Assembly: GCA_965198235.1 (NCBI GenBank) | Contig: OZ240248.1 | Span: 928,001 to 992,000, forward strand | Length of the DNA: 64,000 bases | Direction of reading: 5' to 3' | Source of the DNA: Candidatus Poribacteria bacterium | GTDB taxonomy: Bacteria; Poribacteria; WGA-4E; WGA-3G | Shown: in pieces, positions 1 to 64,000 of the stretch | How the letters are laid out: the number at the start of each line of letters is the position of its first letter | Position numbering within the stretch: position 1 is the stretch's first letter | Notes under the pieces: model-generated | The model's database searches: none | Told to the model about the DNA's origin: nothing | Seen by the model: the letters and a program-made list of their open reading frames with translations, nothing else | Translations under genes and position numbers: made by a program

Positions 1-1
1 T

Positions 2-520
2 ATTAACAACATCGTCGGTGGCGCAATTCCGCGCAACTACATCCCGGCTGTCGAAAAAGGCATCCGCGAGAGAATGGACAGAGGCTTACTTGTTGGCTTT
101 CCAGTCGTCGATATCCAAATTGACCTCTATGATGGCAAGTACCATCCTGTCGATTCTTCGGACATGGCGTTTCAGATCGCTGGTTCTATCGCCTTCGCTG
201 CAGCCGCCGAACAAGCCAATCCATGTTTGCTTGAACCGGTCATGAGCGTCGCGATCACAGTGCCCGAACAGTTTATGGGAAGCATTATCGGCGACCTGAA
301 CGGACGGCGTGGACAGGTCATGGGTGTTGAACAAGCAGGGAAAAAGCAGGTTATTCAAGCAAACGTCCCACTTTCGGAGATGCTCCGATACTCCATCGAT
401 CTCAAGTCGATGACGAGTGCTCGCGGCAACTTCACGATGGAATTCTCGCATTACGAGATCACACCTGACGATGTCGCTCAGAAGGTAATCGCTGAATCAA
501 AACAAGAAGAGGAAGAGTAG
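2..520 (+). CDS. fusA: Elongation factor G, C-terminal part (5'-truncated by window edge)
   Basis: Frame open from base 2: IVGGAIPRNYIPAVEKG...GFPVVD...DGKYHPVDSSDMAF...LLEPVM...GDLNGRRG, typical of EF-G domains IV-V. No tuf follows, so possibly a second EF-G copy. Confidence 0.93.
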   Translation: MNNIVGGAIPRNYIPAVEKGIRERMDRGLLVGFPVVDIQIDLYDGKYHPVDSSDMAFQIAGSIAFAAAAEQANPCLLEPVMSVAITVPEQFMGSIIGDLNGRRGQVMGVEQAGKKQVIQANVPLSEMLRYSIDLKSMTSARGNFTMEFSHYEITPDDVAQKVIAESKQEEEE

Positions 521-571
521 CCTATCGGAAAACCCATTCTTAGCGAGGTTTCAGACCTCATATCTTCCATT

Positions 572-739
572 TATGGTGAATTATACAATTAACTTGACAT
601 TTTTGAGTTGTAGGAGGGGGGAAATCCGCAGAAACCCCCAAGCAAAAACACTCCGATTCCCGACTCTCAACGTGTATAGTCGCGATTCGGAGATCGCTCC
701 TACAGAAAATGTGTCAACATATTTTGATAATTCACTATA
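572..739. mobile_element. MITE-like composite intergenic repeat with terminal inverted repeats and nested GTAG-REP modules
   Basis: TATGGTGAATTAT (572-584) and ATAATTCACTATA (727-739) are inverted repeats with 1 mismatch. Internal modules GTAGGAGGGGGGAAA...CAAAAACACTCCGATTCCCGA and GGAGATCGCTCCTAC recur elsewhere in the window. Confidence 0.6.
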
Positions 740-783
740 GTAGGCGCGGTTTGCTACCGCGCCTTCTTCTCTTTTCTTTTTTT
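740..783 (+). terminator. REP-like hairpin followed by T-rich tract; candidate intrinsic terminator downstream of fusA
   Basis: AGGCGCGGT-TTGCT-ACCGCGCCT followed by a pyrimidine/T run. Confidence 0.5.
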
Positions 784-834
784 GGGCTTTTCCCTGTTTG
801 TGGGTTATACTACTATTTGATTCTATTTTGAGAG

Positions 835-1281
835 GTGTATCATGAGTCAGCAGTTTTTCAATCCATGTATGTAGAAGGACAGATTGAACATATCATGAGC
901 AGCATCACGAGTCAGCGGCTGCTACGCTTAGCAGTATTATATTTGTGCCCACGGTGCAGTGAATTTCTTGCGGAAGAGTATCTTGCTACGGATCAGTCAA
1001 CAATTCAATTAATCAAGGCTCACCCTGAAATCAAGGCTTGCGCTACAATCCGGCAGCGCGCTACTGCAATCAAGGGCGGTGCTTCAGTTGTGTTTGCTAA
1101 TCAGTTCAATGATTCAACTCAATTTGGTATTAGTGAGGATCTATTGTTTTTAAAGGTGCTTAAAGACAAGTTCGCTGCTATTTGTCCTCGGTGCTTGGAG
1201 CCTTTGTCTGATTCTATTAGTCTATTGGATGATGAATTGAACTCAATAACCTCGTCCATGAGGACACGGAGGTTTTCTCAC
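835..1281 (+). other. In-frame upstream ORF segment with two CPRC motifs (putative Zn-binding); fused or separate degenerate gene
   Basis: LCPRC and ICPRC in the open frame that continues into the 1282 gene. Confidence 0.35.
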
Positions 1282-1887
1282 ATGGCGTATAGCGATTGGA
1301 CCTTAGAAACAGTGCAGAAAGCGTTTGACTTAGAAGAAGTTAACGCGCCCGGCATCTTTTCTGACGTAGAACCAGTGGCTCCGAGTGCACATCTTACCAC
1401 AGCACTGGAGCGGAATGTGCCATTAGCCTTTGCTATGGGCACTGAGAAGGCAAAATCAGAACTGATTGTCTCCACAGTTCTGGTTGAGCTCTGGGAGCAC
1501 TTCGACCGCGGTATCAGTTTTTTTTCGGGGATTGACTTTAATGTTGATTCTGAAAGCGGCTTGACCGGTGTTTGTGATTTTTTGGTAAGCCTGTCGCCAG
1601 CCCAATTTCATTTGGAAGCACCAGTCATCATCCTTGTTGAAGCAAAAAGGGATAATTTGACGATCGGGCTCGGACAGTGCGTTGCAGAGATGGTTGCCGC
1701 CCAACGTTTTAATGCCGAAAGGGGGAACGACATCCCTTCCGTCTATGGTGCCACCACGTCAGGCATAGATTGGGTATTTCTTAAGTTGGAGGGAAAGAAA
1801 CTTCAACTTGACATGACAGCCTATCAAATCGCACAGTGTGACAAAATCCTCGGTATTCTCACCAGCATGGCAGCACAAAAGGCGTGA
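1282..1887 (+). CDS. PD-(D/E)XK restriction-endonuclease-fold hypothetical protein (probable start MAYSDW)
   Basis: GGAGG at 1268-1272 before ATG 1282. Motifs EKAKSELIV, G-x-CDF, LVEAK, GLGQCVAEM, YGATTSG are typical of this family. Confidence 0.7.
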   Translation: MAYSDWTLETVQKAFDLEEVNAPGIFSDVEPVAPSAHLTTALERNVPLAFAMGTEKAKSELIVSTVLVELWEHFDRGISFFSGIDFNVDSESGLTGVCDFLVSLSPAQFHLEAPVIILVEAKRDNLTIGLGQCVAEMVAAQRFNAERGNDIPSVYGATTSGIDWVFLKLEGKKLQLDMTAYQIAQCDKILGILTSMAAQKA

Positions 1888-1930
1888 AGAGAACAGGCAG
1901 ATGTCGTTATCTGCCCGTTCTCAAAATCCG

Positions 1931-3349
1931 CTAACCATCCAAATGGAAGACCGCCATCTTCAATTCGGTCATCTCTTCTATGGCGTATTTCGGACCCTCT
2001 TTGCCCATACCGCTCTCTTTGACCCCGCCATACGGCATTAGATCCGCACGCCACTGTGTACCCCAGTTCACCATCAGGTTGCCAGATTCGACTTCACGGA
2101 CAAACTTCATTGCCCAATCGACGTTCTGTGTGAAGATCGCGGCACTCAGCCCATAGTTCGTATCGTTAGCGAGTGCTATAGCCTCGTCGATGTCGTTGAC
2201 GCGCGTCACACCGACTGCCGGTCCGAAGACCTCGTCACAGGAGATTTTCATCTCCGGTTTGACGTTGGCAAGGATAGCAGGCGTAACAAATTGATCCTGC
2301 TTATCTCCACCCGTGAGGAGCTCTGCTCCATCCGCGACAGCCTCTTGAATCCATTCGGCAACACGAGTTGCATCCCCTTCTCGAATCATCGGTCCCATCC
2401 GTGTTCCTTCTGCAAGCGGGTTGCCGGTGTTAATTTGAGCGACTTCCGCTTGGAAAGCATCTAAGAAATCACCGTAGATTTTCTCATGGGCGATAACGCG
2501 CTGCGTTGAGATACAGACCTGTCCTGCATTAGAATAACCGGATGCCGTCGCTGCGCGTGCGACCTTTTCGGGATCCGCATCGGGCATGACGATGAGCGGT
2601 GAATTCGAGCCGAGTTCCATTGTGACACGCTTTAACCCTGCGACCTTACAGATATGCTCGCCAACATCACGGCTACCGGTAAAGGTAATTTTTCGGACGC
2701 GACTATCTGCGCAGAGGGTATCACCGATTTCGCCACCGGGTCCTGTCACACACTGAATCGCCTCAGGCGGTGTCCCCGCTTCCAAAAAGAGTTCCACCAG
2801 TTTTAGAGCAGAAAGCGGTGTATCCGTCGCAGGTTTGATGATAATAGCGTTTCCACCGGCGATAGCGGGACCGGCTTTGTGGCAGACAAGGTGCAGTGGG
2901 AAATTGAAGGGGCTAATGCCAGCAACAATACCACACGGCATGCGTACTGTAAAGCCGAGTTTGTCCTTAACACCGGGCGCACCTTCAAGGGGAATCGTCT
3001 CACCGGTCAATCGTTTCGCTTCCTCTCCAGAGAGGGCGATAATTTCGGAAGCGCGCGTCGCTTCGATTGTCGCCTCGGCGAGAATCTTCCCCTCTTCGCG
3101 GGTGATAACCTCGGCGAGTTCGCCTGCCCGTTCTACCATCAAATCCGCAACTTTACGCAGGATCTCGTAGCGTTCATAGCCCGTCATCCCTGCCATAATT
3201 TTTGCACCGCGTTCTGCGGTTTGAATAGCGGTTTCAACGTCGGCTGTATCCCCTCTCGGAACGGTGTCAACAACCGAACCGTCGAAAGGACTCAGTACGT
3301 CAATTTTATCGGATTTATCAATCCATTCTCCGCCTACGTGCATTTGCAT
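1931..3349 (-). CDS. NAD(P)-dependent aldehyde dehydrogenase
   Basis: PFNFP, IIKPA, FTGS, MELGSN, GQVCIS, EVFGP, PYGGVKESGMGKEG. Start moved to MQMHVGG (3349). Confidence 0.93.
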   Translation of the reverse strand: MQMHVGGEWIDKSDKIDVLSPFDGSVVDTVPRGDTADVETAIQTAERGAKIMAGMTGYERYEILRKVADLMVERAGELAEVITREEGKILAEATIEATRASEIIALSGEEAKRLTGETIPLEGAPGVKDKLGFTVRMPCGIVAGISPFNFPLHLVCHKAGPAIAGGNAIIIKPATDTPLSALKLVELFLEAGTPPEAIQCVTGPGGEIGDTLCADSRVRKITFTGSRDVGEHICKVAGLKRVTMELGSNSPLIVMPDADPEKVARAATASGYSNAGQVCISTQRVIAHEKIYGDFLDAFQAEVAQINTGNPLAEGTRMGPMIREGDATRVAEWIQEAVADGAELLTGGDKQDQFVTPAILANVKPEMKISCDEVFGPAVGVTRVNDIDEAIALANDTNYGLSAAIFTQNVDWAMKFVREVESGNLMVNWGTQWRADLMPYGGVKESGMGKEGPKYAIEEMTELKMAVFHLDG

Positions 3350-3573
3350 AATGTATTTCTCCCCATTCTCGCTTTTAGGCATACGGTGTGTGGTCAGGCA
3401 CAAGACCTGGGAAACACCCAAGCAAAAACCCCCTACAGCACACGGATGCGCCTGTTATTTATTTTTTCGCTTTCAGCAAAGCTCACGTTGTTGCCAATTT
3501 ACCAGCTGCATCAACAGCGGCATAACCGGCTAACCCATTCTCCGTAACATCGTTGAATTCATTCTGTTTCTCC

Positions 3574-4578
3574 TTAGACTCGACAATTATCAAGCGCGTC
3601 CTCGTCCAATTCAACCCCTAATCCGGGTTTATCTGGAACAGTTGCGTATCCGTCAACAAGCGGAATCGTTGAAGGTGTAACGAGGTCAAAAGCGCGCAAA
3701 GCATTGAGTGTAATCGCTGGCATGGTTGCATTCGGCATCACTGCGGCAAGATGCATAACATAGCAGGTCGTAATACCGAGCCCGACAATTTGTAGCCAGA
3801 CCGGAAGATGGGCAGCGTCTGAAATAATCGCCTCTCGTTTGGCATTGGCAGCGCGTGAGTCCGGGTAAGCGATAATAAATGAGTCGTTCATATTTGCCCG
3901 TATTGCTTCAATTGGATCCGGGTTACCGAAGTGGATTGTTATCGGTATGTCAGTGTGTCGCTTGATCTCTTGATATCCGGCAATGTCGGCTTGTGGGATC
4001 GGCGTTTCAAATGACTCTATATTATAACCATGGAGCTGACGTGCGACTTCAAGGGTACGTTCTGGGGTTTCAAACGAATCGTTTGCGTCAACGCGGAGTC
4101 GATAATCATCCGGCACAACCCCTGCAATTGCCTCCACCTGCTCAAGCACTTCAAACCATGGGCGGGCTTTGATTTTGTGGAGTCGGTAGCCGAGCGCGTA
4201 AGCGTGTTGTGCTTCTGCCGCCCACTCCTCCGGTGTCATGTCAATCGACCAGTAGCCGAACGACGTTTTGTCGTGAACCTTTTCGCCTAAAAGTTGATGC
4301 ACCGGCACACCAAGTGCTTTCCCTATGATGTCGTAAAAAGCCTGCTGGAGAGGCGTGGGTGCCCAGCCATTCATAAATTCAAACGGATTTCTACTGATGT
4401 AGCGCTGAACGACATCGTCCGCCTGAAACGCGCCATCACCAATCCCAATGAGTCCTACATCGGTGTGCACCTTGTAGACGTAATCAATCTGGTAAAGATT
4501 ACGACGCGTCATGAGTTCATAAATGCCTTCATGATACGGCACTTTCACTTCGATAACGTCAATCTGGGTAATCTTCAT
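3574..4578 (-). CDS. Mandelate racemase/muconate lactonizing enzyme (enolase superfamily)
   Basis: HKIK, RVDAN, FETP, PDKPGLGVELD. Confidence 0.88.
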   Translation of the reverse strand: MKITQIDVIEVKVPYHEGIYELMTRRNLYQIDYVYKVHTDVGLIGIGDGAFQADDVVQRYISRNPFEFMNGWAPTPLQQAFYDIIGKALGVPVHQLLGEKVHDKTSFGYWSIDMTPEEWAAEAQHAYALGYRLHKIKARPWFEVLEQVEAIAGVVPDDYRLRVDANDSFETPERTLEVARQLHGYNIESFETPIPQADIAGYQEIKRHTDIPITIHFGNPDPIEAIRANMNDSFIIAYPDSRAANAKREAIISDAAHLPVWLQIVGLGITTCYVMHLAAVMPNATMPAITLNALRAFDLVTPSTIPLVDGYATVPDKPGLGVELDEDALDNCRV

Positions 4579-4637
4579 ATTTTTACTGATGGCCTCCCGG
4601 GCTGCTCTCCACTTCGTTACGAGCAGGTTTCTGATTA
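4579..4637 (-). repeat. Dispersed hairpin element (6-bp stem, GWAAYGWARYGGA loop) ending at a start codon
   Basis: Full copies also at 43556-43646(-), 47561-47617(-), 48781-48866(-), 51083-51140(+) and 61405-61465(+). Longer variant at 4690-4793(+), 19925-20025(-) and 63420-63520(+). Confidence 0.8.
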
Positions 4638-4813
4638 AGTCTCAACTATGTTTAGGAATTTTGACATTTCTTTATATCTTAGAAACATTAAACCAAAACC
4701 TTAGCCCGTAAGCGTAGCGGAGGGCGGATATATGGCAGGGTTTTTCAACCTCTCAGCCGCCCTGACCAAACCGCAAGGAAAAATTAGAAAATAAGCACGA
4801 GCGTCATCGTGAA

Positions 4814-5266
4814 TTATTCATCACGGCGGATCCAACTGACGACATCTTCTGCCTCACCTGTACCACCTTCAACACCATCGCTCCCGAAAGAAATGAGATC
4901 GTACCCGTAACGGTCATGGTTACCGGGGCGAACATAGATATATGGATTCCCCCACGGATCTTCCGTGATTGGGATTTGAATATAGGGCTCTACCCAGTTT
5001 ATAGGTCTTGGTGGTGCTTCAGGCATTTCCCAAAGTGCCTTCAATCCCTGTTCAGTCGAAGGATAATCACCGTTATCTTTGGCGTACCTATCAAGAGCGA
5101 TACCAAGCGTTTCAATATCCTCAGCGGCTTGTGCTTGCAAAGCGCGCCCAGCCTGCCCGAGCAACCGAGGTGCCAAAAGGACAGCCGCGATAATTCCGAG
5201 AACGATGACGACAACTAAGATTTGTATTGATGTTAATCCTGCTTGTTTAGAATCGATTGATTTCAC
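4814..5266 (-). CDS. gspG: Type II secretion major pseudopilin GspG-like protein
   Basis: Prepilin-like N-terminus QAG|LTSIQILVVV; YPSTEQGL, DPWGNPYIY, SFGSDGVEGG. GTG start at 5266 with GGAGG upstream. Confidence 0.82.
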   Translation of the reverse strand: MKSIDSKQAGLTSIQILVVVIVLGIIAAVLLAPRLLGQAGRALQAQAAEDIETLGIALDRYAKDNGDYPSTEQGLKALWEMPEAPPRPINWVEPYIQIPITEDPWGNPYIYVRPGNHDRYGYDLISFGSDGVEGGTGEAEDVVSWIRRDE

Positions 5267-5384
5267 GTATTTTCCTCCGCTCACCTGACATAGCAAAGAT
5301 GAAATAGTTATCAGTGACCAGTAATAAGATGCTCGACGAAGTCAACGGCTTTTATAGCTACTGACGACTGATAACCGCTTTTTA

Positions 5385-5413
5385 AGTGTATCACATCCCG
5401 CGAATTGTGTCAA
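5385..5413 (-). promoter_or_regulatory. Sigma70-type promoter for gspG-like gene
   Basis: Minus strand TTGACA-N17-TACACT. Confidence 0.55.
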
Positions 5414-5432
5414 CTTTTTCAGCAAAATTCTC

Positions 5433-5461
5433 TTGACAGACTTTATCGTGCGCCCTATAAT
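5433..5461 (+). promoter_or_regulatory. Consensus sigma70 promoter
   Basis: Exact TTGACA-N17-TATAAT, back-to-back with the minus-strand promoter. Confidence 0.75.
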
Positions 5462-5558
5462 ACCCTATTAGATTTACGTGAGGACCGAATCAAGGCACGG
5501 TTAGAAACACACTCAATAGCGTAAATCCCAAATCTATGAGATAGTGGAGGAACCGGGG

Positions 5559-6767
5559 ATGTCGAAAACGGTTTGTATTGTCGGAACAATGGACACGAAA
5601 GGCTTGGAATTCTCGTTTATCAAAACGCAAATAGAATCAACTGGGGTCTCAACATGTGTTATCAATACGGGTATATTAGGTGAACCGCAATTAACGCCGG
5701 ACGTTTCTGCGGATGAAGTCGCACAAGCGGGAGGCTCATCCCTTCAGGCTTTGAGAGATGAAAGCGACCGAGGTAACAGTGTCGCTGTGATGGCACAAGG
5801 TGCCGCCGCACTCGTTGCTGAAAAACAGGCGACAGGCGAAATTGATGGGATAATTTCACTCGGTGGCTCCGCGGGAACTACCATCGGCACGACGGCGATG
5901 CAGGCAGTCCCAGTGGGCGTTCCGAAAATTATGGTATCAACTTTAGCATCGGGGGACACGAGTCCGTATGTCCAATCCAAAGATATATGTATGATGTACT
6001 CTGTTGTGGATATCGCTGGCATCAACCGGTTGTCACGGCAGATTCTTGCCAACGCCGCTGGGGCAATCGTCGGGATGGTGAATGCGGAAGTACCCGCAGC
6101 GACAGCAGACAAACCTTTAATCGCAGCGACGATGTTCGGTGTGACAACCCCATGTGTCACAAAGGCGCGGGAAATTCTCGAAAACGCTGGCTATGAAGTC
6201 CTTGTCTTTCACGCAACCGGCACCGGTGGGCAAGCGATGGAAGATCTTGTCAAAGGGGGTTTCCTCGCTGGGGTGTTAGACGTGACAACAACTGAGCTTG
6301 CTGACGAATTGGTAGGTGGAGTCCTCAGTGCCGGTCCCGATCGGTTGGAAGCCGCGGGAGAATCTGGACTGCCGCAAGTTGTTGCTCCAGGTGCATTGGA
6401 TATGGTAAATTTCGGTCCCCCTGACACAGTTCCAGAGAATTTCAGCGACCGGTTGTTCTATCAGCACAATCCGACAGTGACATTAATGCGGACAACCGCT
6501 GAAGAAACCGCTGAACTCGGACGCATTATGGCGCGTAAACTCAGCGAAGCGAAGGGACCTACAACGGTCATTATTCCGACCCAAGGTGTATCGGCGATTG
6601 ATAAAACAGGACAACCCTTCGATTCTCCCGAAGCACGCACTGCCTGGATCGAGAATCTGAAGGCGCACATCGGCGGTAATGTCACAGTTATCGAAATGGA
6701 CGCTCACATCAATGACGACGAGTTTGCAACAAAACTCGTAGAAACACTGTTGGAGAGTATACAATAA
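5559..6767 (+). CDS. Tm-1-like ATP-binding / UPF0261 family protein
   Basis: GTMDTKG, GGSAGT, VPKIMVST, TMFGVTTPCV, VFHATGTGG, HNPTVTLMRT. Confidence 0.9.
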   Translation: MSKTVCIVGTMDTKGLEFSFIKTQIESTGVSTCVINTGILGEPQLTPDVSADEVAQAGGSSLQALRDESDRGNSVAVMAQGAAALVAEKQATGEIDGIISLGGSAGTTIGTTAMQAVPVGVPKIMVSTLASGDTSPYVQSKDICMMYSVVDIAGINRLSRQILANAAGAIVGMVNAEVPAATADKPLIAATMFGVTTPCVTKAREILENAGYEVLVFHATGTGGQAMEDLVKGGFLAGVLDVTTTELADELVGGVLSAGPDRLEAAGESGLPQVVAPGALDMVNFGPPDTVPENFSDRLFYQHNPTVTLMRTTAEETAELGRIMARKLSEAKGPTTVIIPTQGVSAIDKTGQPFDSPEARTAWIENLKAHIGGNVTVIEMDAHINDDEFATKLVETLLESIQ

Positions 6768-6778
6768 AGAGGAAATAC

Positions 6779-7681
6779 ATGGCGAAAACTTACAGAACAC
6801 TTACCCAAGCAGATATTAACCACTTCATTGAGAAGGGGCACGTTGTCCTGAAAGATTGCTTTCCGCGCGAATTGGCGGAAGAATGGCGAGCATTCGCTTT
6901 TAAACGGCTCGGTTACGCACCGGATGACCCAAGCACTTGGGAGCAACCCCGCGTTCATCTGCCTTCTATGAACAGGATCCTGATTGAGGATGTTGCACCG
7001 AGGGCATGGGATGCTATTTGTGATCTGCTCGGCGGCGAAGACAGGATTATCAATCCTTGGGGCGATGGAAAACCGGGATGGAGTGACGGTTTTATTATTA
7101 ACTTTGCATTAGGCACGGACACGCCATGGCAACCGCCTTCTCCGGAAGTCGGTGGATGGCATAAAGATGGCGATTTCTTCCGTCATTTCTTAGATAGCCC
7201 AGAGCAGGGTTTGCTTACAATCGTCGTCTGGTCGGATATCTATCCAAAAAGCGGCGGGACCTTTGTGGCGTGCGATTCGGTTCAACACGTCGCACAGCAG
7301 TTATATGAACATCCAGAAGGGGTGTTGCCTGGCGGATTTGGTAAACTCATTGACAAATGTGAAGATTTTGTGGAAATCACGGGAAACGCAGGCGATGTCG
7401 TGCTGCTGCACCCATTTATTTTGCATGCCGCTTCACAGAACCCATCGGGACGCGCTCGTTTCATCACGAATCCGCCAGTTTCTCTCAAGGAACCGATGAA
7501 TTTCAATCGTGAAAACCCAGACGATTTCTCACCGGTGGAGTTGGGGGTGCTGCACGGATTCGGGAAAACCCAATTGGACTTCCAACCGACGGCAGAGCGA
7601 GAACGTTTAGTTCCAGAACGCGTCAAGCGTCAGCAGAAGATGCTTGAGGAACAGAAAAAACGACTCGAGATGGGAGAATAG
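6779..7681 (+). CDS. Phytanoyl-CoA dioxygenase (PhyH)-like Fe/2OG enzyme
   Basis: WHKDG iron ligand motif, GGTF, AGDVVLLHPFILHA. Confidence 0.8.
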   Translation: MAKTYRTLTQADINHFIEKGHVVLKDCFPRELAEEWRAFAFKRLGYAPDDPSTWEQPRVHLPSMNRILIEDVAPRAWDAICDLLGGEDRIINPWGDGKPGWSDGFIINFALGTDTPWQPPSPEVGGWHKDGDFFRHFLDSPEQGLLTIVVWSDIYPKSGGTFVACDSVQHVAQQLYEHPEGVLPGGFGKLIDKCEDFVEITGNAGDVVLLHPFILHAASQNPSGRARFITNPPVSLKEPMNFNRENPDDFSPVELGVLHGFGKTQLDFQPTAERERLVPERVKRQQKMLEEQKKRLEMGE

Positions 7682-7841
7682 AGCGAGGTTGGAACCTCGT
7701 CCGAAACTAAATCGGTGCGGTTGGATGAAGATTAAAAATAAATGAGGTAATTGACGTGCTATTTATAGCACGTTCGGAAATTAACCGATTAAATTCTCAA
7801 ACTTCATGAAACCGCACCTACCGAGTTGGACGTGATGACAC

Positions 7842-9050
7842 TTACTCAAACTGATGCCGGCTCTGATAGCACGCCTTCCCTTTACCTCGAATTACATCCG
7901 CTTGCTGCCACGTATCAACAGCACCGCAAATAGCATCACGCTCACCAAGTCGTTGTTTTAGTTCAGATTTCGTGAACCATTCACAACCGTCATTGGCGAG
8001 TGCATCGATGTCTAAGTTTTCATCGGAAAAGCCGTAGACACGACAGATACCATCCTCCTCCTCAACATCCTCAATATAGGACATCCAAGAGACCTCTAAA
8101 CCGAGTTGTGCTTGGGTAAGCTCTTGCAGTGAACCGATCCGCGCGCCGACATCCCAACCGACGAGCTTTTCCTCTTCCCAACCTTCGCCTCCCGGCAATC
8201 CCCAATATTCCGTTTCGGCATCGCGGTGGAGCAAGTATTTCGATTCCTGACTTGATGAATCCTCAATAAGCAGACGCGTCGTTGTAATCGGCCTGTCAAA
8301 ACAGACTGGAATGAGACGCTTCCCATTGTCGCTCAATGCGTCCAATGCGGCGGGATTGTAAGGATAATATCCCGCAGCGGGGGGCGCGTCTACCGCACAA
8401 TACTTATTGAAAATCCCGCAGCGGTCTTCAGTTGCGGTGCCGGCGGGTGCTTCGTGCCAGACATGCTCGTTGACAACCAGCAAGTCCCCTGCTTTGACTT
8501 CTGGATCAATGAAAGGGGGCAACTGCTCGCGATCAGGGCAGGTGAGGTCTAAGATGTGTGCGTCCGGATCGATGACCTGCGTCAACTTATGTGATTTCGG
8601 CGACACGAGGAAGGGACCGTATGACGTATCGAAATCGGTCAGCGGGATGATGGCGAATACCCAGTTCATTGATGAACCGACAGGTCGCCAGCGTTTATAG
8701 TCACAATGTGCCCCGCCACCCTTATCGCCGGGTGTCCGCAAATACGCAACATAGGCAGTGAGATGCGCCGGTTGACCGAGGGCAGATTCCACGGCACCGA
8801 TAACCGTTGGATGTTCGGCAATCGCTGTGAGTCCGGGATCAGCAAGACGGTTGCCACTCACCGTATATTTCGATGGCTCAGGATATTTAAGCGTCGATGG
8901 ATAGGCACCGCGTTTTACCTGTTCTTGGACGACGCGCCGAAGTTCATCCGCCTCCTTCGCGGATAAAACGTTGCGCACAATAAGATAGCCGTCCTCATGG
9001 TAGTCAGCGATCTGCCGCTCGCTGAGCGTCGGGGTTATTGTCCTGCTCAT
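7842..9050 (-). CDS. PhyH-like dioxygenase fused to a C-terminal Nudix-like domain
   Basis: YHEDGYL, HCD, AGDLLV..VWH; C-terminal YLLHR...WGLPGG. Confidence 0.75.
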   Translation of the reverse strand: MSRTITPTLSERQIADYHEDGYLIVRNVLSAKEADELRRVVQEQVKRGAYPSTLKYPEPSKYTVSGNRLADPGLTAIAEHPTVIGAVESALGQPAHLTAYVAYLRTPGDKGGGAHCDYKRWRPVGSSMNWVFAIIPLTDFDTSYGPFLVSPKSHKLTQVIDPDAHILDLTCPDREQLPPFIDPEVKAGDLLVVNEHVWHEAPAGTATEDRCGIFNKYCAVDAPPAAGYYPYNPAALDALSDNGKRLIPVCFDRPITTTRLLIEDSSSQESKYLLHRDAETEYWGLPGGEGWEEEKLVGWDVGARIGSLQELTQAQLGLEVSWMSYIEDVEEEDGICRVYGFSDENLDIDALANDGCEWFTKSELKQRLGERDAICGAVDTWQQADVIRGKGKACYQSRHQFE

Positions 9051-9155
9051 AATACAACCTCCTTTACTTTTTACAGTAAGTTTTAAATCGCAAACTATTC
9101 CACTTTAGAATAGCAAGTTTTGGCTTGCAAGCTGCGCCACTTCTTATAGCAAGTT

Positions 9156-9707
9156 TTAAATCGCAAACTCCTCCAAAAGGGGATGCTCCAAAACGGATGC
9201 GACTTCCGTCCAAGCTTCTTTGCTATTCTCATGTGAAAGGTCTGGTATGAAGCCAAAGTCAAGATAAACTTTGATTGCTGCCATACGCCCGGTTGACGTA
9301 CCGAGAAAACAACGTTCGTGGGATTGTTTCAGACGCTCCATTGCTACAGTCATCATCGGTTTGGAAAGCCCGCGTCCTTGGTAGTCGGGATGAATCACTA
9401 CCCAGTGGATCTGTCCCCACACTTCTCCATCTATATTTTGCCACCACGCCGTAATTGTGCCGATTTCCTCGCCTGTGTCCGTCGTTAGGTAAAAACTTCT
9501 ATCCTCCATCACTGAGAGATGGCGTTTAAACTCGCGATCAAAAAGTCCGTCGTCAATGTCAGCGTACGGCTCCCCTGCTTTCAGAATCCGCGTCCAGATA
9601 TGCCCTTCATTCCGACGATAATTCCGGATTGCGAATCCTTCTGGAATCGGGAATTGTGGGATATTTTCCATGTTCTCACGAATCATTCTGACACTATAAT
9701 TTTTCAT
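9156..9707 (-). CDS. GNAT family N-acetyltransferase
   Basis: IHWVVIHPDYQGRGLSK and AIKVYLDFGF acetyl-CoA binding motifs. Confidence 0.88.
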   Translation of the reverse strand: MKNYSVRMIRENMENIPQFPIPEGFAIRNYRRNEGHIWTRILKAGEPYADIDDGLFDREFKRHLSVMEDRSFYLTTDTGEEIGTITAWWQNIDGEVWGQIHWVVIHPDYQGRGLSKPMMTVAMERLKQSHERCFLGTSTGRMAAIKVYLDFGFIPDLSHENSKEAWTEVASVLEHPLLEEFAI

Positions 9708-9842
9708 ATTCGGTGTGCGAGTGCGGAAGATAAGTTCTGAAAGACTGTTTCATTGCGCATAATATAGCATACGCCGTAGAAAAACAGCAATGATAAAATG
9801 TAATTGCTTTTCTGGCAGGTCGTGTGATATTATCTATCTATC

Positions 9843-10397
9843 ATGGAAAAAACATCTGCCTCCATTCCAATTTACACCATAGGCTACGGAAGCCGTTCCA
9901 TTGAGGAATTCATCAAAGTGCTACACCGGCATGAGATCGCTTACCTCATCGATGTCCGCTCCGCTCCCTACTCACGCTATAAGCCGGAATTCTCCAAAGC
10001 ACTACTCGCGAATGAACTCGAACAGCACAGCATCCGCTACGTGTTCATGGGAGACACGCTCGGTGGTAGGCCCGATGATGAAACGTGTTACGTCAACGGG
10101 AAACTTGATTACGAAAAGGTCAAGGAGAGGGAATACTACCAACGCGGTATTGAACGCCTGCATACTGCCTTCTCGCAACAACAATCTGTTGTTTTAATGT
10201 GTAGCGAGGGAAAGCCAGAGGAGTGTCACCGATGCAAACTCATCGGCGCAACCCTCACAACGCAGGACATACCGATCATTCATATCGACGAAAATGAAGA
10301 GCAAGTGACACAGGATAAAGTCGTTGAACGTCTGACAGGCGGGCAATTGTCGATGTTTGGCGAAGAGACGTTTCATTCTCGGAAAAAATATACTTAA
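9843..10397 (+). CDS. DUF488 family protein
   Basis: IYTIGY, LIDVRSAPYS, LGGRP, LMCSEGKPEECHR. Confidence 0.88.
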   Translation: MEKTSASIPIYTIGYGSRSIEEFIKVLHRHEIAYLIDVRSAPYSRYKPEFSKALLANELEQHSIRYVFMGDTLGGRPDDETCYVNGKLDYEKVKEREYYQRGIERLHTAFSQQQSVVLMCSEGKPEECHRCKLIGATLTTQDIPIIHIDENEEQVTQDKVVERLTGGQLSMFGEETFHSRKKYT

Positions 10398-10408
10398 TCC
10401 TACCCACT

Positions 10409-10897
10409 ATGAAAATCAAAATTGTCACCATCGGCGTATACGGCTTTGACGAATCCAGTTTTTTTGACGCACTATGCAAAGCAGAGGTCGATACGTTCTG
10501 CGATATTCGTAGTCGGCGCGGCCTCCGTGGCGCAACTTACGCATTTGCCAACAGTGTACGATTGCAAACACGTCTTGCTGAACTCGACATCCGATATATT
10601 TACCGAAAAGACCTCGGTCCAACAAAAACCGTCCGAGACAAACAGGCAGCGGCAGATAAAGCAAGCAAAACTGCTAAGCGCAAACGCACCGCATTAGGAG
10701 AAGCTTTTATTCATGCCTATCACACCGAATGCCTCGTCGAGTTTGAACCCCAAAGCCTATTAGACGAACTGGAACCGGATACCAAAGTTGTTGCCCTCTT
10801 TTGTGTAGAAACAGCACCGGAGGCATGTCACCGCTCACTGGTAGCAGATAAATTAGCGAAAACTTTCAATCTGGAGGTCGAAGATATCTTACCGTGA
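10409..10897 (+). CDS. DUF488 family protein (second paralog)
   Basis: IVTIG, CDIR, LFCVETAPEACHRS. Confidence 0.85.
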   Translation: MKIKIVTIGVYGFDESSFFDALCKAEVDTFCDIRSRRGLRGATYAFANSVRLQTRLAELDIRYIYRKDLGPTKTVRDKQAAADKASKTAKRKRTALGEAFIHAYHTECLVEFEPQSLLDELEPDTKVVALFCVETAPEACHRSLVADKLAKTFNLEVEDILP

Positions 10898-13671
10898 GAG
10901 TACTCATTGTTGCAAAAACCCGAATGGGCAGCGGCGCGTGTATCGGCGCGATTACAGAAAAAGGAGAAAGTGTTCGGCTCATTCCGTTCAATGCTGATCC
11001 ACATGACGGCGCGAATCGAGAATATGAGGTCGGTGATATTTGGGAGATTACTGGTGAGCCTGAAACTTCGTTGATTCCACCGCATAACGAAAACTTTGTC
11101 GTCCATAAAAAATCGCGCCTTCGCGCCACGAAAAACATGAAAGATTTGGTGAGTGCTATTGAACTCTTGATGCCGCCAAAAACTGGGCATCCACGAGTAC
11201 TCTACGAAGGTCTATTGAAAACCACGGGCAGTGGTTCACTCTACGTCCCTACAGAAGGCGATGTACCACCCTACAGTACGACATTTTGGCGAACAGATCA
11301 GCCACTTACCCGCGACACAGAGGCGAAGCGGATACGGTACCGCTATCCTAAAGAAAATGAGGGATGCACGCTCACGTTCGTTGGTTTTCAAGAACCGCTT
11401 GAGACGATTCCCGCCGGTACACTTCTGCGCGTGTCGTTGGCACATCGGTGGCGCCCCAAGGATCAGCCCGATGCTGAGGAACGGCATTACGTCCAGATTT
11501 CCGGATGGTTTCTTGAAGATGTGCAATCAGATGAACCGGCACTCGCGGGTCAAGCAGAACTGCTTCCGCCCTCAACGCTAACACAAATCCCTTTGGACAT
11601 CCTCAAAAACGTTTTCGGACATGAGCAGTTTCGACTATTTCAAAAGGACATCATCGGCCACGTCCTCAAAAGACAGGACGCTCTGATTGTTCTACCAACG
11701 GGGGGTGGAAAGTCGCTTTGTTACCAATTGCCCGCGCTCATCTTTGACGGCGTGACCGTCGTTGTTTCCCCTCTAATTTCGCTCATGCAGGACCAGGTGA
11801 TGCAGATGCAAAATCGAGGTATCCGTGCCGCTTTTCTCAACCATACCGTCAGAGATGTAGAATACGTCGCCACGATGCAAAAGGTCAGACAGAATGAAAT
11901 CAAGTTGCTTTATCTGGCTCCTGAAACGCTCGTGCGTCCTGAAATACTCGTCATGCTTGATGAAGCAAATGTCGCTTGTCTTGCAATTGATGAAGCACAC
12001 TGCATCTCGGAGTGGGGTCACGATTTTCGTCCGGAATATCGACAACTGGTTTCTATTCGCGAGCGATTCCAAAACGCTGTTTGCGTCGCTCTAACAGCCA
12101 CTGCTACGCCACGGGTTCAAAATGATATAAAAAAATCACTCAAGTTTGGTAACGAAAATCAGTTCATTGGTAGCTTTGACAGAGAGAACCTCTTCATCGC
12201 CGTTGAGCCAAAAGTCGAATTATTTGAGCAGACATTCGCATTTCTGAATACGCACCGTGAGGAGTCCGGCATTATCTATTGTCAGACGAAGAAACAGGTT
12301 GAATCCCTATGCCGTAATTTAACTGCTCGGAGAATTTCAGCACTCCCTTATCACGCAGATTTGGATAGCGAAACCCGAAAACAGAATCAGGACCGTTTCA
12401 TCAAGGGTGATATCCGGGTGATAGTCGCCACAATCGCCTTTGGTATGGGAATCGATAAGACGGATGTGCGTTTTGTTCTACATGCAGGCTTGCCAAAAGA
12501 GCCTGAATCCTATTATCAGGAGATCGGTCGTAGTGGACGCGATGGTCTTCCAGCAGACTGCCTCTTGCTGTTCAGTTACGGAGATGTGGACACTTCAAAC
12601 CATTTCATTGAACAAGGTGCGCCATCCGAAAGACAAGGACGGCAGGAACGATTAAATACACTTATCTCATGGGCAACCTCACTGGCGTGCCGCCGGAAAG
12701 AGCTGTTAGCCTATTTTGGGGAGCAATACGAAAATGAAAATTGTGGGATGTGTGACAACTGCCGCAATTCAGAAAGAGAACGGATAGACTTGACGACACC
12801 GGCACAAAAATTTCTCTCCTGTGTTGTCCGGACAAAGGAAATGTTCGGGGAAGCGTACATCATTGACGTATTACGGGAGTCAAAACGGAAAAAGATTCTG
12901 GAGAACGGACACGACAAACTTTCCACTTATGGTATCGGCATGGAATACAGCAAGACACAGTGGCGATATTTGTCCCATCAATTCCTCCAACACCAACTGC
13001 TTGAGCGAGATGCCCGGCACGGTAGTCTTCGTGTAACAGAAAAGGGGTGGGGTGTGATCAACAGAGGCGATCAGTTTTGCGGATTACCGGTGGACTCGGT
13101 AGACCGCGCCACATCCGAAGTGTCACCTGAATACGCTCTTGAACTCTTTGAATTACTTCGGGCTGAACGAGACAGAATTGCTGAAGCGGAGGGTGTACTG
13201 CCTTATGAGGTTTTCCACGATAAAGCACTGCAAGCGATGGCGACCTATTTTCCGACATCCGAGGAATCGTTTAGACTGACATCTGGCGTAGGACCTATGC
13301 GATCTGAAAAGTACATCAATATTTTTTTGCCAATTATCCGTGAATACTTCAAGAAGCATGGAATAGGTTCAGCAAAAAGCGCGACCGAAGGAGCGAACAC
13401 TCATGAACCGGTATCTGAAGAGCCAAATGAATATGCTCCGGAACTCTTTGAGCGACTTCGAGACAAGCGCAAAACAATTGCCGATGAGGAAGGAGTCCCG
13501 ACGTTTTTTGTCTTTACCGATAAAACGTTGCGAGAGATAGCAATCCATTTTCCGAAAACCGAAGAAGAATTTCTACAGATTCACGGCATTGGCCCCGCGA
13601 AAATGGATAAATACGCCGATATCTTTTTGCCGATTATCCGTGATTATTGCAAAGAACACGGTATTAGTTGA
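10894..13671 (+). CDS. recQ: RecQ DNA helicase with N-terminal dual-OB-like domain and two HRDC domains
   Basis: PTGGGKSLCYQ, DEAHC.S.WGHDFRPEY, TATA, ATIAFGMGIDK, QE.GR.GRDG, Zn-binding CRR..CGMCDNC, duplicated HRDC. About 210-aa N-terminal extension (IVAKTRM...CIGA...RLIP). Start overlaps the upstream stop (GTGA). Confidence 0.9.
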   Translation: MRVLIVAKTRMGSGACIGAITEKGESVRLIPFNADPHDGANREYEVGDIWEITGEPETSLIPPHNENFVVHKKSRLRATKNMKDLVSAIELLMPPKTGHPRVLYEGLLKTTGSGSLYVPTEGDVPPYSTTFWRTDQPLTRDTEAKRIRYRYPKENEGCTLTFVGFQEPLETIPAGTLLRVSLAHRWRPKDQPDAEERHYVQISGWFLEDVQSDEPALAGQAELLPPSTLTQIPLDILKNVFGHEQFRLFQKDIIGHVLKRQDALIVLPTGGGKSLCYQLPALIFDGVTVVVSPLISLMQDQVMQMQNRGIRAAFLNHTVRDVEYVATMQKVRQNEIKLLYLAPETLVRPEILVMLDEANVACLAIDEAHCISEWGHDFRPEYRQLVSIRERFQNAVCVALTATATPRVQNDIKKSLKFGNENQFIGSFDRENLFIAVEPKVELFEQTFAFLNTHREESGIIYCQTKKQVESLCRNLTARRISALPYHADLDSETRKQNQDRFIKGDIRVIVATIAFGMGIDKTDVRFVLHAGLPKEPESYYQEIGRSGRDGLPADCLLLFSYGDVDTSNHFIEQGAPSERQGRQERLNTLISWATSLACRRKELLAYFGEQYENENCGMCDNCRNSERERIDLTTPAQKFLSCVVRTKEMFGEAYIIDVLRESKRKKILENGHDKLSTYGIGMEYSKTQWRYLSHQFLQHQLLERDARHGSLRVTEKGWGVINRGDQFCGLPVDSVDRATSEVSPEYALELFELLRAERDRIAEAEGVLPYEVFHDKALQAMATYFPTSEESFRLTSGVGPMRSEKYINIFLPIIREYFKKHGIGSAKSATEGANTHEPVSEEPNEYAPELFERLRDKRKTIADEEGVPTFFVFTDKTLREIAIHFPKTEEEFLQIHGIGPAKMDKYADIFLPIIRDYCKEHGIS

Positions 13672-13684
13672 AAACTTTCTTTTA

Positions 13685-15319
13685 CTACATCCGAGAAGTC
13701 TTTGGAACTCCTGAAGGCAGTTCTTGCATCACAGGAATGATGTAACTCCGAACCGTCAAACCGTCTATAGTTTCCGTTTCTACCCGTGGTTCTGGATTCT
13801 GTCGATGATCAAAGACAATGTAGTATCCCTCTATTATTCCCTCAGAGCTGAGATATGCTGCGAGCTGCTTTTTACCTGCCTGATAGCGACTGTCGCCTCT
13901 CCAAATTTTCGTTTCTACGATATATTTTTGCTGGTTATGGACGATAATGATGTCCATCCTGCCGCGGCCAGTTTGCACCTCAATGTGCATAACGGCACCG
14001 ATGAGTTTAACAAACTGGTCGAGATAGGCGAGAAGGAGGTGTCTGCCTACAGACTCCTGTGGCGTATCTGGCACTTGCAGAATTCTAAATCCTGCGCGGG
14101 CAATGAAATCTCGAAAGTTGTTAAGTAACAACTCCATATCAATGCGTCCAGTCAGCGTAATATAATTGAGAAAGTCTTCACTACTCCCGCTGGGAAGGTA
14201 CTCATGCTCCAGTCCATTGACTATCGGTTTAAAGGTTCTCATGATACGGTAAAGATAAATCGGGTTGAGAATTTCACACATACCGTCAGAGGCTTTTTTG
14301 ATTACACCATACATAGCAAGTTCACTGATAATGTCATCGTCCATATTGAAGTCTACGCCTTCATCTCGCGCCATAATCCGCATCAGCACACTTTCAAAGC
14401 GAGGATTTCTGCGGACATTAGTTGTTAGGTGCTCAATGTTGGTGTTCCGTTCGTGTAGCATCTGTGAGTGTGCTTTTGAAAAGTGCGCCATGGTAATCGG
14501 CTCGGTTTTCGGAATGTCCAATTCCTCGGTAAGAATCTGCGCGAATCGGTTGACAAGGACGGGTTGCCCGGCAGTCTGCTTATGGATAGATACTGTAACT
14601 TCTGGGACAAAGACTTGTCCAACTTCGTCCGTATATTGCTCTAACAGTTCCTGTACCTGTTCAAGGGTAAAGTTGGGTAGATGAAATTCATCTTGGATAT
14701 TGAAGGGCGAAATTGAGCGATCATAGTTGAGTTGCGCAATACTCTTAACCCCGATGATACCGACGCTGTGAGGACATCGAGGTTTACCGGAAATATAGAT
14801 GTGACGGAGCGTATGAAGAAAATCGCTCAGGGCAGCCTGCGGGATGCCATCAAATTCGTCAATGATTAAGACGAATTTCTGGGGCGTTAGCAAACGCGCG
14901 AAGTGTCTAAAAAACCTTCTCATTGCGTGAGGGTCCGTTAGTTTTGTGTCCTCCAAAAATTGGACTAAAACCTCAGACGGTGTACCGCCGCGTCTCCGGA
15001 ACAAGTTCTCAATTTCTTCGCAAATATCTTGGTAAAGGTTGGCATAAAAATCAGGAACAGCAGTGTTCTTATACACATCAAAATTCAGTGGAATCGGGAA
15101 ATAGGCTGCCGATGAAGCGGCTGCTGCATGGTCAAAATCTGCGACGAGCACGTCCAGGGCGCGTCGAAAGAAGGTAGTTTTGCCCGTTTGGCGCGGCGCG
15201 AAGATAACAACATAGCGTCCCTCTTCAACGCGTCTGATGAAATCAGCGATCTCCTCGGTCCGCGAAACAACGTAGTGTTCTTGAGGATTGACGGGACCTT
15301 GCGTTCCAAACCGTCTCAT
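13685..15319 (-). CDS. AAA-like ATPase with C-terminal PD-(D/E)XK nuclease domain
   Basis: APRQTGKTT Walker A, IIDEFD Walker B, SPFNI; C-terminal GRMDII...IVETK...QLAAY. Confidence 0.85.
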   Translation of the reverse strand: MRRFGTQGPVNPQEHYVVSRTEEIADFIRRVEEGRYVVIFAPRQTGKTTFFRRALDVLVADFDHAAAASSAAYFPIPLNFDVYKNTAVPDFYANLYQDICEEIENLFRRRGGTPSEVLVQFLEDTKLTDPHAMRRFFRHFARLLTPQKFVLIIDEFDGIPQAALSDFLHTLRHIYISGKPRCPHSVGIIGVKSIAQLNYDRSISPFNIQDEFHLPNFTLEQVQELLEQYTDEVGQVFVPEVTVSIHKQTAGQPVLVNRFAQILTEELDIPKTEPITMAHFSKAHSQMLHERNTNIEHLTTNVRRNPRFESVLMRIMARDEGVDFNMDDDIISELAMYGVIKKASDGMCEILNPIYLYRIMRTFKPIVNGLEHEYLPSGSSEDFLNYITLTGRIDMELLLNNFRDFIARAGFRILQVPDTPQESVGRHLLLAYLDQFVKLIGAVMHIEVQTGRGRMDIIIVHNQQKYIVETKIWRGDSRYQAGKKQLAAYLSSEGIIEGYYIVFDHRQNPEPRVETETIDGLTVRSYIIPVMQELPSGVPKTSRM

Positions 15320-15446
15320 TTTCCGTTCCCTTCTGCCAAATGTTTCAATGGGATATTGTATTACATCCGGTTGATGAAATCAACAGTGAATTCAGTTTTA
15401 TAGGCGTACTCAGTTTCCAGTATGTCGATTCAGTAACCGCAATTCG

Positions 15447-16367
15447 TTACATATCAGTAATTTTTCCCAAAATGTAGGAAATAATACCCGGGACCGACTC
15501 CCGATCCAGCCACTCAATCCGTGTATCTTTGCGGAACCAGGTCAACTGTCGCTTGGCGAACCGACGGGTGTTTTGTTTCAGTTGCGAGATCGCTTCTATA
15601 TACGTGCAGTCCCCGTCCAAATACGCTATCAACTCCCGATAGCCGAAACTTTGGAGCGCGACTGTCCCACGCGCATAGCCCGCCGCTAATAGCGATTTGA
15701 CTTCTGCTATCAACCCGTTCGCAAGCATCACGTCTACACGCTGTTCGATACCACGGTAAAGTAGCGCACGCGGCATCGTGAGTCCGAAGGCGATGAACGG
15801 ATATCGCTGTTTTTCCGGATGCCACTGCTGTTGGAACTCGGACATGGGGGTGCCTGTTAATTCATAGACTTCTAAAGCACGGATGACGCGGACGATATTG
15901 TTGGGGTGGATCCGGTCGGCAGATCCTGGATCGCAGGTTTGGAGTCGCTTGTGGAGCGCACTAACACCGAACTGTGTCGCTTCCTCTTCAAGTCGCTTTC
16001 GGAGCGACGGATCCGCTCCCGGTCCCTCAAATAAGCCATCGACAACCGCTCGAAAGTAGAGGCCCGCACCGCCAACAAGCAACACCCGCTTACCCCTGTT
16101 TTGGATGTCGGCAATCGCTATGTCGGCGAGAGATTGATAGTCGGCAACGGAGAAAGGTTGAGAAATGTCCACGCAGTCTATGAGGTGATGCCGTGCCGCT
16201 TGCTGTTCTTCAGGGGTGGGTTTGGCGGTGCCGATGTCCATCTGTCGATAGATTTGTCGAGAATCGACGGAGACGATTTCGGCATTGAGGCGTTGGGCAA
16301 GTTGAATCGCTATCTCTGTTTTACCGACCGCTGTGGGACCGAGGAGGCAGAGGAGTTTTGATTTCAT
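15447..16367 (-). CDS. miaA: tRNA dimethylallyltransferase
   Basis: GPTAVGKT, DSRQIY..MDIGTAKP, RALEV, TRRFAKRQLTWFR. Confidence 0.97.
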   Translation of the reverse strand: MKSKLLCLLGPTAVGKTEIAIQLAQRLNAEIVSVDSRQIYRQMDIGTAKPTPEEQQAARHHLIDCVDISQPFSVADYQSLADIAIADIQNRGKRVLLVGGAGLYFRAVVDGLFEGPGADPSLRKRLEEEATQFGVSALHKRLQTCDPGSADRIHPNNIVRVIRALEVYELTGTPMSEFQQQWHPEKQRYPFIAFGLTMPRALLYRGIEQRVDVMLANGLIAEVKSLLAAGYARGTVALQSFGYRELIAYLDGDCTYIEAISQLKQNTRRFAKRQLTWFRKDTRIEWLDRESVPGIISYILGKITDM

Positions 16368-16375
16368 TTTGGGTT

Positions 16376-17500
16376 TTACGAGGGAAGATCGGGATTACAA
16401 ATCCCTCCCACAGTGGTATCACGAGCGTCCACAATCCAACCGCCGCCGAGGACGTATTCCCCATCGTAAAAGACAGTGGCTTGTCCGGGTGTAATGGCAC
16501 GGCGTGGTTCGTCAAACTTCACGACTGCTTCTGTGTCGCTGATAGGCGTGATTGTCGCGGGACCGCCATCGTCACGGGATCGGATTTTGACGTGCGCACG
16601 GATCGGCTCCGTCAACTTCTCAATGGCAATGAGGTTGATGCGTTCAACGTGCATCGTACCCTCTAAGAGCGCATCGGATTCGCCAACGACGACGGTATTC
16701 TCGGATGCGTTGAGCTCGGTCACATAGAGGGGTTTCCCGACTGCGATACCTAAGCCGCGCCGTTGCCCAACGGTATAAAACGGCACACCCTCATGCTTAC
16801 CGAGGACATTGCCTTCTTCGTCAATAATATCGCCACCCTGAATCTTCTCAGGAACCCTGTCCTGGAGGAAGCGTCTATAGTTGGTGTCGGCAACGAAGCA
16901 GAGTTCTTGGCTCTCAATTTTTTCAGCGGTTCGCAACTGATATTTTCGGGCGAGGTCCCGGACCTCGGCTTTCGTGTATTCACCAAGGGGCATCATCGCA
17001 CACCGTAATTGTTCCTGTGTGAGCGCGGCGAGGAAATAGGACTGGTCTTTGCTGACATCACGTGCTTTGCGTAAGAGATACCGTCCTGTCTCTGGGTGCT
17101 GTTCAATGCGGGCATAGTGCCCCGTGGCGATGGCATCGCACTCCAATGTTTTGGCGAGGTCGAGGAGCCTCCCAAATTTCAGTTCCCGGTTACATACCAT
17201 ACAGGGACTGGGGGTTCTGCCGACGAGGTATTCCTCCACGAAATAGTCGATAATCTGTTCGCGGAAAGCGTCCTCGTAATTCACGCCGTAGAAAGGGATG
17301 CCGAGTTGCGTGGCAACACGGCGTGCATCCTCAATGCCTTCAAGCGAACAGCAGTTGGGACGCTCCGGTTCCACCTCGATGGTATCGGGCGCGCCGAGGC
17401 GCATTGTGATACCGGTAACATCATAGCCTGCGTCCACCATCATGGCAGCAGTGACGGAACTGTCTACGCCTCCGCTCATTGCGACGAGAATCTTTTCCAT
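16376..17500 (-). CDS. mnmA: tRNA 2-thiouridylase
   Basis: AMSGGVDSSV, TPSPC..CN, ATGHYA, KDQSYFL, ESQELCF, YTVGQRRGL, TPGQ. Confidence 0.97.
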   Translation of the reverse strand: MEKILVAMSGGVDSSVTAAMMVDAGYDVTGITMRLGAPDTIEVEPERPNCCSLEGIEDARRVATQLGIPFYGVNYEDAFREQIIDYFVEEYLVGRTPSPCMVCNRELKFGRLLDLAKTLECDAIATGHYARIEQHPETGRYLLRKARDVSKDQSYFLAALTQEQLRCAMMPLGEYTKAEVRDLARKYQLRTAEKIESQELCFVADTNYRRFLQDRVPEKIQGGDIIDEEGNVLGKHEGVPFYTVGQRRGLGIAVGKPLYVTELNASENTVVVGESDALLEGTMHVERINLIAIEKLTEPIRAHVKIRSRDDGGPATITPISDTEAVVKFDEPRRAITPGQATVFYDGEYVLGGGWIVDARDTTVGGICNPDLPS

Positions 17501-17670
17501 GGGACTACCCAGTTAGGTTAGAAGTTTGGTGTAAAATACAGCACGCTTAAGCCAACGGTATATCTATCAATTCTACTATAATTATACCACATAATAGCGG
17601 ATTTGTCAGGAAAAATTCTGGGACTATGGGGTATCTATGGTAGATTTTAGAATTAATTGGACATTAGCAT

Positions 17671-17777
17671 TGGCGAGGTGTTTTTGATAGGGGTGTTTTT
17701 GCTTGGGGTTTTTGATAGGGTGTTTCTGCGGATTTCTGTGGATTTCTGCGTATTTCCTCAAGGAAACCTCGCCTACC
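17671..17777. repeat. REP-bounded modular repeat (GTGTTTTTGATAGGG / GTGTTTTTGCTTGGGG / TTTCTGCGGA modules)
   Basis: GGCGAGGT...ACCTCGCCTAC arms enclose modules whose reverse complements occur at 620-652, 3410-3433 and 62811-62828. Confidence 0.6.
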
Positions 17778-17812
17778 AATTCTAAGGAAAATCTCGCCAG
17801 CGGCTGGCTTGA

Positions 17813-18631
17813 TTAATCAGGTACGGCAAAGCGGTTAGGGGAGAGGAAGAGACGGGTCGCTTTTAGGAACCGGATTCCTTCATAGGCATCTCGTTTATGG
17901 AGGAGTTGGGCGTTATCGTAAATTAGCATGTCTCCCATGCGCCATTTGTGCTGATAGATGTGTTCAGGACGAAATTGATACGAAAGCAACTCGTCTTTAA
18001 GTGCTTTGCCTTCTACGGCTCCCAGTCCTTCAAAGCCGTGGGCACCGGGACTGACGTAGAGGGTTTTGACACCGGTCCCAGGATTTGTGAGGACAACAGG
18101 ATGTGTGACTTCGATATCCGGAACACCATGTTTCTTTCCCGGACTGTACAGCACCTTCATGTTATTAACACGGTCCTTGAGTGCAGGCGGCAGGGATTCG
18201 TACCCCATCCGAGTGCTACTGAAACTCGTACTCCCACCCGATTCCGGGGAAATCACGCAGAAAAGTGTAGACAGAGTAGCTGGATTTTGTCGATATGCTT
18301 GATCGGAATGCCACCCGCCATCCGTATTGTCAACAAAATTTCCTCTGATGAGTGTTCCGTCGAGACTATTGATATTGGCAAGGTAGATGACGGATTTGAA
18401 ACCCGGACTGTGGTTGTCTTTAGCAGCAGGAGGCTCTTCAACAGGTCCGAGTGCCTTACTGAGTCGATAGATGTCATCGTCGTGAAGGGATTGTCGGCGA
18501 AAGAGAAGGAGTGCGTGCTTTTGGACAGTCGATAAGACGGCTTCTGCCATATCTTCATCAATCTGCGTTAGGTCTACATTTAGGACTTCAGCACCGAAGT
18601 TTTCTGATAAGGGTCTGGTTTGAAAGTCCAT
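17813..18631 (-). CDS. TauD/TfdA family 2OG-Fe(II) dioxygenase
   Basis: GAEV, WHSD, THPVV, HKWRMGDMLIYDN..LH.R. Confidence 0.9.
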   Translation of the reverse strand: MDFQTRPLSENFGAEVLNVDLTQIDEDMAEAVLSTVQKHALLLFRRQSLHDDDIYRLSKALGPVEEPPAAKDNHSPGFKSVIYLANINSLDGTLIRGNFVDNTDGGWHSDQAYRQNPATLSTLFCVISPESGGSTSFSSTRMGYESLPPALKDRVNNMKVLYSPGKKHGVPDIEVTHPVVLTNPGTGVKTLYVSPGAHGFEGLGAVEGKALKDELLSYQFRPEHIYQHKWRMGDMLIYDNAQLLHKRDAYEGIRFLKATRLFLSPNRFAVPD

Positions 18632-18662
18632 CTACGTTTATATGTTTTCAGGTTGGACGATA

Positions 18663-18734
18663 GTTGGGTTTCACTTCGTTCAACCCAACCTACGATTTAC
18701 TGGGGAACCGGTGCGGTTAGGAAACCGCACCTAC
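18663..18734. repeat. Pair of GTAG-type REP hairpins
   Basis: GTTGGGTTTCACTTCGTTCAACCCAACCTAC and GGTGCGGTTAGGAAACCGCACCTAC. Related copies at about 7713-7822, 39000-39230, 42267-42368 and 50988-51016. Confidence 0.7.
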
Positions 18735-18757
18735 TTCGATTAGGACGGGATAAAGAA

Positions 18758-19924
18758 TCAGCCGATCTGCCAATCCTCTTTTCCGGCGTAGTGATCATCG
18801 TACACATCTTCATCAAGTCCCAGCCCAAGCCCGGGGGTATTCGGTACGGTGAACGTTCCACCGGTGAAGGCGTAGCCAGAGGTATCAATTACATCGCTCG
18901 TGAGAGTTGCGACTTCGCCGTAGAGGAAATGGGGAATCGTTTTGCCGAATTGAAGACTGAGGTAGAAGCCGAGCAGAGAACCCCAGTTATGGGGGGCACA
19001 TCGAACACCGTGTGCGGAAGCCATATCCGCGAGTCGTCGCCAGCCAGTAACGCCGAGTCCCTTCATATCGTGCTGGATGACATCAATAACACCCGCCTCA
19101 AAGAAGGGATCGTAGAATTCAAGTGGGTCGCGCGTTCGAGTCTCACCATCGGCAATGAAGGTTTCCAATCCCTTTTCTTGGATGAAGGCTTTGAGATTGC
19201 GGTACAATTCAACCTCTTCCTCAAACATCTCCTCTATCCAAAAGACATCACAGTTGCTCGTCTCATTCAAGAAGGTAATGACTTCATCGTAAGTGTAGGC
19301 GTTGTTTGCATCGACGAGAATATTGAAACCTTCGCCTGCGGTGCTACGGGCAAGTTGGACAAGCTCTATGTCCCGTTGCAGTCCCGCTCTGCGTTCCATG
19401 AGATGATTACCGCGCCCGATTTTCATTTTGCATGCGGTAAATCCGTTGGCGAGACTGCTTTTGACATCATTCTCGATTCGTTTAAGCCCTTCGGCTCTTG
19501 TCTCATACAGGAGATCGTTGAAATAGATGGTGCTGTCGTAAGCGGGCAATTCGTTTGAAAAAACATCGTCACCGATGAGTTGATAAGCTGGCTTCCCGAG
19601 GATTTTGCCGATTGTGTCCCAGAGGGCGTTTTCAAGCCCACGAAATTCCTCAACAACCCCGTCTTCAGGGTTTAAGAGGTCAAACGGGTTTTGGTTGAGC
19701 ACACCTTCTGCATTTTCAGCGGTTGTTGTTCCCCAACTGCCAGCCCCCCAACCAAGTGTACCATCGTTGGTATGGATGCGGATAATACGTTCGTTCCATT
19801 TCCCGTTCGGATCAGGCTGGTTAATCTCCGTTGCACCGGAGTTACAACCAATGGCAGGCTGATCTACTTCGACCGTAACCTGCTCAACTTTGGTAATTTT
19901 GATACCCGTTGGATAATTTCGCAT
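18758..19924 (-). CDS. Mandelate racemase/enolase superfamily enzyme
   Basis: KMKIG, LVDANN, WIEE, IADGE, APHNWG, PGLGL. Confidence 0.88.
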   Translation of the reverse strand: MRNYPTGIKITKVEQVTVEVDQPAIGCNSGATEINQPDPNGKWNERIIRIHTNDGTLGWGAGSWGTTTAENAEGVLNQNPFDLLNPEDGVVEEFRGLENALWDTIGKILGKPAYQLIGDDVFSNELPAYDSTIYFNDLLYETRAEGLKRIENDVKSSLANGFTACKMKIGRGNHLMERRAGLQRDIELVQLARSTAGEGFNILVDANNAYTYDEVITFLNETSNCDVFWIEEMFEEEVELYRNLKAFIQEKGLETFIADGETRTRDPLEFYDPFFEAGVIDVIQHDMKGLGVTGWRRLADMASAHGVRCAPHNWGSLLGFYLSLQFGKTIPHFLYGEVATLTSDVIDTSGYAFTGGTFTVPNTPGLGLGLDEDVYDDHYAGKEDWQIG

Positions 19925-20153
19925 ATTTCTAATTTTCCTTGCGGATGAGGCAAATGGGTTGGAGACTTTGAAGTGCCTTTCTTAGAACCGCTTTCCATTA
20001 CGTTCCAAGCTGCGCTTTGGTTTTCAATATTCCGACCCCGGCGCAGCAAAGCCTGAGCATCTCATCTGCTTATTTGCCAAGGGTGTCCGACAAGGAACGC
20101 ACACATTCATCATAAGTTTGGGGAACCGGAGCATCACCAATCTTTTCGTCTAT

Positions 20154-21344
20154 CTACTCAAGTGCAAGGAGCAGTTCATTGAGTGCGTCTTTCACCATAT
20201 CGTTGGTTTCGGTCTCCCTGAAGTAAACGTCAAGCTTATGGGGCAGATTATCGTACTGGTCAGCCTCCTGAATCTGCTTTACCAAAGCAGGTTTCTTAAG
20301 AAGTTGAACGATACGGAGCCTGTCTTCATGATCAACGACTTCAGGATTGGCCAACAAGACGATTAAACGTCCGGCTAATCCATCCGCGAGTCCGTTTTCG
20401 GCGTAATGGTTCAAAGTATCGATAGCGACTTGCTTCGTGTTGAGACTTGAACCGTTTGTGAGGATTGCGACGAGACCGTCAACAGCACCTGCGTCAGGGT
20501 ATTTTTCAAGTGCTTTAGCAATGTCCATACGCACGGCGTCATCGGAATCGCCAAGTGCCTCAATCAGCTTAGTTGTGGGGTGCTCTTTAAGGAACATCAT
20601 AGACTTTGCGGCGGCGCGTCGGACAACCGCGTTACCATCGGTCAAACCCTCAACGATTTTTGCTTCGGAGCCTTCGTTGCCGAGCATATAGAGTGCGGTA
20701 TTAACCTCCATCTTCAACCCTGCATCGGTGGTTGCATTTTGGAGTGCTTCTAACCCCCCGGCGGCGGATGTGTCCCCTATATCCCCTACAATACGGACCA
20801 ACTGAATCTTCACAGCAGGTGGTGTGTTACTATCGCCAGCAGCCTTCAGGATATCGTTAATAGCTGGACTGCCGATTTCCTGCAAAATTTGAACGAAGTC
20901 GCCGTGGACATTGCGATACCGGTTTTTAACGAGGTCCTCCAAAACGAAAGGCACGGCTGATGCACCTTTATCAACGAGGACCTGCATAGCATCCTTCTGT
21001 ACCCGATGGCGTTCTCCGAGGATCTGTAGGATTTTTTTCATCTCATATTCGCCCAATTCACCCACACGTCGGTCACGCTCGCCTTGGTATCTGGCTTCTA
21101 CATTATGTGTTCTTGCCGCGCCCGTTGAAATAGCGTTGCTATAAGCAAGAATCAGGAGTGCACGAGGTTCAACCTTATGATTTTCTTCGCGCTCAGCATT
21201 CTCAAGATGTTGGACTGCCTCCAGTGAGAGCCCGGCGTTTAACAACTTACTCCTGCCCACTTCAAGTTGAGTGATGACCTGTTCCTGCCGGCAGCCGAAA
21301 CTCACGACTCCTATAAGTAATAATATCAACAAAACTTTTTTCAT
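20154..21344 (-). CDS. HEAT-repeat lipoprotein (paralog 1)
   Basis: Start MKKVLLILLLIGVVSFGC (lipobox) at 21344 with GGAGG; VRRAAAK..., VRMDIAKAL HEAT-like helices. Confidence 0.75.
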   Translation of the reverse strand: MKKVLLILLLIGVVSFGCRQEQVITQLEVGRSKLLNAGLSLEAVQHLENAEREENHKVEPRALLILAYSNAISTGAARTHNVEARYQGERDRRVGELGEYEMKKILQILGERHRVQKDAMQVLVDKGASAVPFVLEDLVKNRYRNVHGDFVQILQEIGSPAINDILKAAGDSNTPPAVKIQLVRIVGDIGDTSAAGGLEALQNATTDAGLKMEVNTALYMLGNEGSEAKIVEGLTDGNAVVRRAAAKSMMFLKEHPTTKLIEALGDSDDAVRMDIAKALEKYPDAGAVDGLVAILTNGSSLNTKQVAIDTLNHYAENGLADGLAGRLIVLLANPEVVDHEDRLRIVQLLKKPALVKQIQEADQYDNLPHKLDVYFRETETNDMVKDALNELLLALE

Positions 21345-21782
21345 GTTCCGTTTACCTTTTCCTCCTAGAATCTCGATTAGACTCACCCGTCCGTGTCGCA
21401 TGTACTTTTCATGAAGATAATGCGTACTGTTTGATAGCACGCAACTTGCAAGAAAATAAACCGCGAGTCGATCTAATACTTCTCGGTATAGCTTGGCAGG
21501 ATAAAACCACAGGTTCTGCATATCGCGACGTATTTGACCCGTGCCAAACAGGGACTACAGATTTGGGCAAGTACTGATGTAAAGAGTATTCTAAAATAAA
21601 TACATTTTTATGTCAACAATTTAAGTGCAGGCGGCAAAGTAACCCTGTTTCCCTTCAAAACCGCGTTAATCCTTTTGTAGGAGCCAGCATTTCCTAATCG
21701 CCAAATTACGATTTCTCTGATAAAACGCGTAGAAAACTAAACGCCGCTTTGCGGAAAAACAGATAAGAAGCGAATTGTAGGA

Positions 21783-22979
21783 CTACTGAAGTGCATCAAG
21801 GAGTTGTTTAAGCGACGTTTTGACGAGTTCGCTCTGTTCCTTTTCCCTGTGATATTCATAGAGCTTGAACTCAAGATTGTCGTACAATTCCGTCACCTGA
21901 ATCTGCTTCAGAAACGGCTCTCTCTTCAGAAGTTGAACAAGACGGAGCCGATTATCTGCGTCGCTAACGGTTCCGCCAATGAGCAGCATCGTAATGCGCT
22001 TTGCCAAGCCTCTCGCAAGTTTATTTTCTCCATAAACGTCGAGGGTATCAATCGCTGCCTGCTTGGGATATTTGCTCAATTCACCGGTAAGAATATTTAC
22101 GAATTCATCGACAGCGTCAGCATCCCGATGCACTGCGAGTGCTTCCACAAGCGATGCGACGACTTCAGAGTCGATATCTTTTAACCCGGCAATGAGTGTT
22201 TTCGGTGAGACATCGCTGATATTTGCCATGGCTTTTGCGGCGGCGCGTCGGACAGCAACATCACTATGACTTAAGCCGGCGATGATGTCCTTTTTATATA
22301 ATTCCTCACCGAGCTGATAGAGTGTCGTGTTAATTTCCATCGCCAAACCAGGTTCACTCGTTCCACTTTGAAGCGTTTTTAACGCATCTACGGCTTTCGC
22401 GTCGCCGATCCCAGCAAGGACCTGAACGAGTTTAACCTTGACAGCAGGTGGTGTCGTTTCATCAGTAAGTTTTGCTAAAACCAAATCAAGACCATCAGGA
22501 CCTATCTGAATCAGCGTTTCCGTAAAATTTGTATGAAGTGACGGATATCTTCCTTTAATAAGGCTATCGAGAATTATCACCGATGCTTCAGGTCCCTTGT
22601 CTACAAGTGCCCGTAAGCCATCTTTCTGTACCCGCGACGGTCTGCTGAGAATTTGTAGGATTTGCTTTATCTCAGCCTCGGTGAGTTCTTGTATCCGCTG
22701 TTCTCGTTGGTTTTTGAACTTGGCTTCAACGCCGTGGCTACTCGCACTGCCAGTGGAAAGCCCGTGAGCGTAAGCCATAAGGAGTAGCGCGCGAGGCTCC
22801 AGTTTATTAACTTCTTCCTGCTCTGCTTTTTCGAGGTGCTCAACGGCTTCCAAGGCGTTACCGCTATCAATCAATTTACTTCTGCCTACGGATAGGTTGC
22901 TCGGACCTTTCTGCTTTGTCTCACAACCGACACCCGCAAGCAGTAGGACAACCAGTGGAATGATTACAACCCTTTTCAT
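21783..22979 (-). CDS. HEAT-repeat lipoprotein (paralog 2)
   Basis: MKRVVIIPLVVLLLAGVGC lipobox; colinear with paralog 1 (VGRSKL, EPRALL, TPPAVK, VRRAAAK, RLR.VQLLK, YDNL). Confidence 0.78.
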   Translation of the reverse strand: MKRVVIIPLVVLLLAGVGCETKQKGPSNLSVGRSKLIDSGNALEAVEHLEKAEQEEVNKLEPRALLLMAYAHGLSTGSASSHGVEAKFKNQREQRIQELTEAEIKQILQILSRPSRVQKDGLRALVDKGPEASVIILDSLIKGRYPSLHTNFTETLIQIGPDGLDLVLAKLTDETTPPAVKVKLVQVLAGIGDAKAVDALKTLQSGTSEPGLAMEINTTLYQLGEELYKKDIIAGLSHSDVAVRRAAAKAMANISDVSPKTLIAGLKDIDSEVVASLVEALAVHRDADAVDEFVNILTGELSKYPKQAAIDTLDVYGENKLARGLAKRITMLLIGGTVSDADNRLRLVQLLKREPFLKQIQVTELYDNLEFKLYEYHREKEQSELVKTSLKQLLDALQ

Positions 22980-23119
22980 TATCTTCCCTTTTCCTCCTGA
23001 GAATCGTTCTTTTCAGAATGAGTGTCTAATGTAACGTGCGCTACGGCACGTTGCGACCCTTAAAATATCTCCACTACAACAATACCACAGAATTTAAAAA
23101 AAGTCAAGTGCATATATGA

Positions 23120-23225
23120 TTGTCGGTTGCCAGGTGTCAGTTGTCAGCGGTCAGTTGTCTGAATCAGGATTCAAGGATTTGCAGGATTAGAGATGGTCAG
23201 CAGTCAGTTCCCATCAACGGTCAGA
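23120..23225. repeat. Short tandem heptamer repeats (TCAGTTG/TCAGCGG/TCAGCAG type)
   Basis: GTCAGTTGTCAGCGGTCAGTTGTC. Related arrays at about 5307-5376, 38577-38600, 43669-43697, 43776-43807 and 60348-60380. Confidence 0.6.
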
Positions 23226-23312
23226 AAGCATCGTGAGCACAACTCGCTCCTACAGCGAAGAAATCTTGAGCAGGAAATCCGTACTATAGGAAAACTGAAT
23301 CCCCCTAATGAC

Positions 23313-23341
23313 TTGACATAGGCACAGGCTTTGATTATACT
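23313..23341 (+). promoter_or_regulatory. Sigma70-type promoter for M14 peptidase
   Basis: TTGACA-N17-TATACT; implies the start is ATG 23430 or later rather than 23331. Confidence 0.6.
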
Positions 23342-23429
23342 TAAACGACTAAATCCGCTGAGGACAGTGTGTTACAAACGAAGAACAGTGAAGATTAAGC
23401 CGCACGCGCCTATAGAAAAGGAATCTCTT

Positions 23430-26147
23430 ATGAAAATTTCTGGCTTCTTTTACGCCTATTTCATACCTCCGTTTCATCAACGAAAAATAGACTCTCAGGA
23501 AACTGATACCACACCACTATGGAGTCTACTCAGTGTGTTGCTAATAATGTGCGTTGTGTTGCTGCAGGAACCGGTACACGCACAACTGATGTCCCCTGAA
23601 GAGGTGCTCGGATTCCAGGTCGGTTCTGACTATCAGGTGGCAGGATGGCAGACAGTTTCTGATTACATGCGACATGTGGCAGCGAATTCAGATCGGGTGC
23701 TGTTGGAAGAACTTGGAAAAACGACAGAGGATAACGATTTTCTGATGCTGTTGATTTCTGCGCCAGAGAACTTAGAGAATTTGGCGCACTCTCAGCAGAT
23801 TCAAAGGCGACTCGCGATGCCCAGTATACCTACAAAAGAAAACAATGCGTCAGAATTGGACGCGCTTGCCGAAGAAGGTAAATCAGTAGTGCTGATTAAT
23901 TGCAACCTGCATTCCACAGAGATCGCCTCTTCACAGATGTCGATGGAGCTTGTGCATCAATTCGCAACCACTGAGATACCACAAATCAAAGAGATTCTTG
24001 AGAATGTGATAATTCTGCTCATCCCCTCGGCGAATCCGGACGGTTTGAACATCGTGGTGGACTGGTATAATCGCACTGTCGGCACCCCTTATGAAGGGTC
24101 GGAAATCCCGTGGTTGTATCATAAATATACCGGGCACGATAACAATCGCGATTGGTTTATGCTGACACAGATAGAGACGCGGTTGCTGACGCAGGTGCTT
24201 TATGAGGAGTGGTTTCCTGAAGTTGTTTATGATGTGCATGAGATGAGTTACCGCGGACCTCGGTTTGTAATTCCGCCATACTTTGAACCGGTCAATCCGA
24301 ATATCCCACCGCTACTACAGCGAACGCTCTCGCTCATTGGTGCGCAACTCGCCTTCGATTTGACGAGTGAAGGGTTTACAGGGGTGCTTTCGAGTGCTGT
24401 TTACGACACATGGTGGCACGGCGGATTTCGAACAGTACCGTATCGCCACAATATGGTCGGTATTTTGACAGAAGCGGCACGTGTGGAGATAGCAACGCCA
24501 ATTTTCCAACCGCATCATACTTTGAAAGGCTATCGACGCGGGCTCGATAAATATACACTCCGCACAAACTTTCCTGAACCGTGGCCCGGAGGGTGGTGGC
24601 GACTGCGAGATATCGTAGAATATGAGAAGGCAGCGGCACTCTCAATTCTCTCCTTCGTCGCGGAGCATCGGGTAACACTGAAGACAAACTTTTACAAGAT
24701 GGGACTCAATGCTATAGCAAAAGGGAAGGATGAACCGCCACGCGCCTTCCTGATTCCAACACAACAACGCGACATCCACACAACACTCAAGATGTTGGAC
24801 ATTTTGCGACGCGGCGGGGTGAAGATTCATCAAGCGAACACGCCGTTTATCGCTGATGGCGTAGAATATCCCACTGAAACCTACGTTGTTTCGATGTCCC
24901 AACCCTTTCGGGCACATGCGAAGGATCTGCTTGAAGTGCAACGCTATCCGGAACGTCGCCCCTCACCGGAATCACCGCCCGAACGTCCTTACGATATAGC
25001 AGGCTGGACACTGCCCTTACAGATGGGGGTGAGAACAATCACAGTCGTGCATCCTTTTGAGGCGGATTTAACGAAACTTCCTGCACTATCCGAAGTAGAA
25101 GGTACGCTAACGGGTGCCTCTGAACCGATCAACTACCTATTTGAGAATCGAACGAACATCGAAGCGATTGCTCTCAATCGTCTGTTCAAAGCAAGCCTTG
25201 CAGATGACAGTCCGAAATACACGCTCTACGCGGCACAACGGGACATAGAACTCGGTGGTAAAACGTTCCCACCTGGGACTATCTTGATTAGAACGGCAGC
25301 ACCGCCACTACAAGAGATCGAGGAGATGCGAGCACTCGCGTCGGAATTCGGTATCCACATCCACGCCGATGCATCTATCGACGAAGAAACGGTCAGTCGA
25401 AAATTCTCAAGAGTGAACGCGCCGCGCCTCGGTCTGTATAAACCGTGGACAGCAAATATGGATGAAGGCTGGACGCGCTGGGTTTTGGATACGCACGAGT
25501 TCGATTATAGCAACCTCACGAATGCGGAAATGCGCGCGGGGGATTTGGCGGCACGCTACGATGCAATAATTTTGCCGGATCTGGGTGCCTCTGGCATTCT
25601 TAACGGGCATTCAACAGGGAAACTGCCACCAGAGTATGTCGGTGGGATCGGCACAGAAGGGTTGGCGAATTTACGAGCGTTTGTGGAGGACGGCGGTACG
25701 CTTATCTGCTTGAATCGCGCGTCAGAACTCCCTTTGAAATACTTCGGGCTTGGTGAAAAAGGCATTGTCAATGTGGTTGAGAAAGAAAATCAAGCAAAAG
25801 AAGACGAGTTTTTCTGCCCCGGTTCATTACTACGGGTTGGGATAGATACGAAGCACCCCATAGGACATGGACTGGATAGAGAGATGGCAATCTTTTTTAA
25901 ATCGGGTCCTGTTTTTGAAGCCGGGCGCGGTGGCGCGAAAGTCGTGGCGACCTATCCTGAATTTAATCCGTTGATGAGCGGTTGGCTCGAAGGAGAGAAA
26001 CGGATTCGTCAGAAGGCAGCACTTTTGGAAGCCATCTTGGGCGACGGGAGAGTCATTCTTTTCGGTTTCAAACCGCAACACCGCGGGCAATCTTATGGGA
26101 CCTTTAAGCTGCTTTTCAATGCGGTTTTTTACAGCGCACAAAACTGA
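23430..26147 (+). CDS. M14 zinc carboxypeptidase family protein with C-terminal glutamine-amidotransferase-like domain
   Basis: HSTE (HxxE), NPDG, DNNRDW, DVHEM; PYDIAGWTLP, MDEGWTRW, FVEDGGTL. Confidence 0.88.
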   Translation: MKISGFFYAYFIPPFHQRKIDSQETDTTPLWSLLSVLLIMCVVLLQEPVHAQLMSPEEVLGFQVGSDYQVAGWQTVSDYMRHVAANSDRVLLEELGKTTEDNDFLMLLISAPENLENLAHSQQIQRRLAMPSIPTKENNASELDALAEEGKSVVLINCNLHSTEIASSQMSMELVHQFATTEIPQIKEILENVIILLIPSANPDGLNIVVDWYNRTVGTPYEGSEIPWLYHKYTGHDNNRDWFMLTQIETRLLTQVLYEEWFPEVVYDVHEMSYRGPRFVIPPYFEPVNPNIPPLLQRTLSLIGAQLAFDLTSEGFTGVLSSAVYDTWWHGGFRTVPYRHNMVGILTEAARVEIATPIFQPHHTLKGYRRGLDKYTLRTNFPEPWPGGWWRLRDIVEYEKAAALSILSFVAEHRVTLKTNFYKMGLNAIAKGKDEPPRAFLIPTQQRDIHTTLKMLDILRRGGVKIHQANTPFIADGVEYPTETYVVSMSQPFRAHAKDLLEVQRYPERRPSPESPPERPYDIAGWTLPLQMGVRTITVVHPFEADLTKLPALSEVEGTLTGASEPINYLFENRTNIEAIALNRLFKASLADDSPKYTLYAAQRDIELGGKTFPPGTILIRTAAPPLQEIEEMRALASEFGIHIHADASIDEETVSRKFSRVNAPRLGLYKPWTANMDEGWTRWVLDTHEFDYSNLTNAEMRAGDLAARYDAIILPDLGASGILNGHSTGKLPPEYVGGIGTEGLANLRAFVEDGGTLICLNRASELPLKYFGLGEKGIVNVVEKENQAKEDEFFCPGSLLRVGIDTKHPIGHGLDREMAIFFKSGPVFEAGRGGAKVVATYPEFNPLMSGWLEGEKRIRQKAALLEAILGDGRVILFGFKPQHRGQSYGTFKLLFNAVFYSAQN

Positions 26148-26161
26148 AAGGTAGGTATCCT

Positions 26162-28234
26162 ATGTTCACGACGACGGACAAGACCCTCGTAAGCTGGTTC
26201 TGCTTTGATGAGGAAGCCCCAAAGCACTGCAGCGTGATTACCGTGCAGGCGGCTGACAAGTATGACGCACTTGCTTTTGGGCAGGATGCTCGAGGTAAGT
26301 GGTCCACCGCCAGCGATGATAACACTCGCACGCAAAGCACCGAACAACTCGCGCAAAATCCAGCACAGGAAATTGTCTCCGGACAGTTCATGATGATGGC
26401 CGCCGTTTACAAGGACAACTCGGTCACCATCTACCGCGATGGGGAAGTGTACGCCAGCTATACCATCGAAAAGCCGTTTGATTTTCTGAACAGCCCCTAT
26501 CTACAACTGGTAATTGGCTCGGTCAATCTCAATCCTAACTACGCCATATCATTTAAGGGAAAAGTCAAGGATGTCCGGATTTATGCACAGGCTTTGACGC
26601 AAGAGCAGATTAAGGATCTGAGACCGAACGCGCCTTCGGCAATTCAACCGTTCAGCTGGTATGATTTCTCGAAAAATGATTGGTGGACAGATCATGCTGG
26701 AAAATTCCCCGAGATTAAAAACTATGCCGCGACAAAACTGAATGAAGAAGACAGGTATATTGTTTTCGATCGAGATGATAGACACATATTTACCTTGGAC
26801 AACGAAGCTGTCCGTATCGCTCGTGATTTTCGTCAACGGCTGATGCATGACCCGAGTCGGCCGACATATCACTTGGTTAATTCCGAAGGTGATAACGAAA
26901 GGAACTATTCGACCGATCCGAATTTCATGATCTACTGGAAAGGTCAGTATCATTTCGGTTATATGTGCAAAGGCGACGAGTACGCTTTTGGGCACTTCAC
27001 GAGTACCGACCTTGTTCACTGGCGGCGGCGCGGGGATTGTGCCTTGGGCAGCGGCGGTTGTGGTACAGGCGGTACGATTATCACCAAAGACGGCAAGAAA
27101 GTTATCTTTGTCGGCATATTTGGCGGTCGTCCGACCTATGTCGAAGCTTCGGATGAGCATCTGGAGGACTGGTCTAAACCGATTGAAATTGAGGTGCCTC
27201 AAGAGGCACGGGATGCCGATTATTGGGTATTCTGGGACCCGACGGCTTGGGTTGAAGGAGATTACTACTACATATTTTCCGGCGATCACGCTATGGAGGA
27301 TACCCGACCGGGGTTGGGTGCTTGGTATAAAAGGACAACACTTATGCGCTCCAAAGACTTTGAGAAGTGGGAATTTCTCGGTGAATTTATGACGAAAGAA
27401 TTGCCGGGACTTGAGCATCACGATCATTCCTGCACTGACTTCTTCAAACTCGGCAACAAGCACATGATGCTACTTATCAGCCATAGCTGGGGGGCGCGGT
27501 ATTATCTGGGTGAATGGAAGGATAATAAGTTCACACCTGAGTTTCATACCAAGATGAGTTGGAGCAACAATTATCGCGGAATACCTATCTATTGGGCACC
27601 CAAAACCCTCCTCACACCAGACGGACGCAGAGTCGTCATTACCAATATACAGGTTAACCTTGGCAACACTTTATGGAGCTGCGTATTCTCATTGCCCTGG
27701 GAATTGAGTCTGCCTGAGGATGGGATTGTGCGCATTAAACCGGTTCGTGAGCTTGAGCGTCTACGCTACAACGAAACGGTTGAGAACAACATTGCGGTCA
27801 AAGACAGCGAGGACTATAGGCTGAAGGAAATCTCAGGCGATACGGTTGAATTGAATGTCACAATCAAGCCTACCGAAGTGAGGGACTATGGCGTAAAAGT
27901 GTTCTGTGACAAAGACAACCAGAATGGGATGGAGATCTTCTACTCAGCCGACAAGAAGACGATTTCGGTAGGTGATGGCAAAGAAGCGACAGAACCATAT
28001 CGTGGATCCCAACCTTATGGCGTTGCGCCGTTCGAGTTGAAAGCGGGAGAGGATTTGAATTTGCGGATATTCCTCGACAGACCGATCGTGGAAGTCTTCA
28101 TCAATGAACGTCAGGCAGTCGCCCAGAGTCAACTGCATAAGCCGGAAGATGTTGGAATATGCCTTTACAGCAGAGGCGGGGACATCAAGGCAGACGTAAC
28201 GGGTTGGAAGATGGCGGGGGCCAACCAATGGTGA
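26162..28234 (+). CDS. GH32-like five-bladed beta-propeller glycosidase with N-terminal LamG-like domain
   Basis: RPTYH, TDPN, WKGQYH, STDLVHW, WDP, DFFKLG, SLPWEL, LRIFLDRPIVEVF. Confidence 0.8.
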   Translation: MFTTTDKTLVSWFCFDEEAPKHCSVITVQAADKYDALAFGQDARGKWSTASDDNTRTQSTEQLAQNPAQEIVSGQFMMMAAVYKDNSVTIYRDGEVYASYTIEKPFDFLNSPYLQLVIGSVNLNPNYAISFKGKVKDVRIYAQALTQEQIKDLRPNAPSAIQPFSWYDFSKNDWWTDHAGKFPEIKNYAATKLNEEDRYIVFDRDDRHIFTLDNEAVRIARDFRQRLMHDPSRPTYHLVNSEGDNERNYSTDPNFMIYWKGQYHFGYMCKGDEYAFGHFTSTDLVHWRRRGDCALGSGGCGTGGTIITKDGKKVIFVGIFGGRPTYVEASDEHLEDWSKPIEIEVPQEARDADYWVFWDPTAWVEGDYYYIFSGDHAMEDTRPGLGAWYKRTTLMRSKDFEKWEFLGEFMTKELPGLEHHDHSCTDFFKLGNKHMMLLISHSWGARYYLGEWKDNKFTPEFHTKMSWSNNYRGIPIYWAPKTLLTPDGRRVVITNIQVNLGNTLWSCVFSLPWELSLPEDGIVRIKPVRELERLRYNETVENNIAVKDSEDYRLKEISGDTVELNVTIKPTEVRDYGVKVFCDKDNQNGMEIFYSADKKTISVGDGKEATEPYRGSQPYGVAPFELKAGEDLNLRIFLDRPIVEVFINERQAVAQSQLHKPEDVGICLYSRGGDIKADVTGWKMAGANQW

Positions 28235-28497
28235 AAGAGATGCCGGTTACCCACCGGACTTAACTGAGGGTAGCATATCGGTGTGCTGGCGTTATTTCTT
28301 CGGCACATTCATATCTACAGAGGGGCGTACAATTTTTTCGGGATACGCCAGAATCTTCAAGATGTTCGTTGATAGTGTAGACGCTACCTTAAATCCGCGA
28401 AAACTGACTATTGAAAGGATTGCAGAGTAATCCGTGATGTTTTAAATTTTTGCTCGCTCCCTGCCTGTACGAACCTCGTGTTATAGAGGTTAAAAAG

Positions 28498-28696
28498 TTG
28501 AAAGTAACGTTTTGAAGAAAACGTTAAGTACACGGCTGAAATTGAACTTCACGAAACCGACCTTTTGTCCGACTCACTCAAAGATACTGACGACGAAACA
28601 CTCCTCACAGAACTCGCACGCCGCGGATACGACCTCTCCAGACTCCGCGATGAGGAGACAACCGCCTTGCTTTCAAATTCCCCAGAAAGAATCTGA
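28498..28696 (+). pseudogene. Small hypothetical gene with +1 frameshift in a T4 run
   Basis: AGAGG then TTG 28498. Removing one T at 28510-28513 gives MKVTFEENVKYTAEIELHETDLLSDSLKDTDDETLLTELARRGYDLSRLRDEETTALLSNSPERI. Confidence 0.4.
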
Positions 28697-28764
28697 GGAA
28701 ATGAGTTCGGTAAAAGTCATTCAACCCAACCCACGTAAAAAATGAAGGAGAAGTTGTTATATTA

Positions 28765-30176
28765 ATGACATTGATTCAGAAAGAGATGATGCATCACATT
28801 CTCAGCGTCCGGTTTGTCGCACTCCTGCTAATGTGTGTTTTGCTCATCCCACTCACCTTTTCTATCAGTTATCGCAAGTATAGTCAGAGCTTAACAGATT
28901 ATCAAGAATCGGTGAATCGCTCACGATCAGAAACAAAGGAAAATCCTCCGAATGCACAGAACCCAAACATAGAAGTTTCCAAACTTTTTCTCAAACCCAC
29001 GCCTCTGAGCGTCTTCGCAAACGGTTTAGAGGAAGTGCTGCCTACCCATCTTGGAATGACGCGTAATGGCGGCCGGGTTCAACAGCACTTGCTCAAGCGC
29101 CTCTCGCGCATGTATTAGGAAATCTGGATTTCCTGTTTATTGTGGGGACCGTTTTCAGTCTACTCGCACTTCTGTTCACATTTGATGCTGTTGCTGGAGA
29201 GAGAGAAGCAGGCACCCTTCGGATAAACTTGTCAAACCCCGTTCCTCGAGATGTGTTTTTGTGGAGCAAACTGATCGGTGGATACGTTGTGTTCGTTATT
29301 CCGTTTTTAGTGTCTTTCCTCTTGGGGTTACTCCTGATCGTCTGGCAAGGGTTTCCACTCGGTGAGCTCAAGATCGCTATGCCAGTGTTCGGTCTGACGC
29401 TTGTCTCGCTACTTTATATTGCGGTGTTTTTTGCGATAGGTGTGGTCATTTCAACGTATTTCGACAACTCCAAGACCGCGCTGATTGTCGCTTTTACATT
29501 TTGGGTGTTTGCGGTGCTGATCGCGCCACGAGGGGCGTTTATCGTCGCAAAACTCGTCTCACCCACGCGAACGCAGCAGGCTGTTTATATGGAAAAAACA
29601 GCAATTCGCAATAACCTGGCGAAAGAGAAACAGGGGAAGTTGAATAAAAAAATGTTTGAAGCTCTGGGGTCGAGTTTTGCGGCAACACCAGAGGTGAAAA
29701 AGAAATTGGACAACATTAGGAAACCGATTAACGAGGAATATCGACTCAAATTCCAGAATCACGCAAACAAGATTGACAAGGAATACCAACGCGAAAAGGA
29801 TCGCCAAGAGCACATTGGAGAAATGCTCTCTCGGCTCGTGCCAACGTCCTCTCTAAGCTATGCTGCGATAAACTTAACGCAAACGGGTAGGTTAAAAAGG
29901 GACCGCTACTTTCAAACGGGTGAGAGATACTACAAGCAACTTGATGATTCATATTTCAGGGAAATTTCAGACGACGCGATGGCACAGGTCCAAGACATAT
30001 TGGATCGACAGAGAAATCCTTCTGAATCAGAAGAAATCCCACCGCCCCCAACCCTGACAGAACCTGATTTATTGGAAACGATGCGTCGCTCGGCAGTAGA
30101 TGTGCTCTTACTCGGTTTTTTTGCTTTAGCGTTTACGGCGGTGGCGTTCCTGAAGTTCTCCCGTTCTGATATTTGA
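28765..30176 (+). pseudogene. ABC-2 type exporter permease, split by frameshift near 29070-29080
   Basis: N-part (IQKEMMHHILSVRF...PTPLSVFANG) and C-part (DAVAGEREAGTLRINLSNPVPR...SKLIGG). The downstream frame is already open upstream of 29142 (GSTALAQAPLAHVLGNLDFLFIVG). Confidence 0.8.
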
Positions 30177-30443
30177 CCCACCCCGCCGTGTACAACCATA
30201 TTAGAACGCCTCCACTGTCAACCCCGCGATGATGTCGTTCTCCGCGTCGCGAGGTTACTGGAAGATTTCGGATAGTGCCCGATGAAAAGACATTTTATAG
30301 TAAAATCCACAATTACTTGGACATTGGCAGTAGGCGAGGTTACAAACCTCGCCAGCGGTGGTGATGGATTCGTTCACTGAACAACTGTCTACATATTTTC
30401 GGGCTTTACTATAAACATAGGTAAGGATACCCTTTAAAATTAA

Positions 30444-30471
30444 AGACACCGTTTTGCAGCGAATGGGTGCA
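30444..30471 (-). promoter_or_regulatory. Putative ECF sigma promoter TGCACC-N16-GTGTCT (copy 3)
   Basis: Exact match to copies at 34449-34476 and 34827-34854. Confidence 0.6.
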
Positions 30472-30620
30472 TAAACACCAATGTGTCTTCAGATCGGTAT
30501 AACTCGCATACCCACAGAAAGTAAGTGCCAAAAAAATCAGAAAGTATTCGTAGTAAGACATAAGCGACTTTCAGTTTTAAAGTTTATCTTCTGAACCTCC
30601 AGCCGAATAAAAACTGCTCG

Positions 30621-31520
30621 TCATGGCTTAGTGCTCAATGCGAATGTATCGACGAAGGGCGCAGCACGTTGGCTTTGGAATTCCTTCGTCTCAAAGTCAA
30701 CAACCTTAAGTCCAACTTTTTCGTAGAGTGCTAAGACTTCGTCAGGAGAATCAAAATCGTAGAGGTGCATCAACAACGGCAGCTGCACCGGTAGTGCTGT
30801 TATTGCATACCCGCCCGGTTTTAGCGTGCGCATTGCTTCCGACAAACCAGTTTCTGGATCTGGGATATGCTCAAGCACCTCAACAGCGATAACCACATCG
30901 AAGGTATCGTCAGGATACGGTAGGGTGCGCACATCTCCGATTGACAATTCACTCCTGTCAATTACCTCTTTTTTCCTTAAGAGCCTCTGAGCATGCTGAA
31001 GGCAGTGCTGGCTAATGTCAACACCGGCAGCTTGCCACGAGGAATCCTGTTGTAGAATGAACGCCGTCAACACCCCAGGCCCGAAGCCGAGATCACAAAA
31101 GCGAGATTGCTCTTTGAAACAATCCAAATGCCTACCGATGAACGCTTTCCGTTCCAAAGCAGGTGGAAAAGAGATATAATTCAGGTGTTCACTGATTGGA
31201 TAGTATTTCGTTTCGTAGAGTTTCGTTTTTACTGCCTCGAAATCCCTATCTGCTGTGAGTTGAGTAGGAATCTCAAGCGCGAAAAGTTGTTCAACAGTTA
31301 TTTCCCCACAGTAGAGGATGTCACTAACAAGTTCTTCAGTGTGTGCCCAACTCGTTTCCGGTTGTTGAATCAGGGTTTCTGTCTGCTCCAAAATGGAGGA
31401 CAACAGATACTGGATCGTCTGATTAAAACGGACGCGATGGTATTCCGCGGCGTGTGGATATGCGTCTGTGTGTGTTTGAAGTCGCACCTCAAACGCGGTT
31501 TCAAATTCATCGTAATGCAT
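30621..31520 (-). CDS. Class I SAM-dependent methyltransferase with N-terminal extension
   Basis: DLGFGPG, GVDIS, GDVRTLPYPDDTFDVV, EVLEHI, LKPGG. Confidence 0.88.
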   Translation of the reverse strand: MHYDEFETAFEVRLQTHTDAYPHAAEYHRVRFNQTIQYLLSSILEQTETLIQQPETSWAHTEELVSDILYCGEITVEQLFALEIPTQLTADRDFEAVKTKLYETKYYPISEHLNYISFPPALERKAFIGRHLDCFKEQSRFCDLGFGPGVLTAFILQQDSSWQAAGVDISQHCLQHAQRLLRKKEVIDRSELSIGDVRTLPYPDDTFDVVIAVEVLEHIPDPETGLSEAMRTLKPGGYAITALPVQLPLLMHLYDFDSPDEVLALYEKVGLKVVDFETKEFQSQRAAPFVDTFALSTKP

Positions 31521-31625
31521 TCATCAGTTACCTTTTTCGTATCAGAATTGTTCTTTCAATTACTTGAAGCGGATTGAAAGCATTTTTACGACAGCTGATT
31601 AGCATGAGAAAGAAAAATGCTTTCT

Positions 31626-32633
31626 CTATGGATCGTCCTCCTTTTTTACTGCCGCCCATATTGTGGTGAGCAGCTGAGGTTGTGGTGAAACCGGCAACGC
31701 ATACACTGGGTCGAACCAATCTCCCCCAGTATTCCATGAAATATGCGTCAATTGCGTCCGAACGCCGCTGTTTAGATTAAGTTTGAAGATTTGGAAATCT
31801 CCATTGATTTCCTGTGTGTAAAGAACTTTTTCCCCATGCGGAGATAGCGCAGGATACTGTGCATAGGGGCCTGCTTCATCTATAAGTTGTTTGAGACCGG
31901 AGCCGTCTCGATTGACGATGTAGATCGTCTGTTTATCCTTCCATGCGTTTTGCAGATCCCTCTCCAAGATGGGGGGTATCAGATGCTTGTTCCCAGTAAA
32001 GGCAAGTCTGTCTCCCACAGCAGACCAAGAAGGATAGTATTGCCAAATCAGTGCTTTCTTGGGTAGCGGTTGTTCCTGCGCTCGTGTCTGGACGTTGATA
32101 AATGTAAGTTGAGACGCGAATGGCTGGTCTACAGAGTAGGCAATTTCAGTGCCATCCGGCGACCATGAGGGATACCAGCCTTTCGCAATATGTTCATCCT
32201 CTTGTTCTCCAAGGGGCGCAATGTGGATATCAGAATTAAGATTACCCAACTTCGCGTTCACATAAGCGATGTGTTTGCCATCGGGCGACCATGTTGGATT
32301 GGTTCTATAAATTTTCGTTTTTCTCTTGAAGACACGTCGAACGTTGGTTCCATCTGGGTCCATCAGGTAAAGGTCTCGAACACCCCCGCGATCGGAGATG
32401 AAAAGAATCTTTTCGCCCGTAGGTGACCAGACGGCTTGCAGATCATTTCCAGGATGTTGTGTTAGTCTCACCTGTTCGCTGCCATCTGGGTTCATGGTGT
32501 ATACTTCTCTGTTTCCGTCGCGTGTAGAGGTAAACAGGATTTTAGGGGTCGTTGGTGCTTTTGCGAAAAGTGGAAAAACGTTCGCACACAATAGCATCAC
32601 ACTGATGATGTAAAAGACGAGTGGATGTTTCAT
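31626..32633 (-). CDS. Secreted TolB-like (PD40) beta-propeller with C-terminal LTTxW tail
   Basis: Signal peptide; FTSTRDGNREVY, WSPTG, WSPDG repeats; ends ALPVSPQPQLLTTIWAAVKKEDDP. Confidence 0.88.
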   Translation of the reverse strand: MKHPLVFYIISVMLLCANVFPLFAKAPTTPKILFTSTRDGNREVYTMNPDGSEQVRLTQHPGNDLQAVWSPTGEKILFISDRGGVRDLYLMDPDGTNVRRVFKRKTKIYRTNPTWSPDGKHIAYVNAKLGNLNSDIHIAPLGEQEDEHIAKGWYPSWSPDGTEIAYSVDQPFASQLTFINVQTRAQEQPLPKKALIWQYYPSWSAVGDRLAFTGNKHLIPPILERDLQNAWKDKQTIYIVNRDGSGLKQLIDEAGPYAQYPALSPHGEKVLYTQEINGDFQIFKLNLNSGVRTQLTHISWNTGGDWFDPVYALPVSPQPQLLTTIWAAVKKEDDP

Positions 32634-32773
32634 AGGTATTCCTCCGATAATGACTTAAAAGACGTAATATACACAACATATACACAACGCGGGGGAGCGT
32701 GGGGCAGCAGAAACTGCCACACGCTGAAAAGTCAACAAGATTATGACGGTCTACGCCATAATCTACATTGACA

Positions 32774-33004
32774 TTATGAGCCACATGAACCCCAAGGGTT
32801 AAAGGGACCGTGACACTTCAACCCATCAGGGCAGTCGTACTTAGTCAGACATTGCCATGCTTCTGCCCGTGGAGTGCCAACAATAGCCTGTGCGAGTAGC
32901 ACGCTACTCACCGCCACACCGAGCGTCAGTGGGGATTTGATGCCCACTTTGCCTTCCTCGGATTGGACAAACTCGCGGATTTTACCGCGGAGATTCTTTT
33001 TCAT
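32774..33004 (-). CDS. 76-aa secreted peptide / RiPP-like precursor: Flp-like leader, hydrophobic segment and 4-Cys core
   Basis: AAGGAG RBS (33015-33020) before ATG 33004: MKKNLRGKIREFVQSEEGKVGIKSPLTLGVAVSSVLLAQAIVGTPRAEA-WQCLTKYDCPDGLKCHGPFNPWGSCGS. Confidence 0.8.
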   Translation of the reverse strand: MKKNLRGKIREFVQSEEGKVGIKSPLTLGVAVSSVLLAQAIVGTPRAEAWQCLTKYDCPDGLKCHGPFNPWGSCGS

Positions 33005-33159
33005 CTCGATTTTTCTCCTTTCTGCCGGTGCTTCTGTTCCGGCAAGATTGGATTCCCAAACGGTGTTGGGAATACCATCTCCAGGACGCATACTATCGTT
33101 GCAGAAGTGAAGCCCTTCCCCTTGGACACGCTTTCTAAAGAAACTATTTCTGTATGATA

Positions 33160-34128
33160 TTAGTTCTGTGTTTTCAGTTTCCCCCACGTGGTCGTCAAAA
33201 GGGACGGCTGGGGTGAGACCGGCAAAGCAAACGCGGGATCGAACCAATTCGCGCGGAAGTTATCACCCCGGTGTGTGAGCTTTTCTGGGACACCACCGTC
33301 CAAAGCGATTTTGAAGAGTTGTCTGAAATCACCAACCCACTTACTGTAAATGAGTTCATTCCCGTGCGGTGACCAAGTAGGGTTATACGCTGACGCGTCA
33401 TCTCCAACATCAATAATCTTCCTGAATCCACTACCGTCTCGGTTCACAACATGGATACCCATAGTGTCCCCTACTTGCCTACCAGCCCAAGAAAAGGCTA
33501 TCTGAGCACTATCGGGTGCCCAGGCAGGACCAAGCATCCGTATCTTCCCCGGAATCAGTTCCTCTTCTACATGCGTTTGTGGATTGATAATCTGGACCCT
33601 GGACTTCGACAATCTGAGATTTCCGTTGTCAGCCCAAGCAAACTCGCCTGCCATAAAGGCTATCTCAGAACCGTTGGGAGACCACGCAGGCCATAAGCCT
33701 TTTGCAAGTTCTTCCTCATCTTTTCCGTCACTTGAGGCGGTGTAGATAGAGAGTGTGTGAAATCGGTGATAAGCAAGTGCCTTTCCATCAGGTGCCCACG
33801 TTGGAAACTCTCTCCCTATTAATTTTTTGAATACCTGACGCACATTCGTTCCATCTGGATCCATAAGGTAAATATCCTCTATCCCGTCTCGATCCGAGGT
33901 GAAAAGGATCTGTTCACCTGTCGGCGACCAGACAGGCGAGGAGTCCTTGGCACGGTGCTGAGTTAAGTTTATCTGATCAGAGCCATCCGGGTTCATGATA
34001 TAAATCTCAAAGTTGCCATCCCGCCGTGATGTAAATACGACTTTGACAGTTTCCGGGGCTTTTGCGAGAACAGCGGAGAGGGGAGCAAAGATAAGGAATA
34101 TGCTAAGCACAGAACATAAGCGTTTCAT
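33160..34128 (-). CDS. Secreted TolB-like (PD40) beta-propeller with C-terminal LTTTWGKLK tail
   Basis: Start MKRLCSVL with GGAGG; FTSRRDGNFEIY, WSPTG, WAPDG, WSPNG; ends ALPVSPQPSLLTTTWGKLKTQN. Confidence 0.88.
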   Translation of the reverse strand: MKRLCSVLSIFLIFAPLSAVLAKAPETVKVVFTSRRDGNFEIYIMNPDGSDQINLTQHRAKDSSPVWSPTGEQILFTSDRDGIEDIYLMDPDGTNVRQVFKKLIGREFPTWAPDGKALAYHRFHTLSIYTASSDGKDEEELAKGLWPAWSPNGSEIAFMAGEFAWADNGNLRLSKSRVQIINPQTHVEEELIPGKIRMLGPAWAPDSAQIAFSWAGRQVGDTMGIHVVNRDGSGFRKIIDVGDDASAYNPTWSPHGNELIYSKWVGDFRQLFKIALDGGVPEKLTHRGDNFRANWFDPAFALPVSPQPSLLTTTWGKLKTQN

Positions 34129-34238
34129 GATGCTTTCCTCCATAGCGTCTACTATAGAAAGTAGGGTTGGCACGGGATATACTTTTTTTTTATCGGCGAT
34201 TGGCTGTGATTGACATCCTTGGTATGCATAGACATATC

Positions 34239-34358
34239 TTATTCCACTGCAACCGAAAGCTCAACAACGCGTGCTTTCTCGAGGTCTGCCGCATAAAGGG
34301 CGTTCTCTGCTTCAAAGATATGTAGAGGATGTAAGGTCTTGGGAAAGAAATTTTGCAC
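34239..34358 (-). pseudogene. 39-codon truncated gene remnant directly behind the ECF-type promoter
   Basis: AGAGG + GTG: MQNFFPKTLHPLHIFEAENALYAADLEKARVVELSVAVE*. Confidence 0.5.
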
Positions 34359-34391
34359 TTGTCTACCTCTTTGTTTTCGCCTCGGCAAGTT

Positions 34392-34447
34392 GATAAAACT
34401 TTCCACGCTTTATAACTTAGATAAAACTTTCCACACTTTATAACTTA
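34392..34447. repeat. 28-bp tandem duplication
   Basis: GATAAAACTTTCCAC(G/A)CTTTATAACTTA x2, directly downstream of the minus-strand ECF-type -10. Confidence 0.85.
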
Positions 34448-34448
34448 A

Positions 34449-34476
34449 AGACACATCTATTGGCGAAAAAGGTGCA
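34449..34476 (-). promoter_or_regulatory. Putative ECF sigma promoter TGCACC-N16-GTGTCT driving the remnant/TolB/peptide unit
   Basis: Minus strand TGCACC TTTTTCGCCAATAGAT GTGTCT. Confidence 0.65.
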
Positions 34477-34826
34477 TACTGTTAAAAAAGCCTCAGAAAA
34501 CAAATGCGTTTTATGCTACAATTGGGTTAGCCTTCTCATCGCGATCGAGTCGCACGGACGCGTCAATTGAAAACATCCACACAAAAAACCGAACTATTGA
34601 CCAATGTAGTGTTTCATCCATTTTGAATTTTAGGGTTAGTTTGTAGTATTACGATTTATCGTACTGCCTCGCAGTGAGAGAAACGGGCAATGAATTGCCC
34701 CACTACGAACGGGATTACCCTCACTTTGAGACTGGATAGGGTAGTAGGAGGATTTCTTGCCCTAAACCAGCCAACAATCCGTAAAAAAACAAAAAATCTG
34801 CATTTTTTAAATATTTTTCATATAAA

Positions 34827-34854
34827 TGCACCCTTTCCACAATAAACTGTGTCT
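34827..34854 (+). promoter_or_regulatory. Putative autoregulatory ECF promoter TGCACC-N16-GTGTCT
   Basis: TGCACC CTTTCCACAATAAACT GTGTCT, about 95 bp upstream of the ECF sigma gene. Confidence 0.65.
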
Positions 34855-34948
34855 TTTAATTAAAAAGGACAGTGCAATTCTATTAAACTTTTAATGAGGA
34901 GGATGTTTCATTAACCAAGATTATTAACCAAGATTATGGAGAATTCTG

Positions 34949-37903
34949 ATGGTAGATAACGATGTGCAACTGATTCGCAGAATTTTGTCGGGCGACGACG
35001 AAGCGTTCAGTATATTAATGCGGAAACACCAAAAGGGTGTTCACGCCCTTATATGGCGGAAAATTGGGAATTTCCAGAGTGCCGAGGAAATTACCCAAGA
35101 CACCTTCATTCAAGTCTACAAAAAACTTGGGACACTGGAGGATCCAAACCGATTTGATGGATGGCTTTATGTCATCGCCAATCGGCTCTGCATTAATTGG
35201 ATAAAGCGGAATAAAGCGAAAATGGACAGGTTGAATATGCAATCGTTAGAGGAGACACTTCCAGAAGAAGTAGCAGAAGCTTCCCACCTACACCATGCTG
35301 AAACTGAAGCCGAAAAGCGTCGCCAGAATCTCGTCAAAACGCTTCTGGAGAAACTTCCAGAGAGTGAGCGCACCGTCGTGACGCTCTACTACCTCGGCGA
35401 AATGACGGCGAAGGAGATTGGCAAATTCTTAGGTGTGTCGGTGAATACTATTAAGAGCCGACTCCGACGCGCACGCAAACGTCTACAAGAGGAAGAAGCA
35501 CTGGTACGCGAAACGCTGAGCGGTGTGCAATTGTCTGACAATCTCACTGAGAACGTCATGCGACACATTGCCGACCTGAGCCCGACATCAACACCACCCG
35601 CTAAGAAACCCTTACTCCCTTTGGCAGCTCTCAGTGCCGCAGTCGTCTTGGTGATACTCTTCGGCATCGGCGGTCAATACCTCCTCCGGTTTCAGCAGCC
35701 CTATAGTTTTGACGCACAATCCGAACCTACGATTGAACTCGTTGATGAGCCTATCTACCTTGAGATTGTCGCAAAACCCGCGGTGCGGAATCAGATCGGC
35801 AGAACAATTATCCCCAGTAAAAACAGCGGTGCCGGCATGCAAACCTCGCAGACCACCCTCACAACAAACATACCGGACGACGATGCCACCCAGTTTTCCA
35901 ATTCACAGTGGACACAGTCAATCGGACCGAAAGGTAGTATCGTCTTCAACATCTTTGAAGCCGCTGACGGAACAATCTATGCTGCCGCAAAAACAGGGCT
36001 CTATAAACTGACACCCGACGCAACATGGGTGCTTATAAATGCCGATATCCCCACCGGACAGTACCGAGTGCCTATCACAGAACACCAAGGCACCCTCTAT
36101 ACCGTTTCTACTGATGAGGTGTTCGCTTCAGGAGATCGCGGTGAAACGTGGAACGCTCTTGGAACACGTCCAAAGGGCATCGCAAATGGACTCATTGTCA
36201 CAGCAGCAACCCAAAAACATGATCCCAACGCAACTCTAACGCTGTACCTTGCCCTTCAAGAAAAAGGAATCTTTCGATCTACTGATGCCGGTCAGTACTG
36301 GGTCCCCATAAACAACGGATTGACAGGGAAACGGATTTTTACAATCGCTGCAATAGGAAACACTCTATTCGCTGGCACAAACCAAGGCCTCTATCGCCTC
36401 AGTTCAAGCAACTGGCAGCAATTGATTACTGACGCAGTTGGCACCGTTTACGCCTTGACCGTCGACGAAAACAACCTCTATGTTGGAATGGCACCCGATG
36501 TCGTCTACTCGGAATCCAGTAAATCATATCCAAAAATACCGAACCTTGATGTATTACAAAAAAGGATTTTCCATTCGGCAGATCTTGGAGACTCATGGAC
36601 TGAAATAACACCTATAGATGACTCTCGAGTCATGAACTTTGAATCTGCTATACAGGTTCTGGCTGTAGGTAAAACCCTCTTCGTCCTCGGCGTAACCGAA
36701 TTTCGATCCATTGATGGTGGGAAAACTTGGACACCCCTCAGATCTAACATCAGCTCACTTGACGTTCCGAGATTCCCAGCTGTCGCTATCGATGAGAATA
36801 CATTTTACAAAGCCGATGCATGCGGGATCAGCCGCACAACCGATGCAGGTGATTCTTGGCACCCTTATGTAGACGGAATGACAGGTCCCGCAACGTACGA
36901 CTTGATTGCCCTAAATCATAGACTCTATATGCATATCGGCGGAGACCTTGTCCAGTCAACTGATGGGGGTGAGACTTGGGAAAGTGTTCACTTCAATACC
37001 CACGAGTACACACAAATGGGTTATCGGTCTTCGGTTAACGGTTATAACAAAAACCTCTTAACCGATAACCGATACCTAACGACTGACGACCGTTTCGATA
37101 TCGACTTCTATGACAACATAAAACTAACGATTGCTGATAACGTCCTCCATGCCATTTCAATTAAGGAGAACAAACCGTTTATCTTCCGCACGTCCACTTC
37201 GGACGATGAACTCATCCCGATTCATGGAGTCCCCGCTTTCGAAGCCGAGGCAGCACCAGACAATCGCAATACCTCGGCATATATGTTGCATCTACTAAGA
37301 AAAAAACGCACGAACATCGGAGCCTTCGCCGTCGGTGGTGGAACATTTTACGCTGAATACAAGGAGCGGCTTTTCAAATGGAAACCCGGCAATCCTGAAT
37401 GGACAGACACAGGATTAGTCAACATCGACTTCCAATCTGCAGTGGCTGTTTCTGGGAAAACCCTCTACGTCGGTAACGGGAATGGAAAATTGTTTCAATC
37501 CTTTGACAACGGAGACAGTTGGAAAGACATCACGTCAACGCTACCGATCCGCCTTGCACATTTCAAGGAGATCACCTTCGCGGGTTCAACCGTTTGTATC
37601 GCAACCGACAAAGGTGTCTTAATCTCAAAAACTGGAGAACACTGGCAAGTCATCACCGATAAAAACCGTATGCCCACCGTCATAGACAGATTCGCTGTAG
37701 ACGGCTCGACAATCTACGGTGCCGGCGATAGCGGTGCCTATCGATTAGATGCTCACAGCGAATGGGAATTGCTTTCCGCAGATGTCCCCAATAGGATTCA
37801 ATCACTCGTTATCAGTAACAATCGACTTCACGTCGGAACCCATTCCCACGGCATGTTCCACATCTCGCTTAAGGAGCAAACAGATATAGCGAACTCGTTC
37901 TAA
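34949..37903 (+). CDS. ECF sigma-70 factor fused to TM helix and extracytoplasmic BNR/Asp-box beta-propeller
   Basis: GDDEAF, AEEITQDTF, FDGWLYVIANR (sigma2); LPESERTVVTLYY..EIGKFLGVSVNTIKSRLRRAR (sigma4); hydrophobic LAALSAAVVLVILFGIG; repeated S.D.G..W Asp-boxes. Confidence 0.9.
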   Translation: MVDNDVQLIRRILSGDDEAFSILMRKHQKGVHALIWRKIGNFQSAEEITQDTFIQVYKKLGTLEDPNRFDGWLYVIANRLCINWIKRNKAKMDRLNMQSLEETLPEEVAEASHLHHAETEAEKRRQNLVKTLLEKLPESERTVVTLYYLGEMTAKEIGKFLGVSVNTIKSRLRRARKRLQEEEALVRETLSGVQLSDNLTENVMRHIADLSPTSTPPAKKPLLPLAALSAAVVLVILFGIGGQYLLRFQQPYSFDAQSEPTIELVDEPIYLEIVAKPAVRNQIGRTIIPSKNSGAGMQTSQTTLTTNIPDDDATQFSNSQWTQSIGPKGSIVFNIFEAADGTIYAAAKTGLYKLTPDATWVLINADIPTGQYRVPITEHQGTLYTVSTDEVFASGDRGETWNALGTRPKGIANGLIVTAATQKHDPNATLTLYLALQEKGIFRSTDAGQYWVPINNGLTGKRIFTIAAIGNTLFAGTNQGLYRLSSSNWQQLITDAVGTVYALTVDENNLYVGMAPDVVYSESSKSYPKIPNLDVLQKRIFHSADLGDSWTEITPIDDSRVMNFESAIQVLAVGKTLFVLGVTEFRSIDGGKTWTPLRSNISSLDVPRFPAVAIDENTFYKADACGISRTTDAGDSWHPYVDGMTGPATYDLIALNHRLYMHIGGDLVQSTDGGETWESVHFNTHEYTQMGYRSSVNGYNKNLLTDNRYLTTDDRFDIDFYDNIKLTIADNVLHAISIKENKPFIFRTSTSDDELIPIHGVPAFEAEAAPDNRNTSAYMLHLLRKKRTNIGAFAVGGGTFYAEYKERLFKWKPGNPEWTDTGLVNIDFQSAVAVSGKTLYVGNGNGKLFQSFDNGDSWKDITSTLPIRLAHFKEITFAGSTVCIATDKGVLISKTGEHWQVITDKNRMPTVIDRFAVDGSTIYGAGDSGAYRLDAHSEWELLSADVPNRIQSLVISNNRLHVGTHSHGMFHISLKEQTDIANSF

Positions 37904-37951
37904 GCTTTCCCGATTCCCGACTTTCTTATTATGAACGGAGGAATAGGAAAT

Positions 37952-38356
37952 ATGGATCCAAACTATAGATACAAGGGCGCACGTCTTAAGCCTAAAATCG
38001 CTAAAGCAATTATCTTAGAGCAATTCGCAGGAAAAACCATGAGCAGGCGAGAGATTGATGACGGCGTTATCCAACACCATCAATCAAACGGTGGGCTTCC
38101 ATCAACAGCGAAAACAAACCCTATTAAAGCGGCACTTAGATATTTAAAAGGCAAAGGGTTTGCCGAAAATGTTTCCAGAGGTTCAGGTAGCACTTGGCGA
38201 ATTTTTGAAAATCCCAAACCCGTTTCTGAACCGTTGGACACCCATGGGCTCATCGTAGTTATTAGAGCAGAAATCCAATATCTTACAACACTGATAGAAT
38301 CTTTTGAGCGTCGAATCTCTGAACTCGAAGCAACGCTCACCAAAGACAGTCAATAG
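37952..38356 (+). CDS. Hypothetical winged-helix-like protein with C-terminal coiled coil
   Basis: GGAGG RBS; KAALRYLKGKGFAEN...STWRI wHTH-like; IESFERRISELEATL heptads. Confidence 0.55.
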   Translation: MDPNYRYKGARLKPKIAKAIILEQFAGKTMSRREIDDGVIQHHQSNGGLPSTAKTNPIKAALRYLKGKGFAENVSRGSGSTWRIFENPKPVSEPLDTHGLIVVIRAEIQYLTTLIESFERRISELEATLTKDSQ

Positions 38357-38597
38357 CCCTCTCCTTTTCTGACAGATTTCTAACATAGAAAACGCACGAG
38401 ACGACTTTCCCGTAAACTCACAACATCCACAACCATGAACCTCTCACACTAAATAATGTTTAACAACTACAAACCAACAAACGCATCAACTTATGGGGAG
38501 GCTCCACAATCGCCCGGCATCCTCCCCTCCTCCATTTCCTAACTTTCTCATGCCCTCCCGATAAGGGACTGAGGGTTACTGACCGCTGATCGCTGAC

Positions 38598-38783
38598 TGC
38601 GAGAACCGACGCATTCCGAGTCATCATGTCTTTAGAGGAATCGCCAAGCGCACAAGAACCTCGGTCGGATGGTTTTATGGGTTCAAACTTCACCGCGTCG
38701 TCAACGAACACGGAGAACTCTTGGCATTTACGTTTACACCTGCTAACACATCGGTAATCAGCACCAATGCAGGAGCAAAATAA
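38598..38783 (+). mobile_element. IS982-family transposase fragment
   Basis: Start-less frame CENRRIPSHHVFRGIAKRTRTSVGWFYGFKLHRVVNEHGELLAFTFTPAN. GWFYGFKLH...GELL...TP.N is the IS982 signature. Confidence 0.8.
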
Positions 38784-39321
38784 ATCTATCAATTTCTTTC
38801 TTATGAGAGATTGCTTCTCCATAAAACCCCTACGGATGCAGGGTAGGTACAAGACCTACCCCCTACAGACTATCTATACGATTTTCTACAACAAATTTCT
38901 ACAGACATACCACCCCTATAGGGCGAGGAATTGCTTTTTGTTTTAAAAATTTTGTGCTTAAACGCCGAGAACCTGTTAGGTAGCAATTTAGGTTAGTCTG
39001 TAGGTTGGGTTGAACGGGAATTATTAAAAAATCGTACACAGAAAATCACTTTCACAGTACAGGAGAACCCCTGATATCCCCAAAGCCCGAGTGAAACCCA
39101 ACGCTTTTTTCCTATGAAAGTGGTGGGTTTGTTGGGTTTCGCTCTATCTGTTTACAAAAAGTAGCATCTCCGATCTACACTCTCGGTAGAAGCAAGAGGG
39201 GCGGATCTTTTACCGCTCAACCCAACCTACATCTACTGACTCTTGATTAGGGAAATTTCTTAGATATTATTGAGGAATTTTCGTGTAGGGTTTGGAATTT
39301 ACATACGTAGCATTGCAAGTG

Positions 39322-40785
39322 CTACGCTTGACTGAGGTTATCATCTGAATCGTCAGTTTCTTGTTTGTAAGCGTCTAACTTGCGGTGCAGTGTTCGGACC
39401 CCGATGTCAAGAATCTTCGCCGCCTCCGTTTTATTGCCGCCTACTTCTACGAGCGTCTTTTGGATAGCCGCTCGCTCAATTTCTGCCATTGTCATACCGA
39501 CCCTGCCGATGATTTGTTCTTCATCAAGCACGGGTAGATACTCGCCTTGCGCTTGTGAACCGTCCCGCTGTTCCACCGGTGCAGCGATCGGCAAAACTCC
39601 ATTCTGTGCCCGATTCTGAAGCACTTTGGCTATCGTTGAAAGCACTTCCAATGCTTTTTTGAGCACGCCTGCAGCGTCGTCCGTTTCACTAATTTGCATC
39701 CAACTGGTATCTTCATCTGGGATTAGGAACGGCATCTCATGGCTCGCGGTAGCGGTTGGCTCCAGCAAACGGATTGCAGAGAGGATAAGCCCCAAAATCG
39801 TCTTGTAAATCGCCATGTTTTCTGTTGCGATTGCACTACCAGAGGTATCAACAACCTGTAATGACCCTCCCGGCAGATTAAGAAATTCAGTTCCTTCGGT
39901 GGTTGCGTCAACTACTTGTGTAGGTGCGAGTTGCGTGCCTGAGGCTTGCACAGGAAGTAAGGCAACCTGTCCAGATTCCGAATCCAACGGGAAATCTTTA
40001 AGTTGCAGTTCTTCAGTAGTGGACAGAATAATAGCAGTTTCTACGGCATTTCTAAGTTCACGAACGTTGCCGAACCAGTCAGCATTTTGGAGATAATTGC
40101 GTGCTTCTTGGGTTATGCCGGTAATGGGTTTACCGTGTTCTGCGCTTAACTCGGAGATGAACGCAGAGACGAAAAGCGGGATATCCTCGCGCCGATCGCG
40201 CAGGGGTGGAATCTGGATACGAAAAAGGTTCAGTCGGTAGTAGAGGTCTTGCCTAAATTTCTTTTGCCTAACTGATGTCTCAAGGTCAATATTTGTGGCG
40301 GCGATAATTCGGACATCGACATTAATATTTCTTTCGCCACCGAGCCGTGTGAATTCCTGTGTCTCAAGGACACGCAGGAATTTCACCTGCACTTCAGGCG
40401 ACATTTCGCCTATCTCATCCAAAAACAGTGTGCCGCCGTCCGCTTGTTCAAACACACCCCGCCGTTGGCGCGTTGCTCCTGTAAAAGATCCTTTCTCGTG
40501 ACCGAAGAGTTCACTTTGAAGGAGGTCTTGGTAGAACGCGCCGCAGTTGACCGCTTTAAAGGGTCGGTTTTTACGTGGGCTACTTTCGTGGATCGCTCCC
40601 GCGATGACATCTTTGCCAACACCCGTTTCGCCCGTGATGAGGACAGTCGCTTTCGTCGGTGCGACTTGCGCGACCTGGCGCAAAACCGTCTGCATCGGTG
40701 CGGATTCGCCGATAATGCGTCGTGAATTAGCGGTGGTAACAGGTATTGGAAGACTCATCTTTCCTTGCCCTTCTACAACATCCAA
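39322..40785 (-). CDS. Sigma-54-dependent transcriptional activator (AAA+ and Fis HTH) without N-terminal sensor domain
   Basis: GETGVGKD, SELFGHEKGSFTGA, LFLDEIGE, FRQDLYYRL, GNVREL; C-terminal GGNKTEAAKILDIGVRTLHRKL. Confidence 0.92.
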   Translation of the reverse strand: MDVVEGQGKMSLPIPVTTANSRRIIGESAPMQTVLRQVAQVAPTKATVLITGETGVGKDVIAGAIHESSPRKNRPFKAVNCGAFYQDLLQSELFGHEKGSFTGATRQRRGVFEQADGGTLFLDEIGEMSPEVQVKFLRVLETQEFTRLGGERNINVDVRIIAATNIDLETSVRQKKFRQDLYYRLNLFRIQIPPLRDRREDIPLFVSAFISELSAEHGKPITGITQEARNYLQNADWFGNVRELRNAVETAIILSTTEELQLKDFPLDSESGQVALLPVQASGTQLAPTQVVDATTEGTEFLNLPGGSLQVVDTSGSAIATENMAIYKTILGLILSAIRLLEPTATASHEMPFLIPDEDTSWMQISETDDAAGVLKKALEVLSTIAKVLQNRAQNGVLPIAAPVEQRDGSQAQGEYLPVLDEEQIIGRVGMTMAEIERAAIQKTLVEVGGNKTEAAKILDIGVRTLHRKLDAYKQETDDSDDNLSQA

Positions 40786-40793
40786 AGTTATGT

Positions 40794-41498
40794 TTATCTG
40801 TTAGCAAGTGCGATGTTAGGAACCAGTTGTGGATTCTGTCTAACCTTTTCAAAGACGCGAAATCCGTCTCGACACACGAATTCACATAATTTTTTGAATA
40901 CAAACCCTTTAAGGGCAACCCCCATGACTCCAAGCTCACGTGCTAAACCGCTGCCAGCTGGAACGAAATGGACATTTGGTGAATCAGGAATCAATTTCTT
41001 GTACCCTATACCAAGCAGAAAAATTTGGGTAACCCTATTGGGAACCTCAAGGGGGAGTTGCAATGCTTGGACATATTCTTTACCCAATAAGAAGAAAACG
41101 AGGTCATAACCAACGATTAAGGTTTCTACGTGTTTATGGAGTTGAAGGCTATTGCTACGTGCTAAAAGATTGCCTTTGTTAAGCCCTGAAAATGTGACGT
41201 TGTAAGGAACAATAACATCATCTTCAGCAAGCAATCCGTATCCAGCAGAAATAATATATAAATCAACAACTGCCGATCCATAAACCTTCCGAACTTCTTC
41301 CAATCCTGCCATCAGATGTTGATGTTGTTGACCTGTGTACATCTCGGCAGCAGGAATTTCAAAATCTTTCAACTCTGCTGTTCGCCGGTGAAGACGCTCT
41401 GGTGAAGCAAAATCTTCATACTTGAGTTGGTTCGGGAGTTTATGTTTTTTTCGACCTGTGCAAGAGGTAATAACCAATATACGCATAAATCCAGTCAT
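40794..41498 (-). CDS. DUF6884/YaaA-like protein
   Basis: ITSCTGRK, PAAEMYTG, IISAGYGLL, IVPYNVTF. Family assigned from motif memory. Confidence 0.6.
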   Translation of the reverse strand: MTGFMRILVITSCTGRKKHKLPNQLKYEDFASPERLHRRTAELKDFEIPAAEMYTGQQHQHLMAGLEEVRKVYGSAVVDLYIISAGYGLLAEDDVIVPYNVTFSGLNKGNLLARSNSLQLHKHVETLIVGYDLVFFLLGKEYVQALQLPLEVPNRVTQIFLLGIGYKKLIPDSPNVHFVPAGSGLARELGVMGVALKGFVFKKLCEFVCRDGFRVFEKVRQNPQLVPNIALANR

Positions 41499-42244
41499 TA
41501 CTGCTGATTATGTGCGATTTCAATTAACTGCTGGGGATCTTGTTTGACTTGTTCAAACACACCGAAGCCGTCACGACACGCAGCTTCACACAGCCGCCTC
41601 AGGACAACCCCTTTCAGTGCCCAATTTGTGGTGCGAATGCTTTTCTGCAGAGCACTTCCAGTTTCAACAACGTGGACATTCGGCAATTCTTCGTTCACGA
41701 CGCGCTTGTGACTCGGTGCAAGCAAGAAAATCAGCGTTGTCGCCCGCTCCACCTCAAAAACGCGTTGTAGTGAGAGAATATCGTCTGGTCTCAATAGCAA
41801 AAAAACGAGGTCGTAACTCTCTATTAAATCTACCATCTGCTCAGGGATGCCACTCTCACCGAATTCTAATACCTCAAGCTCGTGAAGTGGAGCCGTATCG
41901 AAAGGCACGATAACATCTTCTTCGTTAACTGGACTCTTTTGCCCATCAACGCGGCAGAAATACCACGGAAAATACAGATCGAGCGTTGTCTCACCGGACT
42001 GCGCGTGTTCCCGAATTTGTTTTAACCCTTCCCGTAATTGGGCATTCAAAGGTCCCGTAAACATCTCTCCAGCGGGCGCGCTGTAGTCTCGACTTTCATG
42101 ATACCATCCCTCATCGTTGTAACCACAGAGTTCTTTTATGCGCCGCTCAAGGTGCTCAGGCGAACTGCAATCTTCACCTCGAAGGAGATTATCGGGTTTA
42201 TATTTTTGCCCTGTCGTATAAGGGCTCAAGACCAATATTTTCAT
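41498..42244 (-). CDS. Divergent paralog of the downstream DUF6884-like protein
   Basis: Shared SPE.L.RR..EL, PA.EM.TG, DVIVP, YDLVF.LL, PNVH.V..GS.L, ALKG.V..LCE..CRDGF.VFE.V.Q.PQ. Stop overlaps the next start. Confidence 0.65.
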   Translation of the reverse strand: MKILVLSPYTTGQKYKPDNLLRGEDCSSPEHLERRIKELCGYNDEGWYHESRDYSAPAGEMFTGPLNAQLREGLKQIREHAQSGETTLDLYFPWYFCRVDGQKSPVNEEDVIVPFDTAPLHELEVLEFGESGIPEQMVDLIESYDLVFLLLRPDDILSLQRVFEVERATTLIFLLAPSHKRVVNEELPNVHVVETGSALQKSIRTTNWALKGVVLRRLCEAACRDGFGVFEQVKQDPQQLIEIAHNQQ

Positions 42245-42382
42245 GTGAATGACTTTCAGTTGGTTTGTTGGGTTTCGCTATCTCTATCTACACAAACGTA
42301 GCATTGAAAACCAGAAGCTTCCCTATAAATAAGAGACCCCTTCTCTTTTAACGCTCAACCCAACCTACGTTTCCTCACGTTA

Positions 42383-43555
42383 TTAGGCTGGTTGCTGTCC
42401 TCGATTCCAGAGATACAGGATCGGACTCGCGATGAATACTGAAGAGTATGTACCTACCAATATACCCACGATGAGTGCCAAGGCGAACGTGTTAATTTCC
42501 TCGCCCGAACCGGTGATGAGGAAGATAACCAGAACAACAAACAGCGTTGTCAACGACGTGATAACGGTTCGATTCAGCGACTGGTTGATGCTTCTGTTCA
42601 AAACTGTAACGTAGTCAGTACCGCGTAAGGATTGCGTATTTTCCCGAATCCGGTCGAATACGACGATTGTATCATTGAGCGAATAACCAATAATCGTGAG
42701 GAATGCGGCAACAGTTGGTAGATTAATCTCCTTTGACAGAACGGCAAAGACACCCAAGGTAATGACGACATCGTGTACAAGCGCGGCGATTGCGCCGATG
42801 GCAAAACGGAACTCAAACCGCCAAGAGATATACAGTAACAAAATAGCAATCGCACCAAGCACTGACCAAAGTGCCGCCAATTTAAGGTCGCGTCCAACAC
42901 TCGGTCCGACTTCAGAGATATTGACACCGCCAGCGAGTGCTTGCCAGCCCCCAGGTGATCGAAAGTCACCTTCAAGTAAGACATCTGTGAGAATTCTGCC
43001 GACACTTGCCTGGACTTGGATAGTGGCGTTTTCACTTAAGTCAATTTCGAAGGGTCTTGCGAACGTCAACTGAATTGTCCCATTTTCGGTAGCATCATCA
43101 CGTGCGATAATCTCATTGCGTTGTTGCATACTGCCATCAATGAGTTGGACAGTTTCACCTATCTCCAATAGATGCGCTTTCTGGGCAGTACGACTCACTT
43201 GAAGATCGGTAGCGGTCGTATCACCCGGATCTGTCATAATAGGGATATTAATCAACTGCTGCTGAAATTCAGGGCGATACCCCATAGAAACGAATGCCTC
43301 GTTTTTGCTGGCATCTATCTGTATCTTAACACGTTCGTAGCCGATTTCGGTGAGTTTGGCTTGCAGCTCGGCTTCAGTGACCGCCCTGTTGAATTTGGCT
43401 TGGATCTTAACGCCGCCACGGAAATCAATGCCGAAGTTTGGTCCTTGATGAATCACGAGGAAAACCAAACCGATAACGATGATCACCGCTGAGAAGACAA
43501 AACCGGTCCGGTGTTTACTGATAAAATCGAAGTTTGTATCTTTAAGTAATTCCAT
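42383..43555 (-). CDS. secF: Protein translocase subunit SecF
   Basis: GIDFRGG, VGPSVG, YISWRFE, HDV, IGYSLNDTIVVFDRIRE, GTYSSVFIA. Confidence 0.96.
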   Translation of the reverse strand: MELLKDTNFDFISKHRTGFVFSAVIIVIGLVFLVIHQGPNFGIDFRGGVKIQAKFNRAVTEAELQAKLTEIGYERVKIQIDASKNEAFVSMGYRPEFQQQLINIPIMTDPGDTTATDLQVSRTAQKAHLLEIGETVQLIDGSMQQRNEIIARDDATENGTIQLTFARPFEIDLSENATIQVQASVGRILTDVLLEGDFRSPGGWQALAGGVNISEVGPSVGRDLKLAALWSVLGAIAILLLYISWRFEFRFAIGAIAALVHDVVITLGVFAVLSKEINLPTVAAFLTIIGYSLNDTIVVFDRIRENTQSLRGTDYVTVLNRSINQSLNRTVITSLTTLFVVLVIFLITGSGEEINTFALALIVGILVGTYSSVFIASPILYLWNRGQQPA

Positions 43556-43807
43556 ATTTTTAACTATGAGCCTCTGGGCACCCTTCCACTTTTTAATTTA
43601 TGGGATCCTGGGCATCGTTCCACTTCGTTTCACGATGGTTTCTGGAGAAGTAAAGAGCCTGCTTCGGATTATTAGCTATTAGCTATCAGCTATCAGTGAA
43701 AAGGTAGGTTTGCAACAAACCACCCTCTCCCTGAAGTACTCCAAGATGGGTAGATTGTTACAAGAAACCCTCTTAACTGACTGCCGATGACTAAAGACTG
43801 ACAGCCA

Positions 43808-45754
43808 TTAAATGCTGAGTTTTTGCACGTCCCTATTTCCAATTATCAAGCCGTATATCTCGCGTGTGACAATAATCGCCGTGAACATACTCGCGAGGAT
43901 ACCAATGCCGAGTGTTACCGCAAATCCTTTAATCGGACCCGTCCCGAAATGATAGAGGACAAGTGCGGTAAAGAACGTCGTAAGATTGGCATCTATAATC
44001 GTTATAAATGCGCGCTGATAGCCGCTCGTGATAGCCGGCCAGACGGTTTTGCCGGTTCGCAATTCTTCGCGAATCCGCTCGAAGATTAGCACATTCGCAT
44101 CAACAGACATGCCTATAGTTAGGACAAGCCCAGCAATACCGGGTAGTGTCAACGCCGCGCCGAAGCCTGCCAATGCCCCAAGGATGATGAGCATATTAAA
44201 ACCGAGAGCAACAATAGCGACAAGTCCAGAGAAGCGGTAGTAAATCACCATGAAAATGAGGACCCCGCCCAACCCAATGAGTGCAGCGAGGACACCATCG
44301 TTGATGGATTCCTGCCCAAGCGTGGGACCGACAGTGCGTTCCTCGGCGATCTGAACCCCCACTGGAAACGCGCCTGCCTTCAGGATATTGGAAAGGTAAC
44401 TTGCTTCCTCATAAGTGAAATTTCCTTGAATAATGGCGTTTCCGACAATCTGGTCTTGGATGACAGGTGCAGATTGCACTTTACTGTCAAGGAGAATTGC
44501 TAAATGTTCACCAATATGATCACCTGTGACTTGCGCGAATTTGCGTCTGCCGATACTATCAAAACTCATTGAAACGACGATGTCAAAACTGGTTCTACCT
44601 GTAGAGGGTCCAGCATCGTTGATACGGTCGCCGCTCAGGAGAACGGGACTATTTAGGACATACCAGTTGCCGGTTTCGTAGTGATAGCGGACTTCACTAC
44701 CATCTGGAATATTATCAGGTATCGGTGTATCAGAAGTTCCGCTCCACAAACTTCCACCAGTCGGTGATTTCTCAACAAGTTTAAACTCGAGCCTGCCCAT
44801 GGTCTTAACGATTTGTAGTGGCTTCGAGGAGTCTTTAGCACCTGGAAGTTCAACGATGATTCTCGGGTGATTCGCCTCTCGTCGGATAGACGGTTCTGAA
44901 ACACCGAATGCATCAACACGATTTCGCAAAACAATAAGCACCTGCTCAATCGCCTGCTCGCTATACTTCTGAATGCCACGTTCACTGAGTGCTAACTGAT
45001 ACGTGGACTGCGTTTCTGTTTCGGCACTGACCTGTGCATCTTCAAAAAATTCGATTTCGTTAAGGAGACGTTGGGCTTTCTCCAGATACTCCGTCTTTTC
45101 ATTAACATCCGACCGCAGTCTGGAAGGGATTCCGACGAATACGTTTAGTGTGTCTTGTCCTTCTACCTGTTTAACTTCTCGGCATAAAACATCGTCTGTG
45201 CGAAGTCGTTCGGGAATCGAGTGGGTGTGTTCACGGAGCAGTTCCGTTTTGGAGGCTTCCAAATCTACCTCAAGGACAAGGTGGACACCGCCTTTGAGGT
45301 CCAACCCTAACTTCAATCGGCTCGCGGGTATGAGTCGCCGCAGGACCGTTGGGAGGCTGCCGTATAGATGTAAATTGTCAAGTGTTGCGCGTGGGTTCTG
45401 ACGTGCCTTCTCCGAGATGAGCCGAACATAAAATTCGCGTGCTTCAGTGGTATCAAATTCATAATCACGTGTCTCCTCAAGTTCAAGTTTCCTTAAGTGG
45501 ACTCGGAAGACATCCTGAAGTTCAAAGGTGGCATCCTGGAAGTTGATTCCTTCGGGGTACTCGACATCTGCGAGATTTACCTTCAAAGCGTTGTCTTCAG
45601 TGACTTCAAAGGGTGGGAGTTTCTCCTGCATCCAGAGCGGTAGGTTTCCGTACAACGGATTGTAGAAGTTATCCGGGGTAGGAATGAGGTATAGTACGGA
45701 AAACAGAAAGACCCCGAGGATTAAAACAATTTTCCAGATACTGAATCTGTACAT
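43808..45754 (-). CDS. secD: Protein translocase subunit SecD
   Basis: LGLDLKGG, RNRVDAFGVSEP, VGPTLG, LTLPGIAG..LTIGMSVDANVLIFERIREE, GTGPIKGFA. Confidence 0.96.
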   Translation of the reverse strand: MYRFSIWKIVLILGVFLFSVLYLIPTPDNFYNPLYGNLPLWMQEKLPPFEVTEDNALKVNLADVEYPEGINFQDATFELQDVFRVHLRKLELEETRDYEFDTTEAREFYVRLISEKARQNPRATLDNLHLYGSLPTVLRRLIPASRLKLGLDLKGGVHLVLEVDLEASKTELLREHTHSIPERLRTDDVLCREVKQVEGQDTLNVFVGIPSRLRSDVNEKTEYLEKAQRLLNEIEFFEDAQVSAETETQSTYQLALSERGIQKYSEQAIEQVLIVLRNRVDAFGVSEPSIRREANHPRIIVELPGAKDSSKPLQIVKTMGRLEFKLVEKSPTGGSLWSGTSDTPIPDNIPDGSEVRYHYETGNWYVLNSPVLLSGDRINDAGPSTGRTSFDIVVSMSFDSIGRRKFAQVTGDHIGEHLAILLDSKVQSAPVIQDQIVGNAIIQGNFTYEEASYLSNILKAGAFPVGVQIAEERTVGPTLGQESINDGVLAALIGLGGVLIFMVIYYRFSGLVAIVALGFNMLIILGALAGFGAALTLPGIAGLVLTIGMSVDANVLIFERIREELRTGKTVWPAITSGYQRAFITIIDANLTTFFTALVLYHFGTGPIKGFAVTLGIGILASMFTAIIVTREIYGLIIGNRDVQKLSI

Positions 45755-45787
45755 CCAAAATTACTCCTAGACATTAGAATAGTTTTT

Positions 45788-45840
45788 ACCATCAACTCGC
45801 GCCTTTGGAAGATGTGGAAGACGAGTTGATGGTTAAAGTT
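45788..45840. repeat. Inverted-repeat element AACC(A/C)TCAACTCG-N22-24-CGAGTTGA(T/G)GGTT, copy 1 of 3
   Basis: Other copies at 52901-52955 and 60162-60217. Confidence 0.8.
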
Positions 45841-45853
45841 ATCAGTTTTTATG

Positions 45854-45893
45854 GTTGTCTTAATGGCTATCAGCTGACTGCCATTAAGACAAC
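45854..45893 (-). terminator. Perfect 14-bp hairpin just 3' of the tRNA (terminator or processing stem)
   Basis: GTTGTCTTAATGGC...GCCATTAAGACAAC. Confidence 0.5.
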
Positions 45894-45902
45894 TCTTCGA
45901 GA

Positions 45903-45975
45903 CGCGCCTGGGAGGAATCGAACCCCCGACACGAGGCTTAGGAAGCCACTGCTCTATCCAGTGAGCTACAGGCGC
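45903..45975 (-). tRNA. tRNA-Arg (anticodon CCT), CCA not encoded
   Basis: GCGCCTG-TA-GCTC ACTGGATA GAGC-A-GTGGC TT CCT AA GCCTC-GTGTC-GGGGG TTCGATT CCTCC-CAGGCGC-G cloverleaf. Confidence 0.93.
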
Positions 45976-45986
45976 ACGCGTTAATC

Positions 45987-46502
45987 CTAATATTTAATGA
46001 GTGAAAAAATATCGTGGTTTGGAATCTTCTCCCTACCGTTGAGGTCGGTCAATTCAATTAAGAGTGCGATACCAACGATATGGCCTTCCAGTTTCTCAAT
46101 GAGTTCAACCGATGCAGCAAGTGTGCCACCAGTTGCCAAAACGTCATCACATATAAGCACGCTGCTGTGCTTGGGGAAGGCATCTTGATGAATCGCAATC
46201 GTATCATGACCGTACTCAAGATCGTATGTGGCTTCGTGTGTCTCATAAGGCAACTTACCCTTTTTCCGGATAGGGACAAAAGCGGCACCGATCCGATACG
46301 CGAGCGTAGCGGCAAAAATGAAACCGCGCGCCTCAGTTCCAGCAACAACATCAATTGCCTCAAGTTTATAACGGAGTGCAAACTCATCAATTGCTTTATG
46401 GAAAGCAGTTGGGTTCCCTAAAAGTGGCGTGATATCTTTAAATAAAATACCCGGTTTCGGAAAGTCGGGTATTTCTCGAATAAATCGTGAAAAATCGTGC
46501 AT
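45987..46502 (-). CDS. apt: Adenine phosphoribosyltransferase
   Basis: IPDFPKPGILFKDIT, EARGF, RKKGKLP, YDLEYG, DDVLATGGT. Confidence 0.97.
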   Translation of the reverse strand: MHDFSRFIREIPDFPKPGILFKDITPLLGNPTAFHKAIDEFALRYKLEAIDVVAGTEARGFIFAATLAYRIGAAFVPIRKKGKLPYETHEATYDLEYGHDTIAIHQDAFPKHSSVLICDDVLATGGTLAASVELIEKLEGHIVGIALLIELTDLNGREKIPNHDIFSLIKY

Positions 46503-47560
46503 TATGTCCCTTTTTCCTCCTGATGCGGGTGTATCATAATCTTCATCCCTTGTCGGGATTCCATTGCCTCAAAAGCTTCGCCAATTTCAATAAGTGGAAA
46601 ATGGTGTGTGATGAGAGACTTCACACGCACTAAACCTTTTTCAAGAAGCCGTACCGCCAATTCGTGGTGTCGTGGCACACACCCGTGCGACCCTGTGACG
46701 AAACATTCTTTATAGTGGATAACATTGGAGAGAACGCTCATCGGACGCATGGTTTTTGGTAACCCACCAAACAGATTGACGTACCCGCGGTGCGCTACCA
46801 TTTCAACGGCTTGTTCGTGCGCTTCAACGGAAGCACACGTGGTAACGACGATATCGGGTCCCTCGCCTCCGGTTTCCTCCTTGCATCTTTCAATCACGTC
46901 TTCCTCTTCGGAAGCGATATAAGCATCTGCTTCATAGAATTTCGCAATCTCCATTCGGAGTTTGCTGCGTTGTACACCAATCACCTTCGTCGCACCCATA
47001 ACCCGAGCGAGGTCAATCATCATACATCCAATCGGTCCAAGACCGATGATGACGACGGTCTTCCCCAGAGACATGTTAACGAGTTCAAGCCCGTTGATAG
47101 CACAGGCGAGCGGTTCAGCAAGTGCGGCTTCATCAAAACTGAGCGTCGCATCGAACGGTGTAACAGGTCCCTCCTCCAAAACGAGACGGGGAAGTTTCAT
47201 ATATTGTGCGAAAGCACCGGGGATTTGGTAGCCGATGGCGTAGTTGATGTCACAGTTGTTTCCGAGTCCATCTCGGCACCAATGACATTGCCCGCAGGGG
47301 ACATCAGCACCGATTGAAACTCGATCGCCTTCTTTGACGCGCGTCACATTTTTGCCTGTTTTAACGATGACACCGGAATTTTCATGTCCAATGATGGTGG
47401 GTGGTTTGACTCTTGGATTCCCGTGATGAAGAATACGAACATCAGAGCCACATATACTGACGGCTTCAATGCGCATCAAAGCGGCATCATCGTCAATTTC
47501 GGGTTCAGGTACCTCTTTCACACTTAAGTTATCAAGACTTTCAAGTATAGCTGCTTTCAT
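46502..47560 (-). CDS. Zinc-dependent (sugar) alcohol dehydrogenase
   Basis: ICGSD, GHE, C..C.WC...NC, EPLAC, GLGPIG. Start corrected to MKAAILE (47560); the annotated extension is a translated repeat. Confidence 0.9.
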   Translation of the reverse strand: MKAAILESLDNLSVKEVPEPEIDDDAALMRIEAVSICGSDVRILHHGNPRVKPPTIIGHENSGVIVKTGKNVTRVKEGDRVSIGADVPCGQCHWCRDGLGNNCDINYAIGYQIPGAFAQYMKLPRLVLEEGPVTPFDATLSFDEAALAEPLACAINGLELVNMSLGKTVVIIGLGPIGCMMIDLARVMGATKVIGVQRSKLRMEIAKFYEADAYIASEEEDVIERCKEETGGEGPDIVVTTCASVEAHEQAVEMVAHRGYVNLFGGLPKTMRPMSVLSNVIHYKECFVTGSHGCVPRHHELAVRLLEKGLVRVKSLITHHFPLIEIGEAFEAMESRQGMKIMIHPHQEEKGT

Positions 47561-47724
47561 TTTTCTAACTATGGGACTCCGATCTGCCCTCCACTTCGTT
47601 TCGGGCAGGTGTCTGGTCCAATTCACACAAGGGTGGATCCACTCAAACTCCTCGTACTTTAACAGAAACCACTGTGAAAGGTAGTGGAACAGTGACCAGA
47701 TTCAATTATTAAAAATACTCGTTC

Positions 47725-48780
47725 TCACTGCGAAGCAGGATGAATCAAGACTTTTGCATAAAATTCACTTTTGTCTCGCATCTTATGTAACATGTCAGCA
47801 CTATCAACCAGCGGAACTTTGTGCGTTACCAGAGGTGTGAGCGTTAGCATACCAGAGGCAATCGCTTGGAGAACAGTACGCCAGTCATCGTCATTGCCCG
47901 CCGCGCTGTAATCGGAATTCCAAGTTCCGAAGACAGACACCTCACGCCGCATTAATTGTGAGATAAGAGATGCCGGTAGCGTCACATCTGCAGCGGGATT
48001 GCCGAGAAAAACGACACTCCCTCCGCGTCCTACACTCCCCAGCGCATTCCGATAGGTAGCAGGGACACCTGCCGCCTCAATACAAACATGCGCACCCTTT
48101 TCATCGGTCCGGGCATTCACGACTTCAATTGGCTCTTCAGTCGCGCTATTGAAAACTTTATCGAAACCGAGTCGCTTCGCCAGTTCCAGTTTCTCCGCAA
48201 CAATATCAAAGAGAAATACCTCTGCCGCGCCCATTATTCTTGTCCATTGTGCTACCATTAACCCGATCGGTCCCGCACCGAAGACAGCGACTATCTTTCC
48301 AGCGAGCGAGGTTTGAACACGACGGAGTGCATGCAGGGCAACTGCGGCGGGTTCTGTCATTGATGCCTCTTCCAGCGTCACTCCTTGCGGTACAGGTATC
48401 AAATTCGCCTTCGGTGCGACGACAAATTCAGCGAAGGCACCATCGCTTCGTGAACCGAGGTAGTCATAATCATGGCATTGGACATATTTCCCCTGTTCAC
48501 ACGCCGGACACGTGCCACACCAGAGCAATGGAAAGACGACGACAGGATCCCCTGGAGCAAAATCTTCAACCCCAGGACCACACGTATCAACAACGCCAGC
48601 GAATTCGTGCCCACAAACCGTTGGAAAACTATAGGTGCCTTTGACAAAAATTCTCGGAATATCGGAACCACAGACCCCACAGAACCCAATTCGGACGCGC
48701 ACCTCCCCTTCAGCGAGAGGCGGCACTGGAATTTGTTCTAATCGTAAATCTCCAATTCCGTGGAGGACAAGGGCTTCCAT
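47725..48780 (-). CDS. Galactitol-1-phosphate 5-dehydrogenase-like Zn-ADH
   Basis: CGSDIPR, GHEFAG, YDYLGSRSDGAFAE, GAGPIG, GTWNS. Confidence 0.88.
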   Translation of the reverse strand: MEALVLHGIGDLRLEQIPVPPLAEGEVRVRIGFCGVCGSDIPRIFVKGTYSFPTVCGHEFAGVVDTCGPGVEDFAPGDPVVVFPLLWCGTCPACEQGKYVQCHDYDYLGSRSDGAFAEFVVAPKANLIPVPQGVTLEEASMTEPAAVALHALRRVQTSLAGKIVAVFGAGPIGLMVAQWTRIMGAAEVFLFDIVAEKLELAKRLGFDKVFNSATEEPIEVVNARTDEKGAHVCIEAAGVPATYRNALGSVGRGGSVVFLGNPAADVTLPASLISQLMRREVSVFGTWNSDYSAAGNDDDWRTVLQAIASGMLTLTPLVTHKVPLVDSADMLHKMRDKSEFYAKVLIHPASQ

Positions 48781-48866
48781 TTTTTAAATGATTCGGCTCC
48801 CGGGCATCGCCTTTTAATTTATTGGCTCCTGGGCGTTGTTCCACTTCGTTTCACAACGGTTTCTGG

Positions 48867-49682
48867 TCAATTAGCTGGGTTCTCAACAAAAGGCTTAGAA
48901 GATCCGAAACGCCCGCCTTCTCTTTCTGAGAGCCCCAGTGCAACCGCTTTCTGTGCCCGCTGAACGTTCTCAAGCCGTGAACCCGATTTTTGAAAAACGC
49001 TACTGGTTCCGCCGACTAAGATATCTGCACCCGCAGATACCATTTTGGGGATATTCTCAAAACTCACGTTGCCATCAACTTCAATAGGTAAATCGACACC
49101 GCGTTCGTTCAAAAAAGCACGACATTCCGCGATTTTTCGGAGGGTCGCCGGTACTAACTTCTGTCCTGCAAACCCCGGATTCACCGTCATAATCAGCACA
49201 AAATCAAGCCGTTCCAGAACATAAGCCAATGCAGAGAGCGGTGTTGCGGGGTTGAGAGCTGCTCCTGCCTTGATTCCATGTGCTCGAATCAGAGATAACG
49301 TTCTATCAAGATGTATTGCTGACTCAACGTGAACGGCTATCTGCTGCACACCAATCTCAGCGACTGCATCGACAAAGAAATCGTTGTTTTCTACCATGAG
49401 GTGAATGTCAAAAGCACAGTCTGTCTTTGAGCGTAATTGTTGAATAAGTGCGAGTCCGATCGGCATATTCGGGACAAAATGCGCGTCCATTAAGTCAAAA
49501 TGTAGCATGTTAACGCCAGCAGCTTCTAATTCCCGAATATCGGCTTCTAAGTTGCATAAATCCGCGCACATCACCGATGGTGCAATGTGGATGTCCGGTT
49601 CTGAAAACGCCGTATTTACAACAGACAAAATAGTACTCCCAAACGTCAAAATTTCTGTGCTTTTCCTAAGGTAGGCTTGCAA
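48867..49682 (-). CDS. Ribulose-phosphate 3-epimerase family (Rpe/AlsE-like)
   Basis: IAPSVMCAD, HFDLMDAHFVPN, DIHLM, ALNPATP, MTVNPGFAGQ, IEVDG. True start may be about 49628. Confidence 0.92.
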   Translation of the reverse strand: MQAYLRKSTEILTFGSTILSVVNTAFSEPDIHIAPSVMCADLCNLEADIRELEAAGVNMLHFDLMDAHFVPNMPIGLALIQQLRSKTDCAFDIHLMVENNDFFVDAVAEIGVQQIAVHVESAIHLDRTLSLIRAHGIKAGAALNPATPLSALAYVLERLDFVLIMTVNPGFAGQKLVPATLRKIAECRAFLNERGVDLPIEVDGNVSFENIPKMVSAGADILVGGTSSVFQKSGSRLENVQRAQKAVALGLSEREGGRFGSSKPFVENPAN

Positions 49683-49696
49683 ATGAAACCGTTAAT

Positions 49697-49725
49697 AGTA
49701 TAGCATAAAATGAAGAATTTGTCAA
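49697..49725 (-). promoter_or_regulatory. Sigma70-type promoter for the epimerase-dehydrogenase genes
   Basis: Minus strand TTGACA-N17-TATACT with TG extended -10. Confidence 0.6.
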
Positions 49726-49746
49726 ATTTTCGCATAGCGCGCGAGG

Positions 49747-50784
49747 TCAGGAACATTCCAAAACTTCGCGAAGCTGTGCATCCAAATCTGTGGGAGGGTC
49801 AAAAGGGAGGTCAATCGGCTTGTGAGACATAGCACTCGCATAGATGCCCAAAACCGCATTGAACTGGTGCAAGGCAAGTTTTAGATTTGTTTCGACCGGA
49901 CGGGTATCGTCTTCAATCCAGTCGAACATCGCCTGCGTCAGACGTGCTTGTGCGAGGTCGTTCTTTGTGCGCCAAGAATCGGGGGTTTGCACGCCGTTCT
50001 CAGTTAACCCGGTGGTGATGATTTCCCATCCGCTGAATTCTTCAAAGAGGACGTGCCCGTTCTCGCCATAGGCGGCAACGCGACAGTGCTTGTAGATAGC
50101 ATCGTCGTCCATGACGCGTGGAGAGGTAAAACCGGTGTTCCAGAATCCGTAGACCCCGTTTTCAAACAAGACCTGACACGACGTTGTATCAGGAGCAGGA
50201 TAGCCACTATCAAGCGACTCAGCACCGCTCGCAGTGCCGAAGACCCTGACAATAGGCGAATCGTTGTTTAGGGACATCGCCCAATCAATGATATGCGTGC
50301 CTTGGGCGGTGAGGTTCATACCACACGAAAAATCTAAAAGGCGGATCTTTCCCAATTCACCGCTCTCCACTGCCTGTCGGCAATTGGTGAAGTCGGGATG
50401 CCATCGGTACTGTTTGCCAACTCCGAATTTTGTAGAGGTCTGCGCCTCCAACTCGCATAGAAAACGCCAGTCCTCGACACCGCAGGCAATAGGCTTTTCA
50501 ACGAGGCACGCCGGCACACCCAATTCTGATACCATCGGCATAAGCTCACGCCACTGGTCAGGCATTGCGACGAGGTGAACCAAATCAGGCTGCTCTACGC
50601 GGAGCATCTGTTCAGCATCTGCATAGCCGGTGATACCGAAGGTCTCGGCGAATTTTTCACGTCGGGCGACATCTGAACGGTTTGCGCACGCGACTAACTC
50701 GCCACTCGAAATATGTTGATAGGCATTCGCATGACCATAAGCTCTACCACCGCAGCCAATGATCGCACTCCGATATTTTGACAT
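49747..50784 (-). CDS. Gfo/Idh/MocA family oxidoreductase
   Basis: IIGCGGR, VEKPIA, GTHIID; start MSKYRS at 50784. Confidence 0.88.
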   Translation of the reverse strand: MSKYRSAIIGCGGRAYGHANAYQHISSGELVACANRSDVARREKFAETFGITGYADAEQMLRVEQPDLVHLVAMPDQWRELMPMVSELGVPACLVEKPIACGVEDWRFLCELEAQTSTKFGVGKQYRWHPDFTNCRQAVESGELGKIRLLDFSCGMNLTAQGTHIIDWAMSLNNDSPIVRVFGTASGAESLDSGYPAPDTTSCQVLFENGVYGFWNTGFTSPRVMDDDAIYKHCRVAAYGENGHVLFEEFSGWEIITTGLTENGVQTPDSWRTKNDLAQARLTQAMFDWIEDDTRPVETNLKLALHQFNAVLGIYASAMSHKPIDLPFDPPTDLDAQLREVLECS

Positions 50785-50925
50785 TTTTTTAATTATTGGC
50801 TCCTGGGCTGCCTTCCAAATGTAAAGCAAAGACAAATTATGCCATTTAAGGCATAATTTCATTTCAGGCAGGTTTATAGTCCTCTTGGACGGATATTCTA
50901 AAGTTGTGCCCTAAAATAGAAAACA

Positions 50926-51036
50926 GGACTTACGCAGCCTTGAGGCGGGTTCCCTATCTGTATGTGCCGCGTCCACTGATCCCTATGGGTAGGGTGTGGT
51001 TTGAAACCACACCCTACCGGGGAATTGCGTAAGTCC
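50926..51036. mobile_element. MITE with GGACTTACGCA terminal inverted repeats and nested REP hairpin
   Basis: GGACTTACGCA (50926-50936) ... TGCGTAAGTCC (51026-51036); internal GTAGGGTGTGGTTTGAAACCACACCCTAC. Confidence 0.65.
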
Positions 51037-51140
51037 GAAAAAGAGAAAATTTCGCTACAGATATCAGAGGCGGTCGGGATTCACCCGAAACCACCGCGAA
51101 ATGTAACGGAGCGGTGCCCAAAGGGGCCCCATAGTTAAAA

Positions 51141-51980
51141 TTAATGCTCTGATTTTACGCGTGCCCACACCGTTGTCAAACGACCTTCTGGTGACACAGG
51201 CGTAAATCCAAAGAGTTTCCCAAGTCCCTCGCTCATGATGTCATTGACATCGGCTTCACTTAAAGCGGTATTGAAAACAGCAACATCATCCATGAGACCC
51301 CATCCGGGTCGCTGATCCACCATACCACCAATCTGGAGTGACTGTCCCGTCAATCCAAAAACACCACCCGTATTGGATTGTGCATCAACTTTGCCATCTA
51401 TATAGGCTATCATCTTCTTTCCATCATAAGTGAAAGCGATGTGATGCCATTTATCGTCGTTGACGAGCGTTGGACCCGAAACCCATGCCGGTGCGAGTTG
51501 TCCACTGCCGATTTCAACCTTACCGTGACCGCCGCCTCGTCCGGGTCCAAAGATATTCAGCAGACACGTATATTGAAAGTTAATGATGGCATGGTCGTCG
51601 TTACAGCAACCGCCCAAGACGACTTTCTTCTTTTTCTTGAGTTTCACCCACGTCGTCGTGGTATATTTCTCAGCACAACTGTCCAAACTTTTTGAAGTCG
51701 GGACCATAGCGACTTGGAATTCGTCGTCCCCGGAGAGACTCAATGCCCCATCGAATTTTCCATCATCTACCAATTCGGCACCTTTCAGCAATTCAGCATC
51801 ATTGCCGTTTTTGGTAGAATCGGGAGACATATCTTTGTTAGTGACCTCATCAAAGAGCCATACGCCAACGATGCTTTTTGCATCAATTGCCGCATCGCTC
51901 ACAGGTGCAAATATCACTGGGATAGCCATTAAACAAACTATTCCCAGAATAGACAGTTTTCGCAAAACAATTTCCTCCAT
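51141..51980 (-). CDS. Secreted LamG/concanavalin-like protein with C-terminal LTTVW tail
   Basis: Signal peptide, GVWLFDE, GKFDGAL, KWHHIAFTYDG, YIDG, MDDVAVFN.AL; ends PVSPEGRLTTVWARVKSEH. Confidence 0.88.
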   Translation of the reverse strand: MEEIVLRKLSILGIVCLMAIPVIFAPVSDAAIDAKSIVGVWLFDEVTNKDMSPDSTKNGNDAELLKGAELVDDGKFDGALSLSGDDEFQVAMVPTSKSLDSCAEKYTTTTWVKLKKKKKVVLGGCCNDDHAIINFQYTCLLNIFGPGRGGGHGKVEIGSGQLAPAWVSGPTLVNDDKWHHIAFTYDGKKMIAYIDGKVDAQSNTGGVFGLTGQSLQIGGMVDQRPGWGLMDDVAVFNTALSEADVNDIMSEGLGKLFGFTPVSPEGRLTTVWARVKSEH

Positions 51981-52108
51981 CGTTCAAAATATTCATTATT
52001 TTATCTTAACGGTGCGAAGATGTCAATACAAAAAAGATGTGCAGCTTCACGCTGAATCTGCTAAAATAGACGGAAGAAGTCAACAAACAATTATGGGAGG
52101 AGATACAC

Positions 52109-52873
52109 ATGAAAAGTCTAACAGGTTTGATGCTTTCAGTGAGCATTTTTTGTTATTTCGGTGTTGCTGGCGAACTGAAAGGTGCCACCGCTGAAGCGAT
52201 AGGTGTATGGCTCTTTGATGAAGGCAATGGCAATATTGTCAAAGACGCATCAGGGAACGGACACGACGGCGAGATTATCGGCGAGGTGGCGTGGGTTGAC
52301 GGAAAATTTGAGTCCGCGCTCGAATTTGATGACGGGCATGTCCTTGTGCCACATGAAGATGTTATGAACCTCAGACAGTGGACGATGACAGCATGGATAA
52401 AAGTCCCTAAGATTGTCGAGCCTTACCAAGTGATCGTTGGCAAAGAAACGTGGCCAAACCGAAACTATACGATGTGGATTCGTCCTGGTGTAATGACGTT
52501 TGGGTTTACGCTCCCTGCGGGCGCGCAAGACCTGCAGGTGGGCAGTAAAGTTGTCACTGACAATAAGTGGCATTTCGTCGCAGGTGTATACGACGAAAAG
52601 AATCTCATCCCTTACGTTGATGGCGAACAATTTAATCCACGCGCAGCCGCTGGAAAACCCGCAACGAGTAACGCACCATTGATTATAGGTGCCCAAGGAC
52701 CCGATGGTAAAAACGGACCCTTGAAAGGTATCATTGATGCGGTCGCTGTTTATGACACAGCATTGGATGAAGATGAACTCGCTGAAGTGATGGAGAGTCT
52801 CACGAAACAATTTCAAGCAGTGGAAGTAACGGGAAAATTAACTGTGACGTGGGGACATCTTAAAGAGAGATAG
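52109..52873 (+). CDS. Secreted LamG/concanavalin-like protein with C-terminal LTVTWG tail
   Basis: GVWLFDEG.G..VKDASGNGHDG, KWHFVAGVYD, YVDG, IDAVAVY..AL; ends AVEVTGKLTVTWGHLKER. Confidence 0.88.
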   Translation: MKSLTGLMLSVSIFCYFGVAGELKGATAEAIGVWLFDEGNGNIVKDASGNGHDGEIIGEVAWVDGKFESALEFDDGHVLVPHEDVMNLRQWTMTAWIKVPKIVEPYQVIVGKETWPNRNYTMWIRPGVMTFGFTLPAGAQDLQVGSKVVTDNKWHFVAGVYDEKNLIPYVDGEQFNPRAAAGKPATSNAPLIIGAQGPDGKNGPLKGIIDAVAVYDTALDEDELAEVMESLTKQFQAVEVTGKLTVTWGHLKER

Positions 52874-53353
52874 CGTTTTTAGTAGTTTTCAGTTAACAGT
52901 TTTAACCATCAACTCGCCTCCGTTATAAATGTTAAAGCACGAGTTGATGGTTAAAGTTAAACACATTGAGGCAGGTCTGTTTTCGGTTACCGCCACGCGT
53001 ACATCTCCCGATAACTATTTCCACTAACGACTGAAGAGTTTATACAGCACCTAAGACACTTCTATTAGCAGTGCTAACTGAAATTAACCAGAAACCCTCG
53101 TGAAACGAAATTAGGTTTCCTTAAATGGCATAATTTTGCTTCGCAGTGAGAATGCTTTACATTTGGAACGATGCACGATGGACGATCATTTAAAAAACTT
53201 ATGTAAACAGAAAAACCGAATTTGTCGTTTGCAATCAAGATTCAATCTTAAATTCCGTATTACTGCAAACAGACAGCTTCCATAAGGCTTTAGCAACGCT
53301 GCGATCTTAGCATCCATGGAAACGCAGTAAATACGAAAAAATCAGGAATATAC

Positions 53354-56300
53354 GTGCAGATACATTTTTTGTCGAAATTTGTAGACCAGTTAACCTTAAT
53401 AAAAAGGCAGAACCTGCTGTTAAAAACTGGGATTATTCTTATCATCGTCCTCTGTTCAACCTCTGAAGTTGTCGTAAGTCGTATTGCTGAAGAAGAGACC
53501 GAACCCAAAAAGCAAACGCCAACAGAACCCGCAACCCCTGACAATCGCTCTACCGTTCCTGATTCTGGCGAGCCCACAACACCACCCAAAAATCAACGTT
53601 ACACCGGCTTTGGATTATCCACCCGCAACCCCTTCGACAACGATAGCAAATCAAAGCACTTCATTTGGCAAGACGAACAGGAACAAATCGAGGTTCCTGA
53701 CCAAGCAGAGGCCGAAGACCTCCTCATACAACCTTACCTGGACAGTCTACGACGCTGGCGGAATCCCCCCTATTTAACCGATCTCAGCAAACTTTATAAT
53801 TGGAAACCGAAGCCGAAGCGCGATGAAAAAGGCATTGCCCTCCCGATGGATTCCAATCTCAGGATAACAGGCTTACAATCTGTAACCGTAGAGGCGAACA
53901 AAACCCACTACTTCGGCGAAGGGGACCTGAATCGATACGGCGGCTATGGTTATGGCGGCGGCTACGGCGGCTACTCATCAGGACTTGACTTGGGACTCAC
54001 CTCGTCTTATGGTTACGAAGACTTCGGCTATAGCAGCAGTGGCTTCGGTGGTGGAGGCTACGGTTCAGGGTATGGGAGCGGCTACAGCAGTTATGGCTCA
54101 GGCTACGGTTCAAGTTATGGTGGTTATAGCGGTGGATATGGTAGTGGTGGTGCACCGCGAGCGACAGGATTTAATTTGCGTCAGATACAGCAATTCGGTC
54201 TTCACGGTCGTGTGGGAAAACGGACGCATATCGCTGTAGATTATAGTGCTGGCGGTAGTGGTTTCGGTAGTGGGGGATATGGCGGGGGATATGGCGGATA
54301 CGGCGGGGGTTACGGAGGTGGATACGGCATCGGCGGCACAAAGGAACAGAAGATTAAAATCTGGTACGAAGGCACACCGGAAAGTATTATAAAAACTATC
54401 TCCTTTGGCGACATCACCCTCAGTTTGCCGAACACCCGTTTTCTGAACATCAACCGGAATCTGTTCGGACTTGAAGGCGTTTTTGAATGGAAAAACACCC
54501 GTCTTACGGCGTTCGGTTCTCGAAGTAAGGGGATACGCGAGGTGCGCACCTTCCGTGGACAGTCGCGGCGCGCTGGCGGCGGCTACGGTTATGGACCGCG
54601 CGGGATTCAGATACCGGATATCAACTACGTTAAAAACCGGTTCTATCACATCCACACAGATGAGGACAGATTCCTGCATGACGCATACCTCCCCATCAAA
54701 TCAGGGAGCGAGCAAATTTTCATCGACGACGGTGTTGTAGGGAACAATCAGGGGGGCAAACGGACGAGTCGAGGCTACTTTAACCCACAATTCTCTGGTC
54801 AGGACTACAATATTGACTACGAAACCGGTGAAATAGAATTCCTATCTCCGATTTCTGCAAACTATACCATCGTTGTTGCGTATGAATACTTAGGAGATGG
54901 CGGTGGCACCGTTGGTAACACTGAAAAGGTCTTTGTTGATGAAAACGACGACGGAAGACTTGACGAAGAAGGTGAGGAAATCGGCTACGTAGTGCTAAAA
55001 GAGAAGGGACTTCGCGGTACAGAGGCAACGCACGTTTATAGTCTCGGCAACCGTAACATCAATCCACGCGATTTCACACTCACACTCCTCCGACAAGGAC
55101 AGAGCGACACCTTTCAGACGAATACCCGCTCCGTCCCGTACATCGAAATCTTTGAGTTGGACCAAAACAGTGACGGTATTGTGGATGCACAGTTTATAGA
55201 CTACGACAGAGGTTTGCTCCGTTTCCCGACAACAAATCCGTTTCAAATCGTAGACCCAAGCCATCCATATTACGCCTATCGCGATTCGCTCAGCAACACC
55301 GATATCTATCTCGAAGGTGTCCGAACAGATGCCCAAATCTACACAATTATTGCGGACTACGCGTATCAATCAGAAACGTACAACGTAGGCTTGTTTGTGA
55401 TCCCAGACAGCGAGACGGTCCGATTGAACGGACAAGTCTTGACTCGCGATACCGACTATATGATGCTTTATGAGGTCGGGACCATCCGATTCTTCAGACA
55501 ACTCGACGAGTTCGATGAGATCGTTGTGGAATTTGAAAAGACCCCTTTTGGCGGTTCATCACAACAAGCTGTAGCCGGCGTCTGGTTAGAGTATACGCAT
55601 AAACCGAAATCCAAGTCTGAGAGAGAACAGAGCCTTGAGGATAGATTCAATCGGTTAGGTGGCATCCAAACGATGGACTCAGATATGCTTGGTGAAGGAA
55701 CGGATGCCTTCGGTCAGGGACTGTCAGGCGGACTTCAACGGAGGAGCAGAGGTTTCGGGGGTAGTTCTCGCCGCGGTAGAGGCGGTTTCGGGGGTGGATT
55801 CGGCGGCAGTAGATTTGGTGGAGGCTATGGCAGCTACAGCAGTTTAGGAGGTCGCTCGCGAAGCTACTCCGGCAGTTATGGCGGCGCGATGAACTATTTC
55901 AACCCCGTTTTTCAAAAAGGATTTTCGCTCTCAACGGGTTATATTCTGAACACCGGACAAAAACCAGCGGAAGTACCAGATGTGAATAGCGTTCCAAACC
56001 GCTTACAAGCGTTCAACATAAACACGAGTTTTGGAAGAGAGTTTAACGTTGCTGGTATTTTAAACCTATTGCCCTTTATTAACATAAGAAATCTCCCGCT
56101 CTCACTTGACTTCAGTGGAGAAGCGGCCTATTCACATAACAACCCAAATAGTATTGGAGTCGCGCTCATTGATAGCATGGAAGGAGCAAAGGAATCAACG
56201 ACCGTGCCGACATTGAAATACAATTGGAAGCCAAGCAGTCTGCCGCACGTATCTGAGAGTGAGCCAACAACTCCTGGAGATGCCGCTTACCGTGTTATAC

Positions 56301-59300
56301 CGACCGACGAGAATAGAGCGATTTTTAACGTTGTGCTAAAAGATAAAAACGAAACGGAAGCAATAGGCAACTACATGCGGAACCGAGACGTGCCAGCCTC
56401 GTCAATTCAACCGCTCTCCCTCTCGACCGAAGAACGCCTCATTATGGAACTCGGCTACAATTTTACAGACGTGGTCGCCGAGTGGGGAGGCCTTTCAAAT
56501 GGCCTCTCCGCATCCGGGGTAGACTATTCGGAACGCAGCTTCGTTGAAATCTGGATGCGCGTCCAAGGCGACGACAATGTGACACTACATCTGAACCTTG
56601 GGGTAGTGAACGAAGATGTAGATGCCGATGAACGATTGGATAGTGAAGATCTTCCAGAAACGCTAACAGATACAAATGGAGACCGGAGCATCGATGCATT
56701 GGATTTAGATCTCGAGAATCTCTCACACATCGATCGCTATCGTGGGAACGGTGCCCTCGATACAGGCGAGGACGTAGGATGGGGGCTCAACGGTCCGCTT
56801 GAAAGAACATCTATCGGCGTAGGCAACCAGATTCTGGACAGCGAAGATCTCAACGGTGACGGTGTACTTGACAGTATAGATGCATATTTTGAGGTTGCAA
56901 TACCACTGAATGAAATTCCGAAAGAATGGGTTAAAAGCAAAAATGCAAACGGTTGGATGTTCCTCAGCATTCCACTCTCTAAATTTACGCCAGCAGGTTC
57001 CCGCCTGCCCAGTCTCGTTTTTGTGCAACACTTCCGATTCTGGCTAAGCAAAAACGGACCCGGCAACGTAGAAGGTTTATTGCAATGGGCGGATATTGAA
57101 ATTGTTGGCAACAAATGGAAACAGGGGATTATAACTCGGTCAAGTTCCCAGCCTACCATCGAATCCATAATTGACAACCCAGCACTCGCCTCCACCGGAG
57201 AAACCTTGTCAACCAGTACAATTGTGGAAGACACATTGGAAAAATTCATCGTCGGCACGAGGGATAACTTCAGTTATGATGCATATCAAAGTGCGTATCT
57301 GGATATTGAAGATAACGAGCTCTTCAAAAAATTACATCCATTCACAGCCACTTCACTCGGTTTTCAAACACAACAGCAACGTGAACAGACACTTAGTCTC
57401 GAATATTACCTCTTTCCCGGCTCCTACGGTGTCACCTCGAAACAATTGAAAGGCTTAACACAAAGTGAAGGGCAAGATTTCAGCAAACACGATACACTCC
57501 GATTTTGGCTCTATGGTGACAAAAGCGATACAACCTTCGTTTTACAACTCGCACCAACTGTCCGAACCGGCTACCGTAGTTCCTTCTATAGTTCAGATCC
57601 GTTTGTCAATCAGACCCAACAGGAACAAAACATCAACGTTTTCGAGAATCTAACAGACTACTATGAATATACAGTCCCAATCGACTTTGAGGGTTGGAAG
57701 TTAATTGAGATTGATTTGCAGGACCTGCGCAGAAATAACTATCCGGATGTGAAAGAAACTGATTCCACGCTTCCTTCAGCCGAATCGGTTGTTGCGGAAA
57801 CGAATGGCGGCGAAGTCGCAATTAACACTACTTCCGAAAGCGCAGACGATGCACCAGATGGACAACCCGACGGTTTCACGATTAGAGGTGGGAATAGCAC
57901 GCGACTTTCTATCAAAAATATCGGCGGCATCCTTCTGGGTATACGTAACGACACTGGACGCGAAATCAGCGGAGAAATCTGGGTAAACGAGATTCACCTC
58001 GGCGATCCGCTTGTACGTGCAGGATGGGCACGCCGTGGAAATATGGCGGTGTCCCTCGGCAGAATCGCTAAATTACGCGGCGGCTACGCAAGCCAAGATA
58101 AAGATTTTGAAAGTGGTGCGGGTGAAGTCGGTAGACAACGGCTCTCCTCACGCGGGTATAGCACGACAAACAACGACTTCAATATCGATGCAGATGTCAC
58201 TCTATTCCCGTGGCTGCCGATCCGGTACGGGGTCCGACACCAAAACACGGAAACCGAGAGCCAGCGCGGAAGTTACAGCAGCTTCCAGAGTGGGAAAAGT
58301 GAAATCCGCACTCGAGATATTTCTGTGCAGTTCACTCAAAACCCGTATCCGAATCTCGGTTTCGCTTACAACTACCAAGATTTTTGGAATGAACGCCAAG
58401 GCACGCAAATTAGCCACCTCTATACGGGTAGCTTTCGGTATGAACTCGGTTCAAAACTCGGGGTCAACGCGCAGTACCGGCACGAAGACATACTCGCCAA
58501 ACCCGAAACCGCAACAGAGACATCTTCGACTTCAACATCCTACTATAGTTACGGCTACGGTAGAAATCGAGACGAAAAAACAGATAGCGGCACCATAACA
58601 TTTAATATCAGCCCGACAAATATCTTCAGTCTGAACCCCAGTTACGATGTCCGTCGGACGCTTGAAAGACGGGAAGAGCAAGACTCCAGATCCCCACTTG
58701 CAGGTAATATAACGACAGAACCGGAAACCCCCGAATCCGAAGAAGAGAAAACAGCCGAAGATGTTAAATGGTCAATTGCTCAGCGAGAACATCGGTTGTC
58801 GCTTACCCCACGCTTAAACCGGGATCTGCTCGGCATGCGCCCCACCGTAACAAGCCGGATGAGTTTTCGTGAGAACTGGTTCCGTGAACAGAAAAACGCT
58901 TCACTCAACGGAAACGTCAGCCTCGGCGTGAACCTCCGCATTCAAAAATGGTTCGGATGGTTCCTCAGAGAGAAAACACCTGAAACCGAAAACGATTCAA
59001 ATGAATCTCAAGATGGAACAGCACCGCCTTCAGAAAGTAGTCCCATAGAATCGTTGAAAGGTGGCGAAGGTACAGAAATAACCGAACAATTGCGGGAAAA
59101 TGGTATTGACGAAACACAAATCCAAGAATTGGAAGAGAATTCTTCGACTTGGATCGAACGCGATAAAGGTGAGTTGCCGTCTGCGGGCACGGAAACCGGA
59201 AATAGCGGAACACAAGAGGGTGCAGTGCCAGAGGTCAAGGACGGTATCCTGCATCGAATTCTGAAAAGTTTCACTGTCAGCACCAACGCAAACTTCACCG

Positions 59301-60073
59301 CTACCGAATCGTATCGGCAACTTGCCTCTGGGCTATCAATGTTAGAAATCTATTCGCTTGCGGACGATGCAAAGGAACGGACGAACTCTCGGCGTAGCAA
59401 TCGCTATACAGTACGTAGCTCGGTAGACCCGTGGAATTGGGCATCTTTCGGAACAAACGTCAGCACTTCCGATAGTTTCCGGAAAAGTTCAGGTACAACC
59501 TACATACAGAACACCAATGCCTACGGAGCCGACGTAAAACTGAAAGCGCGAGAAACTTCCAGTTTCCAACTTCGCTATAGTTATACAACACGAAATAACG
59601 GGAGGCTGGATGCTATACTCGGTGACAGCAAAGCACACACGCCTTCACTCAGTTGGATACAGACATGGGGTAAAGAGACTCGGACAGCGTTGGGTGTACG
59701 TACGACACTTCGAGACCAGCTACGGAGCGGTATTCAGAGCAACGCGCTCATCGTCACTCCAAACTTGAGTATTGACTACAGATACCGTACAGAAAATGGC
59801 ATACGGATACCGTTTTTCGGTAGAATCCCCCTGAAACACGATCTCGAGTTAACCAATACTCTCTCTTGGGCTATCCGAAGAGAGCAGTACGGCGCGAACC
59901 TCGAGGAGCGTTCAGAAAGGTATGAGACGACCTTGCGCATCGGTTACAAAGTCAGCACCCATATTACAGCGAATTTCCATCTCGGCCTCAGCTACAACCA
60001 TGATAGGGTTGAAGAGGGTAGAGATTTCCTCTCCATCGCGACTGCCCTCACCGTCCGCGGCGAAATCCAATAA
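53354..60073 (+). CDS. SprA/Sov-like giant outer-membrane protein (type IX translocon-like) with Gly/Tyr/Ser-rich inserts
   Basis: IKIWYEG...IIKTISFGDITLSLP...LFG; DYNIDYETGEI; SETVRLNG..L.RDTDY...YEVGTI.F; GE.AYS..NPN..G.A.IDSMEG; SEDLNGDG.LD; GEIWVNEI; beta-strand-rich C-terminal third. Resemblance recognised by eye. Confidence 0.72.
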   Translation: MQIHFLSKFVDQLTLIKRQNLLLKTGIILIIVLCSTSEVVVSRIAEEETEPKKQTPTEPATPDNRSTVPDSGEPTTPPKNQRYTGFGLSTRNPFDNDSKSKHFIWQDEQEQIEVPDQAEAEDLLIQPYLDSLRRWRNPPYLTDLSKLYNWKPKPKRDEKGIALPMDSNLRITGLQSVTVEANKTHYFGEGDLNRYGGYGYGGGYGGYSSGLDLGLTSSYGYEDFGYSSSGFGGGGYGSGYGSGYSSYGSGYGSSYGGYSGGYGSGGAPRATGFNLRQIQQFGLHGRVGKRTHIAVDYSAGGSGFGSGGYGGGYGGYGGGYGGGYGIGGTKEQKIKIWYEGTPESIIKTISFGDITLSLPNTRFLNINRNLFGLEGVFEWKNTRLTAFGSRSKGIREVRTFRGQSRRAGGGYGYGPRGIQIPDINYVKNRFYHIHTDEDRFLHDAYLPIKSGSEQIFIDDGVVGNNQGGKRTSRGYFNPQFSGQDYNIDYETGEIEFLSPISANYTIVVAYEYLGDGGGTVGNTEKVFVDENDDGRLDEEGEEIGYVVLKEKGLRGTEATHVYSLGNRNINPRDFTLTLLRQGQSDTFQTNTRSVPYIEIFELDQNSDGIVDAQFIDYDRGLLRFPTTNPFQIVDPSHPYYAYRDSLSNTDIYLEGVRTDAQIYTIIADYAYQSETYNVGLFVIPDSETVRLNGQVLTRDTDYMMLYEVGTIRFFRQLDEFDEIVVEFEKTPFGGSSQQAVAGVWLEYTHKPKSKSEREQSLEDRFNRLGGIQTMDSDMLGEGTDAFGQGLSGGLQRRSRGFGGSSRRGRGGFGGGFGGSRFGGGYGSYSSLGGRSRSYSGSYGGAMNYFNPVFQKGFSLSTGYILNTGQKPAEVPDVNSVPNRLQAFNINTSFGREFNVAGILNLLPFINIRNLPLSLDFSGEAAYSHNNPNSIGVALIDSMEGAKESTTVPTLKYNWKPSSLPHVSESEPTTPGDAAYRVIPTDENRAIFNVVLKDKNETEAIGNYMRNRDVPASSIQPLSLSTEERLIMELGYNFTDVVAEWGGLSNGLSASGVDYSERSFVEIWMRVQGDDNVTLHLNLGVVNEDVDADERLDSEDLPETLTDTNGDRSIDALDLDLENLSHIDRYRGNGALDTGEDVGWGLNGPLERTSIGVGNQILDSEDLNGDGVLDSIDAYFEVAIPLNEIPKEWVKSKNANGWMFLSIPLSKFTPAGSRLPSLVFVQHFRFWLSKNGPGNVEGLLQWADIEIVGNKWKQGIITRSSSQPTIESIIDNPALASTGETLSTSTIVEDTLEKFIVGTRDNFSYDAYQSAYLDIEDNELFKKLHPFTATSLGFQTQQQREQTLSLEYYLFPGSYGVTSKQLKGLTQSEGQDFSKHDTLRFWLYGDKSDTTFVLQLAPTVRTGYRSSFYSSDPFVNQTQQEQNINVFENLTDYYEYTVPIDFEGWKLIEIDLQDLRRNNYPDVKETDSTLPSAESVVAETNGGEVAINTTSESADDAPDGQPDGFTIRGGNSTRLSIKNIGGILLGIRNDTGREISGEIWVNEIHLGDPLVRAGWARRGNMAVSLGRIAKLRGGYASQDKDFESGAGEVGRQRLSSRGYSTTNNDFNIDADVTLFPWLPIRYGVRHQNTETESQRGSYSSFQSGKSEIRTRDISVQFTQNPYPNLGFAYNYQDFWNERQGTQISHLYTGSFRYELGSKLGVNAQYRHEDILAKPETATETSSTSTSYYSYGYGRNRDEKTDSGTITFNISPTNIFSLNPSYDVRRTLERREEQDSRSPLAGNITTEPETPESEEEKTAEDVKWSIAQREHRLSLTPRLNRDLLGMRPTVTSRMSFRENWFREQKNASLNGNVSLGVNLRIQKWFGWFLREKTPETENDSNESQDGTAPPSESSPIESLKGGEGTEITEQLRENGIDETQIQELEENSSTWIERDKGELPSAGTETGNSGTQEGAVPEVKDGILHRILKSFTVSTNANFTATESYRQLASGLSMLEIYSLADDAKERTNSRRSNRYTVRSSVDPWNWASFGTNVSTSDSFRKSSGTTYIQNTNAYGADVKLKARETSSFQLRYSYTTRNNGRLDAILGDSKAHTPSLSWIQTWGKETRTALGVRTTLRDQLRSGIQSNALIVTPNLSIDYRYRTENGIRIPFFGRIPLKHDLELTNTLSWAIRREQYGANLEERSERYETTLRIGYKVSTHITANFHLGLSYNHDRVEEGRDFLSIATALTVRGEIQ

Positions 60074-60396
60074 ACAAAAGCCTAAGATTACCCTGAGAAC
60101 CCGCCCATCCAAACAAGTGTAGAAAAAAATTGGAAAGAAAAGCAATTTATGATATAGTGGTTTTAACCCTCAACTCGCTCTGATTAGATTTGTTTAAGGC
60201 ACGAGTTGAGGGTTAAAGTTATCAGTCGTCAGTTAAGAGGTTTTTTGTGACAATTCACGATGCTTTGGAGTACTCCAAGAATGTAAAGCAAAGACAAATT
60301 TTGCCGCGTATGGGCAAAATTTGGGTAGATTGTTACAAACCGCTCTTAACTGATAACCGATAGCCGATAACTGAAAACTATAAAAAAAGGAAAAGC

Positions 60397-63315
60397 ATGA
60401 GAGGCAACAATACAGATATACCTCGCCCAGAATATCCGCGTCCAGATTTTCAACGCGGAACATCAGAAGGCATCGATTGGATCTGTCTGAATGGCACATG
60501 GGAATTCGCTTTTGACCCTGGCGATACCGGCGAACAAAATCAATGGTTTGCCCTGGAGCCAATCGTTGATTCCCCATGGACATTGCAAATACAGGTTCCC
60601 TATCCTTGGGAAAGCCTTGCGGCATGGGGCGGCGAAGAACAAGCGGATAACGCAACCTACTTGAGCAGAAACGCCTATATCACACCTGAAGCGGTCACCT
60701 GCGGCGGTTTAGAACGTGGTGGAAATTATCGGGACGAGCCGAGACACACAATCGGTTGGTATCGCAAAACGGTCTCTATCCCTGAGAATTGGGGTGATAG
60801 ACGAGTTATTTTGAAGTTCGGTGCTGTCGATTGGGAAACGACCATCTGGGTGAATGGTCAAATAATCGGTAAGCATGAAAACGGGTATCTACCGTTTGAA
60901 TTTGACATCACAGACACACTCACACCCGGGCAACTTGCATGCATCGTCGTTCGAGCTTACGACGCACAGGACCACGGCGAGCAACTCGCGGGCAAACAGA
61001 TAGGTTGGTATGAACGAACCAGCGGTATCTGGCAGTCTGTCTACTTAGAACCCAGAAACGAAACCCACATCGCGCAGTGCCACATAACACCTGACATTGA
61101 CAACGCTTCTGCTACATTCGCCGTTAAGGTAGACGGATACACAGAAAATACAGGACTCAACCTACGTTGGAATTGCGACGGACGCAATGGTTCGGTTGAA
61201 GTTTCTGGCAGTGACACACAATTTACAGTTACTATCCCTCCAGAACAACTCCGCTTGTGGGACGTAGACACCCCAAATCTCTACGATGTGACGCTCGAAT
61301 TGCTGATGGAAAATACTCCGGACGCACCCCACACCGGTAGGAGCGATCTCCCGACTGAGGAAAGTTCTTCTAAAATCGCACAAGATCCGAACACTGCGCG
61401 ACCTAACCAGAAACCTGCCCGTAATGTAATGGAGGGCAGCCCAGGGGCCCATAATTTAAAAATTGATAGGATTTTCACTTACTTCGGAATGCGGAAAGTT
61501 TCTATAGCGAAAGCCCCCGGTGGAGATTATCAGTATATCTACCTTAACAACCGTCCTATCTATCTGCTTGGCGCGCTCAATCAGTCGTTTAACCCAGAAG
61601 GCGTGTACACGTTTTTGACAGATGAAGCGATTCGCAGGGACGTCGAACGCGCAAAAGAATTCGGATTCAACTTTCTCCGCCTCCACATCAAGGTAGATGA
61701 GCCGCGGCTCTATTACTGGGCTGACAAGTTGGGTTTGCTCTTTATGTGCGACATCCCGAATTTTGGCGACTATACGGAGAAAGCGAAGGCACGATTTGAG
61801 CAAACACTTCGCGGGAACATTGCGCGTGACTACAATCATCCGTCGATCATCTCATGGTGCAATTTTAACGAAACTTGGGGACTCGGTGGCAGGGAGTACA
61901 AAGAGATGCACGAACGGCAAGAATGGGTGCGCGAGATGTATTACCTTGCCAAATCTCTTGACACCACCCGCCTCATTGAGGACAACTCGCCCTGTTTGTA
62001 CGACCACGTAGAAACAGACATCAACTCGTGGCACTTCTACATCAACGATTATGAACGCGCGAAAGAACATATCGCCAACGTTGTGGAAGAAACATACCCC
62101 AGTTCAGCGTTCAATTACGCTGGTGGTAATGTCCAGAGCGATGCGCCACTGATTAATAGCGAATACGGTGGTATCTCAGCAGGCGCGGGCGATAAGGATG
62201 TCTCATGGTGTTTCAAATACCTTACCAACGAACTCCGCCTCCATCCGAAAATTTGCGGTTACGTCTATACCGAGTTGCAGGATATCGAGTGGGAACACAA
62301 CGGTTTCATGAACTACGACCGGTCGATAAAGGCATTCGGATACGACTACCTCGATATTAATACCTTAGATTTTATCGCTATTGATTATCCGCCTGGGACA
62401 ACAGTTACACCGGGTGAGAAGATAAAGGCTGATATCTACACGAGCCATTTCTCACACAAAACCATCACAGGTGCAACACTGCACTGGCAACTGGATACGA
62501 TGTCAGCGACTGGAGATATCACACGTGGATGCGTTTCAGGAAGCGTTGATATTCCATTTCCACAGTACCAAGTGCAAAACGTGCATCAGCTTGAACTTAC
62601 CATGCCTGATGTTCACCCCGCGCTCGGTACACTCCACGTCTGGGTAACAGATGGCACCGGTTCTGTTGTCGCCCGTAATTTCATCAACTTCGAGCATTTC
62701 ATTGAAACTAATCCAACAGTTGAATCAAGCGATTCAAGGTTAGTTCGCATCAACTACGCCCCTGGAAACGCGTCCAAATCGTCTTGGGCTCTTGTAGGAG
62801 GGGGGGAAACGCCCTATCAAAAACACTCCGATTCCCGATTTTTGAACGAACATCTGTTTTCCGCAGAGGGAAGTGGTTACGTTGAATATGAGATACGCAA
62901 GCCTATAGAGGCTTGCGGGACAATGCCAGAAGGGATCGGTACAACAAATTCCGCAGAGATGGAATTGATTTTTGAAGCATCCAGCGCAAACGGCGGTGCA
63001 CGTCAAACGGAACCTGAAAAACATCCATCTGATGTGACGATCTCTGTCAACGGTGTTGAAATCGAGACGATCCGCATTTCCGACTGTCCGGCGGATGCGC
63101 GCGGTGTGCTCTCTTATATCCACGGGCAGCCTGGCAACTACGGTTACCTTTACAGGGTCAAAGTTGACCCATCTCTCGTTTTGAATGGAAAAGCAGACAC
63201 ATTAACAGTCCGCTACGAGGTCAAATCCGACGCTGCCGAGACAGGCGGACTTTCACTCTATGGCGCGCGTATGGGCAGATACCCGACTGGACCCCATCTG
63301 CTCATTCATCTTTAA
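60397..63315 (+). CDS. Glycoside hydrolase family 2 protein containing in-frame repeat insertions
   Basis: PRPEYPRPDF, LNGTWEF, FGAVDW, GKQ..WY...SGIWQSVYLE, YFGMR, GFNFLRLHIK, NHPSIISW..FNETWG, PLINSEYGG, GYVYTEL.D.EWE.NG. Confidence 0.9.
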   Translation: MRGNNTDIPRPEYPRPDFQRGTSEGIDWICLNGTWEFAFDPGDTGEQNQWFALEPIVDSPWTLQIQVPYPWESLAAWGGEEQADNATYLSRNAYITPEAVTCGGLERGGNYRDEPRHTIGWYRKTVSIPENWGDRRVILKFGAVDWETTIWVNGQIIGKHENGYLPFEFDITDTLTPGQLACIVVRAYDAQDHGEQLAGKQIGWYERTSGIWQSVYLEPRNETHIAQCHITPDIDNASATFAVKVDGYTENTGLNLRWNCDGRNGSVEVSGSDTQFTVTIPPEQLRLWDVDTPNLYDVTLELLMENTPDAPHTGRSDLPTEESSSKIAQDPNTARPNQKPARNVMEGSPGAHNLKIDRIFTYFGMRKVSIAKAPGGDYQYIYLNNRPIYLLGALNQSFNPEGVYTFLTDEAIRRDVERAKEFGFNFLRLHIKVDEPRLYYWADKLGLLFMCDIPNFGDYTEKAKARFEQTLRGNIARDYNHPSIISWCNFNETWGLGGREYKEMHERQEWVREMYYLAKSLDTTRLIEDNSPCLYDHVETDINSWHFYINDYERAKEHIANVVEETYPSSAFNYAGGNVQSDAPLINSEYGGISAGAGDKDVSWCFKYLTNELRLHPKICGYVYTELQDIEWEHNGFMNYDRSIKAFGYDYLDINTLDFIAIDYPPGTTVTPGEKIKADIYTSHFSHKTITGATLHWQLDTMSATGDITRGCVSGSVDIPFPQYQVQNVHQLELTMPDVHPALGTLHVWVTDGTGSVVARNFINFEHFIETNPTVESSDSRLVRINYAPGNASKSSWALVGGGETPYQKHSDSRFLNEHLFSAEGSGYVEYEIRKPIEACGTMPEGIGTTNSAEMELIFEASSANGGARQTEPEKHPSDVTISVNGVEIETIRISDCPADARGVLSYIHGQPGNYGYLYRVKVDPSLVLNGKADTLTVRYEVKSDAAETGGLSLYGARMGRYPTGPHLLIHL

Positions 63316-63520
63316 CAGTTATCGGTTCAGTTCTACACCTAAAGCGGATTCCCGAATTAACCTGAAACCGGTTTCTCGTAATGTAATGGAGTACAGCTCA
63401 GATTCAATACATTAAAATTAGACAAAAGCACGTAGCTTGGAACGTAGTGGAAAGCGGGTCTACGAACAGGCACGTCAAACCCCTAAACCCGCTCAACGAA
63501 CCGCAAGGAATAATTAAAAA

Positions 63521-64000
63521 ATGGCAAGTCCTGAATTTGTATTCACACGTTATTCCAATTTGGAAATTTCTTGGCCCTTCGTACACGAACGGATGGTCAG
63601 TCGATTAGAAGAATTAGGTGTAACACTCGTTCTCAACACAAATAGTCGAGACCCTATTCACGAACAGGTCGACTTAAGCGAAACCATCGGAATATCCCAC
63701 TTCGGTGGAAACCTGACCGAAGCATGTATCGCGGCAGCCCCAAAACTGAAAGTACTCGGAGCGATGACCGACAATTCTGGACACGGTATCCCGTATAAAG
63801 CACTTCAGGCACGTGGCATCCCAGTGATCGAATCGACACGAGCGTGGTCGCAATCTGTAGCAGAATGCGCTTTCGGTCTCGCGCTGTCTTCGCTGCGCCG
63901 GACAGCACAATGGCACCTGCGGATGGCACAAGGCGAAAAACTGTGGGATTGGGAAAACCCGATGTGGGGTTCGCTAAACGCACGTGAAAGCGGTGCCCCC
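63521..64000 (+). CDS. D-2-hydroxyacid dehydrogenase family, N-terminal part (runs off window; missing from ORF track)
   Basis: ATG 63521 open to the end: MASPEFVF...IAAAPKLKVLG...ARGIPV...SVAECAFGLALSSLRR. Confidence 0.75.
   Translation, partial: MASPEFVFTRYSNLEISWPFVHERMVSRLEELGVTLVLNTNSRDPIHEQVDLSETIGISHFGGNLTEACIAAAPKLKVLGAMTDNSGHGIPYKALQARGIPVIESTRAWSQSVAECAFGLALSSLRRTAQWHLRMAQGEKLWDWENPMWGSLNARESGAP

What the first reader, a model, noticed from the sequence alone, without database searches (positions are those of the whole stretch)
4579..63523. Dispersed hairpin element with fixed 13-nt loop and covarying stem that often ends exactly at a start codon
Seen (sense strand), six stem-loops: CTGCTC-GTAACGAAGTGGA-GAGCAG (4602-4626), CATCGT-GAAACGAAGTGGA-ACGATG (43613-43637), CTGCCC-GAAACGAAGTGGA-GGGCAG (47584-47608), CGTTGT-GAAACGAAGTGGA-ACAACG (48834-48858), CACCGC-GAAATGTAACGGA-GCGGTG (51092-51116) and CTGCCC-GTAATGTAATGGA-GGGCAG (61415-61439). 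Each follows a CCAGAAAC-like lead and precedes a CCCAGGRG..CAT..TTAAAAA-like tail. Five different stem sequences all pair perfectly. The tail runs straight into the ATG of the genes at 4578, 43555 (secF), 47560, 48780 and 50784 (tail only). A longer variant with the same loop does so at 19924 and 63521. Six of these seven genes are catabolic or redox enzymes. Inference: either a mobile element that targets or supplies translation starts, or an undescribed cis-regulatory RNA or protein-binding leader. The loop resembles that of the REP at 18663, which hints at an HUH/RAYT-mobilised origin.
Basis: partly seen in the sequence, partly recalled or inferred. Interest (0 to 1): 0.75.

Follow-up and report, generated by a model that had tools for sequence, protein, structure and literature searches.

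The report
Poribacteria hairpin repeat docking on start codons
This is a family of small palindromic repeat elements, found here only in sponge-associated Poribacteria, whose A-rich tail ends exactly at the start codon of the next gene in about half of its copies, so mobile-looking DNA appears to supply the start region of many ordinary genes.

Summary
All six hairpins are at the stated coordinates, and the window holds further copies. A pattern scan found the element essentially only in Candidatus Poribacteria genomes, and no Rfam family matches it.

The unit is a lead (GAATTAACCAGAAAC), a 25-nt hairpin and an A/T-rich tail. The stem covaries. The "fixed loop" is itself structured, with an inner C-G/U-A covarying pair closing a GNA triloop.

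Of 104 full-length copies, 52 end 0-2 nt before the ATG of a long ORF. Another 19 run antisense into the stop codon of a convergent gene. The lead side gives 0 and 3.

Copies often form head-to-head doublets that fill intergenic spacers. One copy sits in frame inside a GH2 gene and is absent from some orthologues, and other orthologous sites are empty.

Retained copies are far better conserved than synonymous sites. Downstream genes include rpoC, dxr, dapB and ruvA, so this is not a catabolic regulon.

Best reading: a REP/REPIN- or MITE-like element co-opted as a gene-start cassette. Whether the tail acts as a translation-initiation region or a leaderless promoter is unresolved. No transposase was found.

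The parts
4579..4641 (-). Short-form copy (lead, hairpin CTGCTC/GAGCAG, tail). The tail ends 1 nt before the ATG of the MR_MLE-family gene 3574-4578.
4690..4791 (+). Long-variant copy (GCCC-loop-GGGC, GGATATATGG..., CCGCAAGGAAAAATTAGAAAA). It lies head-to-head with the 4579-4641 copy and faces the 3' end of the convergent gene 4814-5296.
18650..18690 (-). REP-like hairpin GGTTGGGT-TGAACGAAGTGAA-ACCCAAC with a related loop, lacking the lead and tail.
19925..20020 (-). Long variant: GCTT-GGAACGTAATGGA-AAGC followed by a ~70-nt extension that ends CCGCAAGGAAAATTAGAAAT directly at the ATG of the MR_MLE gene 18758-19924.
43556..43651 (-). Full copy (43590-43651) plus a second, duplicated tail with a 3'-arm remnant (43556-43590). 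It ends 1 nt before the ATG of secF 42383-43555.
47561..47621 (-). Copy ending at the ATG of the Zn-ADH gene 46502-47560. It is the right-hand member of a head-to-head doublet.
47656..47715 (+). Partner copy of the doublet (stem CACTGT/ACAGTG, loop GAAAGGTAGTGGA). It is antisense to the flanking genes, and its tail faces the stop of gene 47725-48780.
48781..48872 (-). Full copy (48812-48872) plus a second tail (48781-48811). It ends at the ATG of the Zn-ADH gene 47725-48780, and its lead overlaps the TAA stop of rpe (48867-49682).
50785..50880 (-). Complete copy with a ~37-nt palindromic insertion inside the loop. The tail ends at the ATG of the GFO/IDH/MocA gene 49747-50784.
51077..51141 (+). 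Copy whose tail runs into the stop codon of the convergent gene 51141-51980 (class B).
53080..53197 (+). Copy with a ~51-nt insertion in the loop that shares the CCTTAAATGGCATAATTT palindrome with the 50785-50880 copy. It is not at a gene start.
61357..61464 (+). Copy with an extended lead, inserted in frame (36 codons) in the GH2 gene 60397-63315 between its Ig-like and TIM-barrel domains.
63354..63417 (+). Degenerate short-form copy with an imperfect stem.
63430..63520 (+). Long variant ending CCGCAAGGAATAATTAAAAA directly at the ATG of the 2-hydroxyacid dehydrogenase gene that starts at 63521.

Best explanation
**What it is.** This is a Poribacteria-specific family of miniature palindromic repeat elements of the REP/REPIN or MITE kind.

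**Anatomy.** The unit is about 64 nt, and up to about 105 nt with an extended lead.
- A conserved lead, GAATTAACCAGAAAC.
- A 25-nt hairpin with a 6-bp covarying stem. Its apparent loop folds further: a 3x3 purine internal loop (GWA/GGA), a 2-bp inner helix (A-U plus a covarying C-G/U-A pair) and a GNA triloop.
- An A/T-rich tail, CCCAGGAGGCC-ATAGT-TAAAAAA.

**Arrangement.** Units occur singly or as head-to-head doublets with the tails pointing outwards. A doublet fills the whole spacer between two co-directional genes.

**Shown.**
- The element spread by insertion, or by replacement of intergenic DNA.
- The tail end sits on gene boundaries. In about half of copies it stops 0-2 nt before the ATG of the next gene, so everything the ribosome sees upstream of that start codon is element sequence.
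- In about a fifth of copies it runs antisense into the stop codon of a convergent gene.
- Copies at gene starts are retained at orthologous loci and are much better conserved than synonymous sites.

**Inferred.**
- In the sense orientation the tail works as a portable start module. It would be an unstructured A-rich ribosome-loading region, with an SD-like GGAGG about 14 nt upstream in roughly half of the copies.
- The lead plus hairpin is a recognition site, on single-stranded DNA or RNA, for a protein. That protein could be the mobilising enzyme, a host factor, or both. This would explain why the lead and hairpin are the most conserved part.
For: **Taxonomic restriction.** 69 of 102 loci returned by the pattern scan are Poribacteria MAGs. 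Locus L034, from an unnamed bacterium, also carries a real copy. The other 32 matches lack a stem.

**Structure.**
- On 89 distinct hairpins, 93.7% of cells pair, against 69.7% in shuffles (0 of 500 shuffles reach the observed value).
- 5 of 6 stem pairs change on both sides.
- The inner pair is C-G 49, U-A 36, U-G 1, other 3, while loop positions 2 and 7 assort freely.

**Polarity.** Among 104 full-length copies the tail side abuts 52 ATGs of long ORFs and 19 stops of convergent ORFs. The lead side gives 0 and 3. Random positions give 3.6% and 2.7%.

**Mobility or turnover.**
- A 36-codon in-frame copy sits in GH2. It is absent from 4 of 9 aligned orthologues, tail-only in one and hairpin-deleted in another.
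- In syntenic locus L073 the ADH1 and secF sites are empty. In L048 and L074 the PhyH site is empty, with only 17 nt between the two genes in L048.
- Short and long variants swap at orthologous genes.

**Doublets.** There are 20 head-to-head pairs, with a modal gap of 26-29 nt, and no tail-to-tail pairs.

**Selection.** In 10 of 16 orthologue pairs the 63-nt element is 0.86-1.00 identical, while third codon positions are 0.53-0.85 identical. Non-orthologous copies are about 0.5-0.6 identical in lead, stem and tail.

**Generic gene set.** Downstream genes include RpoC, Dxr, DapB, RuvA, an ECF sigma factor and others.

**Accessible tail.** The tail and AUG are unpaired in 6 of the 7 predicted sense-strand RNA folds; the seventh has a weak 3-bp tail helix. 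Native SD-led genes in the window also use spacings up to 13 nt.
Against: - No transposase, target-site duplication or transposition intermediate was identified.
- Where filled and empty sites can be aligned, the whole spacer is replaced rather than cleanly interrupted.
- No transcription start data exist, so it is unknown whether the hairpin is transcribed with the downstream gene.
- G-T pairs (13) and A-C mismatches (12) in the stems are equally frequent, so the acting strand is not identified.
- Hairpin energies are modest (-7 to -10 kcal/mol). Only 1 of the 7 sense-strand 66-nt contexts folds better than its shuffles (z -2.2 for window 47558-47623; the other six are within noise).
- About 45% of tails lack GGAG.
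Loci were chosen by a lead-plus-loop pattern, and genes were called from ORFs only.
- Copy density is only about 1 per 83 kb in unselected flanks, against 8 per 64 kb in the window.
Confidence: 0.5

Rival explanations
1. **Leaderless-promoter cassette.** The tail would be a -10 element, and transcription would start at or 1 nt before the ATG. Element-led genes would then be expressed as leaderless mRNAs. Copies followed by a short SD-containing leader would be ordinary promoters. The lead and hairpin would lie at about -63 to -24 and would bind an activator or an alternative sigma factor.
For: - Anchored on the ATG of 43 copies, the tail reads A(-12) T(-11) A(-10) R(-9) T(-8) T(-7) followed by A6. 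This is xATAAT/xATAGT at -13 to -8, with the A at hexamer position 2 and the T at position 6.
- The unrelated long-variant tail has GAAAAT at the same place.
- 25 of 31 element-led ORF starts lack an SD-like motif at -17 to -4.
- Copies not touching an ATG are often followed by GGAG plus ATG.
- Abutment is exact to 0-2 nt.
Against: - No -35-like hexamer or TG extension sits at the right distance in either tail type. Canonical TTGACA-17-TAnnnT promoters do occur elsewhere in the window, and the promoter scan did not call any element.
- Stem and inner-pair covariation cannot be explained by a double-stranded promoter.
- The 19 antisense copies would fire into the 3' ends of convergent genes.
- Any A/T-rich tract contains -10-like hexamers.
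Confidence: 0.2
2. **Translational or stability operator.** The lead and hairpin would form an RNA operator in the 5' UTR, recognised by a dedicated RNA-binding protein or RNase. This factor would control translation or processing of the downstream cistron. Spread by mobility would be ancient or incidental.
For: - 8 of 13 loop positions are invariant across the phylum. The purine-rich internal loop and GNA triloop make sense on the sense strand only.
- Between orthologues, the lead and hairpin are conserved better than the tail.
- The hairpin sits 22-24 nt upstream of the AUG, next to the ribosome footprint.
- It occurs inside operons that are usually co-transcribed (recalled knowledge, not tested here): before rpoC and between secD and secF.
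Against: - About half of the copies are not at gene starts, and 19 of 104 are antisense behind stop codons.
- The downstream gene set has no common function.
- There is no G-U versus A-C asymmetry.
- No candidate binding protein was identified.
Confidence: 0.15
3. **Purely selfish repeat.** This would be a REP/MITE with an insertion preference for A/T-rich sequence at gene ends. Start-codon abutment would only reflect very short native spacers plus removal of harmful insertions, with no host function.
For: - The empty PhyH site in L048 has only 17 nt between the genes, so a doublet inserted there must touch both genes.
- One copy sits in frame inside GH2 and is decaying in some lineages.
- Tails are duplicated, loops are interrupted and variants carry insertions.
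Against: - 10 of 16 orthologue pairs keep the element at 0.86-1.00 identity while synonymous sites are near saturation.
- Polarity is absolute at starts: 52 on the tail side against 0 on the lead side.
- The displaced native upstream region must be functionally replaced for essential genes such as rpoC and dxr.
Confidence: 0.1

Closest known systems
REP sequences and REPINs (REP doublets forming hairpins) mobilised by RAYT transposases
   Same: - Short palindromic units are repeated in extragenic DNA.
- Inverted doublets separated by a spacer are frequent. In 15 of 19 distinct doublets, more than half of the predicted RNA pairs cross the centre.
- The long variant carries GTAG directly 5' of the hairpin. 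That GTAG is a REP hallmark is recalled, not checked.
- Definitions were taken from the abstracts of PMC3116915 and PMC3337134.
   Different: - REPINs are described as randomly distributed in extragenic space (abstract). This element is strongly polar and docks on start and stop codons.
- The conserved part is the loop and flanks, while the stem varies.
- The two arms of a doublet never share a stem (0 of 14) and are no more alike than arms from different doublets.
- No RAYT was found.
Correia / NEMIS elements of Neisseria, and bacterial MITEs in general (recalled, no paper read here)
   Same: - Units of about 100-170 bp with inverted ends lie at gene boundaries.
- They are said to supply promoter or processing signals to neighbouring genes.
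- They show presence/absence between strains.
   Different: - No target-site duplication or parent IS was seen here.
- Each half carries its own conserved hairpin.
- The phase with the ATG is exact to 0-2 nt in half of the copies.
Rickettsia palindromic elements inserted in frame in genes (recalled)
   Same: One copy is inserted in frame in a GH2 gene without breaking it.
   Different: This is the exception here: 1 clear case among 104 full-length copies. The rule is intergenic docking.
Promoter reuse / 'putative mobile promoters' in prokaryotes (PMC3575422, abstract only)
   Same: Highly similar upstream sequences sit in front of unrelated genes.
   Different: Here the shared sequence has a covarying hairpin and reaches the start codon itself. 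Promoter activity has not been shown.
Hairpin operators with a conserved loop and free stem, such as iron-responsive elements, CsrA sites and phage boxB (recalled)
   Same: - A conserved loop is displayed on a covarying stem.
- The hairpin sits in front of many unrelated coding regions.
   Different: - No binding protein is known.
- Many copies are antisense or away from starts.
- The elements show insertion-type polymorphism.

Membership tests
Any Rfam 15 family | Covariance-model match at or near the family threshold | tested here: not met
   - Whole window at gathering threshold and at E<=5: only a tRNA and chance hits.
- 47545-48885, which holds three copies, at E<=10: 0 matches.
- 63330-63540 at E<=10: only sub-threshold CRISPR-DR and RT-7 hits of 9-16 bits.
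REP / REPIN | Short palindromic unit repeated many times in extragenic DNA | tested here: met
   There are 126 profile hits, 104 of them full length, in 1.16 Mb of Poribacteria DNA. The window holds 7 strong CM hits.
REP / REPIN | Inverted doublets with a spacer that fold as one hairpin and are better conserved than singlets | tested here: inconclusive
   - There are 20 head-to-head pairs and no tail-to-tail pairs.
- 15 of 19 distinct pairs fold mostly across the centre.
- Within-pair arm identity (lead 0.59, tail 0.57, stem 0.35) is not above between-pair identity (0.62, 0.58, 0.50).
REP / REPIN | Random distribution within extragenic space (abstract of PMC3116915) | tested here: not met
   The tail side abuts 52 starts and 19 stops among 104 copies. 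The lead side abuts 0 and 3.
REP / REPIN | A RAYT (Y1 HUH transposase) gene in the genome, typically flanked by the repeats | tested here: inconclusive
   - No Y1_Tnp domain was found in the 42 window ORFs scanned.
- A motif screen of 2945 ORF segments in the loci gave one candidate, which is a Dam-type methyltransferase.
- The rest of each genome was not seen.
MITE | Terminal inverted repeats | tested here: met
   The outward-facing tails of doublets are inverted repeats (TTTTTAACTATGG...CCATAGTTAAAAA). Single units have none beyond the hairpin.
MITE | Target-site duplication at filled versus empty sites | tested here: inconclusive
   TTAA occurs near both ends. However, alignments of filled and empty orthologous sites show the whole spacer replaced, so no duplication could be read.
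MITE | Presence/absence polymorphism between related genomes | tested here: met
   This was seen in GH2 and at the ADH1, secF and PhyH sites.
Sigma-70 promoter giving a leaderless mRNA | A -10 hexamer (A at position 2, T at position 6) 6-8 nt upstream of the start codon | tested here: met
   xATART lies at -13 to -8 in 43 ATG-anchored tails, with A(-12) in 35 of 43 and T(-8) in 29 of 43.
Sigma-70 promoter giving a leaderless mRNA | A -35 hexamer at 16-18 nt, or a TG extension | tested here: not met
   The region holds the loop 3' end (RTGGA) and the variable stem. The consensus scan called no element as a promoter.
Sigma-70 promoter giving a leaderless mRNA | Mapped 5' end at the AUG | not testable with these tools
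   No transcript data were available.
Shine-Dalgarno-led translation start | A purine-rich SD 5-10 nt upstream of the AUG | tested here: not met
   - Positions -12 to -1 are A/T only. GGAGG, when present, lies about 14 nt upstream.
- 25 of 31 element-led starts lack an SD-like motif at -17 to -4.
- Two native genes in the window have AGGAGG at 13 nt.

The most novel reading that the evidence does not exclude
A mobile hairpin element has become the standard 'start cassette' of a bacterial phylum. It would install a ready-made start region, either a leaderless promoter or an SD-independent ribosome-loading site, in front of unrelated genes, including core genes such as rpoC, dxr and dapB. Its invariant lead and hairpin would serve as the operator for one trans-acting factor. 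On this reading, a genome-wide post-transcriptional or transcriptional control circuit was built by transposition.
Probability: 0.2. Interest if true: 0.8.

Novelty: new variant of a known kind. Interest (0 to 1): 0.58.

Why it matters
- Dispersed palindromic repeats are usually treated as neutral or as 3'-end stabilisers. Here half of the copies are joined in exact phase to start codons, and they are held by purifying selection across species. That would be a clear natural case of mobile DNA supplying gene-start signals wholesale.
- It offers a handle on how uncultivated Poribacteria start transcription or translation on genes that lack a Shine-Dalgarno sequence.
- The hairpin (tandem purine mismatches plus a GNA triloop on a free stem) is a defined candidate ligand for an unknown protein.
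- In practice, gene callers and start-codon predictors for Poribacteria MAGs could use the element as a start marker. ORFs that read through it, as several did here, are likely to be over-extended.

Tried and rejected
- **Rfam.** Searches at gathering and permissive thresholds gave no family.
- **Literature.** Searches for 'Poribacteria-1', for Poribacteria with 'palindromic', and for Poribacteria with 'RNA motif' gave nothing relevant; the hits for 'palindromic' concern CRISPR.
- **Poribacteria-1 motif.** I recall a motif of this name from the Weinberg 2017 set. The main text does not mention Poribacteria, and the supplement could not be read. The comparison therefore rests on the negative Rfam search alone.
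- **ECF-type and sigma-54-type promoters.** I checked these by eye against the lead, loop and stem. The spacings do not fit. No tool was used.
- **Translational coupling through a long doublet hairpin.** Many doublets fold across the centre. But the arms of a pair are no more alike than arms of different pairs, and they never share a stem, so this is not supported.
- **Strand assignment from wobble pairs.** G-T 13 versus A-C 12 is uninformative.
- **Thermodynamic significance.** Of the 7 sense-strand 66-nt contexts, only 47558-47623 is clearly more stable than its shuffles (z -2.2); the other six are within noise, z -0.9 to +0.6. Its antisense control also scores z -2.8.
- **HUH-motif screen for a transposase.** The only candidate is a D12 methyltransferase.
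- **Catabolic regulon.** Rejected on the wider gene set.
- **Not checked.** Genome-wide counts were therefore not obtained.

Full report

Yes. Reading the window at the stated places shows all six hairpins. Each has a perfect 6-bp stem, a 13-nt loop of the form G[AT]AA[CT]G[AT]A[AG][CT]GGA, a CCAGAAAC-like lead and a CCCAGGRG...ATART...TTAAAAA tail.

The tail reaches the ATG at 4578, 43555, 47560, 48780 and 50784. Pfam confirms these ATGs as the starts of an MR_MLE-family protein, SecF, two Zn-dependent alcohol dehydrogenases and a GFO/IDH/MocA oxidoreductase.

Three details of the finding need correcting.
- The copy at 50784 is not tail-only. It has its own lead, stem arms CTGCCT/AGGCAG and both loop ends, with about 37 nt inserted in the loop.
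- A second copy with a related loop insertion lies at 53080-53197.
- At 43555 and 48780 the ATG is reached through a second tail that follows a remnant of a 3' stem arm.

Two of the six copies are not at gene starts. The copy at 51092 runs into the stop codon of the convergent gene 51141-51980. The copy at 61415 lies inside the GH2 ORF.

A covariance model built later finds seven strong copies in the window (49.6-59.3 bits) plus weak matches to the long and interrupted forms.

**2. Where else does it occur?**

No Rfam 15 family matches, either at gathering thresholds or at E<=10 on short stretches.

One scan of the species-representative genome collection used a pattern of lead plus loop only.
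- 69 loci are Candidatus Poribacteria MAGs.
- One is an unnamed bacterium (L034) carrying a complete copy.
- 32 are from other taxa.

In Poribacteria DNA, 60 of 77 pattern matches have 6 of 6 stem pairs and are followed by the tail. None of the 32 matches in other taxa has a stem. Within what was sampled, the element is specific to Poribacteria.

**3. Anatomy**

A position table over 82 distinct copies shows the following.
- The lead is longer than reported, GAATTAACCAGAAAC. Weaker conservation extends a further ~30 nt upstream, of the types CCCAG.G.CGGTTGG and CCAGTCGCG.
- 8 of 13 loop positions are invariant.
- Loop positions 5 and 9 change together (C with G, T with A), while positions 2 and 7 vary independently.

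I then built an alignment of 89 distinct hairpins, chosen without asking for a good stem, and counted pairs.
- The structure pairs in 93.7% of cells, against 69.7% in shuffles (0 of 500 reach it) and 23-61% when the partner is slid.
- Five of six stem pairs and the inner pair (C-G 49, U-A 36, U-G 1, other 3) change on both sides.

The '13-nt loop' is therefore a 3x3 purine internal loop (GWA opposite GGA), a 2-bp helix and a GNA triloop. This purine pattern makes structural sense on the sense strand only. However, G-T (13) and A-C (12) departures in the helices are equally common, so they do not identify the acting strand.

The hairpins are thermodynamically ordinary. The stem-loop contributes about -7 to -10 kcal/mol. 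Only 1 of the 7 sense-strand 66-nt contexts (47558-47623, z -2.2) folds better than its shuffles. The tail and AUG stay unpaired in 6 of the 7 sense-strand folds; the seventh has a weak 3-bp helix in the tail.

**4. Position relative to genes**

- *Strict set.* Among 83 strict copies in 1.16 Mb of Poribacteria DNA plus the window, 43 have the ATG of an ORF of at least 100 aa 19-27 nt after the stem. The distribution peaks at 22 (11 copies), 23 (19) and 24 (8). In the antisense direction the count is 0 of 83, and at random positions 2.3%.
- *Profile set.* A profile search that does not require a perfect stem gives 104 full-length copies.
  - On the tail side, 52 abut such an ATG and 19 abut the stop codon of a convergent long ORF. 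The stop is often the TAA formed by the reverse complement of the tail's TTA.
  - The other 33 do neither. Several of these are followed by a short leader with GGAG and then an ATG.
  - On the lead side the counts are 0 and 3. Random positions give 3.6% and 2.7%.
- *Doublets.* Copies also form head-to-head pairs: 20 pairs, with a modal gap between units of 26-29 nt. None are tail-to-tail. A doublet lies between two co-directional genes, with one tail on the upstream stop and the other on the downstream start. The window example is 47561-47715.
- *Upstream spacing.* Many single start-proximal copies lie 138-148 nt from the upstream gene, which is the length of a doublet. This suggests, but does not show, decayed partners.

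**5. Is it mobile?**

*The GH2 copy.* The GH2 protein of the window carries 36 extra residues (…EESSSKIAQDPNTARPNQKPARNVMEGSPGAHNLKI…). These are the in-frame translation of an extended lead, hairpin and tail at 61357-61464. Among nine aligned orthologues of 83-91% identity:
- three have the insertion (P0001, P0003, P0004);
- one has lost the 10 codons that encode the loop and 3' arm (P0006);
- one keeps only the tail-encoded HNLKI (P0009);
- four have none of it (P0007, P0013, P0036, P0086).

*Empty orthologous sites.*
- Locus L073 is syntenic with window 42-51 kb. Its ADH2 gene has a copy with a different, fully compensated stem (CGCCGC against CGTTGT) and a different loop. Its ADH1 and secF sites have no copy and carry GATAAC-type short repeats instead.
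- The PhyH gene has a copy in L026 and L038. In L048 it is separated from the upstream gene by only 17 nt.

*Remodelling.*
- Orthologous genes can carry the short form in one genome and the long variant in another. Examples are L045/L071/L081 against L004, and L074 against L026/L048.
- Two genomes with 96% identical IlvE-like proteins differ by a ~21-nt insertion in the 3' stem arm (L079 against L080).
- Where filled and empty sites can be aligned, the whole spacer differs, so no target duplication could be read.

No Y1/HUH transposase was found in the window or in a crude screen of the loci. That screen could not have found a single-copy gene elsewhere in the genome.

**6. Is it under selection?**

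In 10 of 16 orthologue pairs the 63 nt before the ATG are 0.86-1.00 identical. Third codon positions of the first 80 codons are 0.53-0.85 identical, and DNA further upstream is about 0.45-0.70 identical (0.98 in one pair, L051/L072). Some loci are used twice among these pairs.

The other six pairs show remodelled copies, at 0.54-0.74 identity. Arms from unrelated loci are about 0.6 identical in lead and tail and 0.5 in the stem, so family resemblance alone does not explain 0.9-1.0. Differences between orthologues fall mainly in the tail, and the lead and hairpin are often identical.

**7. What are the downstream genes?**

In the window, six of seven are indeed redox or sugar-acid enzymes. I scanned 28 distinct element-led proteins from other genomes.
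- Core or unrelated functions: RpoC, Dxr, DapB, RuvA, a 4Fe-4S protein, a class IV aminotransferase, an ECF sigma factor, UPF0182, a GT2 glycosyltransferase, a nucleotidyl transferase and a VWA protein.
- Redox or catabolic families: four MR_MLE proteins, two PhyH, one ADH, one Ldh_2, one lactonase, two xylose-isomerase-like TIM barrels and three cytochromes c.
- Three had no Pfam match.

This is a generic set, not a regulon.

**8. How it most likely works**

*Shown.* The structure, the polarity, the exact junction with start codons, the turnover and the conservation are all shown.

*It follows directly.* For half of the copies, every base the ribosome or polymerase meets immediately upstream of the start codon belongs to the element. 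For genes such as rpoC or dxr, the element must therefore carry working start signals.

*Inferred.* What those signals are remains an inference. Anchored on the ATG, the tail reads (C/A)ATA(A/G)TTAAAAAA, with GGAGG about 14 nt upstream in roughly half of the copies and no G between -12 and -1. The long variant ends CCGCAAGGAAAATTAAAAAA. Two readings fit.
- (a) An unstructured A-rich ribosome-loading region with a distal SD. Native genes in the window tolerate AGGAGG at 13 nt. The hairpin must be single-stranded to explain its covariation, which is natural if it is transcribed. The element also sits inside operons that are normally co-transcribed (recalled knowledge).
- (b) A -10 element placed so that transcription starts at the ATG, giving a leaderless mRNA. 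The A at hexamer position 2 and the T at position 6 are present in both tail types. However, there is no -35 or TG extension, although canonical promoters exist nearby.

I favour (a) over (b), but only transcript 5'-end data can decide.

The antisense copies behind stop codons place the hairpin before GUUUCUGGUUAAUU, a weak terminator-like context. This is an inference only.

The lead and hairpin are the most conserved part. They are best explained as a protein-recognition site on single-stranded nucleic acid, either for the mobilising enzyme or for a host factor. No candidate is in hand.

**9. Comparison with known systems**

The nearest kinds are REP/REPIN elements and MITEs.
- The element shares the palindromic unit, the inverted doublets and the presence/absence polymorphism.
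- It differs in several ways. It has a variable stem and a conserved loop. Its doublet arms are heterotypic: 0 of 14 pairs share a stem, and 12 of 14 combine a CTGC-type stem with a CA/CG-type stem. Above all, its placement is polar and exact to the phase of gene boundaries, whereas REPINs are described as randomly placed in extragenic space (abstract).
- 'Promoter reuse' (abstract), Correia elements, Rickettsia palindromic elements and loop-specific operators are partial analogies. The last three are recalled, not checked here.

I found no paper describing this element. The supplement of the 2017 survey of candidate structured RNAs could not be read.

**10. Limits**

- The collection scan was truncated.
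- Loci were selected by lead and loop, though not by tail or context.
- Genes are ORF calls.
- Copy density is about 1 per 83 kb in 913 kb of unselected flank, against 8 per 64 kb in the window. Per-genome numbers are therefore uncertain, probably tens to a few hundred.

**Verdict**

This is a real, structured, Poribacteria-specific repeat family. It is a new variant of the REP/MITE kind, whose unusual feature is that it forms the start region of many genes.

Noticed in passing
window 50823-50859 (-) and 53108-53158 (+): Two copies of the element have their loops interrupted at the same point (after GAAA[CT]G). The inserted sequence shares the palindrome (A)AATTATGCCTTAAATGGCATAATTT. This looks like a second, smaller palindromic element nested in the first.
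   Followed up: partly
window 43672-43697 and about 60345-60380; L073 upstream of its ADH1 and secF genes: Short GATAAC/GATAGC-type tandem repeats fill intergenic spacers. In L073 they occupy the orthologous sites where the window has the hairpin element, and they again end in an A-rich stretch at the start codon.
   Followed up: partly
window 18700-18735 (-), about 770-800 (+), about 50987-51019 (+): Other REP-like palindromes of the GTAGG-stem-loop-stem type occur, for example GTAGGTGCGGTTTCCTAACCGCACC and GGGTAGGGTGTGGTTTGAAACCACACCCTACC. In other genomes a GTAGCCTGC...GCAGGC hairpin replaces the GNA-loop hairpin in front of the long-variant tail.
   Followed up: partly
window 61305-61356, about 62790-62850 and about 62895-62930, inside ORF 60397-63315: The GH2 protein has further lineage-specific in-frame insertions relative to its orthologues. 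The underlying DNA is partly palindromic (GTAGGAG...), which suggests other repeat families also land in frame in this gene.
   Followed up: partly
L004, L025, L048, L050, L080, L086 (about 20-25 nt after the loop): A recurrent variant replaces the distal half of the 3' stem arm by GTTTTTG(C/A)TTGGG(T/C)GTTTCT.... This contains the complement of the lead and stem, and would allow an alternative longer hairpin preceded by a U-run.
   Followed up: partly
window 47720-47736 and 53139-53153: The motif GCTTCGCAGTGAGAA occurs next to one element copy and, in the opposite orientation, inside the loop insertion of another.
   Followed up: no
window 34949-37903 (+): This ORF encodes a 984-aa protein with an N-terminal ECF-type sigma factor (regions 2 and 4) fused to BNR/sortilin-type beta-propeller repeats.
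   Followed up: no
window 53354-60073 (+): This ORF encodes a 2239-aa protein with a weak SprA_N match. A loop-interrupted element copy lies ~160 nt upstream of it.
   Followed up: no
window 46502-47626 (-) and several loci (L008, L031, L067): The longest ORF reads through the element in frame from an upstream GTG/TTG. Naive ORF calling therefore over-extends these genes by about 20 codons.
   Followed up: partly
L013 (-) near 10088-10200 and L072 (-) near 17685: Long-variant tails are also found tandemly duplicated (…CCGCAAGGAAAGTTAAAAAT ACCGCAAGGAATAATTAAAT ATG). This parallels the duplicated short tails at window 43556-43590 and 48781-48811.
   Followed up: no
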